Virus record (IMG/VR): IMGVR_UViG_3300028045_000070
DNA from: a virus
Reading direction: 5' to 3' (one strand)
Length of the DNA: 28,629 nucleotides
Part shown: positions 1 to 28,629 of the stretch, piece after piece
How positions within the stretch are numbered: position 1 is the first letter of the stretch
How the letters are laid out: each line of letters begins with the position of its first letter
Program-made: the position numbers and the translations under genes
Notes under the pieces: model-generated
Seen by the model: only the letters and a program-made list of their open reading frames with translations
Database searches by the model: none
Told to the model about the DNA's origin: nothing

Positions 1-372
1 CCATGTGCCCCAAGGAATTTGAGTTTTTAGTTGCTTAAAAGCGGGAAGTTCTAGTTCACGATAGCTGTCATCTAGGACATTGATACTAGCAATAATCCGG
101 CCTTCATTGAGTGAGTCAAGCATCCATGAATAGGCGGTAAAGGTAGAATTTATTAGATCCAGAGGATCTACCTGCCCGCCTCTTTTCATTAAAGCCCTCA
201 ACAAATCCGCATCCACAGCGATCAGAGCAACATCACGAGATCCAAAAACCCCCGCTTCACTCTCTCTATCGGGGTTTTCTTGCTCTGCTCCTGGCAAGGC
301 CAGAAAGGTGTTTTCCTCCGAAGCCTTTGGCTTCTTTGTGAACAAACGCCGGAACCATCCAAAACCAAACAT
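1..372 (-). CDS. hypothetical protein, N-terminal part (ATG at 372; ORF runs off the left edge of the window)
   Basis: The reverse-strand ORF opens with MFGFGWFRRLFTKKPK and stays open to position 1. Its start lies 1 nt below the stop of the next upstream minus-strand ORF (TAAGATG). Confidence 0.35.
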   Translation of the reverse strand, partial: MFGFGWFRRLFTKKPKASEENTFLALPGAEQENPDRESEAGVFGSRDVALIAVDADLLRALMKRGGQVDPLDLINSTFTAYSWMLDSLNEGRIIASINVLDDSYRELELPAFKQLKTQIPWGTW

Positions 373-373
373 C

Positions 374-631
374 TTAGCCAGACCTTTCTACTTTACAACC
401 TAGATCAGCCAACATCCGCAGAATTTCGTCTTGTGACCAGTTTTCACTGAAAACATAATCCTCTGACGAATATTCATCATAATCAGCAGTCAAATGATTA
501 TAGTCGCCTCTCCAAGCACAATTATCACAATGATAATCTACTAGGTGGGGTGTTTTTTCATTTACGCCAGCCCACTCCATAGTAGCTTGACATCGAGGAC
601 ATTCAATGTTAGTTAGGTGATAATCTGTCAT
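374..631 (-). CDS. small zinc-ribbon-like protein (CxxC...CxxC)
   Basis: 85-aa ORF containing CPRC and CDNC motifs, tightly packed in the minus-strand array. Confidence 0.45.
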   Translation of the reverse strand: MTDYHLTNIECPRCQATMEWAGVNEKTPHLVDYHCDNCAWRGDYNHLTADYDEYSSEDYVFSENWSQDEILRMLADLGCKVERSG

Positions 632-658
632 ACGCCTAAAACGCCTACTCCGTTAAAG

Positions 659-895
659 CTATTCAAAGTCAGCAAAGTCATCTAATTGCATATCACAAAT
701 AGCTCTGCCCTGTCGTCTGTCTGCTTTGGACATGCGGCGCTTCGCTGCGCGGCGCATACGCCTGGCTATACGCTTTTGGAAAGGCCCGCCCAAGGTTGTG
801 CCATCAATCTTCGCAACCTGGGCGTCGGCTTCGACCAGATCCCTCTGGGCGGCTTTCTTGGCGTTTTCTGCTCGTTGTAGCTGGCGTTCATCCAT
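659..895 (-). CDS. small basic hypothetical protein
   Basis: 78-aa ORF with a Lys/Arg-rich, coiled-coil-like sequence. It is in the same orientation as its neighbours. Confidence 0.4.
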   Translation of the reverse strand: MDERQLQRAENAKKAAQRDLVEADAQVAKIDGTTLGGPFQKRIARRMRRAAKRRMSKADRRQGRAICDMQLDDFADFE

Positions 896-991
896 TGTGA
901 AATAAATATAACATAGATTCCGGTGGCTGTCAACAGGTCTCTAGCTCGTTTTCCGTCTTCCAGCTTGTTCAGCACACATTTCGGGTTAGAG

Positions 992-1525
992 CTAAATAAT
1001 TGCCCACACCAACGATACAAGTAATACAATAATAAGGGTTACGACCATGAGGACCGGCCCACCACGAGCACCACGTCGGTAGGGGCGGAGCCAGTCGCGA
1101 AGGCGGCTAAACCAGCTTTGGTTAGGCCCAGCATTCGACCCGCCACCAATGCTAATCCTGATAGTGGAATTTCTATTATTGGTTTTTGTCTTAGTGCCAC
1201 GTCCGCTGCAACCCAAGGTGGTGCATTTTTTACCGAATTCATCAAAGCATTCTTGATGAAAAGATGTAGCGCAGCCAGAGCAAAGGTGATACTCTTCTCC
1301 CTCTATCAAATCATCTCTGCAAAAAGGACAGATACTAACACTGCTACCAGTGATCTTTTGGGTGAGCTTATTAAGAGCTAGCACCACCCTCTTGATACCC
1401 CCTGGCTTATAGTGATCTTTCCATTGTTCCCTAGCTGCGGAAACAGGAATATCTAGTTCGTCGGCAAGTTCTCGCACTTGCTGCCAATATCGATGGCGAC
1501 CATTTTTTCTCGTGCGAAGGCTCAC
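992..1525 (-). CDS. PHD/RING-like cross-brace zinc-finger protein with a C-terminal transmembrane anchor
   Basis: CPFC-x13-CSGC-x4-H-x2-C-x7-C-x4-C fits a C4HC3 pattern. The protein ends with the hydrophobic stretch VLMVVTLIIVLLVSLVWAII. Confidence 0.5.
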   Translation of the reverse strand: MSLRTRKNGRHRYWQQVRELADELDIPVSAAREQWKDHYKPGGIKRVVLALNKLTQKITGSSVSICPFCRDDLIEGEEYHLCSGCATSFHQECFDEFGKKCTTLGCSGRGTKTKTNNRNSTIRISIGGGSNAGPNQSWFSRLRDWLRPYRRGARGGPVLMVVTLIIVLLVSLVWAII

Positions 1526-1528
1526 AGC

Positions 1529-2305
1529 CTACAATTCCAGCACCCTAGCACCCACCGAAGCAAACCGGGATACCACAGAAGTATCAATACCAGCAGTGTC
1601 TACTTGATCCAAGACCAGCGACATCGATGCAGCATATGAGGGGTCTGCGCCTGTTTCATCATCGTCATCAAAGAGTTTTCTTGATCCCATAGCCGCAAAT
1701 TTGACTGTCTTGATGACTTCGACAAGTTGCTCGGATAGGCGGCGCAGAACACTACGAACACCACCAATAAAGCTGCTACCCTGCCCTGATTTCTTAGTTC
1801 CGTAGGTAATCGTTCTACCAGCTTCAGTAACACCACCCGTAATCAGAAAAGATTCAGTCTTTGACAGCAATAGCCGGGTAATATCCTTTTTCCAAGAATT
1901 CAAGACCTCAACATAGACCCACTTCTTTGGGTCATAGTTGTTAATGCGGGTAAGTTTGCGGCCTTTCTGGCTGACAAACTCCATACGAGAAATCTTGTAT
2001 TGTGTTCCAAGCAGCTTAGCAGTTACAATCTCCTCCTTAAGCGCCTTTTTGCTAGAAAGCACGTAACCCTTCTTCTCCTTCTGCTTGACAATCTTAGAGA
2101 TGAAAATATCCCTATCATAGGATGAGCCAAAGTTATGAGTTTTTGCCTGGGCCTTACGTCCCACCCTACCGTAGCGAACAGTAACGCTCATACCGTTGAT
2201 ATCGTATTCCCAAAACTTATTAGACTGCTTGGTCTTATTGATATATGTAGTAGCCACTATGCCACCTGCGAGTTCGGTTGTGGGATGTTGTGAGCCAAAA
2301 GCCAT
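1529..2305 (-). CDS. WGR-domain protein
   Basis: The N-terminal segment KFWEYDINGMSVTVRYGRVGRKAQAKTHNF...EKKGY matches the WGR signature (W...GRiG...Q). The gene is the last member of the AAA+/DUF1257/DUF2997 operon. Confidence 0.7.
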   Translation of the reverse strand: MAFGSQHPTTELAGGIVATTYINKTKQSNKFWEYDINGMSVTVRYGRVGRKAQAKTHNFGSSYDRDIFISKIVKQKEKKGYVLSSKKALKEEIVTAKLLGTQYKISRMEFVSQKGRKLTRINNYDPKKWVYVEVLNSWKKDITRLLLSKTESFLITGGVTEAGRTITYGTKKSGQGSSFIGGVRSVLRRLSEQLVEVIKTVKFAAMGSRKLFDDDDETGADPSYAASMSLVLDQVDTAGIDTSVVSRFASVGARVLEL

Positions 2306-2514
2306 TGCACTTCATGCTGTAGGGCTTCGGCGCGAGTTGTGAAAGGCCCAAGCATAGGACCGTTGACGGGCGACATATCTGCCCTCCAGCCACCCTCCCC
2401 AGGCTCAACGTGACTAGCACGCTTAATTGTGGTAGTGCCCAACCCGGCTAGGCCCAAAAGATCATCATTGTAGATGAATCGAATCTGGCCGCTCTTAGAG
2501 ATGATAATGTCCAT
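2257..2514 (-). CDS. small protein with a DUF2997-like N-terminus (second copy)
   Basis: It starts MDIIISKSGQIRF, like the 2938-3126 ORF (IIISKSGQV). Its ATG overlaps the upstream stop (TAATG). Confidence 0.45.
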   Translation of the reverse strand: MDIIISKSGQIRFIYNDDLLGLAGLGTTTIKRASHVEPGEGGWRADMSPVNGPMLGPFTTRAEALQHEVQWLLAHNIPQPNSQVA

Positions 2515-2696
2515 TAGTCAAACCCCGCCAAAGATTCCATAAGGTCGTGTCTAGAGCTACCCAGGTCACACCGATAGCAACCAGACCGATCATACCCTTT
2601 CCGATTGAAGTAGTCTAGGCATGACTTGCAAAAAAGAGACTCCAGAGAGACGATACGAGCTTTTAGTTCTTTTATCTCATCCAGGGCGTCCATCAA
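2514..2696 (-). CDS. small hypothetical protein (coiled coil plus Cys pair)
   Basis: 60-aa ORF whose start overlaps the upstream stop (ATGA). Confidence 0.4.
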   Translation of the reverse strand: MMDALDEIKELKARIVSLESLFCKSCLDYFNRKGYDRSGCYRCDLGSSRHDLMESLAGFD

Positions 2697-2938
2697 GTGT
2701 CCATCCTACCTAGAGTAGTCTCAACAACAGAAGGGTTTTTGTGATTGTTAGCTTTGAAACGCAGGGCTGTGATATCACCAACACAGTCGGGATCAGGGGG
2801 AGATTGTTCTCGACCTTCATACTCCCGTGCATCCATCCAGATCCAGTAGCCCTGCTCTCCACTTCCACCAAGCCAATCAACAAAATGTTTACGCGCCTTC
2901 TTGTTGGCAAATTCGATTGTTAGATCACTATCGCTCAT
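2693..2938 (-). CDS. small hypothetical protein
   Basis: 81-aa ORF whose ATG shares a base with the stop of the DUF2997 gene (TAATGA). Confidence 0.45.
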   Translation of the reverse strand: MSDSDLTIEFANKKARKHFVDWLGGSGEQGYWIWMDAREYEGREQSPPDPDCVGDITALRFKANNHKNPSVVETTLGRMDT

Positions 2939-3126
2939 TATCCGCCAACACCTTGCGTGTCACTGACATCTTGGTCGTCGTAGTATTCAGTCTTTTTCTT
3001 GCTCTTGCTAGAGCCCAAAGCCTTTTCCAGAGCCTTAGTTAGCTTCTTACAACTCGACCCCGTAACACCTTCGACATCGATGGTCACCTGGCCGCTCTTG
3101 GAAATGATAATCTTGATTTCTTTCAT
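2938..3126 (-). CDS. DUF2997-family small protein
   Basis: MKEIKIIISKSGQVTIDVEGVTGSSC is typical of the DUF2997 partner of DUF1257. The gene sits 1 nt downstream of the DUF1257 stop. Confidence 0.6.
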   Translation of the reverse strand: MKEIKIIISKSGQVTIDVEGVTGSSCKKLTKALEKALGSSKSKKKTEYYDDQDVSDTQGVGG

Positions 3127-3127
3127 C

Positions 3128-3586
3128 TTAGTACTGCCTCAATCGGATAGTTGTTTCCCCGGTTGCGGGGTCAAAATCTTCGCTAACAAGCCAGTTCTGC
3201 GCCTTAGCCAGCTTTGATACTTGGCCTCGGGCCACCTCTTTGGCGTATTCGTGGATTAGCGACTCGCAATCTTTACCGGCTTTGGCCTGCATTCCATGAC
3301 CACCGGCCCAGAAATCCCACATCAAGATACTGGATTTCTTGCCCTCTCGGCTCTTGCAAATACCAATTTCATATGCTTGTTTATTGCCTGGGATGGAAAT
3401 GGCGTGATCACACTTGCCCAAATCACTAGCAGCAAAGCCAGTAGGCAGCGGGTAGTCACCGACACTTCGGCCATACCATCTATATGTTTTTTGGCCTTCA
3501 TTAAAGACCAGCCCAAGATTTTCGCAGGCTCGTGCTAGAGCAGCAAAGTCCTTAATTTCAATATCAACGATTGCAACGTGGCTCAC
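3128..3586 (-). CDS. DUF1257 (Ycf35-like) protein
   Basis: 152-aa ORF with a GTG start preceded by GGAGAG. Its length and motifs fit DUF1257, and it sits in the conserved neighbourhood with DUF2997 and the AAA+ ATPase. Confidence 0.6.
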   Translation of the reverse strand: MSHVAIVDIEIKDFAALARACENLGLVFNEGQKTYRWYGRSVGDYPLPTGFAASDLGKCDHAISIPGNKQAYEIGICKSREGKKSSILMWDFWAGGHGMQAKAGKDCESLIHEYAKEVARGQVSKLAKAQNWLVSEDFDPATGETTIRLRQY

Positions 3587-3752
3587 TATGACTCTCCTTG
3601 TTGTTCTTCGGCTTCGCCAACCAAGAAACTCATGCGAGCAGGGATAACAACTGTAAAATTACAGTTTCCACAGCACCGACCGTCTTCTACTGGCTGGGCG
3701 TTATGCCCTTTATCCCACCCATTTTGGTTCGGGATTTCCTTTTCGCAAATGC
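3586..3752 (-). CDS. small zinc-ribbon protein (55 aa; below the ORF-track cutoff)
   Basis: Manual translation gives MKCCICEKEIPNQNGWDKGHNAQPVEDGRCCGNCNF.... Its TAG stop overlaps the GTG start of the DUF1257 gene (TAGTG). Confidence 0.4.
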
Positions 3753-3764
3753 AACACTTCATAT

Positions 3765-5381
3765 CTACAGATCCAATTGTCTACCAGCACTAGTATCACC
3801 GGGGTTGTCAATAACGCTGGCGTTGACAGCATTCTTGGAAGCCCACGCTGCCATATGATCTAGCTGCTTTGACTTTGATTTGGCTAGGGGGTTTGTCTGG
3901 TTAATAGCAACCTCAATGCCTTTAGCACTGATTTCCTCTTCCTTGTAAAAGGCACTGTAAAGTGCACTTACAATGGATTCCTCTAGCTCCGCTCCGCTGA
4001 AATCCTTTGATGCTTCGACACAACTGTCAACGCCCTCGGCAAAAACCTCACTAGGATCACGACCGTACTTCTTGACGTGAATATTAAGAATCTCTTCTCG
4101 CTCTTTAGTAGAAGGCAGGCCAACGAAGAAGATTTCATCGAAGCGGCCCTTACGCAAAAGCTCAGGAGGCAACCCTTCAATCCGGTTGACAGTAGCAACG
4201 ATAAATACCGGAGCAGTTTTCTCCTGCATCCAGGTGATGAAGTTGCCAAAGACACGCTGGCTAGTCCCCCCATCAGTTGAGCCACCGCCCATTCCTGAAA
4301 ATGCCTTATCCATTTCATCAATCCAGAGAACGCAGTTACCTACCGCCTCAACAGTCTGAATAGCTGTGCGCAGATTAGCCTCACTTTGACCGACCAGACC
4401 GCCGAAGACACGTCCGACATCAAAGCGGATCAGGGGAACACCAAGAATGTTGCTAGTGGCTTTAGCTGAGAGGCTCTTGCCGCACCCAGGAAGGCCCACT
4501 AGCAAGATACCGCGAGGCATGGGCAGTTTGAAGTCGCGGGCCTTCTTACTAAAAGCCTTACTGCGAATCATTAGCCACTTTTTGAGGTTCTGTAGTCCCC
4601 CAACATCCTTGGCCGTTTCCGCTGCCTCAAAATACTCCAGAATGCCTGTCTTTTTAACAGCCAGTGCCTTTTCTCCTAGAACCATTTTAGAGATGGGCTT
4701 TACTTCTTCCTCTCCTGCCTTTTTGGCTTCAGCCCGCTCTACCAAGGCTTTGGAGAATGCCGCTTCTGCTTCGTCTGTGGTCAAACCCATAGCAGCCTGG
4801 ACGATACGTTCAATCTCATCGTCCTCGATAACACCGATTTTCTTCTTGTTACCGCTGTACAGTGCGTTAAAGATCTGGAAGATTTCCTCCTTGCCAGGAA
4901 GATCAAACTCAATAAGAGAGATATCTTTTTCCAGTTCCTTGGGAATTTCGCTAACTGGGCTAATGATAATCAAGGTTTTCTGCGTTTGCCGAAAATCCTT
5001 AGCAATATCCCGAATAAGACGCCTAATTACTGGATTCTTCAGAAAACTGTGAAAATCACGAAATACGAAGATTTTCTTTCCAGGCCGATCTTTGATCGCT
5101 TGCAGGGCCTCCCCAGGATCAGTCTCTTCATCCAGGGCCTCAGCACCATTTGCACCGATTTCGATAAAGCCTTCCGTGCAAGACCATACCTCAAGACCAC
5201 GCTTGCACTTTTTAGCGGCTTCAAAGATAGTCATCTCGCCACGATTTTCTTCTGCTGTTTGCAGGTAGATAATCGGGTAGCTGGCCTTGATGTAGGGAAC
5301 AAGTATATTCATGTGATCCACGTAGGTTAGTGGGAGGCGTCTATATGCCCATATTAGAGCACAGAATACGCTTTTTGTCAA
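3765..5381 (-). CDS. AAA+ ATPase, Ycf46-like family
   Basis: Walker A is LLVGLPGCGKSLSAKA and Walker B is VLWIDEMDKAF. The sensor/arginine-finger region LRKGRFDEIFFVGLP and the LIRFDVGRVFGG motif are characteristic of Ycf46. Confidence 0.85.
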   Translation of the reverse strand: MTKSVFCALIWAYRRLPLTYVDHMNILVPYIKASYPIIYLQTAEENRGEMTIFEAAKKCKRGLEVWSCTEGFIEIGANGAEALDEETDPGEALQAIKDRPGKKIFVFRDFHSFLKNPVIRRLIRDIAKDFRQTQKTLIIISPVSEIPKELEKDISLIEFDLPGKEEIFQIFNALYSGNKKKIGVIEDDEIERIVQAAMGLTTDEAEAAFSKALVERAEAKKAGEEEVKPISKMVLGEKALAVKKTGILEYFEAAETAKDVGGLQNLKKWLMIRSKAFSKKARDFKLPMPRGILLVGLPGCGKSLSAKATSNILGVPLIRFDVGRVFGGLVGQSEANLRTAIQTVEAVGNCVLWIDEMDKAFSGMGGGSTDGGTSQRVFGNFITWMQEKTAPVFIVATVNRIEGLPPELLRKGRFDEIFFVGLPSTKEREEILNIHVKKYGRDPSEVFAEGVDSCVEASKDFSGAELEESIVSALYSAFYKEEEISAKGIEVAINQTNPLAKSKSKQLDHMAAWASKNAVNASVIDNPGDTSAGRQLDL

Positions 5382-5392
5382 GAGAAGCGAGA

Positions 5393-6187
5393 TTAGAAAG
5401 TCAAACTACCGGTTACAGCCAGCGTCGTCAAAGCAGCAACGCCCAACGCAGTAAGGCCCGCTCCCAACAAAGAAAACATAACCACAAGTCCACGAAAACG
5501 ACTATCTCGCTTATACGCAGCCAGGAAGCGGGCTGCTTTGCCTGGAACAATAGGAGTCAAGATAGAGACATTAACGTCGGATTCTCGTTTTCCGTTTTCC
5601 GTCTCTACAGTCCAGGTGCCATCGCTTGCTTCCCCAATCAGGATACAAGGATAGTGCTTGAAGGTGTGATATACGATCATCCCAGGAGTCATAGCTTGCT
5701 GGTTGATTTCAGCCTGCGCCTTACGCTGTGCTACAACAAGTGCTGCATCTCGGTAATGCTCAGCAGTTACATCTCCCAAAACCTCACTAGCAGACAAGGA
5801 CTCTGGTTCAATGATCTTTTCTGCTCCTCGTAGGCGTTCGATGCTACACTCCCTAGCCCCATCCTCGGCAGCTAGCCGCTTTTTGTTGTTTTTGTTGTTA
5901 CGAGCATTGCGGGACTGGGCACCCGTAGCTCCGCGAAGTAGCTTGTAGCTGTAGTTTTCGCTTCCTCCATCAGGATGGGCTAGTTTTACCTCGCCACGAG
6001 CCCCGACAGACACGCACTCCAGCGCTGTGTTTGCAATTTTTTCATGCCCCCATACAAGTCCACTAGGGTAAGGCTGTTTCTGTTCTTCCAGAGTAGGACG
6101 ACGGGCAACATAGTAAGCCCCAACTACAATAGTGTCTGGGTCAAGGAGCGAATACTGCTCGACGAGGCTCTGCTGGTTAATAATCAT
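5393..6187 (-). CDS. tail-anchored membrane protein, paralog family member 1 (shared C-terminal domain)
   Basis: The C-terminal segment EHYRDAALVVAQRKAQAEINQQAMTPGMIVYHTFKHYPCILIGE...W.VE is followed by a TM helix. It aligns with the C-termini of ORFs 14138-15211 and 26789-28105. Confidence 0.55.
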   Translation of the reverse strand: MIINQQSLVEQYSLLDPDTIVVGAYYVARRPTLEEQKQPYPSGLVWGHEKIANTALECVSVGARGEVKLAHPDGGSENYSYKLLRGATGAQSRNARNNKNNKKRLAAEDGARECSIERLRGAEKIIEPESLSASEVLGDVTAEHYRDAALVVAQRKAQAEINQQAMTPGMIVYHTFKHYPCILIGEASDGTWTVETENGKRESDVNVSILTPIVPGKAARFLAAYKRDSRFRGLVVMFSLLGAGLTALGVAALTTLAVTGSLTF

Positions 6188-6217
6188 CTGTGGATCCTTT
6201 TCCCCGAGTGCTGCTTT

Positions 6218-6245
6218 ACTATAGCATTTGCCAAAAACCTGTCAA
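6218..6245 (-). promoter_or_regulatory. sigma70-type promoter (TTGACAGG, N16, TATAGT) for the 5393-6187/AAA+ operon
   Basis: The minus strand reads TTGACAGGTTTTTGGCAAATGCTATAGT. A leader of about 30 nt with GGGGAAAAGGA follows before the ATG. Confidence 0.55.
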
Positions 6246-6284
6246 GCGATAAGCCAGGCTGGAATCGATCACCATAAAATCTTA

Positions 6285-6312
6285 TAGACAAAATAGTATG
6301 TTTTGCTAAAAT
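6285..6312 (+). promoter_or_regulatory. plus-strand promoter (TAGACA, N16, TAAAAT) giving a leaderless transcript of the 6319 gene
   Basis: TAGACAAAATAGTATGTTTTGCTAAAAT is followed by GTCTTT and then the ATG at 6319. Confidence 0.45.
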
Positions 6313-6318
6313 GTCTTT

Positions 6319-6648
6319 ATGTATGGATTTGTAACCGATAGCCCACTATTCGATAACCCAGGTGGCTTTAATAGAGCACTAACTAATGAAGAGAGTCTTC
6401 GTTTACGAGCCTCTGCACAACAAGCAATAGAAGCAGGCCGCCCTATGACAATGGCTGAGATGTATGGAAAGCCTCAGCAGCTATTTAGGCAACTAAGTGG
6501 GTTTGATGGCCTAGAATCAGCAGCAGGCAGCGCAGTTGTGGGAATTATTCTAGGGGCTTTTCTAGCGTCTAAGTGGGGAATTAAACTTTTTCCGGTTGGT
6601 CTTATCATCGGCTATACAGTAACTAGTCAATTAGTGGAGCACATGTAA
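6319..6648 (+). CDS. small membrane protein
   Basis: 109-aa ORF with a hydrophobic C-terminus, lying in an AT-rich plus-strand mini-operon. Confidence 0.45.
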   Translation: MYGFVTDSPLFDNPGGFNRALTNEESLRLRASAQQAIEAGRPMTMAEMYGKPQQLFRQLSGFDGLESAAGSAVVGIILGAFLASKWGIKLFPVGLIIGYTVTSQLVEHM

Positions 6649-6932
6649 TGAAAAGTATCGGTTTTGGTGCCTATGATGGCTTTTTAAGTGTGAAACCTGC
6701 ATCTTTATCTTTAGGGCAGTATCGACATAATCCCCATCAAGCTCAAGCTCAAGAAACGGGGCTGAGCCTAACCTCACAAATAGTGATGGGTGCGGTTATT
6801 GCTTCACAGCTAGGCGCATACATATATAAAGAAGTGGCAGGCACTCCAGATTTTCGCTGGCACTGGTATGACACAGTCTTAATTCCGTCTTATATGCTAT
6901 TCGGAATATTCGAGATTTTTGGTAAAAAGTAA
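6648..6932 (+). CDS. small membrane protein
   Basis: 94-aa ORF whose start overlaps the upstream stop (TAATG). Confidence 0.45.
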   Translation: MKSIGFGAYDGFLSVKPASLSLGQYRHNPHQAQAQETGLSLTSQIVMGAVIASQLGAYIYKEVAGTPDFRWHWYDTVLIPSYMLFGIFEIFGKK

Positions 6933-6979
6933 AACTATCTCTCGTGTTGAGGCACGCTCATGCTATACTAGCCTTCATG

Positions 6980-7204
6980 GTAGTAGATTGTAGAAGTTGC
7001 CACAAAGAAATAGGGTATACAAAATCCATAGAAGGCCATAAAAGGCCCCTTTCATATCTCTATGATATCCCCATGCTAAGTGGGATGGCTAAAGCTGTCA
7101 ATGATGATTGGGTTGGAGTAATTTACAGTGATGAAATCTATTGCCGCCTTTGCATAAGCAGTAAACGCGTTGTTTTTGGAACTATTAATTCTCTTTTCCA
7201 GTAA
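6980..7204 (+). CDS. small Cys-rich protein (CxxC...CxxC)
   Basis: MVVDCRSCHKE...YCRLCISS. The track ORF begins at 6944 with TTG. The ATG at 6980 is preferred because it lies 7 nt after a TATACT box. Confidence 0.35.
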   Translation, partial: VVDCRSCHKEIGYTKSIEGHKRPLSYLYDIPMLSGMAKAVNDDWVGVIYSDEIYCRLCISSKRVVFGTINSLFQ

Positions 7205-7610
7205 AGGGCGAGACGTAGGACTCACTGCCTTCTGGACCTAAAACCTTCGCCACCCAATTGGTAGTTTCTATTTCCCCCGCTCGTTTGATATTACTCTGGC
7301 CTAATGTTCGGTAATAGGCTGCCTGATATATCCATTTCGCTTTGAGAAGGGTAGCTGCCTCTTCAATAGAATAGGCAACACTAGGATGCGCAAAAGGTAG
7401 CCCTTTTTGGGAAGGCTTTACGTGAAGAAAACAGGCCCCACTACTCGGAGGCCATTGCATACGTCCTTCTCTAATCCAGATTGCCTTTCCGGGAGAAAAA
7501 GACTGATTTCTAGCCTCAGAGTCAGTAAACCTGTGCTTTACAACAATGGGCACGATACTATCAAGACCAACAAAATAAGCTGTGATAGGTTCTTCAAGAG
7601 GAATTTTCAT
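7185..7610 (-). CDS. hypothetical protein
   Basis: 141-aa ORF with no motif I can name. Confidence 0.4.
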   Translation of the reverse strand: MKIPLEEPITAYFVGLDSIVPIVVKHRFTDSEARNQSFSPGKAIWIREGRMQWPPSSGACFLHVKPSQKGLPFAHPSVAYSIEEAATLLKAKWIYQAAYYRTLGQSNIKRAGEIETTNWVAKVLGPEGSESYVSPFTGKEN

Positions 7611-8031
7611 TTAGCACAATACTTTGGTTTAGCACAATCTCAACAGTTGAGATATCATCCACACAAACATCTACTACTACCCACTGTAAGTGCCCCTCAT
7701 GGGCTAGCTTTTTTCTATACAAGGTAATGAAGCTATCTTCTCCCGAGGAAAACCAAGCAGCCCGGTGGAAATCAACCCGAACGTCATTTTTAAGCGTCAT
7801 GACGTAGCTATCATGCACTGTTTTAGATCTTAATAGGAGCGGCCCCAAGTTACTAAGGTCTTCTTGGGCACGTTCGTAATCCGTGGGTTCCGGGTGGTCC
7901 TCTTCCTCTTCCTGCGGCTCATGCTTTTTGCGACCCCTGCCTTTTGTTTTAGGCTTTGGAGATGGTGCCACTGGCTCGGGTTTAGGAGGAAGAAGCGAAT
8001 TATAAAGATCGGGCGGGCTAGATTCTAACAT
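7594..8031 (-). CDS. AT-hook-like, Pro-rich N-terminus fused to an unknown C-terminal domain
   Basis: PKPEPVAPSPKPKTKGRGRKKHEPQEEEED is followed by a compact domain. Confidence 0.45.
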   Translation of the reverse strand: MLESSPPDLYNSLLPPKPEPVAPSPKPKTKGRGRKKHEPQEEEEDHPEPTDYERAQEDLSNLGPLLLRSKTVHDSYVMTLKNDVRVDFHRAAWFSSGEDSFITLYRKKLAHEGHLQWVVVDVCVDDISTVEIVLNQSIVLNENSS

Positions 8032-8043
8032 TAGGAAATCATA

Positions 8044-8691
8044 TCAGGTTTCTATATTTTTACCAGCCCCGAGTTTGATAGACCCACCATTTTTCTTTAA
8101 AGTGCCATCGCGCAACATCTCATTAAGAACAATGTTAGCTCTTACTTTTCTGACCCTTCGTAATTCTATTAGACGAGTAATTTCTTTATCTTCATTCATA
8201 AAACGGTTTAATAGTTCGTCTTTTGAAATCTTGGAGTCCCCTAAAGATTTCAAAAGAGATTCTTGTATTTTATCTTGTTCTTCTGTAATAGCTATCGGCA
8301 GCGGGTTCCATTTGCGAGTAGGATGCTCCCAATGATCCATCTCACAAGCAAAATGACGATGCTTTGTATTAGCTTTCCTAAAGCAAGGAGGCTCTAGAAT
8401 TAGCATCCATTCAGTACCTGCAGATAGCTTAGGGAAAAACTCCCTCCCCCGCTCGTAATCGCGGCTAATTACGTTATAGTTGTAAGGCTTCCCAAAAATA
8501 GATTTACCACTAAACTGCTCTTTAATGGTAGCCCAAAAACGTGATGACCAACACCAATCGCTCCCTACAATTCGATCCCCATCATAGGTATCAAAGAAGG
8601 TGACAAGACCAAACCAAGACTCTCTCCATAAAACAAAAGTTGTATAGAGGGTGGATTGCTCTTCGAAGATTATAATGTTTGTTTGGCTCAT
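8044..8691 (-). CDS. hypothetical protein (AT-rich segment)
   Basis: The ATG at 8689-8691 shares a base with the stop of the upstream MetRS-like ORF (TAATG), so the start was set at the internal Met of the track ORF. Confidence 0.45.
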   Translation of the reverse strand: MSQTNIIIFEEQSTLYTTFVLWRESWFGLVTFFDTYDGDRIVGSDWCWSSRFWATIKEQFSGKSIFGKPYNYNVISRDYERGREFFPKLSAGTEWMLILEPPCFRKANTKHRHFACEMDHWEHPTRKWNPLPIAITEEQDKIQESLLKSLGDSKISKDELLNRFMNEDKEITRLIELRRVRKVRANIVLNEMLRDGTLKKNGGSIKLGAGKNIET

Positions 8692-8990
8692 TAATTCTTC
8701 TCCAGGCGAGGGAACAGAGGCTCGCACTTAACGATTTTCTCAGCCAGAAGATTATCAAGAATCTTTTCTGCCGTTTCGGGAATTACGGGAGAAGCTAGAT
8801 TTACCAAGAAAATAACATCATTGACCAGAGTTGTTAAGACTTGCGTCAGACGCTCAGTCTCTCCCTTCTTGTAGAGTTCCCAAGGTTTTTCATCTTCGAT
8901 GGTTTTATTAGCTTGCCGAAGACGAGTCCAGATATCCTCCAAACCTTCTTTAAAGCGCAGATCGCGATATTCTTCTGGAACTCTCGACAT
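8691..8990 (-). CDS. stand-alone fragment resembling the C-terminal anticodon-binding domain of methionyl-tRNA synthetase
   Basis: KPWELYKKGETERLTQVLTTLVNDVIFLVNLASPVIPETAEKILDNL...EPLFPRLE matches the MetRS helical anticodon-binding region and its terminal PLFPR motif. The ORF is only 99 aa but has its own promoter. Confidence 0.55.
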   Translation of the reverse strand: MSRVPEEYRDLRFKEGLEDIWTRLRQANKTIEDEKPWELYKKGETERLTQVLTTLVNDVIFLVNLASPVIPETAEKILDNLLAEKIVKCEPLFPRLEKN

Positions 8991-9011
8991 CTCTCACCGC
9001 CTTCTAAGGAG

Positions 9012-9039
9012 AGCTTACCTTAAGGAGGATCCCTGTCAA
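9012..9039 (-). promoter_or_regulatory. sigma70-type promoter (TTGACAGG, N16, TAAGCT)
   Basis: The minus strand reads TTGACAGGGATCCTCCTTAAGGTAAGCT, about 20 nt upstream of the 8990 ATG. Confidence 0.5.
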
Positions 9040-9054
9040 GGGACTGTAATCTTA

Positions 9055-9441
9055 CTATTGATTTGCTGAATGCTTAGGAGCATAGAAAGTACAAAGTTCA
9101 GTCCCAGCAGATACATCCTTCAGGGCGATGAAATCTAATAATCTGTTCTGGTCCCTGCCATTGATACTATAAAAAACATTTGGTGTCTTAGAGTGGTTGA
9201 ATATTGATCCATACCCGAAAACAACTAAGGCACCCTTTGGGTTACAGTGAGATTTAAAAACATAATTCTGCAGAATATTTGATTGGTCATATATCATATC
9301 CTTGTGAACTTCAACAAAAGGACAAATCTCTAATAGTTCCCCTTTTCGGATAGAACTTTTAGCGAAAACACCATAACCCGCTCCGGGAATTTTACTTTTA
9401 CCGATTATGAGTTTTACAGGCCCCTGGTACTTAGAATACAT
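9055..9441 (-). CDS. minimal SET-domain lysine methyltransferase (vSET-like, 128 aa)
   Basis: GAGYGVFAKSSIRKGELLEICPF is the SET-N GxG motif. FNHSKTPNV is the NHSxxPN motif. AGTELCTFY supplies the catalytic Tyr region. The overall layout resembles Chlorella virus vSET. Confidence 0.7.
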   Translation of the reverse strand: MYSKYQGPVKLIIGKSKIPGAGYGVFAKSSIRKGELLEICPFVEVHKDMIYDQSNILQNYVFKSHCNPKGALVVFGYGSIFNHSKTPNVFYSINGRDQNRLLDFIALKDVSAGTELCTFYAPKHSANQ

Positions 9442-9472
9442 ATGTTTATATTACCAAATAGGCGCATCATTG

Positions 9473-10165
9473 CTAATCTTGAAAAGATCTAAAACCAAAC
9501 CTAGCTCTTAGGAAATCCACAATATCTTGAACTTTTTCTGTTTCAACATATGGCCCGATTCCCTCGTCATAAGGACTGCAAACATCTTGGTGAGGAAAGC
9601 CGTATAGCAACCCACCAAAGTCATATTGTGTTGTTTTTAGAGTAACTATGGCTTCATCCATGCCATCCCACTCAACCTCTGTGTCGTATTCCGACCCTTT
9701 AACATAATTGTCAATTTCTGTTTGTTTTTCTATGTCTGATTCCTCTATCCAAGGAGGATGATCATCCTCGAAAAAATACCTTTTTACTACAACAGGGGCC
9801 ACGCTAAACATAAATTCCCATTGAGTGTAGCCATAAATGTCGTTAAGAAACTTTCTCGGCTTGCAGTATAAGCCAGGACCGGCTTGTATTGATAGAAAGT
9901 AGCTGCGTTGCGAGTATGGGTGTTCTATATCTTCTTGACCAAAGACCAGAGCATCAAAAGTTGGGCCGAAGTCCTTGTTCTTCTTATTCAACAAAGTTCT
10001 AAAATCTATTGGCTCCTGGTTTTGAAGCACATGCCTGGTCCCGGCATATAAGATCCTAGGTTCAACCTCAAGCCCCCTTCTTCTGCAGTAAATAAAGGCA
10101 CGGCTGCAAGCCTCTTCATCGCCTTGAAAACATTGTCTTTCCAGTTCGCGGTATTTTTCATCCAT
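9473..10165 (-). CDS. hypothetical protein
   Basis: 230-aa ORF with no recognisable motif. Confidence 0.45.
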   Translation of the reverse strand: MDEKYRELERQCFQGDEEACSRAFIYCRRRGLEVEPRILYAGTRHVLQNQEPIDFRTLLNKKNKDFGPTFDALVFGQEDIEHPYSQRSYFLSIQAGPGLYCKPRKFLNDIYGYTQWEFMFSVAPVVVKRYFFEDDHPPWIEESDIEKQTEIDNYVKGSEYDTEVEWDGMDEAIVTLKTTQYDFGGLLYGFPHQDVCSPYDEGIGPYVETEKVQDIVDFLRARFGFRSFQD

Positions 10166-10187
10166 GAACGTATTTTACCAAACCCTC

Positions 10188-10652
10188 TCAAAAATAAAGA
10201 GGAGGAATCTGGTCTACCGCCCAACAACTATCATCCAACAGATAATCAATAAAGGTTTCAGCGTCGTCAGTGCTAAAATTACTTTTCTGCCAAAACTCAT
10301 ATTTTGATCGTTCTTTGATGGGCGTTACTAGCTGACTCGGATCTAATCCAAATTGTGTGGCCGTGATATCAACGATGTAATCGCCATATTCCACATAACA
10401 GTGCCCACTAAGGTCTTCATCATCTAACCAAACAACAAGCTGGGGCTTGAACCGCTCATCCGCCATATTGAGCACAACCGCATTATTGAGCATGTGGAAA
10501 ACTTTCATCGCCCCATATGCACATAATCCGGTCATACTACTATAACCACCAACCTCTTCTTTATACAGTTCTAGCGACACCCGCGCTTTTGAGGCCACCT
10601 TTTTGATAATACTACTTGTTAGCATGAGAATCTTCTTTAACTTGGTCCCCAA
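10188..10652 (-). CDS. possible transglutaminase-like cysteine peptidase (Cys-His-Asp)
   Basis: GLCAYGAMKVF...GHCYVEYGDYIVDITATQ places the three residues in the order expected for a transglutaminase-like core. The start codon is uncertain. Confidence 0.35.
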   Translation of the reverse strand: MGTKLKKILMLTSSIIKKVASKARVSLELYKEEVGGYSSMTGLCAYGAMKVFHMLNNAVVLNMADERFKPQLVVWLDDEDLSGHCYVEYGDYIVDITATQFGLDPSQLVTPIKERSKYEFWQKSNFSTDDAETFIDYLLDDSCWAVDQIPPLYF

Positions 10653-10750
10653 TCATATGGACCCAGGGCAGCCACATAGCACTCCAGGTTCTAGATTGAA
10701 CTAGCCCCCAAACCGAATAAGAAGCCTGCTCCTCTATAGCAACCCCATGA

Positions 10751-10806
10751 ACAATAGCTATACGAACAATAGCTACATCTACATGCATAGCTACATCTAC
10801 ATGCAT
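10751..10806. repeat. short tandem direct repeats (2x18 bp agctacatctacatgcat and 2x10 bp acaatagcta)
   Basis: Read directly from the sequence in the intergenic/3'UTR space between the 10188 and 10810 genes. Confidence 0.6.
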
Positions 10807-10809
10807 CAA

Positions 10810-11094
10810 TTACTGCCCATGAATCTTCAAAATCTCTTCGAGAATTAGCTTAGGGGTAACGCGGAACTCATATTCTTCCCAATCAAATGGGTAGCCAAAC
10901 TCCTCTGCAAAACCCTCCTCGCTGATACCAGTAAGGTCTTCTGGTGTTCGCGTGTAAGTTGTCTTGTGATCCGCAGTTCTAATCATAATAGTACGGCCAC
11001 GAAACTCCCAAGACCAAACCTCTTTCTGAGAAAGATGGATCTTCCGTTTGAGGGGTTTATGTTTCGCTATCTTTTTTTGATCTCGCTGTTTCAT
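10810..11094 (-). CDS. hypothetical protein
   Basis: The internal ATG (MKQRDQKK) overlaps the stop of an upstream 43-aa ORF (ATGA). Confidence 0.4.
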   Translation of the reverse strand: MKQRDQKKIAKHKPLKRKIHLSQKEVWSWEFRGRTIMIRTADHKTTYTRTPEDLTGISEEGFAEEFGYPFDWEEYEFRVTPKLILEEILKIHGQ

Positions 11095-11222
11095 GGCTTC
11101 AAACACCTTACTTGGCCGCAGTTGACACATTTATACGTGTCATTCCACTTGTCTCCTGAGACGAAGACATAAGTAGTTTCCTTTTTACACACGGTGCAGT
11201 TACGTTCGATTGTTCTGCTCAT
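11091..11222 (-). CDS. 43-aa zinc-ribbon ORF
   Basis: Manual translation gives MSRTIERNCTVCKKETTYVFVSGDKWNDTYKCVNCGQVRCLKP, coupled to the next gene. Confidence 0.35.
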   Translation of the reverse strand: MSRTIERNCTVCKKETTYVFVSGDKWNDTYKCVNCGQVRCLKP

Positions 11223-11226
11223 TGGA

Positions 11227-11469
11227 TTAGCTCTCAATCTCACCCTTACGATTCATCGTAGGGCGCTTCTTTAATTTAGCTCGCTGTTTGTCAGTCATGG
11301 TAGTTCTACACCACTCAACACTGTAAGTCTTTATTACGTTCTTGATATAAGTATCAATGGCTGGATGGAACGCGATAGAATCCACCAGCCCCATCCGCTT
11401 TTTGAACCAGGTTGACCCAAACACCAAGGGTAAGAGCGCAACAATCCCAACCACCAACCTCAATAGCAA
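11227..11469 (-). CDS. small protein with a hydrophobic N-terminus
   Basis: 80-aa ORF. Confidence 0.3.
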   Translation of the reverse strand: MLLRLVVGIVALLPLVFGSTWFKKRMGLVDSIAFHPAIDTYIKNVIKTYSVEWCRTTMTDKQRAKLKKRPTMNRKGEIES

Positions 11470-11486
11470 ACATTTCTTCTCCGTGG

Positions 11487-11669
11487 CTACCTAAGCCGGT
11501 CAATCATCTCGCGAAAAAGAATATCAAGCATTTCCTCTGCCTTTTTACGACGCTCTTTGCGGCGGTCTTCGGCATAACCACTAGGATCATAATTGGGAAG
11601 CTCCTCATTGCGGGCTTCCCTGTATTCGTCTACTGCGTCAAACAGCTTGTCGTATTTGTTGTATTTCAT
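11487..11669 (-). CDS. small charged hypothetical protein
   Basis: 60-aa ORF whose start overlaps the upstream stop. Confidence 0.35.
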   Translation of the reverse strand: MKYNKYDKLFDAVDEYREARNEELPNYDPSGYAEDRRKERRKKAEEMLDILFREMIDRLR

Positions 11670-11875
11670 AGATTTTCAGGCCAATTACTATTAAAACTTT
11701 TAACGATCTCGCCCTTGATGATAGCGCAATCCCATCGGGTAAAACCACGCTTCTTCATCCGCTCAATATGAGCCTTTAGCCCCGCAGCTTTAGCTTCCAC
11801 CAACAGAATCTCTCCATCGGTTTCTCTCTGAAATATCAATACATGAGTGAACATTATAGCTCTAGCAAAGAACAA
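11666..11875 (-). CDS. small hypothetical protein
   Basis: 69-aa ORF. An internal start at MFTHV is also possible. Confidence 0.35.
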   Translation of the reverse strand: MFFARAIMFTHVLIFQRETDGEILLVEAKAAGLKAHIERMKKRGFTRWDCAIIKGEIVKSFNSNWPENL

Positions 11876-11961
11876 TTAGGGCAACGTCGGACCAGTTTTT
11901 TAAGTGGTGCCAGTCCTCCACATCCGATAGGTAAAAGCACTACCCTAATTGTTAGTTGATT

Positions 11962-12324
11962 TTAGCGATGGCGACGACGAGGCGTAGTGCGACGACGAGG
12001 CGTAATCACGCGATAACGAGGCGTAACCACACGACTACGACGAGCGCCCCGACGACGATGACGTGGGCGGTAGATGGGACGTGGGCGATAGATAGGCCGA
12101 CGCGGGCGATAGATAGGCCGACGTGCGCGGGGGCGCTGCGTCCGGTAACGGGGCGTGCAAATTCGCTGTGGGTAGCAGAACTTTACACGACGTGCAACAC
12201 GCACATAAGTTCTACCGCAACGCTGGTAGCTATAAACCACACGGGTTCCACAAGCCTCAGCAGTCGAGGTAAAAGTTGTCAAACTCAGCACAACGGCTGC
12301 CAAAAACGCAAAAATAGTTTTCAT
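11962..12324 (-). CDS. secreted Cys-containing protein with Pro/Arg-rich PIYRPR tandem repeats
   Basis: The signal peptide is MKTIFAFLAAVVLSLTTFTSTAEA. GGAG lies 8 nt upstream of the ATG. The mature part contains RRPIYRPRRPIYRPRPIYRPRHRRR, and the opposite-strand ORF is a shadow. Confidence 0.55.
   Translation of the reverse strand: MKTIFAFLAAVVLSLTTFTSTAEACGTRVVYSYQRCGRTYVRVARRVKFCYPQRICTPRYRTQRPRARRPIYRPRRPIYRPRPIYRPRHRRRGARRSRVVTPRYRVITPRRRTTPRRRHR
12062..12124. repeat. roughly 3x21 bp tandem repeat (gggcgatagataggccgacg) encoding the PIYRPR repeats
   Basis: Read directly from the sequence. Confidence 0.6.
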
Positions 12325-12373
12325 TTAGAAATCTCCAGTTCTAAACCCAGTAGAACATAGTCAGATCGCTCTG

Positions 12374-12514
12374 TCAAGAGCCCGCTGTATCTTTGATAGC
12401 TTTTACTATCAAATAAACTCCCAGCCAAAAGTTGGCTAGCGTAAAAATACCAAATCCACTCCAAAAGAGGAAGTAAACACAGTCTTTGCTGATGCCAAGA
12501 TCCGCTAGTCCCAT
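12374..12514 (-). CDS. 46-aa putative membrane peptide
   Basis: Manual translation gives MGLADLGISKDCVYFLFWSGFGIFTLANFWLGVYLIVKAIKDTAGS. Its TGA stop lies inside the TTGACA box of the downstream promoter. Confidence 0.25.
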   Translation of the reverse strand: MGLADLGISKDCVYFLFWSGFGIFTLANFWLGVYLIVKAIKDTAGS

Positions 12515-12642
12515 TTAATTATCCTTATCCTTTAGCTGATCCATCGTACCGCTTTGCTTGCAATACTGGCATTCCCAGTTATCGAGAGGGGGCTTTCCTT
12601 TACGGCTCATCCAATTATGAGGGTTGTTAGTCATTCTATTTC

Positions 12643-13029
12643 CTATCCCTCGCTATTAGGATGTAACTCTATAAGCTGATTCAACAAAACATCTTCATTG
12701 TCGGGAAGATTATTATTGCGAGCTTGATTAAGCAAACACGATTCCACGGATCCTTCGATCCTGCCACCCTTGACCAGAGCTACTACAGTTCGCATAGTCC
12801 AGGGAAGTGCTGTCAACCAGCCCTCTACCCAGCTACGATCCTCGGTTTTGCATACCCCAGCAGCATACTGGACTAGCGCGTACACACAAACACCCGACTG
12901 CAAAGCATAGTCGGGTGTTAGGTGCAACTCAGGCAAGCGCACAAGGACACTATCAAGAAAACTGTCAAAAGTAGTGTGCAAACCAAAACCGATGGTCTGC
13001 TTAGAAGGGGCAGGGGCCGGGGCAATCAT
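12643..13029 (-). CDS. hypothetical protein
   Basis: 128-aa ORF. Confidence 0.4.
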   Translation of the reverse strand: MIAPAPAPSKQTIGFGLHTTFDSFLDSVLVRLPELHLTPDYALQSGVCVYALVQYAAGVCKTEDRSWVEGWLTALPWTMRTVVALVKGGRIEGSVESCLLNQARNNNLPDNEDVLLNQLIELHPNSEG

Positions 13030-13232
13030 GCTAACCTCGTGGTAGATGTAGGTGTAGATGTAGATAATGCGTCATTGATAATGCAGGATAGGTCGGGAAG
13101 AGGTTTATTGCACTCTTCACAAGGTTGGTTGCACTCTGTCCAATGATAGCTATGTTCGTCGTAACGATATGGTGCTCCGCAGGGGCATTTGTAGTCATAA
13201 CAGTAGCAGCTATGCGGATTGCAGGGGAGCAC
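13026..13232 (-). CDS. small Cys-rich protein
   Basis: Nine Cys in 68 aa, including CPCG and CEEC. Confidence 0.35.
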   Translation of the reverse strand: MLPCNPHSCYCYDYKCPCGAPYRYDEHSYHWTECNQPCEECNKPLPDLSCIINDALSTSTPTSTTRLA

Positions 13233-13235
13233 GGC

Positions 13236-13508
13236 CTATTGTTCCTTTTTGAAGGCTCCACAACTGCAACCCCTCCAGAGATCGCACTTGCAGGTATTCA
13301 AAGTACCCTTCCACAGATTAACAGCTTTCAGGAGACAGGTAATACAGCCCCGAAATTCCAGAGATTTATCGTGAACCCCACTAGAATCTTTAGGTGGGTG
13401 GACGGTAATCTCCCCAGGAGACAAAAAGTCTTTTTCGCAATACTGGCATTGTGTTTCTTTAATCATCAACCAGGGTTTCACTCTCGGGGTCTTTCCACTC
13501 ACCATCAT
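13236..13508 (-). CDS. small Cys-rich protein
   Basis: CQYC, CITC and CKCD...CSCG motifs. Confidence 0.35.
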   Translation of the reverse strand: MMVSGKTPRVKPWLMIKETQCQYCEKDFLSPGEITVHPPKDSSGVHDKSLEFRGCITCLLKAVNLWKGTLNTCKCDLWRGCSCGAFKKEQ

Positions 13509-13559
13509 TGCAGGAGCATGGCTTTAGGTGCCCGATGTCGCAAAATTGCATGTAGTCCA

Positions 13560-13766
13560 TTAACGGAGCTTCCTTTCTTCTAGGGTGATAGTCCATTCCG
13601 TAGTTCCCCAATATCCGTCTTCGGGGTTGGAAAACTCGGGATCTCCCTTATGCTCAGCGGAAATGTCTTTAATGGCCTTGGCTCTATCGGCCCAAGTGCC
13701 TACGCACTCGACCTCATCGCCCTTGCGGTAACCGATAACACCAACAAAGATATTAGTCATGTTCAC
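13560..13766 (-). CDS. small hypothetical protein
   Basis: 68-aa ORF. Confidence 0.35.
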   Translation of the reverse strand: MNMTNIFVGVIGYRKGDEVECVGTWADRAKAIKDISAEHKGDPEFSNPEDGYWGTTEWTITLEERKLR

Positions 13767-14125
13767 TAAACCTCGTAAGAGGTGACTGTTTGTTTTGGCT
13801 TGGGGATAACAACACCACCCTTAATAATGAGAATGGCATCCTCTCCCCAGTAGTTAGGGTCGTTGTTTTTCCTAAGCTCTTCGGCGGTCAAAAACTTTGC
13901 GTCTTCCCCCCAATAACCCCCAGTAAGACCCTCCGTTACCTGTTCTTTGGTTTGGGGCGTAATACTGACATCTCCGTCAGAACAGGTAACTACAAAATAC
14001 ATTTCAGACATTAATACTCCCAGGAGGCAGACGGCCCAGGGGCGGGTCATCCTCATTGTTGCACTCATCACAAGGGATAGTTCCTTCATCCCTTGTATCA
14101 ATCCATCGTTCTCCATCGCAGACAC
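13766..14125 (-). CDS. hypothetical protein with a duplicated YWGED motif
   Basis: GGYWGEDAKF and NYWGEDAILI occur in the same ORF. The true start may be internal. Confidence 0.35.
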   Translation of the reverse strand: MSAMENDGLIQGMKELSLVMSATMRMTRPWAVCLLGVLMSEMYFVVTCSDGDVSITPQTKEQVTEGLTGGYWGEDAKFLTAEELRKNNDPNYWGEDAILIIKGGVVIPKPKQTVTSYEV

Positions 14126-14137
14126 CGCAAGGAAGCA

Positions 14138-15211
14138 CTAAGCACCAAAGTAGTGCAGCACAAAGTACCAACCAGCCATATCTACAGCAGCAAACAAAGC
14201 CACTACTGCCAGACCAATCTTAACCTTGCTGCTAGGGTTCGACACCTTAGCCCAGGCCCTCTTCACAAGACCAGGACTCTTGGTAGTCAGCATAGCAACA
14301 TTCAAGTGGGTTTTTTCTCCAGAAGGAGACTCTACCTGCCAAACATTTGCTGAAACCTTAGCAAGCAGAATGTAAGATGCACTCTTGAAGACGTGGTAAA
14401 CCTTCATTCCAGCGATAAACGACTGTTGGGCAATCTCTACACGGGCCTTACCCGGAGCAACCTCTTCCGCAGCATCTTGGTAGTGGGTTGAGACGACAGC
14501 CTCAAGGACGTTTTTAGCTGTAAGCAATTTCGGTGTATCTGGCTCGTTCATAACTGGTTCCTTAATCTCTGTCTTACCCATTGTAGTGGCGGGGTCTACG
14601 CCGAAGAATGATGTGCCATACTTGTCGAAGTAGGTTCCCTCTGCAAGATTTCCAGGTGGCTTCCCGCTGGCAAATGCGGCAGAATAAGATGCCTTCCCGG
14701 TGGCAAATGCGGCAGCATAGGATGCTTGCCACTCTCGACACTGGCAGCCAAAGCCCATCAACTCCTTCATAGTGCAAGAGCACAAATCAATTTCTTGACA
14801 AGGATTTGTTTGTCCCGAAGGGGCTTGAAAGTAGCCTGGCTCATAAGGCTCATATTGCTCGGTTGAGCACAATTCCGGGTGTTTTGGTTTTGCTGTTTTC
14901 ATATCAAAAGCTCCTTCGCTCGTAAACCTATCAGGATAGCCAGAAAAAATCGCATTCAACTCGCGGAACTTCTTTGCCACGATCTTTGCTTTGCACTTAT
15001 ATCCGACTTTTTCGGCGCACCCCGGATGATACCACTTATGATAATCGCCCCAATCGGAGGAGTTTGCCGGAACACCGACGCGGGTTGACTTATCCGCAAT
15101 TAGCTCCTGGCATTCTCGGCATTTGCTGGTGCCCGATTTAGCAGTCGCTACGATGAAAGCCTTCTTTTTCTTTTTCCGTTTCGTCTTTGGCATACTCGCG
15201 CTCGCGCTCAT
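14138..15211 (-). CDS. PARP-type zinc-finger (zf-PARP) protein with the paralog-family C-terminal domain and TM anchor (family member 2)
   Basis: AKSGTSKCRECQELI-x27-HKWYHPGC has the same spacing as the PARP1 nick-sensor finger (C-x2-C-x28-H-x2-C) and follows a KKKKKK stretch. The C-terminus HYQDAAEEVAPGKARVEIAQQSFIAGMKVYHVFK... ends in a TM helix. The start was set at the internal ATG 15211, which the promoter geometry makes leaderless. Confidence 0.7.
   Translation of the reverse strand: MSASASMPKTKRKKKKKAFIVATAKSGTSKCRECQELIADKSTRVGVPANSSDWGDYHKWYHPGCAEKVGYKCKAKIVAKKFRELNAIFSGYPDRFTSEGAFDMKTAKPKHPELCSTEQYEPYEPGYFQAPSGQTNPCQEIDLCSCTMKELMGFGCQCREWQASYAAAFATGKASYSAAFASGKPPGNLAEGTYFDKYGTSFFGVDPATTMGKTEIKEPVMNEPDTPKLLTAKNVLEAVVSTHYQDAAEEVAPGKARVEIAQQSFIAGMKVYHVFKSASYILLAKVSANVWQVESPSGEKTHLNVAMLTTKSPGLVKRAWAKVSNPSSKVKIGLAVVALFAAVDMAGWYFVLHYFGA
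14661..14726. repeat. 2x33 bp intragenic tandem duplication (encodes ASYAAAFATGK / ASYSAAFASGK)
   Basis: Read directly from the sequence. Confidence 0.6.
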
Positions 15212-15218
15212 TTTTCCT

Positions 15219-15247
15219 ATTAGATCACGCAGGGCGGGATCTGTCAA
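15219..15247 (-). promoter_or_regulatory. sigma70-type promoter (TTGACAG, N17, TCTAAT) with the ATG 7 nt after the -10
   Basis: The minus strand reads TTGACAGATCCCGCCCTGCGTGATCTAATAGGAAAAATG. Confidence 0.5.
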
Positions 15248-15255
15248 TGGAAGCC

Positions 15256-15603
15256 TCAAAGCCAAACCAGAGCCAAGCTGCCCCTTTTATTTTCGGTATC
15301 GACCTCTACAACAGGATGCAGTTTCTTGTCTTTGCCTAAAGGGGCAACACCTTGCAATTTAAGCTCTTTTTCAAGAGTTTTAACTGCGTGGCCGGGATTA
15401 AATGCTGCAACAATTTCTATTGCTTCATCCAAAGAACGACATTCATAGTAACGCTTATCACTTTTCCAGTTGAGCAGGCATTGGATGGTCATCCAATTAA
15501 AGCCGATGGACACACCTGTAAGAGATATAAGATTCTCGCCCTCATTACATGGAATTGCACAAAGAATATCAGAAAGCTGCTGTAGTTTCTCGAAATCAAT
15601 CAC
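15256..15603 (-). CDS. hypothetical protein (start uncertain)
   Basis: The track ORF 15256-15753 overlaps the upstream gene by 158 nt. A GTG at 15601-15603, preceded by AGGACGG and overlapping the upstream TGA (GTGATTGA), is a plausible coupled start. Confidence 0.35.
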   Translation of the reverse strand: MIDFEKLQQLSDILCAIPCNEGENLISLTGVSIGFNWMTIQCLLNWKSDKRYYECRSLDEAIEIVAAFNPGHAVKTLEKELKLQGVAPLGKDKKLHPVVEVDTENKRGSLALVWL

Positions 15604-16021
15604 CACAACCGTCCTGGGTCTTTTTATGAGGAGGCATACAAGTGCGGCACAAGCATTCCGCACACGCCAGGATCTTTGTATACTTTGGAGGGCTGTTTTC
15701 GTCCGTAATGCGGACCAGATTTTGGATTTCTGCTCGATCTGAGCCACAATCACAACCAGCCTCTACATCCCCAACCACAAAACTCTCTACATCCCCAACC
15801 CCAAAACTCACAGTATGCTCCTCCCAGATCCTCTTAATGGCTTTTCCACTATCTGTTTCATGGAAAAGACAAGGCTGACCAAGATGCTGATCTTTATCGT
15901 GGTCACACTCGATCTTAAACTCGTTCACAAAGGCTTGCCCCAACCTGAGATGTGGAAACCCTCCTGTATTGAATTTCTGCAAGAAAGGCCGGATCTGAGC
16001 ATAACTAACTTTGTTCTTCAT
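15596..16021 (-). CDS. hypothetical Cys-containing protein
   Basis: 141-aa ORF whose ATG lies 5 nt after a TAGGAT -10, so the transcript is leaderless. Confidence 0.45.
   Translation of the reverse strand: MKNKVSYAQIRPFLQKFNTGGFPHLRLGQAFVNEFKIECDHDKDQHLGQPCLFHETDSGKAIKRIWEEHTVSFGVGDVESFVVGDVEAGCDCGSDRAEIQNLVRITDENSPPKYTKILACAECLCRTCMPPHKKTQDGCGD
15761..15806. repeat. 2x22 bp intragenic tandem repeat (ctctacatccccaacc[a/c]caaaa)
   Basis: Read directly from the sequence. It encodes GVGDVESFVVGDVEAG. Confidence 0.55.
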
Positions 16022-16026
16022 ACCTA

Positions 16027-16055
16027 ATCCTAGATCATTAGCGGATTTCTGTCAA
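16027..16055 (-). promoter_or_regulatory. sigma70-type promoter (TTGACA, N17, TAGGAT), leaderless
   Basis: The minus strand reads TTGACAGAAATCCGCTAATGATCTAGGATTAGGTATG. Confidence 0.5.
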
Positions 16056-16064
16056 GACACACAA

Positions 16065-16088
16065 GGGGGCAGAATTTCTTCTGCCCCC
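16065..16088 (-). terminator. intrinsic terminator hairpin downstream of the MVP gene
   Basis: GGGGGCAGAA, a TTTC loop and TTCTGCCCCC form a perfect 10-bp GC-rich stem placed 10 nt after the MVP stop. Confidence 0.6.
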
Positions 16089-16097
16089 CGTGGTCTA

Positions 16098-24036: not shown

Positions 24037-24936
24037 CTACTCCTCGTCGTCGTCGTCGTCAAGAAACTTGTGCGCGGCACTAGCCGTGCCAGTGTTAGCC
24101 GCCGTCTTAGTAGCCGCAGCCTTGGGCGCAGCCTTAGCTGGTGCAGGAACCTCACCCGGCTTCTCCACTACCATTTTGTCGAGCCCGAACATCACCGCAG
24201 GCGTCATTTGAGTAGCCATGCAACTTTGCAAGCACATTTGGCTCATGCTGCCAACTTCTGTGATCTCATCATTGGTGATAAGGGCACCTTCACCACGCTT
24301 CTTACCAGAGACAGGCGGGTGAGAGATAACCGGAACCGCTTGCTCAACAAAAGGATACTGGTAGAGCTTTGCAGTAAAGGCATCAGTGACTTCATTTCCT
24401 GGGATACCAGGACCAATGACCAACTCGAAGACACCATTCTTGTTTTCAGTACGCATCTGGGTCTTAAGGACTAGATAGCCTCCACGGAGAGCACTAGCGT
24501 CAAGGCCACATTTCTCTTCAAGAGCCTTAACAGCTTCCCGATAAAGCGGGCTATCCTTCGGAGTCCCACCATTGATAAACATGGCGTGCTTGGCTGGACC
24601 AAAACGCTTCCGCGTTTTACCCTTGGGCTTATCGAAGATACCACTACCATCTTCAAGCATCTTGATAGTAAGCTCGGAGCCGCGTTCGATACCAGCATCA
24701 TCAAGAGCAGTGAAAACCGCTACGATAACGTCGGAAAAACGATTCTTCTGCATAGACTTCCACATCTCTTTGATGTGTTCCCGAGTCAATCGAAGAACGG
24801 TTTCATCTGGCAGAGTGCCAGCCGCCTGTAGGGTCTTAAAGAGACGAGTTTCTCGGATCTCGGGGTCCATATACTCGTCTTCGGGCTTGTTCGGTGCCCA
24901 AGGCCCGTTGTATGCTTGTTCAGTTTGTTCGGTCAC
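24037..24936 (-). CDS. hypothetical protein with an Ala/Pro/Lys-rich linker and acidic C-terminal tail (DDDDDEE)
   Basis: 299-aa ORF with a GTG start. The tail resembles the acidic tails of single-strand-binding or nucleic-acid-associated proteins. Confidence 0.5.
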   Translation of the reverse strand: MTEQTEQAYNGPWAPNKPEDEYMDPEIRETRLFKTLQAAGTLPDETVLRLTREHIKEMWKSMQKNRFSDVIVAVFTALDDAGIERGSELTIKMLEDGSGIFDKPKGKTRKRFGPAKHAMFINGGTPKDSPLYREAVKALEEKCGLDASALRGGYLVLKTQMRTENKNGVFELVIGPGIPGNEVTDAFTAKLYQYPFVEQAVPVISHPPVSGKKRGEGALITNDEITEVGSMSQMCLQSCMATQMTPAVMFGLDKMVVEKPGEVPAPAKAAPKAAATKTAANTGTASAAHKFLDDDDDEE

Positions 24937-25007
24937 TGCTATTTCTTTCTATGGATGTTATAGCGATTGGAAGCGGTTGGCACTTGTCCCGTTGACTTCT
25001 CTGGGCA

Positions 25008-25035
25008 AGTTTACCATTTTCCCCACTCCCGTCAA
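25008..25035 (-). promoter_or_regulatory. sigma70-type promoter (TTGACGG, N16, TAAACT)
   Basis: The minus strand reads TTGACGGGAGTGGGGAAAATGGTAAACT. Confidence 0.45.
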
Positions 25036-25094
25036 TACTTATTGAAGTCGATTTGAGATTTTTTCGGGAGGCTCACAAACCCTGTAAAATGGAC

Positions 25095-25511
25095 TTAACG
25101 ATCATTCTTGGTTTGATCCTGTAATTTCTTAACATTGCTAGCAATGTCTGCTTTAACTTGTTTAATGTATTCTAGTAGAAGCTCTGCTGATCTTACAGCA
25201 ACTTTATCTTCGGAAGAAAGAGCGAAGCTGAAGAAATCTGCTGTACTTTTCTTAGACTTTACTTGCGACTCAAGACCCTCAAGATTTTTTAGTAACAGCT
25301 TATAGGCTTCTACTTCTTTTAGAAGTGTCACACGTTCTTCGGCTGTTAGCAACTTTGGTGCAGGCTGCTCCTCGCCGCCACCAGAATCCCCACCATTATC
25401 AGATTTATTATCTTTCTGGCGAAATTCTAATGTAGGATTATCCGTAAGGGGCTTTGGTGTTGTACCACACCCACACAATAGAAAACCCAGAAGCAAAGAA
25501 AGAAGTTTCAT
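25095..25511 (-). CDS. putative lipoprotein
   Basis: MKLLSLLLGFLLCGCG looks like a signal peptide with a lipobox-like Cys. A low-complexity GGDSGGGEE segment and a coiled coil follow. Confidence 0.5.
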   Translation of the reverse strand: MKLLSLLLGFLLCGCGTTPKPLTDNPTLEFRQKDNKSDNGGDSGGGEEQPAPKLLTAEERVTLLKEVEAYKLLLKNLEGLESQVKSKKSTADFFSFALSSEDKVAVRSAELLLEYIKQVKADIASNVKKLQDQTKNDR

Positions 25512-25519
25512 CTTACACC

Positions 25520-25756
25520 TTATCTAAGCGGGCACCAATCAGGAATTTTCGAGGGCTCCTCACTGGGGCGCTCAACGTAAGCAATATCACTAGAAATAGG
25601 TAATCGCTCACATCTATCTGTTGTTCCCGATTTAGGACGATCAGTTTTAGAGCAAAACCACTTGACAACATGCTCCCAACTATCAGCAGTATAGAAACGC
25701 TCTGTTTCTAGGTGCGGGCAGTCTTTGCATGTTTCAATTTTGAGATTAACACTCAT
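25520..25756 (-). CDS. small zinc-binding protein
   Basis: CKDCPH...C...C...C over 78 aa. Confidence 0.4.
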   Translation of the reverse strand: MSVNLKIETCKDCPHLETERFYTADSWEHVVKWFCSKTDRPKSGTTDRCERLPISSDIAYVERPSEEPSKIPDWCPLR

Positions 25757-25770
25757 GGATCAATCCCGGC

Positions 25771-26025
25771 TTAGGCAACCCAAGCCGCAGTGAGGATCTT
25801 CACATCCTTACCACAGAACTTGTCGATAGTGCTCTGGCCTTTACATCTACCAGAAGCCACTCCGGCATCAGCACAGAATGATTCGTAGGTTCCACTATAA
25901 GGACGAAGAGTGTTATCACCCCCGTAATCGGGATCTGACCAAACCCAACGCTGGCCCTCATCGGATTCCAGCAAAAAGTGCTCGCTCCAGAACCAAGTAA
26001 CTCGGACTCGGACATCAGTCAACAT
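25771..26025 (-). CDS. hypothetical protein
   Basis: The ATG at 26025 (MLTDVRV) is preferred over the TTG start of the track ORF. A TTGACAG, N17, TTAAAT promoter at about 26102-26131 fits. Confidence 0.35.
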   Translation of the reverse strand: MLTDVRVRVTWFWSEHFLLESDEGQRWVWSDPDYGGDNTLRPYSGTYESFCADAGVASGRCKGQSTIDKFCGKDVKILTAAWVA

Positions 26026-26342
26026 TTTTCTAAACCTTTTCTCCACTCGTTTAAGAAACAATCTTGGAAGTTGGCTCCGTGCGCCCTTCCTCTTTGTGTT
26101 AGCGCCATTTAATCATGGCGGGTGATTTCTGTCAAGGTAAGCGGCTGACCTCCCGTGGGAGCACCGCCTCCAATGCCCATGACAGTAGCATACACCCTAC
26201 CTAGCTGTCAATGGATGCAGTTTCCAGTTTCTCAACCATAGAAGGAATCTCAGCTAGCAAGCGAGAAAGACGACCGCAGTTATCCTTCCAATCAGCAGCA
26301 TCCCTCCAAGTTTCTGCGTCAGCAGCTAGTTTTAGCATTTCT

Positions 26343-26392
26343 TAGTATGTCATTGAACCAGAATCCTTGGTATGTCATTGAACCAGAATCCT
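26343..26392. repeat. 2x25 bp tandem direct repeat (t[a/g]gtatgtcattgaaccagaatcct)
   Basis: Read directly from the sequence. The second copy supplies the last codons and the stop of the 26375-26752 gene. Confidence 0.6.
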
Positions 26393-26752
26393 ATCATCTC
26401 TGACACGCAAACACGCATGGCAGGTCACTCCGATGTTTTCTACATAATCTGGGACGCAACCGCACCTCCAGATAAGCCCTGTCTCGTAAGCCCGCTCAAT
26501 GCCCGTCTCTCGGCAACCATCTTCATTACAGTAAGCAAAGCGTTCTGATTGTCCATCATAGACGGCACCAAGCCAGCAATGCGTCCCACCCTCGTTGACG
26601 TGTTCACTGGGGTTTCCGCAAAAGATGCAAGCCCAAGGCAATCTATCAGCACTATAATCAGGGCAATCTCCCTGGTCCTGAAACACAATAGCTCGATCTT
26701 GTAAGGTATAGTGCGGTTTAGGCACTCTAGGCATGTTGACTCCGGGGCTCAT
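26375..26752 (-). CDS. Cys-rich protein
   Basis: 125-aa ORF containing CIFCGN, CNEDGC, CGC and CHAC motifs. It is leaderless, with the ATG 6 nt after the -10. Confidence 0.45.
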   Translation of the reverse strand: MSPGVNMPRVPKPHYTLQDRAIVFQDQGDCPDYSADRLPWACIFCGNPSEHVNEGGTHCWLGAVYDGQSERFAYCNEDGCRETGIERAYETGLIWRCGCVPDYVENIGVTCHACLRVRDDRILVQ

Positions 26753-26758
26753 GTTGCT

Positions 26759-26787
26759 ATGCTAGCCTTTATGGCTCTTTCCGTCAA
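26759..26787 (-). promoter_or_regulatory. sigma70-type promoter (TTGACGG, N17, TAGCAT), leaderless
   Basis: The minus strand reads TTGACGGAAAGAGCCATAAAGGCTAGCATAGCAACATG. Confidence 0.5.
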
Positions 26788-26788
26788 G

Positions 26789-28105
26789 TTATAGGGGCAG
26801 AGCCAGACCATAAGCGGAGATATATACACAAGCAGCTATAAAAGCCCCAATCAATCCAATAGCGGTAGACATACTAGCTGCTCGGTTACCTTTTCGGGTC
26901 GCATCGCGTGCAAAACCTTTTGCTTTATGTGCAACATTGTTAGTAAGGCCCCACAACATTATACAGAAAGCAGTAAATGCTGCTCCAACCTTGTTGGTAG
27001 TCCCTCCAAGCCACGCACCAGTCTTATTAAGGAAACTAGGGCTGGTAGTTCGTAGCACCGCAGGATGCAGCCGCCCTATGCGCTGACCATCTGGTCTTTC
27101 TGCAATCCAATTACCAGAGCGTGACTCTTCCACCAGCATATAAGGTTGGTGGCTGAAAACATGCCAGACGAGCATACCCGGAGCTAGTGCCGCCAGGTTT
27201 GTCTCTACACGAGCCTTGGTAAGAGCAACCTCTTGCGCCGCCCCTGCGTATTCATCACTAACAGCAATCTGTAGAACGTCTGAGCAGGATAGTTTCTCTT
27301 GTTTCTCTTGCTCCTGCCTCAACTTAGCCTCTAACAGCCTATTCGATGCCTCCAGATGCCCTTGCTGCCACAACTTGTCTTCCAGCAGCAGGTTTTCTGC
27401 ATGTAGTTTCTTATTCTCATCTCTAAGAACAGTCTGCGAATCCCGCATAGTAATCAAGGTCTTGTGGAGATCCTTAAGATCCAGTTCCAGCTTATCCTGT
27501 TTAGGAGAACCAACAGCCTCCGCACTCGCTCCGAAAGTAATACAGTGATCAATAGGGGCTGAGGTAATACGCGCAGATTGGGCCGATAACGACCTACCTG
27601 AGTGGCCCTTCGCCAGGATCCGAGACCCTGTGATATACCCATAAGTAGGGTTACGATTCCAGTTGTCATATGTTCCAGATTTAGGCTTAGTGCTTGCTAG
27701 TCTGATCCACTCTGTAGGAACCCAAGCACAAGTAGCGTTATCATCAGGTTTAGGGCTGCCCTTTAGGTGCCAACCATTGATTTTATCTAGCAGTGGCGCA
27801 ACACCCATTTTCTTATGGGCCTGTAGGTGAAAAATCTTGGTGCCCAAGCTGTTAACCCACTTTATCCAGCGATCCGAAAATTCGGAATAAGGTTCTGGTA
27901 GTGTACTAGGAACAGTAATATAGACTTTATCCCCAGAACTGAATACTGGACCATCAAGCTGCCTGCAAAAACGGCACTTGCCCTCACCATTACAAGGAAT
28001 AACACCAGCAGTGTGATTTTTCATATGAGCCTTCCAGCGTTGACGTGATCGACGCGAGGCATCCTTGTAAGGGCCGACTTTGTGGGGTGCGTATTGGTTC
28101 ATCAC
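26789..28105 (-). CDS. coiled-coil protein with the paralog-family C-terminal domain and TM anchor (family member 3)
   Basis: The C-terminus DEYAGAAQEVALTKARVETNLAALAPGMLVWHVFSHQPYMLVEESRSGNW is followed by a TM helix. The N-terminus carries a Cys/His cluster (HMKNHTAGVIPCNGEGKCRFC) and a coiled coil. GAGGTAG lies upstream of the ATG. Confidence 0.55.
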   Translation of the reverse strand: MMNQYAPHKVGPYKDASRRSRQRWKAHMKNHTAGVIPCNGEGKCRFCRQLDGPVFSSGDKVYITVPSTLPEPYSEFSDRWIKWVNSLGTKIFHLQAHKKMGVAPLLDKINGWHLKGSPKPDDNATCAWVPTEWIRLASTKPKSGTYDNWNRNPTYGYITGSRILAKGHSGRSLSAQSARITSAPIDHCITFGASAEAVGSPKQDKLELDLKDLHKTLITMRDSQTVLRDENKKLHAENLLLEDKLWQQGHLEASNRLLEAKLRQEQEKQEKLSCSDVLQIAVSDEYAGAAQEVALTKARVETNLAALAPGMLVWHVFSHQPYMLVEESRSGNWIAERPDGQRIGRLHPAVLRTTSPSFLNKTGAWLGGTTNKVGAAFTAFCIMLWGLTNNVAHKAKGFARDATRKGNRAASMSTAIGLIGAFIAACVYISAYGLALPL

Positions 28106-28122
28106 TACCTCAAGTGTATTAC

Positions 28123-28172
28123 GAAAATACCCCTAACGCAGCAAGATGGCCGCACGAGTTAGGGGTATTTTC
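28123..28172 (-). promoter_or_regulatory. perfect 15-bp inverted repeat (terminator/attenuator-like) in the 5' leader of the 26789-28105 gene
   Basis: GAAAATACCCCTAAC, a 20-nt loop and GTTAGGGGTATTTTC. The GC core CCCCTAAC/GTTAGGGG is flanked by T-tracts on both strands. Confidence 0.5.
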
Positions 28173-28251
28173 CGCGTTAGCCATTAGCCCAGAATCTCAA
28201 CAGTTTCCTGTTGCAGAGCCGCTGCATATAACGCTTGTCTTTGTTGCCCAA

Positions 28252-28279
28252 ATTGTATCAGGACTTGTTTTCCTGTCAA
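28252..28279 (-). promoter_or_regulatory. sigma70-type promoter (TTGACAGG, N16, TACAAT)
   Basis: The minus strand reads TTGACAGGAAAACAAGTCCTGATACAAT. Confidence 0.55.
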
Positions 28280-28289
28280 GGGAACGCGA

Positions 28290-28622
28290 TCAGCGATCAG
28301 ACTCATTATTTTCGGTGCGGTTTAATTCATTTTGATATCGTGCCGCAGTCCGCGCCCAGCTTTTAGCAGCGTTCTCTGCATTATCGAATTTCTTTTTTAG
28401 GATTTCACGAGGAACGGAATCAACTACATCATAGTCAATTCCACGATATTTGTCGGACCAGTTTCCCTCATTACAGAGGCTCAGATCCTCAATATAGTCT
28501 TCGGCGGAAAGCTCACTACCATCCGCAAAGAACATCTGATAGTCACTATCGCCTAGCTCACGATACTCCCATTCCCGGTCGTCACCGTGAGCCCATTTGT
28601 GTTTGTATCGAAACCATCTCAT
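28290..28622 (-). CDS. hypothetical acidic protein
   Basis: 110-aa ORF with its ATG at the window edge (28622). Confidence 0.4.
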   Translation of the reverse strand: MRWFRYKHKWAHGDDREWEYRELGDSDYQMFFADGSELSAEDYIEDLSLCNEGNWSDKYRGIDYDVVDSVPREILKKKFDNAENAAKSWARTAARYQNELNRTENNESDR

Positions 28623-28629
28623 GTTAAAC

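Follow-up and report, generated by a model that had tools for sequence, protein, structure and literature searches.

In bacteriophage T4, a common C-terminal tail recruits gp43, gp33 and gp55 to the gp45 clamp. The only documented cyanobacterial cluster that we found for the DUF1257 and DUF2997 families is duf2997-ycf35-fed7 (PMC4284462). DUF1257/Ycf35 proteins carry an MSH motif at the N-terminus (PMC13060386), and WGR is a described DNA-binding domain (PMC7824862). Here, we analyzed one stretch of 28,629 nucleotides (hereafter the window) from IMG/VR virus record IMGVR_UViG_3300028045_000070. The core of the locus is a five-part module; it consists of one Cdc48-like AAA+ ATPase, one DUF1257/Ycf35-like protein, one DUF2997 protein, one protein of the 'RASHVEP' family and one tail-bearing partner. 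The module is widespread in phage and MAG contigs and was previously uncharacterised; no published function or experiment was found for its small proteins. As the best explanation, with a probability of about 40%, we propose that the genes form two units and that the conserved module may encode a remodelling machine, which is assembled through C-terminal tails and acts on DNA-bound targets.

Tightly packed minus-strand genes are present at 1529–6187, and the gene calls of the source contigs, which were made independently, yielded identical ORFs; all features given below for the locus are on this strand. The run is real, but the ten genes counted in the earlier note are nine coding ORFs within 1529–6187 (264 aa, AAA+, 58, 152, 62, 81, 59 and 85 aa, and WGR, in order) and one RING-like gene outside it, at 992–1525. 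With a codon model trained on the other genes of the window, every ORF, including three small unmatched ones, has a coding score in frame and a negative score out of frame. With the adopted starts, the spacing between neighbours is −1 to +3 nt all the way from AAA+ to RING: +2 for AAA/Zn58, −1 for Zn58/152 (TAGTG), +1 for 152/DUF2997, −1 for DUF2997/81 (TAATG), −1 for 81/59 (TGATG; −4 with a TTG start), −1 for 59/85 (TAATG), −1 for 85/WGR with the GTG start at 2257 (TAGTG; −49 with ATG 2305) and +3 for WGR/RING. This packing is consistent with the coupled translation that had been suggested. The spacing range given earlier, −4 to +11, is right about the tight junctions; however, the +11 between the 264-aa gene and the AAA+ gene appears only with the longest ORF (TTG 5381), and the real gap is 80 nt. 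We placed the AAA+ start at ATG 5312 (515 aa, as the gene callers did) and not at TTG 5381, because the homolog N-termini all read M(S)N.L.PYIKAGYP, the PHROG match begins at residue 27 and the gene callers agree.

The ATPase (3765–5312) was correctly recognised as an AAA+ protein. It matches PF00004 (Pfam AAA, 1.8e-28) with 100.1 bits against a cut-off of 21.2, which places it in the classic AAA+ clade, and its full-length match is the phage family phrog_8638 (1e-139). The protein contains a single classic AAA domain, nearest to p97/Cdc48 D2 (E 1e-49), and an N-terminal domain of ∼230 aa without any solved relative. The motifs GLPGCGKS, WIDEMDK, TVN and RKGRFDE are kept, so that Walker A, Walker B, the sensor-1 Asn and the RKGR arginine fingers are all intact; from these motifs, the ATPase is predicted to be active and of unfoldase type. 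Pore loop 1 has Leu where an aromatic residue is usual. The name Ycf46 was found only within the generic COG label 'SpoVK/Ycf46/Vps4'.

The 152-aa protein (3128–3586, GTG start) is DUF1257/Ycf35-like. Although its direct comparison with Pfam PF06868 gave no match, even at E≤10, the assignment holds through its homologs: 23 of the 32 aligned ones match PF06868 (best E 2e-09), including homolog P0019, which is 56% identical to the protein of the window (E 2e-51). The N-terminal MSH motif is invariant and is present in the window protein. The 62-aa DUF2997 protein (2938–3126; phrog_23133) matches PF11211 directly, as had been proposed, with 55.4 bits against a cut-off of 24.1 (5.7e-15). Fused DUF1257-DUF2997 proteins exist among the homologs, which indicates physical linkage of these module parts.

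The 85-aa ORF (2257–2514) had been taken for a second DUF2997-like ORF and for an extra of this locus, and neither description fits. In hhalign, its similarity to the DUF2997 family is restricted to 17 N-terminal columns, one hairpin, with a probability of 74%; it represents a distinct, unnamed family, RASHVEP, with 2273 representative clusters and a β-β-β-α core. Pfam gave no match for this ORF or 24 of its relatives. The conserved genes are interspersed with small ORFs, which vary with every lineage. In the window these fillers are one zinc-ribbon-like ORF with four Cys residues (3586–3762; 58 aa in length, not 55 aa), one 81-aa ORF with a coding score (2693–2938) and one 59-aa ORF (2514–2693), which has CxxC...CxxC and a stretch of coiled coil. 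The run closes with the gene of a tail-anchored 177-aa protein, which in relatives is not conserved at this place after WGR; the protein is RING-like only, with 27.2 bits to Prok-RING_1 (PF14446; E 3.8e-06), below the cut-off of 29.1.

To survey the module, we collected 73 non-identical loci anchored on DUF1257. DUF2997 is present in 68 of them, the RASHVEP family in 64 and the AAA+ ATPase in 61, so RASHVEP is a widely conserved fourth component. The fifth part is interchangeable. A DUF3150-like protein is found in 48 loci and a WGR protein in 11, and no locus has both; the two families are not homologous. The WGR protein had been regarded as an extension of the neighbourhood; it is better read as a replacement, filling the role that the DUF3150-like protein holds elsewhere.

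The very large elements of this clade have a WGR protein of ∼240 aa as the partner; its assignment is sound, with 51.2 bits to PF05406 against a cut-off of 22 (1.4e-13) and E 3e-10 to PDB 2ra8. The window copy (1529–2257, 242 aa from GTG 2257) is composed of the WGR domain (residues 1–85), a conserved middle, an internal tail-like motif, an acidic linker and the C-terminal tail. Its C-terminal 150 residues are specific to one 35-cluster family. As the earlier note had asked, we looked for recurrence, and 11 non-identical lineages (40–78% identity) have a WGR protein beside the AAA+/DUF1257/DUF2997 set; for two distant WGR homologs (L081 and L083), no module was seen within the short visible flank. 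Two weak matches between the WGR protein and models of Cas5/Csm4 (E 7.5e-4 and 4.7e-3) are at chance level, and Cas5/Csm4 do not belong to an ATPase-based defence system.

The module sits in lytic phage genomes and in 39 IMG/VR contigs, among replication genes. Its annotated flanking genes include Ku, ligases, PolA, UDG, ERF, YqaJ, helicases and PARG, and none of 148 flanking ORFs was found to be a structural gene. The source is a very large phage-like element; the viral origin of this clade is not proven, owing to the lack of hallmark phage genes within the window.

The ATPase and the fifth protein share a C-terminal tail of R-x-L-[DE]-L type, which co-varies between lineages. In the window, the AAA+ protein ends with GRQLDL-COOH (3768–3785) and the WGR protein with FASVGARVLEL-COOH (1532–1564); the latter also carries an internal copy of the motif, KFAAMGSRKLFDDDDE (1655–1702). 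The pattern R.[LIVM][DE][LIVMF]D?$ matches only these two of the 214 window ORFs, and of the 35 listed proteins of the WGR family, 33 end with R.L[DE]L. Elsewhere, the ATPase and partner tails are paired as RKLAA/RKLAA, RKLKLDD/RKFKLEDED and RRISVE/RAISFDD, and the core across lineages is R-x-(I/L)-x-hydrophobic, followed by an acidic or COOH end. The tail also occurs on DUF6744 proteins and on coiled-coil ORFs within the module. Tail similarity within a locus is 12.6, compared to 9.5 ± 0.6 after permutation, and none of 2000 permutations reached 12.6; the loci are not phylogenetically independent, and the test therefore overstates the significance of this co-variation.

In the proposed machine, the tail would be a docking peptide, which gathers the hexameric ATPase at one receptor together with a partner that binds nucleic acid and is interchangeable. 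Candidates for this receptor are a sliding clamp, the N-domain of the ATPase and the small proteins encoded with it; the small proteins are weakened in this role by the tail pairs at two loci (L002 and L003) where DUF1257, DUF2997 and RASHVEP genes were undetected nearby. During infection, the machine would spend ATP on remodelling proteins at DNA ends or nicks, or on extracting them from there, and in this clade the WGR domain would recognise the DNA or the break. For the DNA-related role, the basis is the neighbourhood and the WGR domain. A more specific version of the proposal is tentative: (F-A-x-x-)G-x-R-x-L-[DE]-L, with its lineage variants, may be a portable address tag, with which the ATPase and unrelated partners (WGR, DUF3150-like, DUF6744 and coiled-coil) assemble on one receptor into a five-component DNA-end/nick machine, in which DUF1257/DUF2997 might form the core of the receptor and RASHVEP might bind DNA as an AP2-like protein. 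If true, large phages would widely encode a machine of five components that had not been described before.

AAA+ unfoldases classically recognise conserved motifs at the very C-terminus as tags, such as LAA in ssrA and RRKKAI in MuA. The tail could accordingly be a degron, which marks the partner and the ATPase so that the AAA+ protein of the module, or a host protease such as ClpXP, would unfold them, in a timed circuit of self-destruction or turnover and not in assembly. The tails of one clade do end with RKLAA, the ATPase is of unfoldase type, and the tail pairs remain where genes of the small proteins were undetected nearby. However, most tails end acidic, unlike the known ClpX tags, the module encodes no peptidase (no partner with a peptidase fold of HslUV or proteasome type was found in it), the usual aromatic residue of pore loop 1 is replaced by Leu, and an unfoldase bearing its own degron would be unusual. 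We consider the degron unlikely.

Less probable still is a tail that binds the sliding clamp and recruits the ATPase and its partner to the DNA clamp of the host or the phage. RQLDL and RVLEL resemble the bacterial clamp motifs QL[SD]LF / QLxLxL, and RAISF and RKITF resemble the motif L[SD]LF. DNA replication and repair genes are abundant in the neighbourhood, the tail is carried by non-homologous proteins, and host clamps could underlie its variation between lineages. Nevertheless, the RxLDL class lacks the aromatic residue with which the clamp motif ends, the RKLAA class does not fit, and the loci examined show no clamp gene.

The earlier note had described one ten-gene operon started at 6218–6245, in which a cyanobacterial Ycf46/DUF1257/DUF2997 neighbourhood is extended and tied to a PARP-type ADP-ribosylation toolkit, and we regard this account as improbable to the same degree. 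The promoter-like site P1 is indeed present at 6218–6245 (TTGACA-16-TGc-TATAGT, 11/12 match), 30 nt upstream of the gene for the tail-anchored 264-aa protein (paralog 1, 5393–6187). No convincing terminator was found 3′ of this gene, so read-through from P1 is possible, and the junctions are tight. However, a second promoter-like site, P2 (5353–5381; TTGACA-17-TGc-TCTAAT), lies 40 nt before the ATG of the AAA+ gene, within the 80-nt gap. Its −10 hexamer has C at position 2, where A is near-universal, and is identical to that of the site at 15247. The class of P1 and P2 occurs 9 times on this strand, compared to 0.015 expected, and an equivalent of P2 precedes the AAA+ gene in four relatives (L077, L080, L085 and L086), which speaks against a single transcript. 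Paralog 1 shares a domain of ∼90 aa with paralogs of 375 and 438 aa; it is outside the conserved module and was found upstream of the AAA+ gene in no relative. Owing to the promoter-like site in the gap, which also precedes the AAA+ gene in the four relatives, paralog 1 probably has a separate transcription unit behind P1 (6245) and is not a member of the operon; the second unit is probably a polycistronic run of nine genes that lies behind P2 (5381), starts with the AAA+ gene and ends with the RING gene. The next promoter-like site (905–933; TTGACA-17-TGt-TATATT) marks the start of the following unit.

The PARP part of this account draws on the WGR, zf-PARP, PARP catalytic and MVP genes that share the window, and on relatives in which a PARG or zf-PARP gene lies no more than 8 kb from the module. 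However, no catalytic domain was found in the WGR protein by Pfam or structure matches, no operon protein matches a PARP or ADP-ribosyltransferase catalytic domain, and the PARP-like gene (21773–22522) is 19 kb away with its own promoter; no direct tie of the locus to PARP catalysis was found. The conservation of RASHVEP as a component and the replacement of the DUF3150-like protein by WGR likewise argue against an extended cyanobacterial neighbourhood, and the claimed association with Ter loci is absent from the searchable literature. It is very improbable that the module is a cargo cassette for anti-phage defence or counter-defence, with an AAA+ protein of the IetA-type class: the AAA domain matches PADLOC IetA (6e-24) and NCBIfam IteA (3e-17) and an Acb5 anti-CBASS gene lies near the module of L084, but the similarity is that of a generic AAA domain only (62.8 bits against a family cut-off of 510), PADLOC at E≤0.01 found no IetS protease or other defence component among the operon proteins, and the module stands in lytic phage genomes and IMG/VR contigs amid replication genes.

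Compared to known systems, Rhizobium phage RHph_I4 (MN988552.1), one of the cultured phages with an annotated AAA+/DUF1257/DUF2997 set, has the same order as the window, AAA+, DUF1257, DUF2997 and a RASHVEP-like ORF, and its AAA+ protein is 36% identical to that of the window over 91% of the length. Different from the window, RHph_I4 has no WGR protein, and its C-terminal tails are only weakly similar; the DUF1257 copy of the window is too divergent for Pfam. Like the window, cyanobacteria and plastids have DUF1257 (Ycf35) adjoining DUF2997, with MSH at the N-terminus (PMC4284462, PMC13060386); the published cluster contains a ferredoxin, which the window module lacks, and no AAA+ ATPase, RASHVEP or tail-bearing partner. 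The WGR domain is common to the window protein, PARP1-3 and MolR-like proteins of bacteria and jumbo phages, but the window protein is without the PARP catalytic, zinc-finger and BRCT domains. The likeness to p97/Cdc48 lies in the AAA domain, which is nearest to p97 D2 with intact motifs, in the conserved extreme C-terminal tail and in the interchangeable partners. Unlike p97/Cdc48, the window ATPase has a single AAA domain, an unrelated N-domain and Leu in place of the pore-loop aromatic residue; its partners bear the ATPase's own tail, whereas p97 adaptors, which bind through short linear or C-terminal motifs, work otherwise. The gp45 partners of T4 resemble the module in that unrelated proteins carry the same short C-terminal peptide in a context of DNA metabolism; the tail motif of the window differs from theirs, and no clamp was identified here.

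On the minus strand, ten ORFs are arranged back to back from position 6187 to 992. Nine of them lie within 1529–6187 and encode the 264-aa tail-anchored protein (paralog 1, 5393–6187), the AAA+ ATPase, ORFs of 58, 152, 62, 81, 59 and 85 aa, and the WGR protein; the tenth, a RING-like ORF of 177 aa, is located at 992–1525. The run of ten genes described in the earlier note does exist, but its last member falls outside the 1529–6187 interval to which all ten had been assigned. Independent gene calls on six source contigs, the longest of 318,241 bp, gave exactly the same genes, and a record of the identical 85-aa protein exists for a contig of 599,739 bp. According to a codon-usage model trained on the other long genes of the window, all ten ORFs score above zero in their own frame and below zero in the two others; the three small ORFs without homologs also score as coding. 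Since the six source contigs are 99.96–100% identical to one another, selection on the small ORFs is not demonstrable from them. Direct scans with Pfam, NCBIfam, PHROG and PADLOC yielded nothing usable for the 58-, 81-, 59-, 85- and 264-aa ORFs. Between the AAA+ and RING genes, successive junctions measure +2, −1, +1, −1, −1, −1, −1 and +3 nt, and the overlaps read TAGTG, TAATG and TGATG. The tight stop/start overlaps noted before are thus borne out for this part of the run, and translational coupling would fit such an arrangement.

The earlier +11 nt spacing from paralog 1 to the AAA+ gene requires a TTG start at 5381. ATG 5312 is favoured, as three lines of evidence agree on it: 13 AAA+ homologs align from M(S)N.L.PYIKAGYP, the PHROG match starts at residue 27 of the long AAA+ ORF, and gene callers place the start at ATG 5312 (515 aa). 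The gap is then 80 nt, and the TTG at 5381 is the beginning of a promoter-like TTGACA-17 nt-TCTAAT, with TG two bases ahead of the second hexamer. With the pattern defined as TTGACA, 16–17 nt, TGn and TnnnnT with at least 4/6 matches to TATAAT, nine sites were found on the minus strand and none on the plus strand, versus 0.015 expected from first-order Markov simulations of the strand. Their first bases are at 28279, 26135, 21707, 18070, 15247, 12377, 6245, 5381 and 933, and all nine precede minus-strand genes; 6245 is followed by paralog 1, 5381 by the AAA+ gene and 933 by the gene after RING, and 15247, which shares the −10 hexamer TCTAAT with 5381, precedes the 375-aa paralog. With all nine on the coding strand, the window is thus subdivided among numerous short transcription units.

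The AAA+ gene most likely heads a unit of its own, because a promoter-like site stands before it, TTGACA-16/17-TAT(A/C)(C/A)T is also present directly before the AAA+ gene in four relatives (L077, L080, L085 and L086), and paralog 1 was found upstream of the AAA+ gene in no relative examined. The window's two other paralogs are solitary genes. Site 5381 is atypical in having C at position 2 of its −10 hexamer and no convincing terminator follows paralog 1, therefore read-through from 6245 is possible. The earlier proposal of one transcript started from a promoter at 6218–6245 is weakened by the second promoter-like site.

The ATPase matches PF00004 at 1.8e-28 and phrog_8638 over its full length at 1e-139. 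Its AAA domain is nearest to p97/Cdc48 D2 (E 1e-49), and comparison with the structure database found no solved relative of residues 1–232. Its catalytic motifs are all intact; pore loop 1 has the sequence GLVGQSE. Two homologs are enlarged, one to 1000 aa (L082, 741–3743), in which the ATPase is interrupted by an intein containing a LAGLIDADG endonuclease, and one to 794 aa as the length of the longest ORF (L049, 4640–7024). Profile searches confirmed DUF2997 in the 62-aa ORF (5.7e-15) and the WGR domain (1.4e-13). The 152-aa ORF is the DUF1257 (Ycf35-like) member; its invariant MSH prompted us to consider an N-terminal-nucleophile peptidase, a reading rejected on fold. P0088 (233 aa) and P0116 (228 aa) are natural DUF1257-DUF2997 fusion proteins, each with an extra N-terminal Cys-containing segment. 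Locus L084 carries tandem DUF1257 genes (5163–5612 and 5663–6028), the second without the N-terminal MSH segment.

The 85-aa ORF had been read as a second DUF2997; profile comparison aligned 17 N-terminal columns only, corresponding to an IxIxxdGxv hairpin, and this assignment was abandoned. The protein has no match in Pfam or the PDB, nor by tblastn against deposited phages. It belongs to a family with the signature RASHVEP..GxWxADLxPvxGPxLGPFxxRxEALxxExxWL, hereafter RASHVEP; at E ≤ 1e-3, a search of 1.84 billion cluster representatives recovered 2273 members. The core of the protein (2257–2514, minus strand) may resemble the AP2/ERF DNA-binding domain, both in fold and in the segments GGWxADM and LGPFTTRAEAL; the similarity is statistically weak.

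With DUF1257 as the anchor, we collected 39 IMG/VR loci plus 28 loci of GTDB genomes plus metagenomic contigs, and used iterated profiles built from the window's proteins to search every ORF of these loci. Among 73 non-identical loci, DUF2997 is present in 68, RASHVEP in 64, the AAA+ ATPase in 61, a DUF3150-related family of 290–430 aa in 48 (one member matches PF11348 at 5.5e-10) and WGR in 11. DUF1257, DUF2997 and RASHVEP usually follow one another in this order, and the AAA+ gene may flank them on either side. The fifth position is exclusive: WGR and DUF3150-like proteins are together in 0 of the 73 loci. The earlier note asked whether WGR recurs beside the module, and it does so, directly after RASHVEP in 11 lineages with 40–78% identity; in the distant WGR members L081 and L083, the module was not seen within the 0.6–2.1 kb visible upstream. 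In 5.8 billion proteins, the small WGR family is limited to 35 clusters, almost all ∼240 aa in length. The C-terminal part of WGR was also considered as a divergent DUF3150-like domain, and hhalign found nothing. In the marine relative L077, a TTGACA-type promoter-like site (9250, plus strand) lies just before the RASHVEP-WGR pair, which may be expressed separately there. The 58-, 81-, 59- and 264-aa ORFs are present only in near-identical source contigs. In relatives, the slots of the 58-, 81- and 59-aa ORFs are occupied by other small ORFs, which on testing proved unrelated. We regard this anatomy as very probably right.

The ATPase and the exchangeable partner share a C-terminal tail. The AAA+ protein ends in SAGRQLDL and the WGR protein in FASVGARVLEL; KFAAMGSRKLFDDD is a third tail peptide. 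Among the window ORFs with a length of 40 aa or more, 214 in all, only AAA+ and WGR match R.[LIVM][DE][LIVMF]D?$, and the DNA coding for the two tails is not a repeat. R.L[DE]L terminates 33 of the 35 listed members of the WGR family. A further copy of the motif, KFAAxGxRKLFDDD, lies inside the proteins of this family, with an acidic linker between it and the C-terminal one. Elsewhere, the tails of AAA+ and of the DUF3150-like protein of the same locus vary alike, the pairs being NIRKLAA/GNRKLAA, NGRKLAA/GGRKLAA, GRKLKLDD/GRKFKLEDED, ARRISVE/SRAISFDD and KRRIATD/TRKIQMD. The same tail is found at the end of two DUF6744 proteins (L047 and L049) and, as ARKLELD, PRILDLD and PRILDLE, at the ends of coiled-coil ORFs between DUF2997 and RASHVEP in three lineages. 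The mean AAA+/partner tail similarity is 12.6 within loci versus 9.5 ± 0.6 after permutation, and 0 of 2000 permutations attained the within-locus value; because of the common ancestry of the loci, this should be read as indicative rather than as a probability. WGR and DUF3150-like proteins are not detectably homologous, therefore the tail is a short motif carried by unrelated proteins. Outside the operon, a 299-aa protein (24037–24936, minus strand) ends in AAHKFLDDDDDEE; it may be a further tail-bearing protein, since this end resembles the internal WGR motif SRKLFDDDDE.

Taken together, we propose that a tail-docked ATPase and its exchangeable partner act on DNA, and we give this picture as a whole a probability of about 0.4. 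The tail would be a docking peptide, bringing the ATPase hexamer and the partner onto one receptor. The invariant small proteins are one candidate receptor, favoured by their constant co-occurrence and by the fusion proteins; however, tail pairs also occur in Streptococcus satellite Javan368 (L003; TRKVLV in AAA+, NRKIKI in its neighbour) and Mycobacterium phage Shida (L002; VRVLDL and YALDFEEVV), where none of DUF1257, DUF2997 and RASHVEP was detected nearby. The ATPase's own N-domain is another candidate. By analogy, so may be a sliding clamp: the tails resemble the clamp-binding motif QL[SD]LF, and in T4 unrelated proteins share one clamp-binding tail. Two features hint that the docked assembly is directed at DNA: the WGR domain, described as DNA-binding (PMC7824862), and the annotated neighbours in the flanks of more than 40 loci, namely Ku, three ligases, PolA, UDG, ERF, YqaJ, RadC, helicases and PARG; the 148 flanking ORFs include no capsid or tail genes. 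A DNA-remodelling step is less probable than the picture as a whole.

Contigs of the WGR clade range from 10 kb to 938 kb and carry inteins, homing endonucleases, NAD-dependent ligase, UDG, Acb5, sigma factor, PARG and zf-PARP genes. By gene content these elements look like very large phages, and a viral origin of the clade is probable; the window contains no hallmark virion gene and has no megablast match to deposited phages. Identical or related module proteins are encoded by contigs measuring 318, 531, 600 and 938 kb; binning placed some of these in Verrucomicrobiota or Promethearchaeota MAGs. Other genes of the window include a SET-domain gene (9055–9441), a tail-anchored paralog with a zf-PARP finger (14138–15265), a SNF2 helicase (19591–21627), tRNA-Thr (22870–22942) and a stand-alone 99-aa fragment (8691–8990, minus strand) resembling the anticodon-binding domain of methionyl-tRNA synthetase (Pfam Anticodon_3, weak). 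A major-vault-protein-like gene with MVP shoulder and Vault repeats (16098–17855) and a PARP catalytic-domain gene (21773–22522) occur together in this one 28-kb stretch, which recalls the eukaryotic vault with its vault PARP.

The observation in the earlier note is therefore partly confirmed and its interpretation partly supported. Pfam searches indicate that the operon is not a PARP system, as opposed to the link to a PARP-like toolkit drawn before, and the PADLOC scan indicates that it is not a known defence system either. The association of a Ycf46 neighbourhood with Ter loci has no support in the searchable literature, where we also found no paper on the function of any module part and nothing on phage function for DUF1257, DUF2997, DUF3150 or DUF6744. 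The comparative results are of greater interest than the proposed PARP link. They give a testable anatomy of five components, not three: the fourth is an unnamed family with more than 2000 representative clusters, and the fifth position is taken by unrelated proteins, all bearing the ATPase's own C-terminal tail. A eukaryote-like, DNA-break-sensing WGR domain would have been recruited into a bacterial-virus machine through the gain of a short peptide, without involving PARP catalysis.

Annotations of deposited phages already show AAA+, DUF1257 and DUF2997 side by side, the set being annotated in many phage genomes, with Rhizobium phage RHph_I4 and Rhodobacter RcKickapoo-type phages among its cultured carriers, and Ycf35 and DUF2997 are known from cyanobacteria and plastids; a duf2997-ycf35-fed7 cluster has been described for cyanobacteria (PMC4284462). 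The searchable literature describes neither RASHVEP as a component nor a fifth position with a tail-bearing protein, its replacement by WGR or the shared tail; these findings may provide an opening onto Ycf35/DUF2997 biology and a common function of large phages.

Follow-up and report, generated by a model that had tools for sequence, protein, structure and literature searches.

Paralogous genes and their shared module

The window (the whole 28,629-nucleotide stretch of DNA analysed here) is part of the 318-kb contig k141_3911615, which belongs to a giant phage genome of over 300 kb. Three ORFs, all on the minus strand, are located at positions 5393–6187 (ORF A), 14138–15211 (ORF B) and 26789–28105 (ORF C), and their products carry N-terminal heads of the A, B and C types, respectively. 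ORF A encodes 264 amino acids and is exactly the same protein as P0001. ORF B, which corresponds to P0003, encodes 357 amino acids from its first ATG (position 15211); the longest ORF starts from a TTG at 15265, and database gene calls contain 369- or 351-aa versions. ORF C encodes 438 amino acids from a GTG start, with an ATG one codon later, and its database call (P0042) has 437 amino acids.

An earlier note on this DNA had described the three products as paralogs sharing a C-terminal domain of about 80 aa. Pairwise BLASTP analysis confirmed the paralogy, with E-values of the order of 1e-16 to 1e-18: the shared segments are 43% identical over 96 aa between A and B (E 1e-18), 38% over 87 aa between A and C (E 5e-17) and 33% over 116 aa between B and C (E 6e-16). 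The motif that had been pointed out ([E/H]Y.DAA.EVA..KA.VE...) was seen again in these alignments. The domain is thus real, but the size given for it was too small, because the module comprises about 95 aa. It occupies 5519–5806 in ORF A (aa 128–223; BLASTP and HMM), 14249–14533 in ORF B (aa 227–321; BLASTP, HMM and an AlphaFold2 model) and 27014–27301 in ORF C (aa 269–364; BLASTP, HMM and AlphaFold2), in each case on the minus strand. An HMM built from the three modules was run on all six translated reading frames of the window and matched only A, B and C, with the next match at an E-value of 0.33. At the DNA level, the trace of the module is a 49-nt repeat (family D1; 5707–5755, 14434–14482 and 27202–27250) with 63–76% identity, which lies at the most conserved helix of the module.

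Predicted C-terminal membrane anchors

Each protein ends in a hydrophobic segment, as judged by Kyte-Doolittle hydropathy with a 19-residue window and a threshold of 1.6, which is a crude measure. These segments span aa 231–259 in A (2.15), aa 329–353 in B (2.03) and aa 409–438 in C (2.06), and no further segment above the threshold, such as a signal peptide or another transmembrane (TM) helix, was found in any of the three. The anchor of ORF A (5396–5497, minus strand; aa 231–264) is preceded by KRDSRFRG, with five K/R residues within the 15 aa upstream and none after it. That of ORF B (14141–14221, minus strand; aa 331–357) was also predicted as a helix by AlphaFold2 (model residues 104–132). 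In ORF C, the terminal anchor (aa 412–438) follows a weaker, sub-threshold hydrophobic helix at aa 372–391 (together 26792–26992, minus strand), and AlphaFold2 placed helices at residues 357–388 and 407–431. C-terminal anchors are therefore present in all three proteins, as had been proposed, but a strictly single TM helix is found only in A and B.

The same feature extends to the relatives described below. A terminal hydrophobic segment of at least 1.6 was detected in 27 of 29 family members, P0005 and P0006 being just under the threshold. Across the 29 members, K/R residues number 77 in the 15-residue stretch leading up to the helix and 13 after it, a positive-inside bias by which the N-terminal part is predicted to face the cytoplasm (N-in). 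The tails beyond the TM helix are mostly 1–12 aa long and non-conserved. Insertion of these tail-anchored proteins into a membrane of the host is assumed here.

Fold and novelty of the module

The AlphaFold2 model of the ORF B module has high confidence (pLDDT 91.9); in it, two helices are followed by a Tudor/SH3-like barrel, after which come an amphipathic helix and, last, the TM helix. The two helices bear an Ala-rich conserved face, and the barrel is small, strongly bent and antiparallel, with four to five strands, and superposes in the predicted structure on known Tudor/SH3-like members. A conserved [YW]-H-x-[FY] motif and a conserved W occur in the module at the sequence level; these residues are candidates for an aromatic cage of the type that binds methyl-lysine or methyl-arginine. 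The amphipathic helix is short (P-x-x-F-x-R-x-W) and would lie on the membrane surface. The invariant Ala/Val/Lys face of the helices could pack intramolecularly on the barrel instead of binding a partner.

The domain had been reported to match nothing recognisable. This holds for curated sequence families, as the module is absent from Pfam, PHROGs, NCBIfam, PADLOC and PDB sequences; the fold as modelled, however, is not new, being a helical pair joined to a Tudor/SH3-like small barrel. No Pfam match to a Tudor, KOW, SH3 or PWWP family was obtained across the 29 members, and nothing better than an E-value of 0.03 was found for the module among PDB sequences. PADLOC and NCBIfam profiles matched neither the module nor the whole proteins. 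Neither A nor C, as module or whole protein, matched PHROGs, and B matched only a 62-aa zinc-finger PHROG (0.00047). Searching 50,697 GenBank phage records by tblastn with A and B yielded no match. Although the module shares the barrel of the Tudor/KOW/SH3-like superfold, it differs from those proteins in adding the N-terminal helical pair, the amphipathic helix and the TM anchor, an arrangement that was found in no PDB or BFVD entry. The family is previously undescribed and rare, while its general kind is already known.

N-terminal heads

The N-terminal heads of A, B and C differ and are modular, in agreement with the earlier note. The A-type head, for which that note had found no identity, contains a domain of about 70 aa (5924–6142, minus strand; aa 16–88) with the pattern DPDTIxVGxYYVARRPT...W.H...L.C.SV...Y...LR.AT, which is kept in P0004, P0014 and P0018 with 20 invariant columns. 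It has no match in Pfam or PHROGs and no relation to the module by PDB or profile comparison. Neither the A-type head nor the 'D' heads of P0028 and P0030 show a recognisable nucleic-acid-binding feature.

All elements that had been named for the B head are present. A basic N-terminus (PKTKRKKKKK) and a zinc finger of the PARP1/DNA-ligase-III type lie at 14987–15190 (minus strand; aa 8–75). The match to Pfam zf-PARP (PF00645) has an E-value of 1.2e-8 and covers profile positions 3–55 of 87, although its score (36.0 bits) is under the gathering cutoff of 39.3. In phmmer comparisons with PDB sequences, residues 16–75 aligned with PARP1 Zn1/Zn2 (E 1.5e-10) and with DNA ligase III (E 3.9e-5), and the C-x2-C...H-x2-C (CCHC) ligands are kept in the alignment to the solved fingers, which identifies the finger, at the sequence level, as PARP1-type. 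This zf-PARP domain is present in 7 of the 29 members. The likeness to PARP1 is confined to the finger, which in the window is the only PARP-type domain of its membrane-anchored protein; the WGR domain (1529–2305) and the PARP catalytic domain (21773–22522) are encoded by separate genes. The linker of B contains the motif EPGY...NPCQE and a four-Cys motif, CSCx10GCQC (14738–14854, minus strand; aa 120–158), and reading of the sequences showed that these linker motifs recur in P0007, P0015, P0016, P0017, P0019, P0021, P0023, P0026 and P0029.

The C head likewise contains the His/Cys cluster and, as a long helix, the probable coiled coil that had been described. An Arg-rich helix with a His/Cys knuckle (A-S-x-R-T/S-x-Q-R-W-x-A-H ... 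C ... C-R-F-C) lies at 27959–28063 (minus strand), where AlphaFold2 predicted a helix at residues 17–31. No other head motif is as frequent in the family as this knuckle, which has invariant A, S, R, R, H, C and C in 13–14 members and no PDB relative, the sole match being biotin synthase at an E-value of 3.9. Assignment of its G-x-C-N-x-x-C-R-F-C motif to the radical SAM proteins was rejected, because its spacing ranges over 3–5 residues, unlike that of the strict CX3CX2C, one member lacks the last Cys, and whole heads are as small as 60 aa (P0024) versus a partial TIM barrel of ~250 aa. A long helix, probably a coiled coil, leads into the module (27293–27502, minus strand; aa 202–271; AlphaFold2 helix 202–268).

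Distribution and age of the family

An exhaustive hmmsearch of 1.84 billion representative proteins detected 30 proteins at E<1e-8. The distance from the module to the C-terminus is 29–97 residues in every member, and the relatives are encoded on contigs of 134–938 kb. The range of the family is limited to one lineage of tailed phages, all very large and aquatic. Its recurring head classes are A (the 70-aa domain), B (the PARP1-type zinc finger) and C (the Arg-rich His/Cys knuckle plus coiled coil), and the pieces found across the family include PARP1-type fingers, Arg-rich His/Cys knuckles, CxC...CxC motifs, coiled coils and HPGH repeats.

While the module copies in the window are 33–43% identical among themselves, the nearest relative of each is a protein with the same type of head on another contig: P0004 for A (61%), P0007 for B (49%) and P0005 for C (41%). 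A and its ortholog P0004 are 45% identical over 298 aa (E 1e-81). Because each module is closest to a same-head protein elsewhere, the three head classes represent old lineages. The earlier view of three paralogs with swapped heads stands in that head pieces have been shuffled across the family, but these are not recent paralogs whose heads were exchanged inside this genome.

P0006, a fourth paralog on this contig, lies 18 kb outside the window, and all four copies lie on the same strand within about 42 kb. Similarly, the related 712-kb contig MDTG01008174.1 carries B-type and C-type copies 41 kb apart. Multiple copies per genome are thus a feature of the family.

Gene neighbourhood

The locus also contains genes for MVP (vault), PARP, WGR, SET, SNF2 and RING proteins. 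An FtsH/Cdc48/PAN-like AAA+ ATPase gene (3765–5381), which matches phrog_8638 (1e-139), lies 12 bp downstream of ORF A, and the block from this gene to the WGR gene is also kept in the 712-kb relative. An MVP homolog with 65% identity adjoins a phrog_138 major head protein, and T4 RNA ligase, HNH and aaRS genes are close by; these genes and the phrog_8638 match indicate that the locus is of phage origin. A Prok-RING protein (992–1525) is also tail-anchored, and a tail-anchored counterpart is found near the A-type gene in L012 as well, so tail-anchoring is a wider theme in these genomes. The neighbours of the four copies are nucleic-acid-metabolism genes and small unassigned ORFs, with no head, tail or packaging genes seen within about 40 kb. 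Comparison of distant members yielded no conserved gene neighbour, and no interaction partner emerged.

Possible roles of the family

Chance similarity or low complexity, or spurious ORFs, can be regarded as refuted by the E-values between the copies (1e-16 to 1e-18), the approximately 30 homologs with the same architecture on independent contigs, the high-confidence predicted fold and the full-length conservation in orthologs. The explanation that we tentatively prefer, while holding it as plausible rather than probable, is that the proteins act as tail-anchored adaptors, whose common docking module would hold heads that bind nucleic acids at the cytoplasmic side of the membrane. They would be N-in, single-pass proteins with almost nothing beyond the TM helix, in which a common C-terminal cassette is preceded by cytoplasmic heads that are interchangeable and composed of small pieces for the binding of zinc or nucleic acid. 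This cassette may serve all members as a membrane-proximal docking or self-assembly unit, and the heads may capture DNA, whether as ends, nicks or nucleoprotein, or bind other partners, and bring them to the membrane site. Since the same membrane-proximal module is combined with different heads, different cargo is probably brought to one membrane site. In this way, several different binding activities would be kept by the phage at the inner membrane of the host, on its cytoplasmic side, or likewise at a membrane that derives from it. The earlier suggestion that the domain tethers different sensors to one membrane complex fits this architecture, and we infer no more than that it may do so.

Other roles can be envisaged. 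The module itself might be the effector, its barrel lying flat on the membrane to bind and take over a host inner-membrane complex, such as the division, secretion or respiratory machinery, while the heads tune or regulate it; we consider this unlikely, if worth keeping in mind. It is more doubtful still that the proteins are membrane-sequestered regulators whose DNA-binding heads would be freed through extraction or proteolysis once a signal arrives, like membrane-tethered transcription factors. The AAA+ unfoldase encoded directly after ORF A could be the extractor, the block that contains its gene is kept in the 712-kb relative, and the heads are zinc-finger or basic modules. However, the phrog_8638 AAA family is common in phages of 70–110 kb that lack the tail-anchored family, the A-type ortholog P0004 is not beside an AAA gene, and no protease or cleavage site was found.

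A role as virion or ejection proteins, which would be packaged with the genome via their DNA-binding heads and would enter the host membrane at injection, for example for DNA-end protection or for building an entry vesicle, would suit the combination of a putative DNA-end-binding finger and a membrane helix. A Peptidase_M23 gene, of a class often virion-associated or lytic, follows one A-type ortholog, and Chimalliviridae provide a known example of membrane entry vesicles in which phage proteins are anchored (PMC13282480). Nevertheless, the absence of structural genes around the four copies, whose neighbours are of the kinds noted above, and of any structural PHROG match makes this improbable. 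Equally improbable, in our estimation, is that the family and the tail-anchored RING proteins are the anchoring set of a eukaryote-like, megaphage-built platform for split PARP-type DNA-break sensing. Here, the zinc finger would be held on the membrane while the WGR and catalytic domains act as separate soluble subunits, chromatin-type enzymes (SET and SNF2) would assemble there too, perhaps together with a vault-like shell of MVP, and the Tudor/SH3-like cassette would be the common docking point on the membrane or a membrane-derived compartment. If true, bacteria would harbour a viral organelle organiser of a novel kind.

The preferred reading, that of tail-anchored adaptors, has several partial counterparts. 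Among nuclear-envelope adaptors, KASH proteins and LBR with its Tudor domain are eukaryotic and have no homology to the family. KASH proteins dock through a conserved luminal peptide that follows the TM helix, whereas the conserved element of the family is on the predicted cytoplasmic side; a KASH-type adaptor was rejected, as no conserved peptide follows the TM helix here. Protein p16.7 of phage phi29 has an N-terminal TM helix, a topology opposite to the C-terminal TM of the family, and there is no sequence or fold relation between them. The overall function of the adaptors may nonetheless resemble that of phi29 p1 and p16.7, membrane proteins that anchor replicating phage DNA, since the idea is alike: phage DNA is drawn to the bacterial membrane by a small membrane protein of the phage, which has a coiled coil and a part that binds DNA or terminal protein (PMC4974454). 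In phi29 these are single genes, whereas the family described here is a set of multi-head paralogs with a putative function. Early jumbo-phage proteins are also anchored in a host-derived membrane compartment, the EPI vesicle of Chimalliviridae (PMC13282480), but these belong to a different phage lineage, and chimallin or PhuZ context is absent from the window.

Megaphage genomes (over 500 kb) are almost entirely unannotated. In this setting, a conserved multi-copy family in which a finger of the PARP1 type, predicted to bind DNA breaks, and further zinc modules are joined to a membrane anchor, at a locus with MVP, PARP, WGR, SET, SNF2 and RING genes, offers a testable handle on a possible membrane-associated DNA-handling platform. 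The module can also be cleanly defined as a new domain: it is represented by about 30 sequences and a confident model, Pfam has no entry for it, and it could serve to annotate related genomes.

Identification of the shared C-terminal module

The three ORFs named in the earlier note, ORF A (5393-6187), ORF B (14138-15211) and ORF C (26789-28105), were all found on the minus strand, and their C-terminal regions were aligned without difficulty, as had been claimed, at 33-43% identity. Pairwise BLASTP yielded 43% identity over 96 aa for A and B (E = 1e-18), 38% over 87 aa for A and C (E = 5e-17) and 33% over 116 aa for B and C (E = 6e-16). An HMM built from these copies detected exactly three copies of the segment (hereafter the module) in the six-frame translation of the window, with the runner-up at E = 0.33, and a 49-nt repeat family seen at the DNA level corresponds to the most conserved module helix. 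Together, the BLASTP, HMM and DNA-level results indicate that the shared segment represents real paralogy, as proposed, and that its length is ~95 aa instead of the ~80 aa first estimated. The terminal stretch is strongly hydrophobic in all three ORFs, with Kyte-Doolittle 19-residue means of 2.0-2.15. Thus, the proposed hydrophobic end was present in each, but it is not the only hydrophobic helix in ORF C, where an additional, weaker one lies ahead of it.

Structure of the module

AlphaFold2 modelling of the ORF B module and tail from a 26-sequence alignment gave a mean pLDDT of 91.9. In the model, residues 8-19 and 21-39 form two helices and residues 46-80 contain four strands; a short helix at 91-100 is then followed by the long terminal helix at 104-132. 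Conserved residues L12, Y20, A24, A28, K31 and A32 lie on one helix face, A24 and A32 being invariant; those in the barrel are G44-M45-x-V47-x-H49, L58 and W67, and a conserved P89 precedes the amphipathic helix that, together with the module and the terminal anchor, forms what we call the cassette. The weakest matches of an exhaustive profile search were tandem Tudor-like repeat proteins, in agreement with the fold assignment of the module. Foldseek searches yielded only weak partial matches in BFVD (TM-score at most 0.41) and, for the full ORF C model, whose head is poorly modelled, none in the PDB at E<0.001.

Family size and predicted membrane topology

Word-indexed protein searches with 3-sequence and 26-sequence module alignments retrieved zero relatives, and the module pattern had no match in IMG/VR. 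The family was reached only when 1.84 billion cluster representatives were searched exhaustively with a profile; 30 proteins were identified at E<1e-8, including the three from the window. Between 29 and 97 residues separate the module from the C-terminus in every member. The terminal hydrophobic segment exceeded the hydropathy threshold in 27 of 29 members, the tail beyond it is mostly 1-12 residues long, and 77 K/R residues precede the segment versus 13 after it. By hydropathy and charge, therefore, the family carries the signature of N-in tail-anchored proteins.

All members are named 'hypothetical protein' in the databases, except for one named after its zinc finger, and their only Pfam match is zf-PARP, found in seven. 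The claim that the module has no recognised relatives held for Pfam, PHROGs, PADLOC, NCBIfam and PDB sequences, although its fold class is nonetheless known. A defence or anti-defence assignment was rejected given the lack of a PADLOC match. In addition, ORFs A and B had no tblastn match among 50,697 phage records, and no description of the family was found in the jumbo-phage literature searched for vault, PARP or tail-anchored proteins. The family is new to the libraries and literature searched; both the fold class and the idea of a tail-anchored adaptor are already known.

Head classes

The part preceding the module (the head) falls into several classes. The B-type head, present in seven members, consists of a basic N-terminus, a zinc finger and a C-x-C-x(9-10)-G-C-x-C motif; the finger aligns with PARP1 Zn1/Zn2 and DNA ligase III with its CCHC ligands retained (E = 1.5e-10). 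In the ORF B linker, a 33-nt tandem duplication (14654-14719, minus strand; 88% identical) encodes SYAAAFATGKA / SYSAAFASGKP. The C-type head is the commonest (13 or more members) and contains the invariant A-S-x-R-T-x-Q-R-W-x-A-H ... C ... C-R-F-C; the AlphaFold2 model shows a basic helix and then a knuckle, beyond which ORF C has a small beta region, a disordered segment and a helix of 67 residues. The A-type head, found in four members, is a conserved ~70-aa domain without detectable relatives. HPGH repeats or heads of other kinds occur in further members. Neither the A-type head nor the C-type knuckle significantly matched PDB sequences, and both the HPGH repeats and the A-type head were rejected as relatives of the module (hhalign probabilities of 0.2% and 0.45%, respectively).

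The C-type motif G-x-C-N-x-x-C-R-F-C (27959-28063, minus strand, in ORF C) resembles the CX3CX2C cluster motif of radical SAM proteins. This assignment was rejected, because the spacing is variable, the barrel is lacking and the biotin synthase match (E = 3.9) is not significant. The putative ligand of the knuckle might be Zn or an Fe-S cluster.

The motifs 'EPGII', 'NPCxE' and 'TPAVxFGL' recur across head classes. Moreover, a soluble 299-aa window protein with an acidic tail (24037-24936, minus strand) has an N-terminal region in common with the heads of family members P0006 and P0008. The B-type member P0007 carries a 183-aa region of it as a fusion within its head (32% identity, E = 1e-17) and also shares the 'MSQM...TPAVxFGL' motif with it. 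The soluble protein represents a head module in free-standing form, and the fusion in P0007 and the recurring motifs indicate that the heads are mosaics.

Lineages and copy number

The nearest module to that of ORF A is in P0004 (61% identity), to that of ORF B in P0007 (49%) and to that of ORF C in P0005 (41%), compared with 33-43% among the window copies themselves, and module identities cluster by head class. Each module is thus closer to same-head proteins elsewhere, which argues that the classes are old lineages and not recent duplications here. The proposal of paralogs with different heads is therefore sustained, but these are not recent paralogs whose heads were swapped within this genome.

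A fourth paralog, P0006 (359 aa), is located on the window's strand ~18 kb past the window end, at 269188-270267 of the 318-kb contig k141_3911615 that also carries the window (10001-11080 of its piece L015), and combines the C-type knuckle with an additional N-terminal 'WKPTKPLSEYSD' region. At least four copies are thus present in this genome, within ~42 kb. The 712-kb contig MDTG01008174.1 contains at least one B-type and at least one C-type copy, 41 kb apart.

Genomic setting

The exact ORF A sequence was found on two contigs, a 599,739-bp JGI contig and the 318,241-bp ENA contig, in which the window occupies positions 222,840-251,468. Of the ~40 plausible genes in the window, nearly all lie on the minus strand. 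Those identified through Pfam, PHROGs and NCBIfam include a classic-clade AAA ATPase (3765-5381; phrog_8638, E = 1e-139), a SNF2 helicase (19591-21627) and, on the minus strand, a 585-aa Major Vault Protein (MVP) homolog with Vault repeats, MVP shoulder and SPFH-like regions (16098-17855; Pfam E = 1e-25). A tRNA-Thr(UGU) gene (22870-22942; Rfam, 63 bits) lies between protein genes, and the only resemblance of a 99-aa ORF (8691-8990; Pfam Anticodon_3, E = 2e-5) is to the anticodon-binding domain of methionyl-tRNA synthetase; both are on the minus strand.

MDTG01008174.1 is related to the window's contig, with an AAA ATPase 68.6% identical and a syntenic AAA-to-WGR block. A 65%-identical MVP homolog adjoins a phrog_138 major head protein on the IMG/VR contig L001, and a 21%-identical match is present in the 735-kb huge phage LR756501. 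T4-type RNA ligase, radical SAM, HNH and class I aminoacyl-tRNA synthetase genes occur nearby on the same or related contigs, the synthetase being on the 712-kb contig (14067-15554 of its piece L008). No GenBank phage matched the window at the nucleotide level by megablast. The contigs, the pairing of MVP with a head protein and the phage-type genes point to aquatic tailed phages of a lineage with very large genomes.

The contigs that carry cluster members of the family proteins of MDTG01008174.1 reach 938 kb, and such members were also recorded in a Tara Oceans sample (0.22-0.45 um). The clusters of P0043 and P0045, relatives of the contig pieces L008 and L009, include a 938,049-bp contig. 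Since a review puts the largest known phage genome at 735 kb (PMC13282480), the larger figure requires caution; concatenation or misassembly could account for it.

Possible role of the family

In the arrangement that we propose, interchangeable heads would face the cytoplasm, followed by a conserved membrane-proximal cassette and a terminal anchor beyond which the protein would not extend outside the membrane, and differently headed copies, several per genome, would recruit distinct binding activities to a single membrane surface. This combination of head, cassette, anchor and multiple copies is as expected of membrane adaptors. At least two of the head classes, the DNA-break finger and the Arg-rich zinc knuckle, resemble nucleic-acid-binding modules. 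The simplest mechanism is therefore tethering, in which DNA or nucleoprotein would be held on the cytoplasmic side of the inner membrane or of a derivative of that membrane. The cassette may dock to a partner, self-assemble or serve as a rigid spacer only. The proposed DNA tethering would be comparable in function to phi29 p1/p16.7 (PMC4974454), and the family recalls the membrane-anchored early proteins of the EPI vesicle of Chimalliviridae (PMC13282480). The interest lies mainly in the setting, a megaphage locus rich in eukaryote-like DNA and chromatin domains.

The family could instead comprise membrane-sequestered regulators released by the AAA unfoldase encoded next to ORF A, but this ATPase family is widespread in phages without the module family, which weakens a specific link. 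That reading, like those of effectors binding a host complex and of virion or ejection proteins, has less support than a role as membrane adaptors. No gene neighbour is conserved across distant family members. In both the window and the divergent contig pieces L011/L012, an A-type gene is accompanied by ORF 7594-8031 or its homolog and by a Prok-RING gene. Both Prok-RING proteins (window 992-1525, minus strand; L012 559-1170) lack the module and are predicted to be tail-anchored, the hydrophobic C-terminus of the former spanning aa 151-177 (Kyte-Doolittle 3.12).

Other features of the locus

PARP1-like domains are split over three minus-strand genes: the finger on ORF B (14987-15163), a 258-aa WGR protein (1529-2305) and a 249-aa catalytic fragment (21773-22522; Pfam E = 1.8e-6). 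A PARP-like system could be assembled from them in trans. A 128-aa SET-domain (lysine methyltransferase-like) protein (9055-9441, minus strand; Pfam E = 1.6e-13) shares the locus with the Tudor-like-barrel proteins. Three minus-strand ORFs are unusually rich in Cys: 18597-19523 (21 Cys in 308 aa), 26375-26752 (10 in 125) and 15596-16021 (9 in 141); a weak MSL2-CXC match of the last was the only family match among them. The 3' end of ORF 26375-26752 and the sequence just downstream form a 25-nt tandem duplicate (26341-26390, 96% identical). Its core 20-mer recurs inverted in ORF A (5795-5814, 95% complementarity), where it encodes 'IIEPESL' at the module start; this recurrence may be due to chance.

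What the first reader, a model, noticed from the sequence alone, without database searches (positions are those of the whole stretch)
6218..28279. Extended -35 TTGACAGG promoters and frequent leaderless starts
At least ten minus-strand transcription units are preceded by TTGACA[G/C]G, a 16-17 bp spacer and a TAnnnT -10 (TATAGT, TCTAAT, TAGGAT, TACAAT twice, TATACT, TAGAAT, TAAACT, TAGCAT, TAAGCT). In five cases the start codon lies only 5-7 nt after the -10, which predicts leaderless mRNAs without a Shine-Dalgarno sequence (15211, 16021, 26752, 6319 on the plus strand, and 6980). Several TTGACA boxes overlap the stop codon of the preceding small ORF. Near-consensus -35 boxes repeated at almost every unit resemble phage early/middle promoter sets more than ordinary chromosomal promoters. 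The conserved GG after TTGACA might be a factor-recognition feature.
Basis: seen in the sequence. Interest (0 to 1): 0.55.

Follow-up and report, generated by a model that had tools for sequence, protein, structure and literature searches.

The report
Strong host-type promoters in giant phage
A stretch of a very large, uncultured phage-like genome carries an unusually uniform set of strong bacterial promoters, several placed so close to the start codon that the mRNA would have no leader; the feature is real and tidy, but it is a known way for phages to use the host's RNA polymerase.

Summary
Exact TTGACA[G/C]G occurs only 5 times; the conserved unit is TTGACAG. On the gene strand of 48 kb of the parent contig, 19 of the 20 intergenic TTGACA boxes have a TAnnnT-type -10 box at 16-18 bp, and none of the 8 coding ones do. 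Unbiased k-mer analysis ranks TTGACAG first among intergenic-enriched 7-mers (17 intergenic vs 4 coding, p=3e-12). The leaderless-type geometry is significant (9/51 starts vs 2.7% background). Four of the five named cases have this geometry (26752 and 15211 have alternative ATGs 18 nt downstream); "6980" fails. Stop-codon overlap holds for one unannotated ORF. The window lies on 318-600 kb contigs related to Xanthomonas jumbo phage XacN1, which has the same promoter architecture. Best reading: promoters for the host primary-sigma RNA polymerase, with some leaderless mRNAs. This is a new member of a known kind, with modest interest.

The parts
28252..28279 (-). Promoter: TTGACAGG, 16-bp spacer, TGA-TACAAT. 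It is followed by a 149-nt 5' UTR before the 437-aa gene (ATG 28102).
   Evidence: the UTR contains a terminator-like hairpin
26759..26787 (-). Promoter: TTGACGG, 17-bp spacer, TAGCAT. ATG 26752 lies 6 nt after the -10 box (leaderless geometry). Alternative start: ATG 26734 with a GGAG Shine-Dalgarno sequence.
26182..26211 (-). Weaker promoter: TTGACAG, 18-bp spacer, TGC-TACTGT. It is in tandem with the next promoter, and no ORF follows directly.
26107..26135 (-). Promoter: TTGACAG, 17-bp spacer, TGA-TTAAAT, 81 nt upstream of ATG 26025.
25008..25035 (-). Promoter: TTGACGGG, 16-bp spacer, TGG-TAAACT, 71 nt upstream of GTG 24936.
23921..23949 (-). Promoter: TTGACAG, 17-bp spacer, TAGAAT, 50 nt upstream of ATG 23870. 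A strong hairpin (around 23994-24011) precedes it.
21680..21707 (-). Promoter: TTGACAGG, 16-bp spacer, TGG-TATACT, 52 nt upstream of the SNF2 helicase gene (ATG 21627).
18043..18070 (-). Promoter: TTGACAGG, 16-bp spacer, TGG-TACAAT. The -35 and -10 boxes are conserved in relative L008 while the spacer has diverged.
17949..18035 (-). SAM-I-clan riboswitch-like 5' element. It begins 8 nt after the -10 box of the 18070 promoter and lies upstream of the MVP-like gene.
   Evidence: 27.7 bits; gathering score 44.4 not reached
16027..16055 (-). Promoter: TTGACAG, 17-bp spacer, TAGGAT. ATG 16021 lies 5 nt after the -10 box (leaderless geometry). The promoter sits directly after terminator hairpin 16064-16089.
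15219..15247 (-). Promoter: TTGACAG, 17-bp spacer, TGA-TCTAAT. ATG 15211 lies 7 nt after the -10 box. Alternative start: ATG 15193, which has no Shine-Dalgarno sequence.
12349..12377 (-). Promoter: TTGACAG, 17-bp spacer, TGT-TCTACT, 24 nt upstream of ATG 12324, which has a GGAG Shine-Dalgarno sequence. A hairpin at 12421-12439 precedes it.
9012..9039 (-). Promoter: TTGACAGG, 16-bp spacer, TAAGCT, 21 nt upstream of ATG 8990.
7073..7101 (-). Promoter: TTGACAG, 17-bp spacer, TAGCAT. It drives a short transcript with a 26-codon hydrophobic ORF (7055-6975), antisense to a doubtful plus-strand ORF (6944-7204).
6218..6245 (-). Promoter: TTGACAGG, 16-bp spacer, TGC-TATAGT, 30 nt upstream of ATG 6187. 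It is one half of a divergent promoter pair.
6285..6312 (+). Promoter: TAGACA, 16-bp spacer, TGC-TAAAAT. ATG 6319 lies 6 nt after the -10 box (leaderless geometry). The start is forced: an in-frame stop lies 12 nt upstream and there is no alternative start.
5353..5381 (-). Promoter: TTGACAA, 17-bp spacer, TGC-TCTAAT, 40 nt upstream of the AAA ATPase gene (ATG 5312).
905..933 (-). Promoter: TTGACAG, 17-bp spacer, TGT-TATATT. ATG 895 lies 9 nt after the -10 box (leader of about 3 nt).
10172..10180 (-). Extended -10 box only (TGG-TAAAAT). ATG 10165 lies 6 nt downstream; the start is forced and has no Shine-Dalgarno sequence.
9448..9456 (-). Extended -10 box only (TGG-TAATAT). ATG 9441 (SET-domain gene) lies 6 nt downstream; the start is forced.
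8038..8046 (-). Extended -10 box only (TGA-TATGAT). ATG 8031 lies 6 nt downstream.
7616..7643 (-). Promoter: TTGAGA, 16-bp spacer, TATTGT. ATG 7610 lies 5 nt downstream. The promoter lies inside the 3' end of the upstream gene.
13116..13144 (+). Weak promoter: TTCACA, 17-bp spacer, TCCAAT. ATG 13152 lies 7 nt downstream (minor-strand gene).
18126..18131 (+). TAATAT -10 box, 7 nt before ATG 18139 (minor-strand gene). The best -35 box is TTGGGT at 17 bp.
19551..19582 (.). Bidirectional intrinsic terminator with a 14-bp stem, between the SNF2 gene and the next unit. An extended -10 box (TGT-TATACT) follows it.
16064..16089 (-). Intrinsic terminator with an 11-bp G+C-rich stem, immediately upstream of promoter 16055.

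Best explanation
The window is part of a long, one-strand array of mostly small genes from a very large (318 to about 600 kb), uncultured jumbo-phage-like genome. About 17 sites in the window, and 20 perfect-TTGACA sites in 48 kb, are promoters for a bacterial primary-sigma (sigma70/SigA-type) RNA polymerase holoenzyme, most likely the host's. Their consensus is c/a-TTGACA-G, a 16-17 bp spacer, usually a TGn extended -10 box, TAnaaT, and an A start 7 nt later. They split the array into many short units, several of them bounded by intrinsic terminators. In a subset, the -10 box lies 5-7 nt before an ATG, so transcription would begin at or next to the A of the start codon and give a leaderless mRNA translated without a Shine-Dalgarno sequence. 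A second class has the extended -10 box alone, without a -35 box. Shown here: the motif, its statistics, its placement and orientation, one phylogenetic footprint, and the same architecture in a cultured relative. Inferred: which polymerase and sigma factor act on these sites, the actual transcription start sites, expression timing, and leaderless translation.
For: Exact TTGACA-N16-18-TAnnnT occurs 10 times on the minus strand and 0 on the plus strand, against 0.37 expected; 0 of 300 shuffles reach 10. Unbiased k-mer ranking of intergenic vs coding sequence puts TTGACA, TTGACAG and CTTGACAG on top. TTGACAG on the gene strand: 17 intergenic and 4 coding, with 12.9% of the sequence intergenic (p=2.6e-12); the opposite strand shows no enrichment. 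Nineteen of the 20 intergenic TTGACA boxes have a -10 box at 16-18 bp, and none of the 8 coding ones do; spacer sequences are unrelated, so these are not repeats. Independent promoter features appear at the expected positions: TGn in 13/20 (p=3e-11), A at the 7th nt after the -10 box in 14/20 (p=8e-5), and T/A/T at -12/-11/-7. Footprint: relative L008 (82% identity in the MVP-like protein) keeps TTGACAGG and the -10 box upstream of that gene while the spacer has diverged, and conservation resumes at a riboswitch-like RNA starting 8 nt after the -10 box. Terminator hairpins lie directly upstream of several sites. Leaderless geometry: TAnnnT peaks 5-6 nt before annotated starts (9/51 vs 2.7% at other ATGs, p=8e-6). 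All candidates start with ATG, most have no Shine-Dalgarno sequence, and four have forced starts. Context: contigs of 318 and about 600 kb; a neighbouring 693-aa protein is 50% identical over its full length to proteins of Xanthomonas jumbo phages XacN1 and Xoo-sp13. XacN1 has a similar gene array with PARP and about 10 perfect TTGACA-N16-18-TAnnnT sites in 42 kb. Jumbo phages lacking their own RNA polymerase are thought to use the host enzyme (PMC7824862). A -10 box adjacent to an ORF giving leaderless mRNA has been validated experimentally in Deinococcus-Thermus (PMC12340547).
Against: There are no transcript data. The host is unknown, so 'host primary sigma' is an inference. Only 48 kb of at least 318 kb was visible, so a phage-encoded sigma factor or RNA polymerase elsewhere cannot be excluded. 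Three sites have C instead of the near-invariant A at -11 (TCTAAT or TCTACT), which would weaken an E. coli-type promoter. Two more distant relatives (L006, L005) lack the motif. Some leaderless calls are ambiguous: 26752 and 15211 each have a second ATG 18 nt downstream. The extended -10-only boxes before 10165, 9441 and 8031 lie in very short intergenic gaps, where read-through plus translational coupling is an alternative.
Confidence: 0.8

Rival explanations
1. The invariant heptamer TTGACAG marks a phage-specific promoter class. It would be read by a phage-encoded sigma70-family factor, or by host sigma modified or assisted by a phage factor that contacts the G at -29.
For: G follows TTGACA in 18/20 sites (p=3e-9). 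The uniformity of the -35 box exceeds that of the T5 and SPO1 early regions. Many jumbo phages without an RNA polymerase encode sigma factors (PMC7824862). Only 48 kb of at least 318 kb was examined.
Against: Every element matches the full primary-sigma consensus (-35 box, 16-17 bp spacer, TGn, -10 box, A at +1), which needs no extra factor. The second G merely tracks 16-bp spacers. XacN1 has the same architecture with A at that position. No sigma or anti-sigma domain was found among the genes of the 48 kb (precomputed Pfam hits). A literature search found no natural TTGACAG class.
Confidence: 0.1
2. The -10-like boxes next to start codons do not give leaderless mRNAs. Those genes would be translated from longer polycistronic transcripts or from downstream start codons, and the boxes would be internal or secondary promoters or AT-rich junctions.
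For: 26752 has a second ATG 18 nt downstream with a GGAG Shine-Dalgarno sequence, which the gene callers chose. 15211 has a second ATG 18 nt downstream. The boxes before 10165, 9441, 8031 and 7610 lie in gaps of 0-31 nt after the previous gene, or inside it, so read-through is plausible. About 35% of genes do have a Shine-Dalgarno-like core.
Against: The sharp positional peak at 5-6 nt (p=8e-6). Candidates use ATG exclusively. Forced starts with no Shine-Dalgarno sequence at 6319, 9441, 10165 and 895. Full -35/-10 promoters sit directly in front of 16021, 15211 and 6319, preceded by a terminator or a divergent promoter. L008 and XacN1 show the same geometry.
Confidence: 0.3
3. The motif is a dispersed repeat or a regulator-binding site (operator), not a promoter.
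For: An 8-11 nt block (tCyC-TTGACAG) recurs in intergenic DNA.
Against: There is no similarity outside the two hexamers and TGn; spacers and flanks are unrelated. The fixed 16-17 bp spacing to TAnnnT, the strict orientation with the genes and the A at +1 are promoter properties. No palindromic partner was seen.
Confidence: 0.03

Closest known systems
Near-consensus sigma70-type promoter sites in the accessory-gene arrays of Xanthomonas jumbo phage XacN1 (385 kb)
   Same: One-strand arrays of small ORFs that include PARP, a thioesterase and an ATPase. ORF396 is 50% identical over its full length to the 693-aa protein next to the window. About 10 perfect TTGACA-N16/17-TAnnnT sites lie in 42 kb, mostly just upstream of genes, and at least one has TATAAT-N7-ATG leaderless geometry.
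   Different: In XacN1 the base after the -35 box is mostly A, not G. Shine-Dalgarno sequences (AGGA/GAGGA) are much more regular. There is little synteny and the genomes are distant. The XacN1 sites are likewise only sequence predictions, made here.
Host-RNA-polymerase early promoter sets of large lytic phages (T5 pre-early/early region; SPO1 host-takeover module)
   Same: Many closely spaced strong promoters interleaved with terminators and tRNAs, subdividing arrays of small genes. In T5, roughly 35 promoters are annotated in 50 kb. The SPO1 module consists of many short units.
   Different: The -35 boxes here are far more uniform: perfect TTGACA plus TAnnnT occurs at 0.33/kb, against 0.10/kb (T5) and 0.14/kb (SPO1). 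Leaderless geometry is common here. Expression timing is unknown.
Leaderless gene expression from a -10 box adjacent to the ORF (Deinococcus-Thermus, Actinobacteria; phage examples such as lambda cI from PRM)
   Same: TAnnnT lies a few nt upstream of an ATG, there is no Shine-Dalgarno sequence, and a -35 box is optional but boosts strength (PMC12340547). About 15% of genes here show this geometry.
   Different: GC content (46%) and the strong -35 and TGn usage do not fit those host phyla, and the host is unknown. From my memory, and not verified here: Thermus phage phiYS40 pairs -35/-10 early promoters with extended -10, leaderless middle and late transcripts. That would be the closest functional analogue.

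Membership tests
Sigma70/SigA-type -35/-10 promoters | A TTGACA-like -35 hexamer and a TAnnnT -10 hexamer separated by 17 +/- 1 bp | tested here: met
   19 of the 20 intergenic TTGACA boxes in 48 kb have a -10 box at 16-18 bp; 10 observed against 0.37 expected in the window
Sigma70/SigA-type -35/-10 promoters | Located upstream of genes and oriented with them | tested here: met
   TTGACAG: 17 intergenic and 4 coding on the gene strand (p=2.6e-12), with no enrichment on the other strand
Sigma70/SigA-type -35/-10 promoters | A purine initiating nucleotide about 7 nt after the -10 box | tested here: met
   A at the 7th nt in 14/20 sites (p=8e-5)
Sigma70/SigA-type -35/-10 promoters | Transcription actually initiates there with primary-sigma holoenzyme | not testable with these tools
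   No transcript or biochemical data are available. Indirect support: a conserved RNA element starts 8 nt after the -10 box of the 18070 promoter.
Extended -10 (TGn) promoters | TG at -15/-14, one base upstream of the -10 hexamer | tested here: met
   13/20 class-I sites (p=3e-11), plus four boxes without a -35 box at 10165, 9441, 8031 and 6319+
Leaderless mRNAs | A -10 box 5-8 nt upstream of the start codon, so that the transcription start site falls on or next to the A of AUG | tested here: met
   Positional peak of 9/51 vs 2.7% background (p=8e-6). About 13 of 84 genes in 48 kb show the geometry.
Leaderless mRNAs | An AUG start codon and no Shine-Dalgarno sequence | tested here: met
   All candidates start with ATG, and most have no GGAG/GAGG/AGGA upstream
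Leaderless mRNAs | A mapped 5' end at the start codon, and translation without a leader | not testable with these tools
   Requires 5'-end mapping and reporter or proteomic data
Phage early (host-RNA-polymerase) promoter sets | Carried by a phage genome | tested here: inconclusive
   Contigs of 318 and about 600 kb; PHROG hits at 1e-139 and 3e-169; 50% identity to a XacN1 protein; a tRNA; a small-ORF array. No structural genes were seen in the 48 kb available. No megablast match to phages or plasmids.
Phage early (host-RNA-polymerase) promoter sets | Expressed early in infection | not testable with these tools
   No expression data
SAM-I riboswitch (RF00162), side finding at 17949-18035 | Reaches the Rfam gathering score | tested here: not met
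   27.7, 29.8 and 36.1 bits in three lineages against 44.4 required; P4 is reduced to 1-2 nt
SAM-I riboswitch (RF00162), side finding at 17949-18035 | Conserved core and helices supported by covariation | tested here: inconclusive
   The full-length model aligns. P2 and P3 are conserved, with 3 compensatory pairs, but only 4 sequences were available.

The most novel reading that the evidence does not exclude
The near-invariant TTGACAG heptamer, combined with widespread leaderless starts, reflects a dedicated takeover programme of a phage of at least 318 kb. In this reading, a phage factor (a sigma factor or a sigma-region-4 partner) reads the extended -35 box, and infection shifts translation toward leaderless mRNAs. 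This would make the promoters a phage-specific regulon rather than ordinary host-type promoters.
Probability: 0.1. Interest if true: 0.55.

Novelty: new member of a known kind. Interest (0 to 1): 0.3.

Why it matters
Transcription signals of huge uncultured phages are almost unstudied. This work gives a clean, statistically solid promoter catalogue for 48 kb of one such genome. The catalogue implies dependence on a primary-sigma RNA polymerase and predicts many short, insulated units. It also flags start codons that standard gene callers placed wrongly; for example, they picked the TTG of a -35 box as a start codon. The promoter model could be used to re-annotate this lineage, to guide host prediction, and as a source of strong, compact promoter and leaderless expression parts. 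It does not reveal a new mechanism.

Tried and rejected
- Chance was rejected by dinucleotide shuffles and an intergenic-vs-coding test.
- A repeat or operator reading was rejected because spacers and flanks are unrelated.
- Searches for diverged syntenic relatives to use for footprinting:
  - IMG/VR with the MVP-like, SNF2 and AAA proteins gave one 65% relative and nothing else useful.
  - The metagenome scan with SNF2 gave only hits at 23-28% identity.
  - The zf-PARP protein matched only itself among 5.8 billion proteins.
  - Only L008 gave a usable footprint.
- Relatives L006 and L005 lack the motif.
- Host inference failed:
  - Sample accessions are not in the literature library.
  - A genome scan for the riboswitch variant gave 0 hits, then 3 unrelated hits, only one of which (a Traorella MAG) is the same RNA.
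- A literature search for a natural 'TTGACAG' extended -35 class returned mainly the synthetic J23119 promoter.
- I considered an alphaproteobacterial CTTGAC-N17-CTATAT-type consensus (from memory) because the AAA ATPase's best hits are Rhizobium and Rhodobacter phages. There is no consistent C before the -10 box, so I did not adopt it.
- An archaeal promoter reading was rejected because the geometry is bacterial (a -10 box 6 nt before the start codon).

Full report
**1. Checking the observation**

Exact TTGACA[G/C]G occurs only five times, all on the minus strand: 6245, 9039, 18070, 21707 and 28279.

- TTGACA occurs 21 times on the minus strand (7.7 expected).
- TTGACAG occurs 16 times (2.1 expected).
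- The full pattern TTGACA-N16-18-TAnnnT occurs 10 times on the minus strand and never on the plus strand (0.37 expected). None of 300 dinucleotide-preserving shuffles reaches 10.
- Nine of those ten sites lie in the 11.5% of the window that is non-coding.

Two of them (TAAACT at 25008 and one TAGCAT at 26759) follow TTGACG rather than TTGACA.

**2. Genomic context**

The window is identical to part of a 318,241-bp ENA contig, and its proteins also occur on a 599,739-bp JGI contig. I assembled 47,964 bp of the parent contig from three overlapping fetches. In that stretch, 79 of 86 genes lie on one strand, and most are small with no known family.

Recognisable genes include:
- an AAA ATPase (phrog_8638, 1e-139);
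- an SNF2 helicase;
- a PARP-type zinc finger, a PARP catalytic domain and a WGR domain;
- a SET domain;
- RtcB;
- a Major-Vault-Protein-like protein;
- a tRNA-Thr.

There is no megablast match to known phages or plasmids. However, a 693-aa protein just upstream of the window is 50% identical over its full length to proteins of the Xanthomonas jumbo phages XacN1 (385 kb) and Xoo-sp13 (309 kb). The matching XacN1 region is a similar one-strand array with a PARP, a thioesterase and an ATPase. The element is therefore most likely a jumbo or huge phage. No structural genes were visible, so this remains an inference.

**3. What the motif is**

An unbiased comparison of k-mers in intergenic versus coding sequence on the gene strand ranks TTGACA, TTGACAG and CTTGACAG first: 20 vs 8, 17 vs 4 and 10 vs 0. 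For TTGACAG the binomial p is 2.6e-12, given 12.9% intergenic sequence. The opposite strand shows no enrichment.

Of the 20 intergenic TTGACA boxes, 19 have a TAnnnT (or TCTAaT) hexamer 16-18 bp downstream. The exception sits 37 bp upstream of another site. None of the 8 coding boxes has one. Spacers and flanks share no similarity, so these are not repeats.

Aligning the 20 sites gives further conserved positions:

| Feature | Count | p |
|---|---|---|
| G after the -35 box | 18/20 | 3e-9 |
| C or A before the -35 box | 18/20 | C alone 11/20, p=8e-4 |
| TGn extended -10 | 13/20 | 3e-11 |
| T at -12 | 20/20 | 2.5e-12 |
| A at -11 | 16/20 | 1.4e-6 |
| T at -7 | 20/20 | 2.5e-12 |
| A at the 7th nt after the -10 box (canonical +1) | 14/20 | 8e-5 |

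They were not used to select the sites, so they count as independent support.

**4. Phylogenetic footprint**

Relative L008 (82% protein identity in the MVP-like gene, GC 42%) has TTGACAGG-N17-TATTAT upstream of that gene. The window has TTGACAGG-N16-TACAAT. The spacer has diverged, and conservation resumes a few nucleotides after the -10 box in a structured RNA.

That RNA aligns full-length to the SAM-I riboswitch model in three lineages, at 27.7, 29.8 and 36.1 bits. This is below the gathering score of 44.4, and P4 is nearly absent. P2 and P3 are retained, with three compensatory pairs. Its 5' end at 18035 lies 8 nt after the -10 box, which ends at 18043. That is where the promoter predicts the transcript to start.

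More distant relatives (L006 at 71% and L005 at 65%) lack the promoter motif.

**5. Architecture**

Several promoters sit directly after strong hairpins or intrinsic terminators: 16064-16089 before 16055, 12421-12439 before 12377, a hairpin near 24000 before 23949, and a bidirectional terminator at 19551-19582. The distance from the -10 box to the next start codon ranges from 5 to more than 300 nt.

The density of perfect TTGACA-N16-18-TAnnnT compares as follows:

| Sequence | Density (per kb) |
|---|---|
| This element (48 kb) | 0.33 |
| E. coli chromosome (50-kb sample) | 0 |
| T5, first 50 kb (roughly 35 annotated promoters) | 0.10 |
| SPO1 host-takeover module | 0.14 |
| XacN1 (42 kb, 10 sites) | about 0.24 |

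In XacN1 the base after the -35 box is mostly A.

**6. Leaderless starts**

At 51 annotated starts in the window, TAnnnT peaks 5-6 nt upstream of the start codon. This applies to 9 starts, against 2.7% of other ATGs (p=8e-6).

- The case at 6980 does not. After the TAGCAT box at 7078-7073, the first ATG is 7055, 17 nt downstream. It opens a 26-codon hydrophobic ORF.
Three more lie in the flanks.

All candidates begin with ATG. The starts at 6319, 9441, 10165 and 895 are forced, because an in-frame stop lies just upstream and no alternative start follows. Both 26752 and 15211 have a second ATG 18 nt downstream; the one after 26752 has a GGAG Shine-Dalgarno sequence. Only about 35% of genes have a Shine-Dalgarno-like 4-mer, against 12% background.

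A -10 box adjacent to the ORF producing leaderless mRNA is an experimentally validated expression mode in Deinococcus-Thermus (PMC12340547).

**7. Other claims**

Overlap of TTGACA with a preceding stop codon holds only for 12377, where an unannotated 46-codon ORF ends in the box's TGA. Annotated upstream genes end at least 8 nt before the box.

The 'factor-recognition GG' idea is not needed. The sites already match the complete primary-sigma consensus, and XacN1 differs at that position. No natural TTGACAG class was found in the literature; hits were mainly the synthetic J23119 promoter.

**8. Interpretation**

The best explanation (confidence about 0.8) is a dense set of strong primary-sigma (sigma70/SigA-type) promoters. 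They drive many short, partly terminator-insulated units of a jumbo-phage-like genome that relies on the host RNA polymerase. This fits the view that jumbo phages without their own polymerase recruit the host enzyme and often carry ADP-ribosyltransferases or PARPs (PMC7824862). A subset of units (about 15% of genes) is probably expressed as leaderless mRNA (confidence about 0.6-0.7).

Rivals, in order of weight:
- the -10-like boxes next to start codons do not give leaderless mRNAs (about 0.3);
- a phage-specific sigma factor or partner reads the G (about 0.1);
- the motif is a repeat or operator (about 0.03).

The host remains unknown. Features point in different directions: strong -35 and TGn boxes and a SAM-I-type RNA, versus low Shine-Dalgarno use and leaderless starts. 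The XacN1 link is the only lead to a cultured relative.

**9. Verdict**

It is a new member of a known kind: host-type promoter sets of large phages, plus leaderless expression. Interest is modest. The unusual uniformity of the -35 heptamer and the unexplained G at -29 are the only mildly surprising aspects.

Noticed in passing
window 16098-17855 (-), with 14138-15211 (-), 21773-22522 (-) and 1529-2257 (-): A Major-Vault-Protein-like gene (Vault repeats plus shoulder domain, 1e-25) lies within about 20 kb of a PARP-type zinc finger, a PARP catalytic domain and a WGR-domain gene, with RtcB about 10 kb beyond the window. This echoes the eukaryotic vault (MVP plus PARP4). Homologues at 40-82% identity occur on many metagenomic contigs and in DPANN, CPR and Asgard MAGs. 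Phage MVPs have already been reported (bioRxiv 10.1101/2023.11.10.566534).
   Followed up: partly
window 17949-18035 (-); L008 3827-3916; L005 4610-4699: A SAM-I-clan riboswitch-like element with almost no P4 lies in the 5' UTR of the MVP-like gene. It is conserved in three lineages (27.7-36.1 bits; gathering score 44.4) and has three compensatory pairs. In the window a hairpin follows it at 17914-17954. The same variant precedes a gene in a Traorella MAG (L023).
   Followed up: partly
window 22870-22942 (-): tRNA-Thr (anticodon TGT, 63 bits) embedded in the gene array, directly upstream of ORF 22512-22868.
   Followed up: no
window 6975-7055 (-), vs 6944-7204 (+): A strong promoter (7101) drives a 26-codon hydrophobic ORF (MKGAFYGLLWILYTLFLCGNFYNLLP). 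It is antisense to an 86-aa GTG-start ORF called by the gene finders and converges on the plus-strand operon 6319-6932. This could be a small membrane peptide or an antisense RNA; the plus-strand ORF may be spurious.
   Followed up: partly
window 28120-28175 (-): The 149-nt 5' UTR between promoter 28279 and the 437-aa gene contains a long terminator-like hairpin (AAAAUACCCCUAAC...GUUAGGGGUAUUUU). The whole UTR folds at -53.5 kcal/mol (z=-4.0). This may be an attenuator, or a terminator placed downstream of the promoter.
   Followed up: partly
window 26107-26211 (-): Two tandem TTGACAG promoters lie 76 bp apart, with no ORF behind the first. The interval folds into a G+C-rich hairpin, so this may be a small RNA or a dual-promoter arrangement.
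   Followed up: no
window 26341-26392; also 11971-12129, 14660-14725, 15761-15809, 10769-10806: Short tandem direct repeats with periods of 18-33 bp and 2-3.5 copies. The one at 26341-26392 (25 bp, 2.1 copies) lies just upstream of the 45-aa ORF 26201-26338. Two 21-bp arrays lie inside ORF 11962-12324.
   Followed up: no
window 15247 and 5381 (-): Automatic ORF and gene calling took the TTG of the -35 box (TTGACA) as a start codon: the ENA call for the zf-PARP gene (369 aa) and the longest-ORF call for the AAA ATPase (538 aa). This is a systematic annotation artefact to expect in this lineage.
   Followed up: yes
window 15219-15224, 12349-12354 and 5353-5358 (-): Three otherwise consensus promoters have TCTAAT or TCTACT as the -10 box. 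That puts C at the normally invariant A(-11), and each is preceded by TGn. This is unexplained; they may be weak or regulated variants.
   Followed up: no

Follow-up and report, generated by a model that had tools for sequence, protein, structure and literature searches.

The window analyzed here, a stretch of 28,629 nucleotides, contains on its minus strand a small ORF whose 99-aa product is homologous to the C-terminus of short-form methionyl-tRNA synthetase (MetRS), while the remaining parts of this enzyme are absent from its neighborhood. The origin of the ORF from the tail of a metG gene is secure. With a probability of about one half, we favor the reading that it represents the orphaned 3′ end of a short-form metG, whose main use would now lie in ribosome binding and translational coupling for the next gene downstream. 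According to this proposal, the orphan tail would lie among the accessory genes of a huge phage that has not been cultured, or of a comparable, very large extrachromosomal element. It could have arisen in two ways: a block of lower GC content carrying a SET-domain gene may have replaced the first ~400 codons of a metG once present in this phage lineage, or a metG tail may have been captured through illegitimate recombination. The fragment would then probably be one of the commonplace leftovers of gene flux in a huge phage. The features of the locus are summarized in Table 1.

Table 1. Features of the MetRS-fragment locus (positions refer to the window).
Feature	Position	Strand	Remarks
SET-domain protein gene	9055–9441	minus	128 aa; PF00856, E = 1.6e-13; complete; upstream neighbor
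Spacer	8991–9054	minus	64 nt from the SET stop to the fragment ATG; weak purine-rich stretch (AAGGCGGTGAGAG)
99-aa ORF	8691–8990	minus	ATG start; short-form MetRS homolog, C-terminal ~100 residues
K35-P36-W37 codons	8880–8888	minus	W37 is the equivalent of Trp461 of E. coli MetRS
P91-L-F-P-R95 codons	8706–8720	minus	conserved C-terminal motif of the MetRS core
GGAG, Shine-Dalgarno-like motif	8700–8703	minus	within the last fragment codons (CTG GAG AAG AAT TAA)
TAATG	8689–8693	minus	fragment stop overlaps the start of the 215-aa gene by one base
215-aa gene	8044–8691	minus	downstream of the fragment; translationally coupled

Homology to the C-terminus of MetRS and point of truncation

The Pfam profile PF19303 (Anticodon_3) matches the 99-aa protein with 24.9 bits against a gathering threshold of 23.5 bits, the match being limited to profile positions 41–104 of 152. 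Three NCBIfam metG models gave E-values of 7.9e-15, 6.2e-12 and 5.5e-11. All of these matches lie in the C-terminal part of the models (for example, positions 398–479 of 648), and their scores of 54.4, 45.0 and 41.7 bits are below the respective equivalog cut-offs of 598, 336 and 587 bits. In a sequence search of the PDB, the best matches (E ≤ 0.001) were MetRS chains only. An AF2 model built on 51 sequences reached a pLDDT of 88, a confidence that derives from the alignment of full-length MetRS and not from the stability of an isolated fragment. It predicts helices at residues 6–34, 36–41, 45–66 and 71–81, followed by an extended tail. When this model was used for a fold search of the PDB, 50 of the 50 top matches were MetRS, with TM-scores on the query of 0.56–0.71. 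These results agree with the preliminary description of the locus, which was made from the letters of the window and had assigned the ORF to the C-terminal anticodon-binding region of MetRS through its PLFPR motif.

Of the anticodon-binding bundle, the ORF encodes the three long helices closest to the C-terminus, followed by the PLFPR tail. Its product is collinear with its closest relatives without gaps, and its stop codon is located four codons past PLFPR, exactly where short-form MetRS ends. An end-to-end alignment with the full-length relative P0082 places the fragment at residues ~404–513 of 513. This collinear homology over the full length of the fragment, ending at the native C-terminus, is what one would expect of a metG relic. 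Residues L92, F93 and P94 are invariant in 51 sequences. The KPW motif aligns with the conserved QPW of MetRS from A. aeolicus (2csx), and its tryptophan is invariant in the alignment of relatives. Among the conserved MetRS positions kept in the fragment are W37, P36, P68, P71, T73, K76 and the LFP residues. The predicted product has a mass of 11.7 kDa. Its acidity, with a pI of 5.1 and a net charge of about –3, is atypical of a free RNA binder and argues for the relic.

The anticodon of tRNA-Met is read by Asn391, Arg395 and Trp461 of E. coli MetRS (PMC10535265, table 4). Only one of these three residues is kept in the fragment, namely the tryptophan that in MetRS stacks on C34 (W37 in the fragment). 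In P0082, the catalytic domain PF09334 spans residues 14–370 with KMSKS at 306, and the GNLLNR helix, which carries N364 and R368, is located at 363–368. The fragment aligns ~40 residues later, so that the Asn/Arg helix and ~40–45 residues of the anticodon-binding bundle are missing. The truncation therefore falls within the helical bundle and not at a domain boundary, and the resulting loss of two of the three specificity residues is a further argument for a relic. The PLFPR tail and the core hydrophobic residues, on the other hand, are retained, and the fragment looks like an unmodified slice rather than a re-engineered domain. In E. coli MetRS structures, the known role of the C-terminal tail is packing against the catalytic body. 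The retained features thus have packing against now-absent parts as their only known role, again in line with a relic.

We searched the window together with 10 kb on each side (~48 kb) for the rest of the enzyme. A tblastn search with full-length MetRS proteins matched the fragment ORF and nothing else. A MetRS profile run without filters against all six-frame stop-to-stop pieces of the ~48 kb detected the ORF with E = 2e-21, whereas all other pieces scored E > 2. PF09334, the Rossmann-fold catalytic domain with its HIGH and KMSKS motifs, is absent from both the ORF and the six-frame translation of this region. The lack of a catalytic domain noted in the preliminary description was therefore confirmed well beyond the ORF itself, and the intact metG that it had proposed to look for is not present nearby in any frame. 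That no further MetRS-like piece exists in these ~48 kb is consistent with an orphaned tail. The 99-aa piece cannot aminoacylate, and on its own it probably has no MetRS-type activity at all. In the JGI annotation, the ORF is called “methionyl-tRNA synthetase”; it cannot be such an enzyme.

One could imagine that the ORF encodes the C-terminal part of a split MetRS, whose catalytic body would be encoded elsewhere in the ~600-kb genome and assemble with it in trans. The fragment is undegenerated and keeps the PLFPR tail, the normal partner of which is the catalytic body, and our search covered ~48 kb of contigs that extend over 318–600 kb. Moreover, huge phages carry aminoacyl-tRNA synthetase (aaRS) genes that differ from the host versions, up to 15 in number (PMC7162821). 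But no catalytic piece is found within ~17–20 kb on either side of the fragment, and the split point would be located inside the helical bundle, about 40 residues past the Asn/Arg helix. Known split or appended parts of MetRS involve the C-terminal OB-fold domain, and to our knowledge the interior of the bundle is not a known split site. We regard such an arrangement as improbable.

Relatives of the fragment and its state of preservation

A phmmer search of 1.84 billion cluster representatives, performed without filters, returned 881 matches at E ≤ 1e-3. With the self-match set aside, the best of them are 41–47% identical, and nearly all terminate in PLFPR. In a scan of 185,579 GTDB species, the relatives were mostly from Patescibacteria (Saccharimonadales, Kerfeldbacteria, Nanosyncoccus and Peregrinibacteria) and DPANN archaea, with 36–45% identity. 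No near-identical metG was found: across ~15 billion proteins and the GTDB species, the best identity to any metG is 36–47%. The absence of a close donor from the databases would be explained if a metG particular to this lineage had lost its 5′ part, and such a gene without close database relatives is plausible because huge phages carry host-distinct aaRS genes. The metG of Microcystis phage MaAM05, which we detected by tblastn, is full-length, lies among cellular-looking genes and shows 27% identity; we considered it uninformative. A search of a literature collection retrieved no paper that deals with pieces of MetRS in jumbo or huge phages.

Neither the 1.84 billion cluster representatives nor 5.8 billion clusters yielded a family of free-standing homologs. 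The only homologs found that are encoded as independent genes are the identical protein and one K98E variant, whose substitution lies at the last bases of a 979-nt contig and is probably an end error. This singleton status, without any free-standing relatives, fits a relic. The databases also contain short ORFs of 89–190 aa that match the MetRS tail alone. Three of these matches, located on longer contigs and in cellular neighborhoods, were examined. In one case (L010), a 359-aa catalytic-domain gene is located directly upstream, identifying it as a frameshifted or split metG. In the other two (L011–L013), an unannotated gap of 0.9–1.3 kb precedes the tail ORF. The short matches examined are ordinary metG genes, either frameshifted or gapped.

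Since short MetRS-tail ORFs in databases often arise in this way, the fragment itself might be an artefact of assembly or sequencing, either the 3′ end of a frameshifted true metG or the product of a chimeric contig. The first possibility, which had also been raised in the preliminary description, is contradicted by the complete SET gene upstream and by the lack of MetRS similarity upstream of the fragment in any frame. As for the second, nine independent contigs from several projects, samples and assemblers are 99.95–100% identical, agree across the junctions and show zero differences within the ORF. Based on the upstream stop codons, the complete SET gene and the nine agreeing contigs, the fragment is neither a frameshifted metG nor a chimera, and the chance of an artefact is close to nil.

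We then asked how well the fragment is preserved. A profile was built from half of 79 genuine MetRS tails and the other half was scored with it. The fragment obtained 98.3 bits compared with 95.7 ± 11.5 bits for the held-out tails, corresponding to the 65th percentile, although this score is flattered because the reference tails had been selected for their resemblance to the query. Among 20 columns of strong conservation, the fragment shows four deviations (A>G, L>A, F>V and F>L), whereas genuine tails show 1.2 on average and 10% of them have as many as the fragment. Judged by its sequence, there is thus no clear sign of either decay or re-engineering.

For an orphaned metG tail, this lack of detectable degeneration is a difficulty, as both the profile score and the four deviations lie within the range of genuine sequences. 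The fragment shares at most 47% identity with any of ~15 billion proteins, and should its capture be old, the intact frame and the retained residues would argue for purifying selection. In addition, phage genomes usually purge useless DNA. Further points against the relic are the start codon of the ORF, its weak purine-rich leader and its orientation, which is shared with the surrounding dense gene array.

Junctions of the fragment with its neighboring genes

The fragment is coupled to the 215-aa gene by a TAATG overlap, as already stated in the preliminary description. The overlap is visible in the sequence itself and agrees with gene calls made independently (10001–10300 and 10300–10947 in L001). 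A GGAG or GAGG motif is found at a similar distance upstream of about half of the called genes in this genome, and the GGAG belonging to the 215-aa gene resides within the last codons of the fragment. This arrangement offers a mundane reason to keep the 3′ end of a metG relic: with the ribosome-binding site and the overlapping start of the 215-aa gene placed in its final codons, the small ORF would be kept open and would probably be translated. Retention of a ribosome-binding site, however, accounts for only the last ~20 nt and not for all 300.

Searches of Pfam, PHROG and PADLOC with the 215-aa protein gave no match, and an AF2 model based on two sequences was unusable (pLDDT 36). The only homolog is P0263, with 45% identity by BLASTP and 47% over the alignment. 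The gene for P0263 follows a polynucleotide-kinase-like (PNK-like) gene and ClpP, and no MetRS fragment is found nearby. In the alignment, the P0263 start codon corresponds to a position two codons inside the 215-aa gene. Given the missing fragment upstream of P0263 and this shifted start, the junction between the fragment and the 215-aa gene looks like a lineage-specific recombination joint. The pairing of both genes is therefore not conserved in the sole relative, which is in agreement with the relic reading.

Upstream of the fragment, three in-frame stops (TGA, TAA and TGA) immediately precede the ATG, as would be expected for a metG tail severed from its 5′ part. The 64-nt spacer shows no significant RNA structure (z = 0.53) and no Rfam match. 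It contains a TTGACA hexamer (9034–9039, minus strand), on which the initial proposal that the fragment has its own promoter can be assessed. The best –10 element, TAAGCT, matches at three of six positions, no promoter was called at this site by a consensus scan, and promoter-like sites in the region occur at chance frequency (7 compared with 6.5 ± 2.5 expected from shuffles). This proposal was not supported. The AT-rich block shared with the SET gene, which had likewise been pointed out, is real but mild: genes between 8044 and 10625 have a GC content of 37.5–43%, compared with a mean of 46.2 ± 3.8 for the genes of the window. With 37.5%, the SET gene has the lowest value of the block, while the fragment (43.3%) is within one standard deviation of the window genes. 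We infer that the fragment probably originated by recombination, lacks an independent function and was retained for the sake of its neighbor.

Phage-like context, possible functions and comparison with known systems

The identical 99-aa protein is encoded on at least 21 contigs, the longest of which comprise 599,739 bp (JGI) and 318,241 bp (ENA). On the 318-kb contig the locus is found at about 230 kb, and the ~48 kb that we annotated correspond to contig positions 213,831–261,461. The genes in this region are small, densely packed, often overlapping and nearly all on one strand, and most of them lack Pfam domains. About ten genes around the locus match phage protein families, among them phrog_8638 (1e-139), phrog_33734 (3e-169) and phrog_62 (4e-64) as well as RNA ligase and HNH families. 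The locus thus resides in a phage-like context on large contigs. Within the annotated ~48 kb, no capsid, portal or terminase genes were found. A blastn search of INPHARED with 6 kb around the locus gave no match, and the same was true for scans of IMG/VR with the fragment and with the 215-aa neighbor. An exact 42-mer from the ORF was found neither in IMG/VR nor in GTDB genomes or JGI metagenomes. Based on size and gene content, we infer that the element is a huge phage; some other very large extrachromosomal element is less likely.

The preliminary description had also considered a remnant of metG carried by an element that integrates at this gene. In that case, the fragment would be a surrogate metG 3′ end beside the attP site of an element integrating into the metG of its host, and it is indeed exactly a gene 3′ end, stop codon included. 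But the Pfam annotations of the genes called between contig positions 213,831 and 261,461 include neither an integrase nor a recombinase domain, and the direct repeat of the metG 3′ end that was to be sought as an att site does not occur in the ~48 kb. Likewise, no metG of more than 47% protein identity exists in the collection of 15 billion proteins or among the GTDB species representatives, the ORF 42-mer is absent from GTDB genomes, and the locus is buried deep in contigs of 318–600 kb with phage-type gene content. The literature collection searched contained no paper on metG as an attachment site. As the searches yielded neither an integrase nor a repeated fragment nor a near-identical metG, integration at metG is unsupported and largely refuted, and we consider it very improbable. 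The notion of a metG 3′ remnant hence survives in its general form, but not in the version of an integrating element.

A different explanation, which takes up the anticodon-binding decoy of the preliminary description, is that the ORF encodes a mini-protein, exapted from the anticodon-binding region of MetRS and maintained by selection, that would act on the translation apparatus of the host. It might bind the CAU loop of tRNA-Met or tRNA-fMet via its tryptophan, dock to MetRS via PLFPR, or work together with the 215-aa protein. In its favor, the reading frame is unbroken and its stop coincides exactly with the native one, the conserved residues listed above are kept, the profile score is as good as for genuine enzymes although no known sequence exceeds 47% identity, the fold is predicted with confidence, and the gene is translationally coupled to a partner. 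The same region also encodes RNA-repair functions (RtcB, a 2H phosphoesterase and a member of an RNA ligase family), which shows that the element is engaged in conflict at the level of RNA or tRNA. However, a mini-protein of this kind would be without the helix that holds the anticodon-reading Asn and Arg, it would be acidic, and it would be cut inside the bundle instead of at a domain boundary. It is also a singleton without free-standing relatives, the single known homolog of the partner gene is not paired with it, and the confident model mirrors the MetRS alignment and not stability in isolation. Judging from these sequence features, a selected mini-protein is possible, but we hold this view only tentatively. 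More doubtful still is the specific scenario in which a huge phage produces the 11.7-kDa three-helix piece of MetRS, co-translated with its 215-aa partner, to cap the CAU anticodon of initiator or elongator tRNA-Met with its tryptophan or to dock onto a MetRS with its PLFPR tail, for tuning or hijacking methionine charging or initiation, or for shielding tRNA-Met from an anticodon nuclease.

If the fragment is a relic, it would illustrate, on a small scale but cleanly, the gain, breakage and recycling of translation genes by huge phages, and it would show that the stump of a gene can survive by serving its neighbor as a site of translation initiation. The relic reading is also useful for annotation, as the JGI label is misleading. 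If, instead, a mini-protein has been selected, it would be the first free-standing class I helical anticodon-binding piece used as an effector and would provide a handle on phage manipulation of tRNA-Met or MetRS. The three-helix piece would then represent a new class of aaRS-fragment effectors in phage–host conflict.

Pieces of aaRS are known as small genes of their own. Trbp111/CsaA, which are related to the C-terminal OB-fold of MetRS, YbaK/ProX and AlaX are free-standing paralogs of aaRS domains. They are whole, autonomous domains that occur in many genomes and have demonstrated tRNA-binding or editing activity. Like them, the fragment is an aaRS piece encoded as a separate small gene, but it comprises a partial helical bundle of a different fold, is a singleton and is known from sequence alone. 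Frameshifted or split metG genes in MAGs also give rise to short tail ORFs. There, the rest of metG (L010) or a gap (L011–L013) is located upstream, whereas the fragment is preceded by an unrelated SET gene without any MetRS remains. The aaRS genes of huge phages (Al-Shayeb et al. 2020, PMC7162821) resemble the fragment in being derived from the translation machinery, in residing in very large phage-like genomes and in being distinct from the cellular copies. They are, however, complete and TIGRFAM-confirmed, while the fragment amounts to about a fifth of such a gene and has no catalytic capacity. Compared with the short-form MetRS of Patescibacteria/CPR and DPANN, which has no C-terminal OB-fold appendix, the fragment lacks residues 1 to ~400 with the Rossmann fold, the connective peptide and the first helix of the anticodon domain. 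Over its 99 residues, it nevertheless aligns to these enzymes without gaps at 36–47% identity and shares with them the ANK..KPW, PxxPET and PLFPR motifs as well as the C-terminal end point.

Annotation of the MetRS tail

The 99-aa product (database entry P0001) carries the JGI label "methionyl-tRNA synthetase". This name is an over-annotation, because the fragment lacks the catalytic domain. In some database proteins, a MetRS tail is fused to unrelated N-termini: in P0043 the tail lies behind a start resembling a C5 DNA methyltransferase (DLFCGAGG), in P0053 behind a signal-peptide-like start, and in P0044 behind a different unrelated N-terminus. These three fusions may be either chimeric assemblies or genuine junctions at metG 3′ ends.

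RNA-repair genes in the vicinity

Two RNA-repair genes, encoding a 2H phosphoesterase (2H-SAK) and RtcB, are located 10-17 kb from the MetRS-tail fragment, in sequence extending past the window start. Among the 65 flanking ORFs in L015 and L097, one matched a PHROG RNA ligase family, one matched a DHH phosphoesterase, and at least one matched HNH endonuclease families. The 215-aa gene that follows the fragment has just one homolog, which is located immediately after a gene for a polynucleotide kinase/phosphatase-like protein with AAA_33 and PNK3P domains and a ClpP gene. Members of the 215-aa family may thus tend to be carried along with genes for RNA-end healing, although this arrangement is only a hint.

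Coordinates of the features discussed, in the window and on associated contigs
Feature	Sequence	Position	Strand	Remarks
2H-SAK gene	L097	13046-13501		past window start
RtcB gene	L097	20259-20534		past window start
Homolog of 215-aa gene, neighborhood	L016	2488-4119		6.9-kb contig
Prok-RING_1 gene	window	992-1525		eukaryote-like, domain-sized
WGR gene	window	1529-2305	-	PARP1 part
AAA+ ATPase	window	3765-5312	-	phage family phrog_8638, E 1e-139
Three small ORFs	window	6319-7204	+	109, 94, 86 aa; also independent gene calls
SET gene	window	9055-9441		eukaryote-like, domain-sized
zf-PARP gene	window	14138-15265	-	PARP1 part
585-aa protein	window	16098-17855	-	Vault repeats; MVP shoulder domain, E 1.3e-25; Band_7 similarity
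SNF2 gene	window	19591-21627		listed as eukaryote-like, domain-sized
PARP catalytic domain gene	window	21773-22522	-	PARP1 part
tRNA-Thr gene	window	22870-22942	-	anticodon TGT

Eukaryote-like and other genes of the window

The building blocks of PARP1 are distributed over three separate genes spread across 20 kb. Together with the SET, Prok-RING_1 and SNF2 genes, eukaryote-like genes of single-domain size seem to be a recurrent trait of this phage-like genome. Based on its domain composition, which combines Vault repeats with the MVP shoulder and Band_7 similarity, the 585-aa protein is a major-vault-protein homolog in a phage-like genome. Viral MVPs in gut phages, as well as bacterial MVP homologs, have been described previously (preprints 10.1101/2023.11.10.566534 and 10.1101/872010).

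The tRNA-Thr gene is the single tRNA gene of the window. The small plus-strand ORFs interrupt a gene array otherwise encoded on the minus strand, and the first two (109 and 94 aa) contain hydrophobic stretches that look membrane-spanning. Homologs of the AAA+ ATPase are present in Rhizobium, Rhodobacter and Mycobacterium phages, and the protein is similar to IetA of the Ietswaart defence system (PADLOC, E 6e-24).

Follow-up and report, generated by a model that had tools for sequence, protein, structure and literature searches.

Histone lysine methylation is written mainly by SET-domain enzymes, whose roles outside the eukaryotes are known from a mere handful of cases: on MC1-alpha in Methanosarcina, on Hc1 in Chlamydia, and as secreted effectors. 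The stretch of DNA analysed here, which we refer to as the window, is 28,629 nucleotides of the IMG/VR virus record IMGVR_UViG_3300028045_000070, and it carries a small SET-like gene amid genes with bacterial-type translation signals. The locus raises the question of whether the product is a working lysine methyltransferase, what kind of element carries it, and what it would methylate in a host that presumably lacks histone H3.

The gene is a minus-strand open reading frame at 9055-9441 with an ATG start and a stop codon within these coordinates, and it encodes 128 amino acids. A first-pass annotation, made from the letters of the sequence, had called the product a minimal vSET-like SET-domain methyltransferase and proposed a profile search and a comparison with vSET structures, and both bear the assignment out. 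The Pfam SET profile PF00856 matches residues 22-120 over profile positions 1-104 of 105, scoring 51.4 bits (E 1.6e-13) where the gathering score is 22.4. By HMMER, the PDB chain that matches best in sequence is vSET of PBCV-1 (1n3j, E 2e-13), followed by a Plasmodium minimal SET (4rz0) and Set7 of S. pombe (5h6z). A model that AlphaFold2 produced from 70 homologues (mean pLDDT 88.9, pTM 0.80) likewise has a vSET structure, 3kma, as its top Foldseek match in the PDB (E 8e-11, rmsd 2.3 Å, 33% identity), with a TM of 0.86 when normalised to the vSET target. The model matches 371 PDB chains at E≤1e-3, and among the matches listed all 50 are SET enzymes. The 128-residue protein is a genuine SET-domain protein lysine methyltransferase fold of the tiny vSET type. 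The resemblance to vSET in length and layout that had been noted also holds, the protein being a bare single SET domain devoid of pre-SET and post-SET Zn-Cys clusters. It has only three scattered cysteines (C40, C66, and C117), which form no CxCx4C pattern, and it ends in a tail of eight residues, so that neither a pre-SET nor a post-SET zinc module is present.

All three motifs quoted in the annotation are found in the protein, GAGYGVFAK at residues 20-28, FNHSKTPNV at 81-89, and TELCTFY at 114-120, and alignment with vSET and other relatives places the SAM-binding and catalytic residues where they are expected. The GxG SAM-binding motif G20-A-G-Y23-G24 (minus strand, 9370-9384) aligns with vSET G14-G-Y16-G17, Y23 corresponding to Y16, and Y60 (minus strand, 9262-9264), a conserved tyrosine of the active site and SAM pocket, corresponds to vSET Y50. 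The NHSxxPN motif N82-H83-S84-K-T-P-N88 (minus strand, 9178-9198; codons confirmed in the DNA) agrees with vSET N69-H70-S71-K-D-P-N75 at six of the seven positions, with T86 replacing D73. In the C-terminal catalytic motif E115-L-C-T-F-Y120 (minus strand, 9082-9099), E115 and Y120 align with vSET E100 and Y105, the latter being the residue to which alignment of SAM and the substrate lysine is ascribed, along with positioning of the lysine for methyl transfer (PMC3914023).

Conservation across the family follows the same residues. In an alignment of 70 relatives at 27-59% identity, G24, G76, E115, and Y120 are invariant and G22, N82, H83, and N88 nearly so. The catalytic tyrosine is present in 70 of 70 family sequences and in 80 of 80 cellular relatives; Y60 is invariant in the alignment of the immediate clade, and a tyrosine occupies its position in 78 of the 80 cellular relatives. 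What follows Y120 is the tail A-P-K-H124-S-A-N-Q (minus strand, 9058-9081), which replaces a post-SET region. This tail is shorter than that of most relatives and is poorly modelled (pLDDT 61), and it begins with Ala at position 121 where the clade has Gly; a PxHxxN(H/Q) pattern is nonetheless kept in the nearest subclade, and H124 is found in 14 of 14 giant-virus-type relatives. The vSET enzyme itself requires dimerisation for function and lacks a post-SET domain, yet is functional (PMC3914023). From this pattern of residues, we judge it very probable that the window SET acts as a SAM-dependent lysine methyltransferase.

Relatives are abundant. An HMMER scan of 1.84 billion cluster representatives yielded 5,311 of them, 1,784 at E≤1e-10, many being single-domain proteins of 115-170 residues, and the closest (46-60% identity) are all metagenomic. 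In a neighbor-joining tree the window SET falls in a metagenome-only clade with a bootstrap of 95, the placement of which relative to vSET has a bootstrap below 35 and is likewise unsettled relative to cellular SETs. Members of this clade have two kinds of home. The first comprises giant, ORFan-rich contigs that use Shine-Dalgarno (SD) sites (L008, 313 kb; L009, 859 kb; and L094-L096), whose genes include sigma-70-like factors, gyrase, an aminoacyl-tRNA synthetase, and Lar-like proteins. The second comprises contigs L178/L179 (protein P0186), which have DUF5755, a fucosyltransferase, and a ribonucleotide reductase small subunit but no SD signal; relatives of DUF5755 lie overwhelmingly on IMG/VR giant-virus MAG contigs, and we therefore assign this second home to the NCLDV. 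A further protein, P0028, encoded on L180 together with DUF5764 and ankyrin repeats and again with no SD signal, branches just beyond the 95% clade, where the joining node has only 35% support. The NCLDV-type SETs are extended at the N-terminus by a strongly basic stretch, which is absent from the window SET. In five sequences of a sister subgroup the His of NHS is replaced by Thr, pointing to relaxed catalytic constraint somewhere in the clade. Scans of IMG/VR, run with the exact gene and with the giant-virus-type subgroup, returned no relatives.

Minimal SETs are also widespread in cells, with at least 592 matches in the GTDB representative genomes of 185,579 species. The taxa include CPR, Woesearchaeota, Bacillus and Paenibacillus, Methanosarcina, Planctomycetota, and Saprospiraceae, among others. 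None of these matches is more than 43% identical to the window SET, the best cellular prokaryotic SETs ranging from 31 to 43%, and they differ from it at diagnostic positions. F42, N55, S64-H65, and R100 are common to the phage-type and giant-virus-type members of the clade and are absent in cellular SETs. Position 23 is Tyr in the window SET, in its clade, and in vSET, whereas 74 of 80 cellular prokaryotic SETs have Arg there; directly after the catalytic Tyr the clade and vSET have Gly and the window SET has Ala, versus Asn in 61 of the 80; and where the window SET has S64-H65, the cellular relatives have W64 (64 of 80) and G65 (60 of 80). The cellular prokaryotic signature, a GRG loop, W-G after the YxF motif, and Asn after the catalytic Tyr, is thus absent from the window SET. 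Most SETs on IMG/VR viral contigs have Gly after the catalytic Tyr and a residue other than Arg at position 23. These signature residues agree with the tree, and since Y23 and a small residue at position 121 are common to the window SET, vSET, and most viral SETs as opposed to cellular ones, the description 'vSET-like' is apt if taken to mean a viral-type minimal SET.

In an all-versus-all comparison that set the window region beside five orthologous loci (L008, L009, and L094-L096) and beside L012, L013, and L006, making up two huge phages and one IMG/VR locus, SET is the sole gene shared, and a conserved gene neighbourhood is thereby ruled out. The first-pass annotation had grouped SET with a PHD/RING-like protein, an AT-hook-like protein, and an SNF2 ATPase as an AT-rich block of chromatin flavour. 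The SNF2 ATPase is indeed present. The putative finger protein at 992-1525 matches a prokaryotic RING finger at 27.2 bits, just under the Pfam cut-off of 29.1, and the protein at 7594-8031 has a KGRGRKK stretch but lacks both the GRP core of an AT-hook and any Pfam match. The AT-rich setting is mildly true. However, with SET the only gene common to the five related loci, the supposed block is not a conserved unit, and the idea of a functional chromatin module finds no support. The G+C content of the SET gene, 37.5%, is the lowest in the window, where genes average 46.1% (sd 3.8).

Immediately downstream of SET, at a distance of 64 nucleotides, is a 99-residue fragment resembling the anticodon-binding domain of MetRS (minus strand, 8691-8990; Pfam Anticodon_3, 24.9 bits), with an SD-like GGTGAG ahead of its ATG; it does not adjoin SET in any related locus compared. 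Upstream is a 230-residue ORFan (minus strand, 9473-10165) that has no match in Pfam, PHROGs, PADLOC, or NCBIfam and is not kept beside SET elsewhere. SET itself has no match in PHROGs, PADLOC, or NCBIfam. PADLOC also returned nothing for the 230-residue protein or for a 215-residue ORFan, and elsewhere in the window found only generic SNF2 and AAA similarities; by this test SET does not belong to any known defence system. The gene following SET in the related loci is on the opposite strand, which makes SET monocistronic in those loci, whereas in the window the MetRS-like fragment and the 215-residue ORFan may share its transcript.

What is conserved beside SET is a promoter-like element. A putative promoter of the extended -10 form (TGnTAnAAT), TGGTAATAT, lies on the minus strand at 9448-9456 and ends 6 nucleotides before the SET ATG, within the exact 12-mer TTTGGTAATATA at 9447-9458, which ends 5 nucleotides before it. 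The corresponding degenerate motif, TTTGGTAAWATA, has a second exact copy, TTTGGTAAAATA, at 10171-10182, 5 nucleotides before the ATG of the upstream 230-residue gene. The extended -10 recurs at a 145-residue gene (ATG at 8031) and at the starts of both plus-strand units (6319 and 18130). In each of the five orthologous loci the start codon of SET follows 5-6 nucleotides behind the end of a TGnTA(T/A)AAT element, and many other first genes of transcription units there are also preceded by an extended -10. As to the bacterial promoter context described earlier, a generic sigma-70 (-35/-10) promoter and terminator scan performed at chance level, finding 11 promoters where 9.8 are expected, but the extended -10 stands directly before the SET start codon. 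The spacing between element and ATG would put the transcription start at the ATG itself and so give a leaderless mRNA, which suggests that SET is a leaderless, independently transcribed gene.

To what kind of element does the gene belong? At least 21 contigs, drawn from several samples, carry the identical SET protein, and the two longest measure 599,739 bp (JGI) and 318,241 bp (ENA). Five copies that we compared are identical at the DNA level too, rendering a selection analysis on these five contigs uninformative. We read 48 kb of DNA around the gene (the window plus L010 and L011). Genes there are almost all on one strand and often overlap by 1-17 nucleotides, and SD-like tetramers are enriched before their starts (31-35% versus 8-17% at control positions). 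About one gene in six (~17%) has a Pfam match, and some 80% of the neighbouring genes are ORFans. Those that can be annotated include an AAA+ ATPase with DUF2997, a WGR protein, the prokaryotic RING finger, the MetRS anticodon-domain fragment, a zf-PARP protein, a PARP catalytic domain, the SNF2 helicase, a tRNA-Thr, and a 585-residue protein resembling major vault protein, with RtcB and a 2H phosphoesterase directly outside the window. The SD-like sites and operon-style overlaps point to a prokaryotic host, which would lack histone H3.

Several lines of evidence bear on the viral nature of this element. The AAA ATPase is closest to those of phages, with 36% identity across 91% of its length, and in the phage collection homologues of SET and of the vault-like protein are found only in huge uncultured phages (LR756500, LR756501, LR756503, and LR756511). 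Searches with Pfam and PHROGs brought up no capsid, terminase, portal, or tail gene in the 48 kb examined. Neither megablast with 25 kb of the window nor tblastn with eleven concatenated neighbour proteins (2,918 residues, mostly ORFans) gave a match among 50,697 phage records, and the latter result indicates that the element is not close to any deposited phage. The carrier is most likely a huge phage of ~600 kb or a comparable giant prokaryotic mobile element, and not a bacterial chromosome, the assignment to phage being circumstantial given the lack of a virion gene in the 48 kb and of matches for the ORFans in the phage records.

Two other carriers were considered. The one-strand gene arrangement suggested a Borg-like element, but there are only a few short two-copy tandem repeats, and the translation signals are of bacterial type. 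A eukaryotic giant virus was rejected on account of the operon-style overlaps, the SD-like enrichment, and the extended -10 at unit starts; that idea had arisen from the NCLDV-like sister group, whose contigs show no SD enrichment.

We propose that the SET gene encodes a catalytically competent, stand-alone lysine N-methyltransferase of a very large prokaryote-infecting virus-like element, probably a phage of ~600 kb. It would be transcribed alone from the extended -10 promoter abutting its ATG, presumably by the host RNA polymerase, and the resulting mRNA would be leaderless. Binding of S-adenosylmethionine would involve the GxG, Y60, and NHS elements of the enzyme, with Y120 aligning the substrate lysine for methyl transfer. 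None of the compared loci keeps a candidate substrate beside SET, and by analogy with characterised minimal SETs the substrate is most likely a basic DNA-associated protein encoded elsewhere than at the SET locus, belonging either to the host nucleoid or to the phage itself. Its methylation could remodel DNA packaging or transcription during infection, as parallels with vSET on host H3K27, Go1-SET on MC1-alpha, and cpnSET on Hc1 would suggest. Taken as a whole, this combination of a competent viral-type SET, a ~600-kb phage, leaderless expression, and a basic DNA-associated target seems to us reasonably probable.

A bolder version is speculative and, in our judgement, rather unlikely to be right in full. 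It holds that one SET lineage, marked by S64-H65, R100, and the GYG loop, is shared by eukaryotic giant viruses and huge phage-like elements, and that the prokaryotic version serves as an early, leaderless host-takeover factor that methylates bacterial nucleoid-associated proteins and thereby silences or repackages host DNA. If nucleoid proteins were indeed methylated, this would be a bacterial counterpart of H3K27 silencing by vSET, and no phage weapon of 'epigenetic' protein methylation would have preceded it.

All of the alternatives we considered are less well supported than the reading of SET as a stand-alone methyltransferase. The one that survives best keeps the enzyme but moves its target away from chromatin, to translation factors, ribosomal proteins, or structural proteins of the element, so that methylation would tune translation or virion stability and not DNA packaging. 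SET-domain enzymes acting outside chromatin are well established, among them Rubisco LSMT and the ribosomal protein methyltransferases Rkm1-4, and the element encodes a tRNA and RtcB as well as the MetRS-like fragment that may share a transcript with SET. However, this fragment is a neighbour of SET in the window and in none of the related loci, and the closest characterised minimal SETs (vSET, Go1-SET, and cpnSET) all act on DNA-associated proteins. We consider a non-chromatin target unlikely.

A second alternative has the SET protein acting on eukaryotic proteins such as histones, with the element infecting or residing in a bacterium that lives inside a protist, and with SET, vault-like, PARP, WGR, RING, and SNF2 proteins forming a set of 'eukaryotic association' functions directed at the eukaryotic host. 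The concentration of eukaryote-typical domains in the window is unusual, and the sister group within the 95% clade sits on NCLDV-type contigs and bears a very basic, nuclear localization signal (NLS)-like N-terminal extension. Parallels are offered by vSET and by the secreted bacterial effectors Chlamydia NUE, Legionella RomA, and Bacillus anthracis BaSET, and the methylation of host histones by secreted SET effectors of bacteria is on record (PMC3980110). Yet the window protein itself has neither a basic, NLS-like extension nor a secretion signal in its sequence, no mechanism of export is evident, and nothing links the element to an intracellular bacterium; moreover, MVP-, PARP-, and RING-like domains are found in free-living prokaryotes too. 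A eukaryotic target is accordingly quite unlikely.

The window could instead be part of a bacterial chromosome or megaplasmid, and SET an ordinary prokaryotic minimal SET regulating the cell's own nucleoid proteins, as would be in keeping with the wide occurrence of such proteins in bacteria and archaea, the lack of virion genes in the 48 kb, and contigs of 600-860 kb that match small cellular genomes in size. We regard this as very unlikely, given that the best cellular matches share so little identity with the window SET, that Y23, S64-H65, and G/A121 stand where cellular proteins have R23, W64-G65, and N121, and that ORFans are far more frequent nearby than in cellular genomes. That the fold is a degenerate, non-catalytic module (a binder of SAM or of lysine peptides, or a decoy) is highly improbable, for while the very short tail, the Ala at position 121, and the His-to-Thr replacement in a sister subgroup could be read this way, the window protein has kept all of the canonical residues for SAM binding and catalysis, and vSET functions without a post-SET domain (PMC3914023).

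Returning to the stand-alone methyltransferase, neither the SET domain nor its minimal layout is new, and its occurrence in viruses, phages among them, was already on record. What is new is the well-supported link between a huge-phage-type subgroup and the SETs of giant viruses, the conserved leaderless-promoter architecture before the gene, and its residence in a ~600-kb element rich in eukaryote-like domains. The window SET is a compact, apparently intact, and apparently independently expressed example tied by sequence to giant-virus SETs, and it provides a convenient entry point to two questions, what use lysine methylation has during infection of a histone-less host and whether the enzyme has passed between eukaryotic and prokaryotic viruses. 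The gain is incremental and not conceptual unless a nucleoid target is demonstrated.

Among known systems the most obvious comparison is with vSET (A612L of PBCV-1; PDB 1n3j, 2g46, and 3kma), a histone H3K27 methyltransferase. Like the window protein it is a virus-encoded, bare SET domain of ~120 residues that has no pre-SET or post-SET zinc clusters. The FNHSK(T/D)PN block is near-identical in the two, with one substitution, and both have Tyr at GxG+1 and a small residue after the catalytic Tyr, features that cellular prokaryotic SETs do not have. They differ in an insertion of 2-6 residues containing S64-H65, present in the window SET and absent in vSET, in the C-terminal tail, which is longer in vSET, and in the carrier, which for the window resembles a prokaryote virus whose host presumably has no histone H3. 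The two proteins are 36.8% identical over 106 residues (61 bits), a score exceeded by some cellular SETs (up to 81 bits), and given this identity and the bootstrap below 35 the window SET is not a demonstrable orthologue of the chlorovirus enzyme.

Closer in sequence are the SETs of NCLDV metagenome contigs (such as P0186, P0004, and P0163; L178/L179 with DUF5755), which belong to the same 95%-bootstrap clade, are 42-48% identical to the window SET, and have F42, N55, S64-H65, R100, and H124 in common with it. They differ in having N-terminal extensions, which are 20-50 residues long and rich in Lys and Arg, and in their genomes, where NCLDV marker families are present and an SD signal is not.

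Minimal SETs are also borne by tailed phages, as in an uncultured Caudovirales (A0A6J5L8Y2), in Stenotrophomonas phage Ps15 (ORF62), and on at least 150 IMG/VR contigs with a relative of the window SET. The first of these, a 128-residue 'SET domain containing protein', is the top structural match of the window SET in BFVD (E 2e-11, 34% identity). On a 120-kb IMG/VR contig the SET gene adjoins a tail-sheath gene, and on another it adjoins a helicase and a DNA polymerase. These phage proteins are 29-41% identical to the window SET, most lack the S64-H65 insertion, and their carriers are phage genomes of ordinary size (contigs of 4-242 kb). The SET-domain ORF of Ps15 is annotated with no substrate given (PMC9025141), and our literature search found no paper assigning a substrate to any phage SET.

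Cellular minimal SETs complete the comparison. Go1-SET of Methanosarcina mazei, BaSET of Bacillus anthracis, and cpnSET/NUE of Chlamydia are, like the window SET, single-domain proteins (120-170 residues), and they act in or come from cells that have no canonical nucleosomes. They lie outside the well-supported viral clade at 31-43% identity, with GRG in place of GYG, W-G at positions 64-65, and Y-N in place of Y-G/A. BaSET acts on H1, Go1-SET methylates the archaeal chromatin protein MC1-alpha, and cpnSET methylates chlamydial Hc1 (PMC3980110). The pairs Go1-SET with MC1-alpha and cpnSET with Hc1 offer the best functional analogies for a SET enzyme in a prokaryotic setting.

The SET gene (window 9055-9441, minus strand) has the lowest G+C content of the window's genes, at 37.5% (mean 46.1%, standard deviation 3.8), and the values are also low, from 39.5 to 43%, across the block 8044-10625, which may reflect comparatively recent acquisition. 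Directly 3' of SET lies a free-standing 99-residue ORF (8691-8990, minus strand) with a Shine-Dalgarno-like site, whose product matches Pfam Anticodon_3 (24.9 bits), the likeness being confined to the anticodon-binding domain of methionyl-tRNA synthetase. Within the SET clade itself, the canonical N-H-S motif reads N-T-S in a subgroup (P0158, P0159, P0161, P0002 and P0172, from L009, L094 and L095) to which the SET of the 859-kb contig belongs. All other catalytic positions are kept, and the substitution may represent an altered or weakened SAM site.

An extended -10-like element, TGnTAnAAT, is found upstream of the first in-frame ATG of unit-initial genes, on the minus strand at 9447-9458, 10171-10182 and about 8037-8045, and on the plus strand at 6302-6313 and about 18113-18121. 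Because the element ends only 4-8 nt (mostly 5-6) before these ATGs, its placement implies that the genes would be transcribed as leaderless mRNAs. Besides the window element, the relatives L008 (313 kb), L009 (859 kb) and L094-L096 have it, with as many as 11 instances in 20 kb; none was seen before unit-initial ATGs in L012 and L013, both Al-Shayeb huge phages. The 313-kb relative encodes a histone-deacetylase-family protein (14541-15452) 4 kb from SET, together with bacterial-type GyrA and GyrB, the latter with its insert domain (15679-20396; all minus strand), and a gyrase pair occurs a second time in the relative L096 (15342-18068, minus strand).

A paralogous module, some 90-115 residues long and 33-43% identical between copies (E values 1e-15 to 1e-18), recurs in three window proteins (5393-6187, 14138-15265 and 26789-28105, all minus strand), where unrelated N-terminal parts precede it and a hydrophobic C-terminal anchor follows; one of the three proteins has the zf-PARP finger. 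A search for a family match to the module found none. A minus-strand cassette comprises an AAA+ ATPase (3765-5381) followed by small ORFs (3128-3586 and 2938-3126), one of them DUF2997, and is also found repeatedly in phages. The ATPase is 36% identical to those of Rhizobium, Agrobacterium and Rhodobacter phages and weakly similar to the anti-phage IetA/IteA ATPase. The sole Rfam or ARAGORN match in the window is a tRNA-Thr with anticodon TGT (22870-22942, minus strand).

A 585-residue MVP-like protein (16098-17855, minus strand) combines major-vault-protein repeats with an MVP shoulder (Pfam families Vault, Vault_3, Vault_4 and MVP_shoulder), and its gene forms a co-directional block with those for the zf-PARP protein (14138-15265, minus strand), a PARP catalytic domain protein (21773-22522) and a WGR protein (1529-2305). 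RtcB and a 2H phosphoesterase are encoded immediately beyond the window edge (19365-20258 of the extending contig L011), and together these genes are a vault/PARP/RNA-repair-like set in a prokaryote-style element. A further MVP-like copy, 65% identical, is carried by a 7-kb IMG/VR contig (L177), and the phage-database homologues belong solely to the huge uncultured phages LR756500/501/503.

Follow-up and report, generated by a model that had tools for sequence, protein, structure and literature searches.

A short reading frame in a virus sequence (IMG/VR record IMGVR_UViG_3300028045_000070; the whole stretch of 28,629 nucleotides was analysed and is referred to below as the window) encodes an apparent signal peptide followed by a segment with cysteines and by Arg- and Pro-rich repeats. 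The original prediction described the product as a secreted protein resembling proline-rich antimicrobial peptides (PrAMPs) and suggested that it could serve as an inter-bacterial weapon. The locus thus raises the question of whether this frame is a true gene, whether its product leaves the cytoplasm, and whether a PrAMP is the proper model for its action.

Coding strand, transcription signals and phage setting

The predicted reading frame is present, with the translation originally quoted, and it lies on the minus strand, a point that the original prediction left unsaid. Judging from the list of open reading frames and the translation, it is a complete coding sequence of 120 codons followed by TAA (Table 1). 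The protein has a pI of 12 and contains 29% Arg, with 35 Arg, four Cys and no acidic residues in the predicted mature chain, which gives the latter a net charge of +36. Proline accounts for 12 of the 96 mature residues (12.5%) and for 9 of 54 (17%) in residues 67–120, a region in which 24 residues (44%) are Arg and none is D or E. The minus-strand frame has the best codon log-likelihood among the six frames, and the neighbouring genes all share its strand. Its score of −0.065 per codon lies below those of all reference genes (minimum 0.011) and its GC content is 57%, compared with 47% locally; both features result from the abundance of Arg, with GC3 being normal (0.446, for a window GC of 0.466). 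The preferred Arg codon, CGT, is the same as in the reference genes, and the gene was called on 8 metagenome contigs. The opposite-strand ORF at positions 11956–12360, the expression of which would have spoken against the original prediction, is a shadow ORF by the coding evidence: its codon score is worse, it begins with TTG and lacks a Shine-Dalgarno (SD) motif, it yields no family match and runs antisense to every neighbour, and it would be altered at the protein level by the substitutions between repeats described below. We are thus confident that the gene is real and located on the minus strand.

Table 1. Positions of the gene, its encoded segments and its flanking signals in the window
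Feature	Positions	Strand	Basis or details
Coding sequence	11962..12324	-	Precursor of 120 aa, predicted mature protein of 96 aa
Signal peptide, residues 1-24: MKTIFAFLAAVVLSLTTFTSTAEA	12253..12324	-	Rule-based reading; AlphaFold helix, residues 2-18
Cys-containing cationic domain, residues 25-56 (C25, C36, C50, C56)	12157..12252	-	AlphaFold hairpin
Tandem array 1	12060..12129	-	Tandem Repeats Finder: period 21, 3.5 copies, score 98
Tandem array 2	11971..12040	-	Tandem Repeats Finder: period 21, 3.5 copies, score 77
Shine-Dalgarno-like GGAG	12333..12336	-	Sequence; 8 nt before ATG
Candidate sigma-70-type promoter	12349..12377	-	TTGACA (12372-12377), 17-nt spacer, TCTACT
Long stem-loop just 3' of the stop codon	11866..11958	-	Inverted repeat I1, 16-nt arms, 61-nt loop region
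Upstream adjacent gene, 46-aa single-pass membrane protein	12374..12514	-	Translation, hydrophobicity

The GGAG reported upstream of the start codon was found at the expected place, and about half of the called genes in the window have such an SD-like motif. The candidate sigma-70-type promoter sits 48 nt upstream of the ATG, and part of it coincides with the stop codon of the preceding gene. Its −35 hexamer, TTGACA, occurs 30 times in the window, against 15.3 ± 3.9 expected, and 13 of the 21 minus-strand copies are found in intergenic DNA, which makes up 17% of the window (P = 5e-6); most of the minus-strand copies are followed after 16–17 nt by a −10-like hexamer. The TCTACT of this particular candidate matches the −10 consensus in only 4 of 6 positions, lacking the conserved A at position 2, and for that reason was not reported by an automated promoter scan. 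The whole window contains no copy of the T4-type late promoter TATAAATA. The stem-loop behind the stop codon, with an RNA fold of −31.5 kcal/mol (z = −2.3 relative to shuffles) and no U-tract, may serve either to terminate transcription or to direct RNA processing. The 46-residue membrane protein encoded directly upstream has no family match; its gene stays beside the target gene in both genome variants, an adjacency that makes it a possible partner. The genes downstream encode soluble proteins of 62 and 60 residues.

The element probably represents a huge T4-like phage. The gene was found on contigs of 304,719 and 599,739 bp, and in a relative an MVP (vault-protein) homologue, 65% identical, adjoins a Gp23 capsid gene (E = 9e-78), in agreement with the phage origin that was one of the two options in the original prediction. 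A tRNA-Thr is among the genes of the window, and a search of the window against Rfam returned tRNA only. Genes near the target encode SNF2, PARP-like, zf-PARP, WGR and SET domains; lysis and structural families were not found near it, with no recognisable endolysin, holin or i-spanin within about 10 kb. The gene lies in a variable region, 208 bp from an indel breakpoint.

The protein itself is a strict orphan in the collections searched. No homologue was found in a word-indexed search of 5.8 billion proteins, and no relative in an exhaustive phmmer search of 1.84 billion representative proteins, for which a control indicated that the protein would be detectable down to about 40% identity. Sequences in the PDB yielded no homologue, Pfam, PHROGs, PADLOC and NCBIfam no match, tblastn against GenBank phages nothing at E <= 1, and peptide-pattern scans of three collections of viral, metagenome and genome contigs no relative; the exact protein sequence is also missing from the cluster table. 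At the DNA level, the 7 kb surrounding the gene gave no megablast match to phages and plasmids. For the vault-protein homologue next to it, relatives were found at 82, 71 and 65% identity, and on the contigs of these vault relatives (L006–L011) the downstream gene order is not shared and no Arg-rich ORF with a signal peptide is present. Scanning metagenomes with the vault alignment yielded no match. As read from its sequence and surroundings, the locus is a true gene with transcription of its own, belonging to what is probably a huge T4-like phage.

Signal peptide, cysteine domain and repetitive tail

The signal peptide proposed originally satisfies the classical Sec rules, with K2, an uncharged 20-residue run TIFAFLAAVVLSLTTFTSTA, and Ala at −3 and −1, and the predicted cleavage site for signal peptidase I is AEA↓C (A22-E-A24↓C25). 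When a crude signal-peptide rule was applied to the 617 start/ORF combinations in the window, only four were accepted, comprising two artefacts and one true lipoprotein in addition to this protein, so that just two genuine genes pass. The lipobox pattern [LVI][ASTVI][GAS]C (PROSITE PS00013) has no match in the protein by regular expression because of the E at −2, and identity as a lipoprotein or spanin was rejected on that ground. In contrast, a canonical lipoprotein with LLCG↓C is encoded in the same phage (25095–25511), which shows that standard export signals work in its host. The hydrophobic run, as read from the sequence, is too short and too rich in Ser and Thr for a typical membrane anchor. 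Sec substrates of Gram-negative bacteria have a near-neutral or negative early mature region, whereas the first 18 mature residues carry a charge of +4 here. By what is established for Sec export in E. coli and by the positive-inside rule, such early and overall charges (+4 and +36) hinder translocation, and the tail could stay in the cytoplasm. On balance, the product is probably exported.

The cysteine-containing segment noted originally is present and includes four cysteines. AlphaFold places a β-hairpin there, with strands 24–36 and 39–51 and with C25 and C50 as cross-strand partners; the AlphaFold2 block pLDDT is 94 and 88 for residues 31–50 and below 55 for the tail, in a single-sequence model with a pTM of 0.24. 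From the limits of the strands, we infer a hairpin register of i+j=75. A disulfide between C25 and C50 could staple this long cationic hairpin at the mature N terminus, and the tail that follows is predicted to be disordered. Within the predicted hairpin, neither C36 nor C56 faces an obvious partner, and the lack of CxxC spacing among the four cysteines suggests disulfides rather than zinc binding. Similarity to nine β-hairpin antimicrobial peptide (AMP) sequences is within the range of shuffles, and a Foldseek search of the model against the PDB returned nothing below E = 0.4.

The 64-residue tail repeats a degenerate P-x-(Y/R)-R heptad seven times, and the greater part of it is encoded by two in-frame 21-bp tandem arrays. 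Array 1, with which Tandem Repeats Finder recovered the 21-bp units previously placed at 12062–12124, encodes RRPIYRP / RRPIYRP / RPIYRP, with one unit shorter by exactly one codon; the spacing in this repeat family (D2) is 18 and 21. Array 2, overlooked in the original prediction, encodes VVTPRYR / VITPRRR / TTPRRR(HR), with spacing of 18, 21 and 21 (family D1). The T-P-R-(R/Y) motif occurs at residues 57, 101, 108 and 114, and all of these copies except the one at residue 57 come from array 2. The units of array 1 differ by three substitutions (CCG/CCA, CCT/CCC and TAT/TAC), all three synonymous in the minus-strand frame and non-synonymous in the plus-strand ORF. Additionally, the repeat periods and the indels in both arrays are multiples of 3. 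The region had been expected to vary in length, but it does not do so among six assemblies, since the other five carry a DNA-identical gene; as a consequence, the copies provide no population evidence of selection.

Known cationic proteins and competing explanations

The features common to the phage protein and to PrAMPs (pyrrhocoricin, oncocin, apidaecin, Bac5/Bac7, PR-39) include a cationic, repeat-prone, predicted disordered chain rich in Arg, Pro and Tyr, the PRPIY and RP(V/I)Y-P-P motifs, and a precursor with a signal peptide. The phage protein differs in having far less Pro, far more Arg, no acidic propiece, a Cys hairpin, and a phage origin. The resemblance that underlies the original prediction stands as far as the PRPIY pentamer shared with pyrrhocoricin is concerned, but it is otherwise largely compositional, and the corresponding motif of oncocin is PRRIYNR rather than PRPIYNR as originally given. 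Set against composition-preserving shuffles, the alignment with pyrrhocoricin does no better than 16% of them. In local alignments with 10 PrAMPs, each evaluated against 1000 shuffles, four scored above most shuffles (apidaecin, p = 0.001; Bac5, 0.009; arasin, 0.014; metalnikowin, 0.021), and the other six were in the shuffle range (p = 0.09–0.37). Raw scores were 64 for salmine and 59 for human protamine P1, compared with 31–57 for the PrAMPs. Typical PrAMPs are linear, 15–45 residues long, with at least about 25% Pro and PRP/PxP motifs, and the phage product has 12.5% Pro in 96 residues with a predicted hairpin; PRP triplets are nearly absent from it, and only its 20-residue repeat core nears 30% Pro. 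The databases searched contained no homologous AMP precursor, nor was a natural phage-encoded PrAMP found in the literature searched. By these alignments, the similarity to PrAMPs is no more specific than that to protamines, and the likeness to PrAMPs, protamines and β-hairpin AMPs alike reads as convergence in composition and architecture and not as homology.

Other known systems share individual elements with this protein. Arasin 1 and the penaeidins, chimeric crustacean peptides, likewise combine a linear Pro/Arg-rich segment with a small domain of four or more cysteines, and the local alignment with arasin beats 98.6% of shuffles; in the phage protein, however, the order of the modules is reversed, with the Cys domain first, that domain has no sequence relationship to theirs, and the protein is of viral and prokaryotic origin. 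Arenicin, tachyplesin, protegrin and thanatin are antiparallel hairpins rich in Arg, Val and Tyr with a cross-strand disulfide; a hairpin of this composition, with C25 opposite C50, is predicted here as well, yet the strands of the phage protein are longer (13 residues) and are followed by the polycationic tail. Protamines and SPKK tails resemble it in the Arg-rich tail and the T-P-R-R motifs, mammalian P1 also has RPxYRPR, and the (S/T)-P-(K/R)-(K/R) motif indeed occurs here in an Arg-rich, acid-free chain, a likeness that is chemical and not homologous. Protamines are nuclear and lack a signal peptide, unlike the phage protein, and the likeness to them is compositional (p = 0.02 to 0.99). 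The T4 proteins Sp (spackle) and Imm are small, early-expressed, periplasm-exported agents of superinfection exclusion, and Sp is disulfide-bonded. Sp inhibits lysozyme, and the phage protein has no sequence relationship to Sp, Imm or HxsA. The last of these, from the bacterial HXS defence, is a processed periplasmic repeat protein for which an electrostatic arrest of incoming DNA has been proposed (PMC13128918); it requires rSAM maturases and a peptidoglycan-binding domain, neither of which is present here. Disruptin gp28 of phage phiKT, in turn, is an AMP-like cationic peptide of 56 residues with a charge of +7, phage-encoded and also without database homologues, which forms an amphipathic α-helix, carries no export signal and adjoins the endolysin (10.1101/515445). 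The protein described here differs in its charge of +36, its predicted hairpin and disorder, its signal peptide, and its position away from lysis genes.

Four explanations compete with a role in the envelope. As a protamine-like binder of nucleic acids in the cytoplasm or the virion, the protein would compact or coat DNA or RNA with its +36 tail, and it could do so either inside the capsid as an internal protein or as a host shut-off factor. Its hydrophobic N terminus would then act as an uncleaved N-out/C-in anchor or, alternatively, be a propeptide that the prohead protease removes after E23. The 35 Arg, the four motifs of the SPKK minor-groove type, and protamine scores that match those of PrAMPs agree with such a function, as do the positive-inside rule, which favours a cytoplasmic tail, and the DNA- or chromatin-type domains encoded nearby. 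The N terminus, MKT...AE↓A, bears a loose resemblance to MKTYQEFIAE↓A, by which T4 proteins are targeted to the capsid, but the alignment of the two is at chance level (p = 0.43). T4-type prohead proteases need L/I at −3, where T is found here, with LLE↓D present in the related capsid gene; instead of the (L/I)-x-E ending, the uniformly hydrophobic N terminus runs through T-A-E up to E23 and is far better as a signal peptide than as an amphipathic targeting sequence. The signal peptide speaks against a function in a nucleus or nucleoid, the four cysteines lack the spacing of zinc sites and suit an oxidising compartment, and the gene lies outside any structural module, so that this explanation is unlikely. 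Alternatively, the frame could be young or non-functional, having arisen by local tandem duplication of CG-rich 21-mers and having no selected role, whether transcribed or not, or it could be incidental to DNA-level repeats such as protein-binding iterons. Its strict orphan status among the 1.84 billion representatives and the three contig collections, its GC content and codon score, the nearby breakpoint, and the identity of all copies would fit such an origin. However, the conjunction of a promoter, an SD motif, a signal peptide, a predicted hairpin, frame-preserving indels and synonymous changes is improbable by chance, and the deviant codon score and GC content follow from the Arg content at a normal GC3, so that we consider this origin rather unlikely.

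The protein could also assist lysis, disrupting the outer membrane or envelope at the last step as a cationic factor comparable to disruptin gp28 or, loosely, to an o-spanin. It is small, strongly cationic and phage-encoded, its predicted amphiphilic β-hairpin is of the membrane-permeabilising kind, a Cys as the first mature residue and a Pro-containing tail recall o-spanins, and the gene directly upstream specifies a small membrane protein. An o-spanin gene is adjacent to or overlaps that of an i-spanin, a protein with an N-terminal TMD and a periplasmic coiled coil, whereas the 46-residue upstream neighbour is too short for an i-spanin and the downstream products are soluble; nor do the absence of recognisable lysis genes within about 10 kb, the failed lipobox, a promoter of the class that auxiliary genes nearby also have, and the lack of T4-type late promoters in the window suit a lysis function, and gp28 is helical, much less charged and devoid of an export signal. 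We regard such a role as quite unlikely. PrAMPs are taken up through transporters (SbmA/MdtM), and oncocin, pyrrhocoricin, apidaecin and Bac7 block the exit tunnel of the ribosome or trap its release factors; the secreted weapon of the original prediction would have the same targets, its repeat tail being released and entering other bacteria whole or after proteolysis. The signal peptide, the repeated RPIYRPR, the pentamer of pyrrhocoricin, the four PrAMPs that score above most shuffles, and the arasin-like chimeric layout count in its favour, and immunity would presumably be unneeded in a phage-infected producer that is doomed anyway. Against it stand the six comparisons in the shuffle range, protamine scores that are equal or higher, the low Pro content and few PRP triplets, the 96-residue product with a predicted folded domain, and the lack of precedents among AMP precursors and phage proteins in the sources searched. 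Moreover, the sigma-70-type promoter suggests early expression and action inside the infected cell, which fits poorly with an inter-bacterial weapon, and this explanation is the least probable of the four.

A possible role at the envelope and its implications

The promoter type and a neighbourhood of early or auxiliary rather than lysis or structural genes point to envelope conditioning or superinfection exclusion in the infected cell as the most likely function. According to such a mechanism, the precursor would be exported by Sec early in infection and cleaved after A24, and the mature protein would become oxidised in the periplasm or extracytoplasmic space. The polycation would then bind envelope polyanions by charge, candidates being anionic lipids or LPS, peptidoglycan or teichoic acids, and DNA in transit. 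T4 Sp and Imm, as well as the DNA-trapping periplasmic HxsA (PMC13128918), are the proposed precedents. This mechanism as a whole is tentative, and a diffusible ribosome-targeting peptide is less likely than an envelope role. We can speculate, with considerable doubt, that the protein might be the first PrAMP-like or protamine-like effector from outside animals, either blocking the translation of competitors or trapping the DNA of superinfecting phages in the periplasm; in either case, it would represent a new phage-encoded class that arose through recent tandem-repeat expansion.

If the product is inert, the gene is merely another orphan ORF of a huge phage. If it is exported and active, it would extend to huge phages the cationic host-defence-type peptides that have so far been a hallmark of animals, with one helical example from a phage, and it would provide a compact, genetically encoded scaffold of a β-hairpin and Arg/Pro repeats for antimicrobial or anti-phage work. 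The protein is also a test case for the handling of a +36 substrate by Sec, and its gene is one for gene birth through in-frame tandem duplication in giant phage genomes.

Coding strand and repeat arrays

The original prediction described a secreted protein with PIYRPR tandem repeats; its translation matches exactly the minus-strand ORF enclosed by 11962-12324, and the proposed GGAG is present upstream of the ATG. The 21-bp repeats were confirmed as array 1 (see the table), although a second array had been overlooked. Residues 57-120 comprise seven degenerate P-x-(Y/R)-R heptads (at 58, 70, 77, 83, 102, 109, and 115), and in each array one unit is exactly 3 nt short (spacings 18/21).

Among the six frames, that of the gene has the highest codon log-likelihood (-0.065 per codon, compared to -0.354 for the opposite ORF), its low absolute value being due to an arginine content of 29%. 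Third-position GC (0.446) equals that of the window (0.466), positions 1 and 2 are GC-rich, and the favored Arg codon, CGT, is the same as in 25 reference genes. The RRPIYRP units differ by three substitutions only (CCG/CCA, CCT/CCC, TAT/TAC), synonymous in the minus frame and read in the plus ORF as R/W, R/G, and I/V. The plus ORF, with neither a ribosome-binding site nor a family match, is antisense to all neighboring genes. Thus expression of the opposite strand, which would have spoken against the predicted protein, is not favored, as codon score, synonymous changes, and the strand of the neighbors all favor the minus strand; we take the plus ORF to be a shadow of the gene, which is rich in CGN codons.

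Positions of the gene and of other features of the window
Feature	Position	Strand	Details
Studied gene	11962-12324	minus	363 nt; ATG 12322-12324
GGAG	12333-12336		8 nt 5' of ATG
Array 1, RRPIYRP	12060-12129	minus	Tandem Repeats Finder: 21 bp, 3.5 copies, 86% matches, score 98
Array 2, VVTPRYR / VITPRRR / TTPRRR	11971-12040	minus	Tandem Repeats Finder: 3.5 copies, score 77
Promoter candidate	TTGACA 12372-12377	minus	N17, TCTACT; 48 nt 5' of ATG
Inverted repeat	11866-11881 / 11943-11958		directly after stop codon; 16-nt arms, 61-nt spacer
Opposite ORF	11956-12360	plus	TTG start
39-aa ORF	12515-12634		
Example TTGACA sites	5376-5381, 6240-6245, 9034-9039, 16050-16055, 18065-18070, 21702-21707, 23944-23949, 28274-28279	minus	
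MVP homologue	16098-17855	minus	585 aa
PARP-like	21773-22522		
zf-PARP	14138-15265		
WGR	1529-2305		
SET	9055-9441		
SNF2 helicase	19591-21627	minus	
AAA ATPase	3765-5381	minus	
tRNA-Thr	22870-22942	minus	anticodon TGT
Lipoprotein	25095-25511	minus	138 aa
Two-copy tandem repeats	10769-10806, 14660-14725, 15761-15809, 26341-26392		18, 33, 24, 25 bp; scores 76-111

Signal peptide, charge, and predicted fold

The N terminus, MKTIFAFLAAVVLSLTTFTSTAEA, has one basic residue, an uncharged run of 20 residues, and Ala at -3 and -1, so that all rule-based features of the clean signal peptide claimed for it are present. Applied to the window, a crude rule for such peptides passes 4 of 617 start/ORF combinations, of which two are artefacts; the other genuine ORF is the lipoprotein gene (lipobox LLCG↓C). 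This lipoprotein has a canonical signal (MKLLSLLLGFLLCG↓C) and contains a linker rich in Pro and Thr, a Gly-rich acidic stretch, and a C terminus that resembles a coiled coil; no gene for an i-spanin-like partner adjoins its own. The lipobox pattern is not matched in the cationic protein (Glu at -2), which makes cleavage by signal peptidase I before C25 the expected fate of the precursor.

The predicted mature chain of 96 residues contains 35 Arg, 1 Lys, 2 His, 12 Pro, 9 Tyr, and 4 Cys, with zero Asp or Glu, and carries a net charge of +36. AlphaFold2, run on the sequence alone (mean pLDDT 62, pTM 0.24), predicts a helix for residues 2-18, a hairpin (strands 24-36 and 39-51; residues 31-50 have block pLDDT values of 94 and 88), and no structure past residue 52, the tail being predicted as disordered. 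In the hairpin register C25 is opposite C50, while no partner is evident for C36 and C56, through which intermolecular disulfides are possible. Foldseek of the model against the PDB gave no match.

Transcription unit and phage context

The window contains 30 copies of TTGACA (expected 15.3 +/- 3.9). On the minus strand there are 21, of which 13 lie in intergenic DNA, although such DNA makes up just 17% of the window (binomial P = 5e-6), and most of these 13 are followed after 16-17 nt by a -10-like hexamer. A sigma-70-like promoter family, (c)TTGACA(g)-N16/17-TAnnnT, precedes many minus-strand genes window-wide, which points to early transcription of the entire region, as one block, by host polymerase. 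Host-type promoters in T4-like phages are of the early class; the T4 late motif TATAAATA was found nowhere in the window. The promoter candidate of the gene matches the -10 at 4 of 6 positions and was therefore unlisted by a stricter scan. The inverted repeat (RNA fold -31.5 kcal/mol, z = -2.3), with no U-tract and no Rfam match, occupies most of the 107-nt gap to the next gene. With these two elements, the gene looks like a separate transcription unit under a host-type promoter.

Eight metagenome contigs encode this protein without any change; the two longest measure 304,719 and 599,739 bp. Over up to 12.7 kb, the five contigs that were fetched match the window at 100% identity, one indel excepted, and across the gene there is no difference at all; among them no change in repeat number was therefore seen, contrary to the suggested length variability, and they offer no polymorphism for judging selection. 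The indel is a clean insert of 2,346 bp in the 305-kb contig (its positions 7447-9792), located at window 12532/12533, 208 bp upstream of the gene; it carries five genes, one of them for a SpoU-type methylase, and its junction shows no microhomology. Both versions finish in frame (...KDKDN, stop), so the 39-aa ORF of the window results from fusion in the shorter variant.

The window genes lie on one strand, tightly packed, with the tRNA gene among protein genes, and include SNF2, AAA, zf-PARP, WGR, SET, and PARP-like genes, as well as a homologue of the major vault protein (MVP). The latter is related to the eukaryotic protein (domains Vault, Vault_3, Vault_4, MVP_shoulder) and is accompanied within 20 kb by the PARP-like, zf-PARP, WGR, SET, and SNF2 genes, a vault/PARP-like set carried by a virus of prokaryotes. 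In an IMG/VR contig, an MVP homologue (65% identical) adjoins the gene for a major capsid protein of Gp23 type (E = 9e-78), and other MVP relatives neighbor tRNA-synthetase, RNA-ligase, and UvrD genes. From such gene content the element is read as a huge T4-like phage. At 40-57% identity, MVP homologues turn up in MAGs that carry the labels Woesearchaeota, Nanoarchaeota, Uhrbacteria, and Asgard, though some of these may be phage contigs placed in the wrong bin. Two window genes are phage copies of bacterial defense-system modules: the AAA ATPase is similar to the defense protein IetA (PADLOC E = 7e-24), and the SNF2 helicase to DpdE, ZorD, and DrmD (E down to 4e-27). Near-perfect two-copy repeats are also present, with the 25-bp pair just upstream of gene 26375-26752 and extending into its start.

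Resemblances and possible roles

All homologue searches came out negative, and a mutated-copy control indicates that phmmer, run on 1.84 billion representative proteins, would have detected relatives down to ~40% identity. No analogous Arg-rich ORF with a signal peptide is present on the contigs of more diverged relatives that carry MVP. By these searches the protein appears to be an orphan outside any known family. It could also be a young, unselected ORF produced by tandem duplication, which we regard as quite unlikely.

The mature protein was aligned to ten proline-rich antimicrobial peptides (PrAMPs, sequences from the literature), each scored against 1000 residue shuffles. Apidaecin (0.001), Bac5 (0.009), arasin (0.014), and metalnikowin (0.021) beat most shuffles, whereas Bac7 (0.089), drosocin (0.13), Tur1A (0.16), pyrrhocoricin (0.16), PR-39 (0.21), and oncocin (0.37) stayed inside their range. 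Protamines gave raw scores equal to or above those of PrAMPs (salmine 64, p = 0.023; human P1 59, p = 0.35), and the hairpin segment was not above shuffles when compared with nine beta-hairpin AMPs. The predicted resemblance is therefore real in chemistry and short motifs, but it is nonspecific and does not indicate homology; in length and proline content the protein departs from PrAMPs. An antimicrobial weapon of that type is improbable. In its mode of working the protein would resemble a cationic polypeptide of host-defense type.

The precursor is probably exported by Sec and cleaved between A24 and C25; the mature protein would then form disulfides and bind envelope polyanions electrostatically. 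Within the infected cell this could condition the envelope or exclude superinfecting phages, a role to which the early type of promoter and a neighborhood free of lysis and structural genes point. As a whole this mechanism is a tentative proposal, possible rather than probable. The small secreted proteins Sp and Imm of T4 are precedents. Another is HxsA, a bacterial periplasmic effector for which electrostatic arrest of incoming phage DNA has been proposed (PMC13128918). A lysis peptide resembling disruptin (10.1101/515445), placed in this non-lysis neighborhood, is very doubtful.

The chief weakness of this reading is the extreme charge, which is also what gives the protein its interest: the first 18 mature residues already carry +4 and the whole mature chain +36, and under the positive-inside rule Sec would handle such a chain poorly. 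The tail could then stay in the cytoplasm and bind nucleic acids, as in a protamine-like protein, an alternative that we nevertheless consider unlikely. Overall, what the original prediction observed is confirmed, and its interpretation holds in part. The gene is a real orphan of a huge phage, and its extraordinarily cationic product, a hairpin followed by repeats, is probably exported.

Follow-up and report, generated by a model that had tools for sequence, protein, structure and literature searches.

The gene for a 437-aa protein of an uncharacterised family (minus strand, 26789-28102) is preceded by an RNA hairpin (minus strand, 28123-28172) that is real, has the shape of a terminator and lies between the promoter of the gene and its start codon. 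The gene is carried by a viral DNA stretch of 28,629 nucleotides (IMG/VR record IMGVR_UViG_3300028045_000070), hereafter named the window. Comparison with related loci leads us to propose, with moderate confidence, that the hairpin is a conserved cis-acting leader attenuator of one gene family, i.e. an intrinsic terminator whose invariant tip is a putative recognition site. The tip proposed to be recognised consists of a UCGU bulge, a GCGGC/GCYGC stem and a CAYCWU loop. For the window alone, a leaky terminator would be the safe verdict, but the relatives alter the picture: taken together, a tip kept in sequence, a stem that co-varies and a constant location behind the promoter of the gene speak for a dedicated cis-regulatory RNA and not a generic terminator. 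What appears to be new is a conserved leader RNA motif absent from Rfam and tied to an uncharacterised family of huge-phage-like genomes. Gene regulation in huge phages, which reach hundreds of kb and are known from metagenomes only, is almost unexplored, and the element described here is about 50 nt long with a clear anatomy of promoter, leader, terminator with invariant tip, and gene.

The preliminary description had placed the hairpin in the 5' leader, downstream of a TTGACA-N16-TACAAT promoter, and this placement was borne out by the sequence and by a promoter scan. The sigma-70-type promoter (minus strand, 28252-28279) comprises TTGACA (28279-28274), a 16-nt spacer, a TG extended -10 element and TACAAT (28257-28252). 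It matches 11 of 12 positions and is among the three best-scoring sites, each with 11 of 12, in the 8.6 kb scanned. It follows the stop codon of a 110-aa gene at 28290, and every gene in this part of the window is on the minus strand. A promoter family of the form cTTGACAG(G/A)...TGnTAnAAT recurs on the minus strand of the window, and the 28279 promoter is a good member of it. TTGACAG was counted 16 times on the coding strand versus 3 on the other, and about 16 full promoter-like sites were found on the coding strand of the 47.7 kb assembled, mostly 18-70 nt before start codons. From the position of the promoter, transcription is predicted to start at about 28245. The predicted 5' leader is then about 143 nt long (minus strand, 28103-28245), which is unusual in a genome where most leaders have about 18-70 nt, and the hairpin occupies +73 to +122, behind about 73 nt of leader.

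The leader folds as two independent domains, the hairpin and an upstream stem-loop, SL1 (minus strand, 28174-28234; -20.7 kcal/mol), whose tip is CAACAG-GAAA-CUGUUG (28213-28198). SL1 is found in the window only and is not conserved in relatives. The gene had been delimited as 26789-28105, with the hairpin about 17 nt before the Shine-Dalgarno sequence and ATG. The order holds, and the distances are corrected here to 11 nt to the Shine-Dalgarno sequence GAGG (minus strand, 28108-28111), which the hairpin leaves free, and 20 nt to the ATG. Because of the GAGG at 28111-28108, the ATG at 28102 is a likelier start than the GTG at 28105. A promoter between the hairpin and the ATG was considered and rejected, as the space is too small and contains no credible -10 element.

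The hairpin is built on a perfect 15-bp inverted repeat, as first noticed: GAAAATACCCCTAAC (28123-28137) is 100% complementary to GTTAGGGGTATTTTC (28158-28172), and 20 nt separate the two. The window holds two inverted repeats that are perfect over 15 bp and have a spacer of at most 40 nt, whereas dinucleotide-preserving shuffles (n = 200) contained 0.005 on average, which excludes a chance origin. The RNA fold and free-energy calculation advised at the outset gave a stable hairpin of -29.8 kcal/mol on its own, and -35.2 kcal/mol (z = -3.1) in a 106-nt context. The 5' arm (28172-28158) and the 3' arm (28137-28123) form a 15-bp lower stem that bears the apical element UCGU-GCGGC-CAUCUU-GCUGC (minus strand, 28138-28157), folded into a 4-nt 5' bulge (UCGU), a 5-bp stem (GCGGC/GCUGC) and a hexaloop (CAUCUU). 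A 14-nt core, GCGGCCAYCWTGCY (minus strand, 28153-28140), lies within the apical element. The base of the hairpin is made up of the A-tract GAAAAUA and the U-tract UAUUUUC (28129-28123), the geometry of an intrinsic terminator. The stem (15 bp plus 5 bp) is stable and contains G+C, and a U-rich tract follows the G+C core as GGGG-UAUUUUCGU, although this tract is short and interrupted. The suggestion that the element terminates transcription in both directions has no visible role here, since there is no convergent gene.

We then considered whether a second structure could compete with the hairpin. No antiterminator fold of comparable stability was found in the leader: the best alternative reached -29.7 versus -50.5 kcal/mol, and nothing of it was conserved in relatives. 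The leader therefore lacks the mutually exclusive alternative fold of attenuators of the trp, T-box or riboswitch type. Likewise, no match to Rfam 15 (riboswitch, T-box and leader families) was obtained in the window or in five related loci.

An exhaustive phmmer search with the 437-aa protein returned at least 38 distant relatives; a word-index search with the same protein gave no match, and no relatives were present in IMG/VR, GTDB genomes, GenBank phages or PLSDB plasmids. The identical protein is encoded on metagenomic contigs of 318 kb and about 600 kb. Six contigs carry it, and these close copies are uninformative because they are identical across the intergenic region. Homologues of the upstream 110-aa gene (35-70% identity) do not help either: similarity ends at the stop codon of that gene, so the leader cannot be aligned through them, and promoter, leader, hairpin and 437-aa gene make up a lineage-specific module. 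Informative loci came from distant members of the family. Two of them, P0016 (locus L018) and P0015 (L019), share 43% and 39% identity with the 437-aa protein over the matched stretches, and a similar hairpin lies just upstream of each gene. A further locus, L022, was found by a loop-pattern scan of metagenomes, and its adjoining gene is another family member, with about 40% protein identity. With the exact loop pattern, one IMG/VR match and 28 of the 30 metagenome matches were chance occurrences in high-GC DNA; the remaining two were the window's own locus (L039) and L022.

The 5' arm, apical 20 nt and 3' arm read GGAAAATACCCCTAAC, TCGTGCGGCCATCTTGCTGC and GTTAGGGGTATTTTC in the window, GGAAAAATTCTTTGGC, TCGTGCGGCCATCATGCCGC and GCCAAAGTGTTTTTC in L018, AGAAAATACCCTTTAGC, TCGTGCGGCCACCATGCTGC and GCTAAAGGGTTTTTTTC in L019, and TGATGATAGCCTTTAGC, TCGTGCGGCCACCATGCCGC and GCTAAAAGCATCATA in L022. 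The apical element of the three relatives is identical to that of the window at 17-18 of 20 nt. Mean pairwise identity is 0.81 in the apical 20 nt, compared with 0.52 in the flanking leader and 0.49 at third codon positions of the best-conserved protein block. Of the three variable tip positions, two are in the loop and one is a G-C/G-U exchange. In the lower stem, it is the pairing that is kept: 88.8% of cells are paired in the four-sequence alignment (A2), pairing falls to 41-52% when the 3' partner is slid by 1-3 columns, and RNAalifold recovered the same fold. Seven pairs show changes on both sides, a number reached by 0 of 500 shuffles, although these co-variation statistics are thin, as the long stem is present in four sequences only and L022 among them was found by its loop pattern. 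A covariance model (R1) scored the four loci at 72-81 bits in the sense orientation versus 17-27 bits in antisense, and it detected no further full copies in 143 kb beyond these family genes.

The four loci also share their organization: an upstream stop codon, a promoter, 83-182 nt, the core, 25-41 nt and the ATG. Their promoters carry TTGACA or TTGACG and match 10-11 of 12 positions, and the hairpin precedes the Shine-Dalgarno sequence and the gene. The A-tract/U-tract geometry of a terminator is found in three of the four (window, L018 and L019), and the U-tracts of L018 (UUUUUCUU) and L019 (UUUUUUU) are stronger than that of the window. In L022, both tracts are replaced by a compensating AUGAU/AUCAU helix without a U-run, and the 3' arm abuts the Shine-Dalgarno sequence. 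Termination is therefore not universal. As to the initial proposal of a regulatory leader hairpin acting through termination or an RNA-binding factor, the order of elements, the tip and the stem co-variation in relatives speak in its favour, and the lack of an antiterminator fold speaks against it. The other reading offered at that stage, a protein-binding DNA palindrome, is disfavoured: the arms change yet stay complementary, and the element lies well past the promoter. An operator would have conserved half-sites overlapping or adjoining the promoter, whereas here the arms co-vary and the centre is conserved. The leaders also differ in other respects. That of L018 contains short direct repeats (3851-3924, ATGAAAT about four times) and that of L019 contains CACGACACAAAAAAA-like direct repeat units (3724-3800, about four times), whereas the window leader has none.

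The core extends beyond the four hairpin loci. An exact 13-mer, GCGGCCACCATGC, lies 117-131 nt before the start codons of P0019 (L051) and P0017 (L052). The latter shares its samples of origin and its contig size class with the window and is thus probably a paralogue in the same genome. At both loci the core has no stable surrounding fold (z about 0), so it may be read as sequence, possibly as DNA. Since the long helix is present in four loci and the termination geometry in three, the tip is the invariant part. The 14-mer GCGGCCAYCWTGCY was found upstream of the gene in all six distinct family members examined that contain the arginine-rich motif described below, with a chance expectation of about 3e-8 per position; its consensus was written with L051 and L052 already seen, and the identical 13-mer in four loci is independent of that wording. 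A near-copy of the core, GCGGCCTTCATGCCGC, was seen at the end of a 63-aa gene in L014 (3607-3622; 12.8 bits, E = 1.3); no family gene is nearby, and it is probably a chance match.

The family members whose genes carry the 14-mer share a signature, an arginine-rich motif (ASRRTRQRWKAH) and a Cys cluster. In the 437-aa protein, the motif is ASRRSRQRWKAH (residues 15-26; minus strand, 28025-28060) within a predicted helix at residues 17-31 (pLDDT ~77), and it is followed by the cluster C37...C43-R-F-C46 (minus strand, 27994-27962). Twelve members share (P)Y..ASRRT(R/K)QRW(K/R)AH, then C-x3-5-C-(R)-F-C-(R/K), with the motif positioned anywhere from residue 13 to residue 804. One family member, P0020, lacks the motif, and no copy of the core was found in the 6.9 kb around its gene. 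Arginine-rich motif and RNA core hence co-occur at six of six loci and are both absent from one of one, a single negative case. A complementarity between the loop and the sequence coding for the arginine-rich motif was also considered and rejected, with no match in a by-eye comparison.

The predicted layout of the 437-aa protein starts with the arginine-rich helix, the Cys cluster, a small beta domain and a disordered linker, and continues with a long coiled coil, an SH3/Tudor-like barrel and two C-terminal hydrophobic helices. Only local features of the AlphaFold model (mean pLDDT 64.6) are usable because its pTM is 0.31; they include a coiled coil of about 100 residues and a confident small barrel at residues 311-345. 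Foldseek with this model gave only weak local Tudor/SH3-like matches (E above 0.03), and no significant match to the sequence was found in Pfam, PHROGs, NCBIfam or PDB sequences. The protein (270-440 aa) has predicted membrane helices, a feature rarely expected of a regulator that binds RNA. In several members the Cys cluster reads C-x3-C-x2-C (alignment A1), the spacing of radical-SAM iron-sulfur motifs, and faint NCBIfam matches to radical-SAM N-termini were seen. As the radical-SAM barrel is absent, a zinc knuckle is equally possible.

These observations suggest the following mechanism, in which termination itself, its modulation, the factor involved and the sign of control are our inferences. 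In transcripts from the 28279 promoter, and in any that read through from upstream, the hairpin would form between about 75 and 120 nt from the start. In the default state, many of these transcripts would terminate at the U-tract (28129-28123) and leave a leader RNA of about 120 nt, and expression of the 437-aa gene would depend on those that read through. Their fraction would be set by a trans-acting factor recognising the tip. In relatives without a U-tract, such as L022, the same factor could set access to the adjacent Shine-Dalgarno sequence. [quoted passage not shown] The tip and the arginine-rich N-terminus could in that case be an undescribed RNA-protein pair of huge phages, in which a membrane-anchored protein with an N-like motif binds the tip of its leader terminator and thereby acts as an on/off switch for its own transcription, or for translation in some relatives. 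We put this pairing forward as a tentative idea, possible rather than probable. If true, it would add to the known types of terminator control and to the known pairs of arginine-rich motif and RNA; if false, a new conserved leader RNA motif outside Rfam would still stand.

An ordinary Rho-independent terminator or insulator would be simpler. It would end the upstream unit (144-, 122- and 110-aa genes) with a fixed read-through, and its loop would be conserved by joint inheritance with the gene. The distribution of terminators in the genome gives this explanation some weight. A scan for hairpins followed by a T-tract in the 47.7 kb returned four compact strong sites: the studied hairpin, 19582-19551, 16089-16064 and 1677-1702 of L001, upstream of the window on the same contig. 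All but 16089-16064 lie 17-27 nt ahead of the next start codon, where a promoter would not fit. The L001 site, a terminator of sequence GCCCCTAAC-TGGAAAC-GGTTAGGGGC-TTTT, has an 8-bp stem core (CCCCTAAC/GTTAGGGG) in common with the studied hairpin but not the apical element. However, a plain terminator needs no particular loop, and here bulge and loop are conserved among leaders that cannot be aligned, next to genes whose synonymous sites are about 49% identical. The order of promoter before terminator is kept in four loci, and the core persists in L051 and L052 without any terminator. Within the genome, other intergenic regions run from stop codon to hairpin to promoter, and only at the studied locus does the hairpin come after the promoter. 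We therefore regard this explanation as unlikely. Beyond the promoter motif and the stem core of 8 bp, a search for copies of the palindrome elsewhere found 10-mers of the region no commoner than expected by chance, and a dispersed repeat was rejected.

Ribosome-mediated attenuation, as in erm/cat or trp leaders, could also account for a conserved 20-nt tip, if a short open reading frame crossed the hairpin, the 20 nt encoded S-C-G-H-(H/L)-A-A and the ribosome, translating or stalled, prevented the terminator from forming. The window indeed contains a mini-ORF of 21 codons starting with ATG (minus strand, 28119-28184; product MANAENTPNSCGHLAALGVFS) that spans the hairpin exactly. Its ATG overlaps the TAA (TAATG) of a 40-codon ORF (minus strand, 28184-28306), which itself overlaps the end of the 110-aa gene, contains the promoter and was called in one of several annotations; the codon score of this longer ORF is 0.075, between coding and non-coding, and it has no Shine-Dalgarno sequence. 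A 16-codon ATG ORF in L022 starts at the foot of the 5' arm and ends at that of the 3' arm. An ATG at the 5' foot is present in L018 as well, and changes at two of the three variable sites are silent in the S-C-G-H-(H/L)-A-A frame. A start is not a feature of every member, though: L019, L051 and L052 have no ATG, GTG or TTG in frame before the motif, and in L052 a stop codon directly precedes it. The L018 ORF extends over 100 codons and enters the main gene out of frame, and no convincing Shine-Dalgarno sequence precedes any of the ATGs. Moreover, third positions of the seven motif codons are conserved at 0.81, against 0.49 predicted from coding constraint. Translation across the hairpin thus seems an improbable source of the conservation.

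The core could instead act at the DNA level, as an operator or as a site for the recombination or mobility of a gene cassette, with the hairpin potential being secondary. The presence of the core alone, with no RNA structure, in L051 and L052 is consistent with this, as are the left edge of the lineage-specific module, located exactly at the stop codon of the 110-aa gene, and the differing neighbourhoods in which the family genes sit in each genome. On the other hand, the arms co-vary instead of being conserved, which suggests selection on pairing. The core is non-palindromic, has a fixed orientation relative to the gene and lies well downstream of the promoters, and no recombinase or repressor gene was seen adjacent to it. 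We give a DNA site a low probability. Equally little credence goes to an RNA processing or stability element, such as an RNase III-type cleavage site or a protective 3'/5' hairpin between the upstream and 437-aa mRNAs: the 20-bp bulged helix just before the Shine-Dalgarno sequence, the long helix retained in L022 through compensatory changes despite the lost U-tract, and the strongly structured stretch that separates nutL from N in phage lambda (PMC5725501) would fit it, but it leaves unexplained why the loop sequence is invariant and why L051 and L052 keep the core in the absence of a helix.

The proposed attenuator with a recognised tip, which we prefer to these explanations, was compared with known systems. 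Like A-tract/U-tract "bidirectional" intrinsic terminators, the studied hairpin has a stable stem, a G+C core (CCCC/GGGG) and an adjoining U-run paired with an A-tract, a design also used at 19551-19582 and at 1677-1702 of L001. Unlike usual intrinsic terminators, it comes after the promoter of the gene that it precedes, keeps the sequence of its loop and bulge across distant relatives, and combines a long stem (20 bp with a bulge) with a U-tract that is short in the window. In Bacillus and enterics, the LicT/SacY-RAT, PyrR, TRAP and HutP systems rely on an RNA-binding protein that decides whether a leader terminator forms, acting via a mutually exclusive antiterminator or anti-antiterminator fold. 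The studied leader would resemble them in having a terminator controlled by an RNA-binding protein and differs in that no alternative fold is present or conserved. HIV-1 TAR, with its pyrimidine-rich 5' bulge, short stem and hexaloop, is a type of site bound by arginine-rich peptides. The likeness of the tip to TAR-Tat is one of shape only, with no evolutionary or mechanistic link.

Among phage systems, lambda pL-nutL-N has a comparable layout: the N protein binds the boxB hairpin of nutL in its own leader, controls termination and represses its own translation (PMC5725501, PMC4124055). Both comprise a promoter, a leader hairpin and a gene whose product starts with an arginine-rich helix containing Trp (QRW here), and this analogy is what makes the protein's own helix a candidate for the factor. 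The lambda boxB, however, is a 5-bp stem with a GNRA-like pentaloop located apart from the terminator, whereas the studied tip has a hexaloop and a 4-nt bulge and sits on the terminator itself. Lambda N is a small disordered factor, whereas the protein encoded here is larger, has predicted membrane helices and shows no sequence homology to it. No conserved boxA (GCUCUUUA-like) and boxB were found in L018, L019 and L022. SL1 of the window contains GGCUCUGCAA followed by a hairpin with a GAAA tetraloop, but a nut-like reading of it was rejected, as the relatives keep neither the boxA-like GCUCU nor the GAAA tetraloop. We do not claim membership in the N/nut family because there is neither a conserved boxA/boxB nor homology to N. 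In Q-type and AlpA-type antitermination, a terminator just downstream of the promoter is bypassed by a loaded RNA polymerase (PMC9371919). The studied locus similarly has a constitutive-looking promoter and an intrinsic terminator within about 100-200 nt gating the downstream gene or genes. The recognition element of Q and AlpA is DNA at the promoter, whereas here it would be the terminator loop, and no Q or AlpA homologue or conserved promoter-proximal element was seen.

The genome around the element has features of its own. The window contains many small same-strand genes without known families, as well as an AAA ATPase of phage family phrog_8638, an SNF2 helicase and a homologue of vault protein (MVP). 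The source genome appears to resemble that of a huge phage, with no structural genes seen. The other perfect 15-bp inverted repeat of the window (AAGAAAACCCCGACC/GGTCGGGGTTTTCTT, 19551-19582) is a textbook terminator 8 nt past the stop codon of the SNF2 gene and 27 nt before the next ATG, and is followed by TGTTATACT, which resembles an extended -10 promoter. Upstream of the studied promoter, similarity in the relatives L012, L014 and L015 ends at the stop codon of the 110-aa gene, and in a strain variant (L009, from position 737) this gene breaks off after residue 56, with unrelated genes behind it. A mosaic module boundary thus falls right at the studied promoter in these loci.

PARP, zf-PARP, WGR and SET domains were detected in the window. 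Together with the SNF2 helicase, the WGR, SET and zf-PARP domains and a weak match to the PARP catalytic domain form a cluster of eukaryote-like chromatin and DNA-damage domains in a bacterial-style genome (1529-2305, 9055-9441, 14138-15265, 19591-21627 and 21773-22522, all on the minus strand). The vault-like gene (minus strand, 16098-17855) encodes a 585-aa protein with major-vault-protein repeats and a shoulder domain (Pfam Vault, Vault_3, Vault_4 and MVP_shoulder); a TTGACAGG promoter at 18070 precedes the gene, with about 200 nt of leader. The only phage matches of this protein are weak tblastn matches to uncultured phages of 462 kb and 735 kb. A tRNA-Thr(UGU) gene is present at 22870-22942 (minus strand) of the window, and a second tRNA-like gene was found in L052 (1108-1174), about 260 nt upstream of the paralogous family gene.
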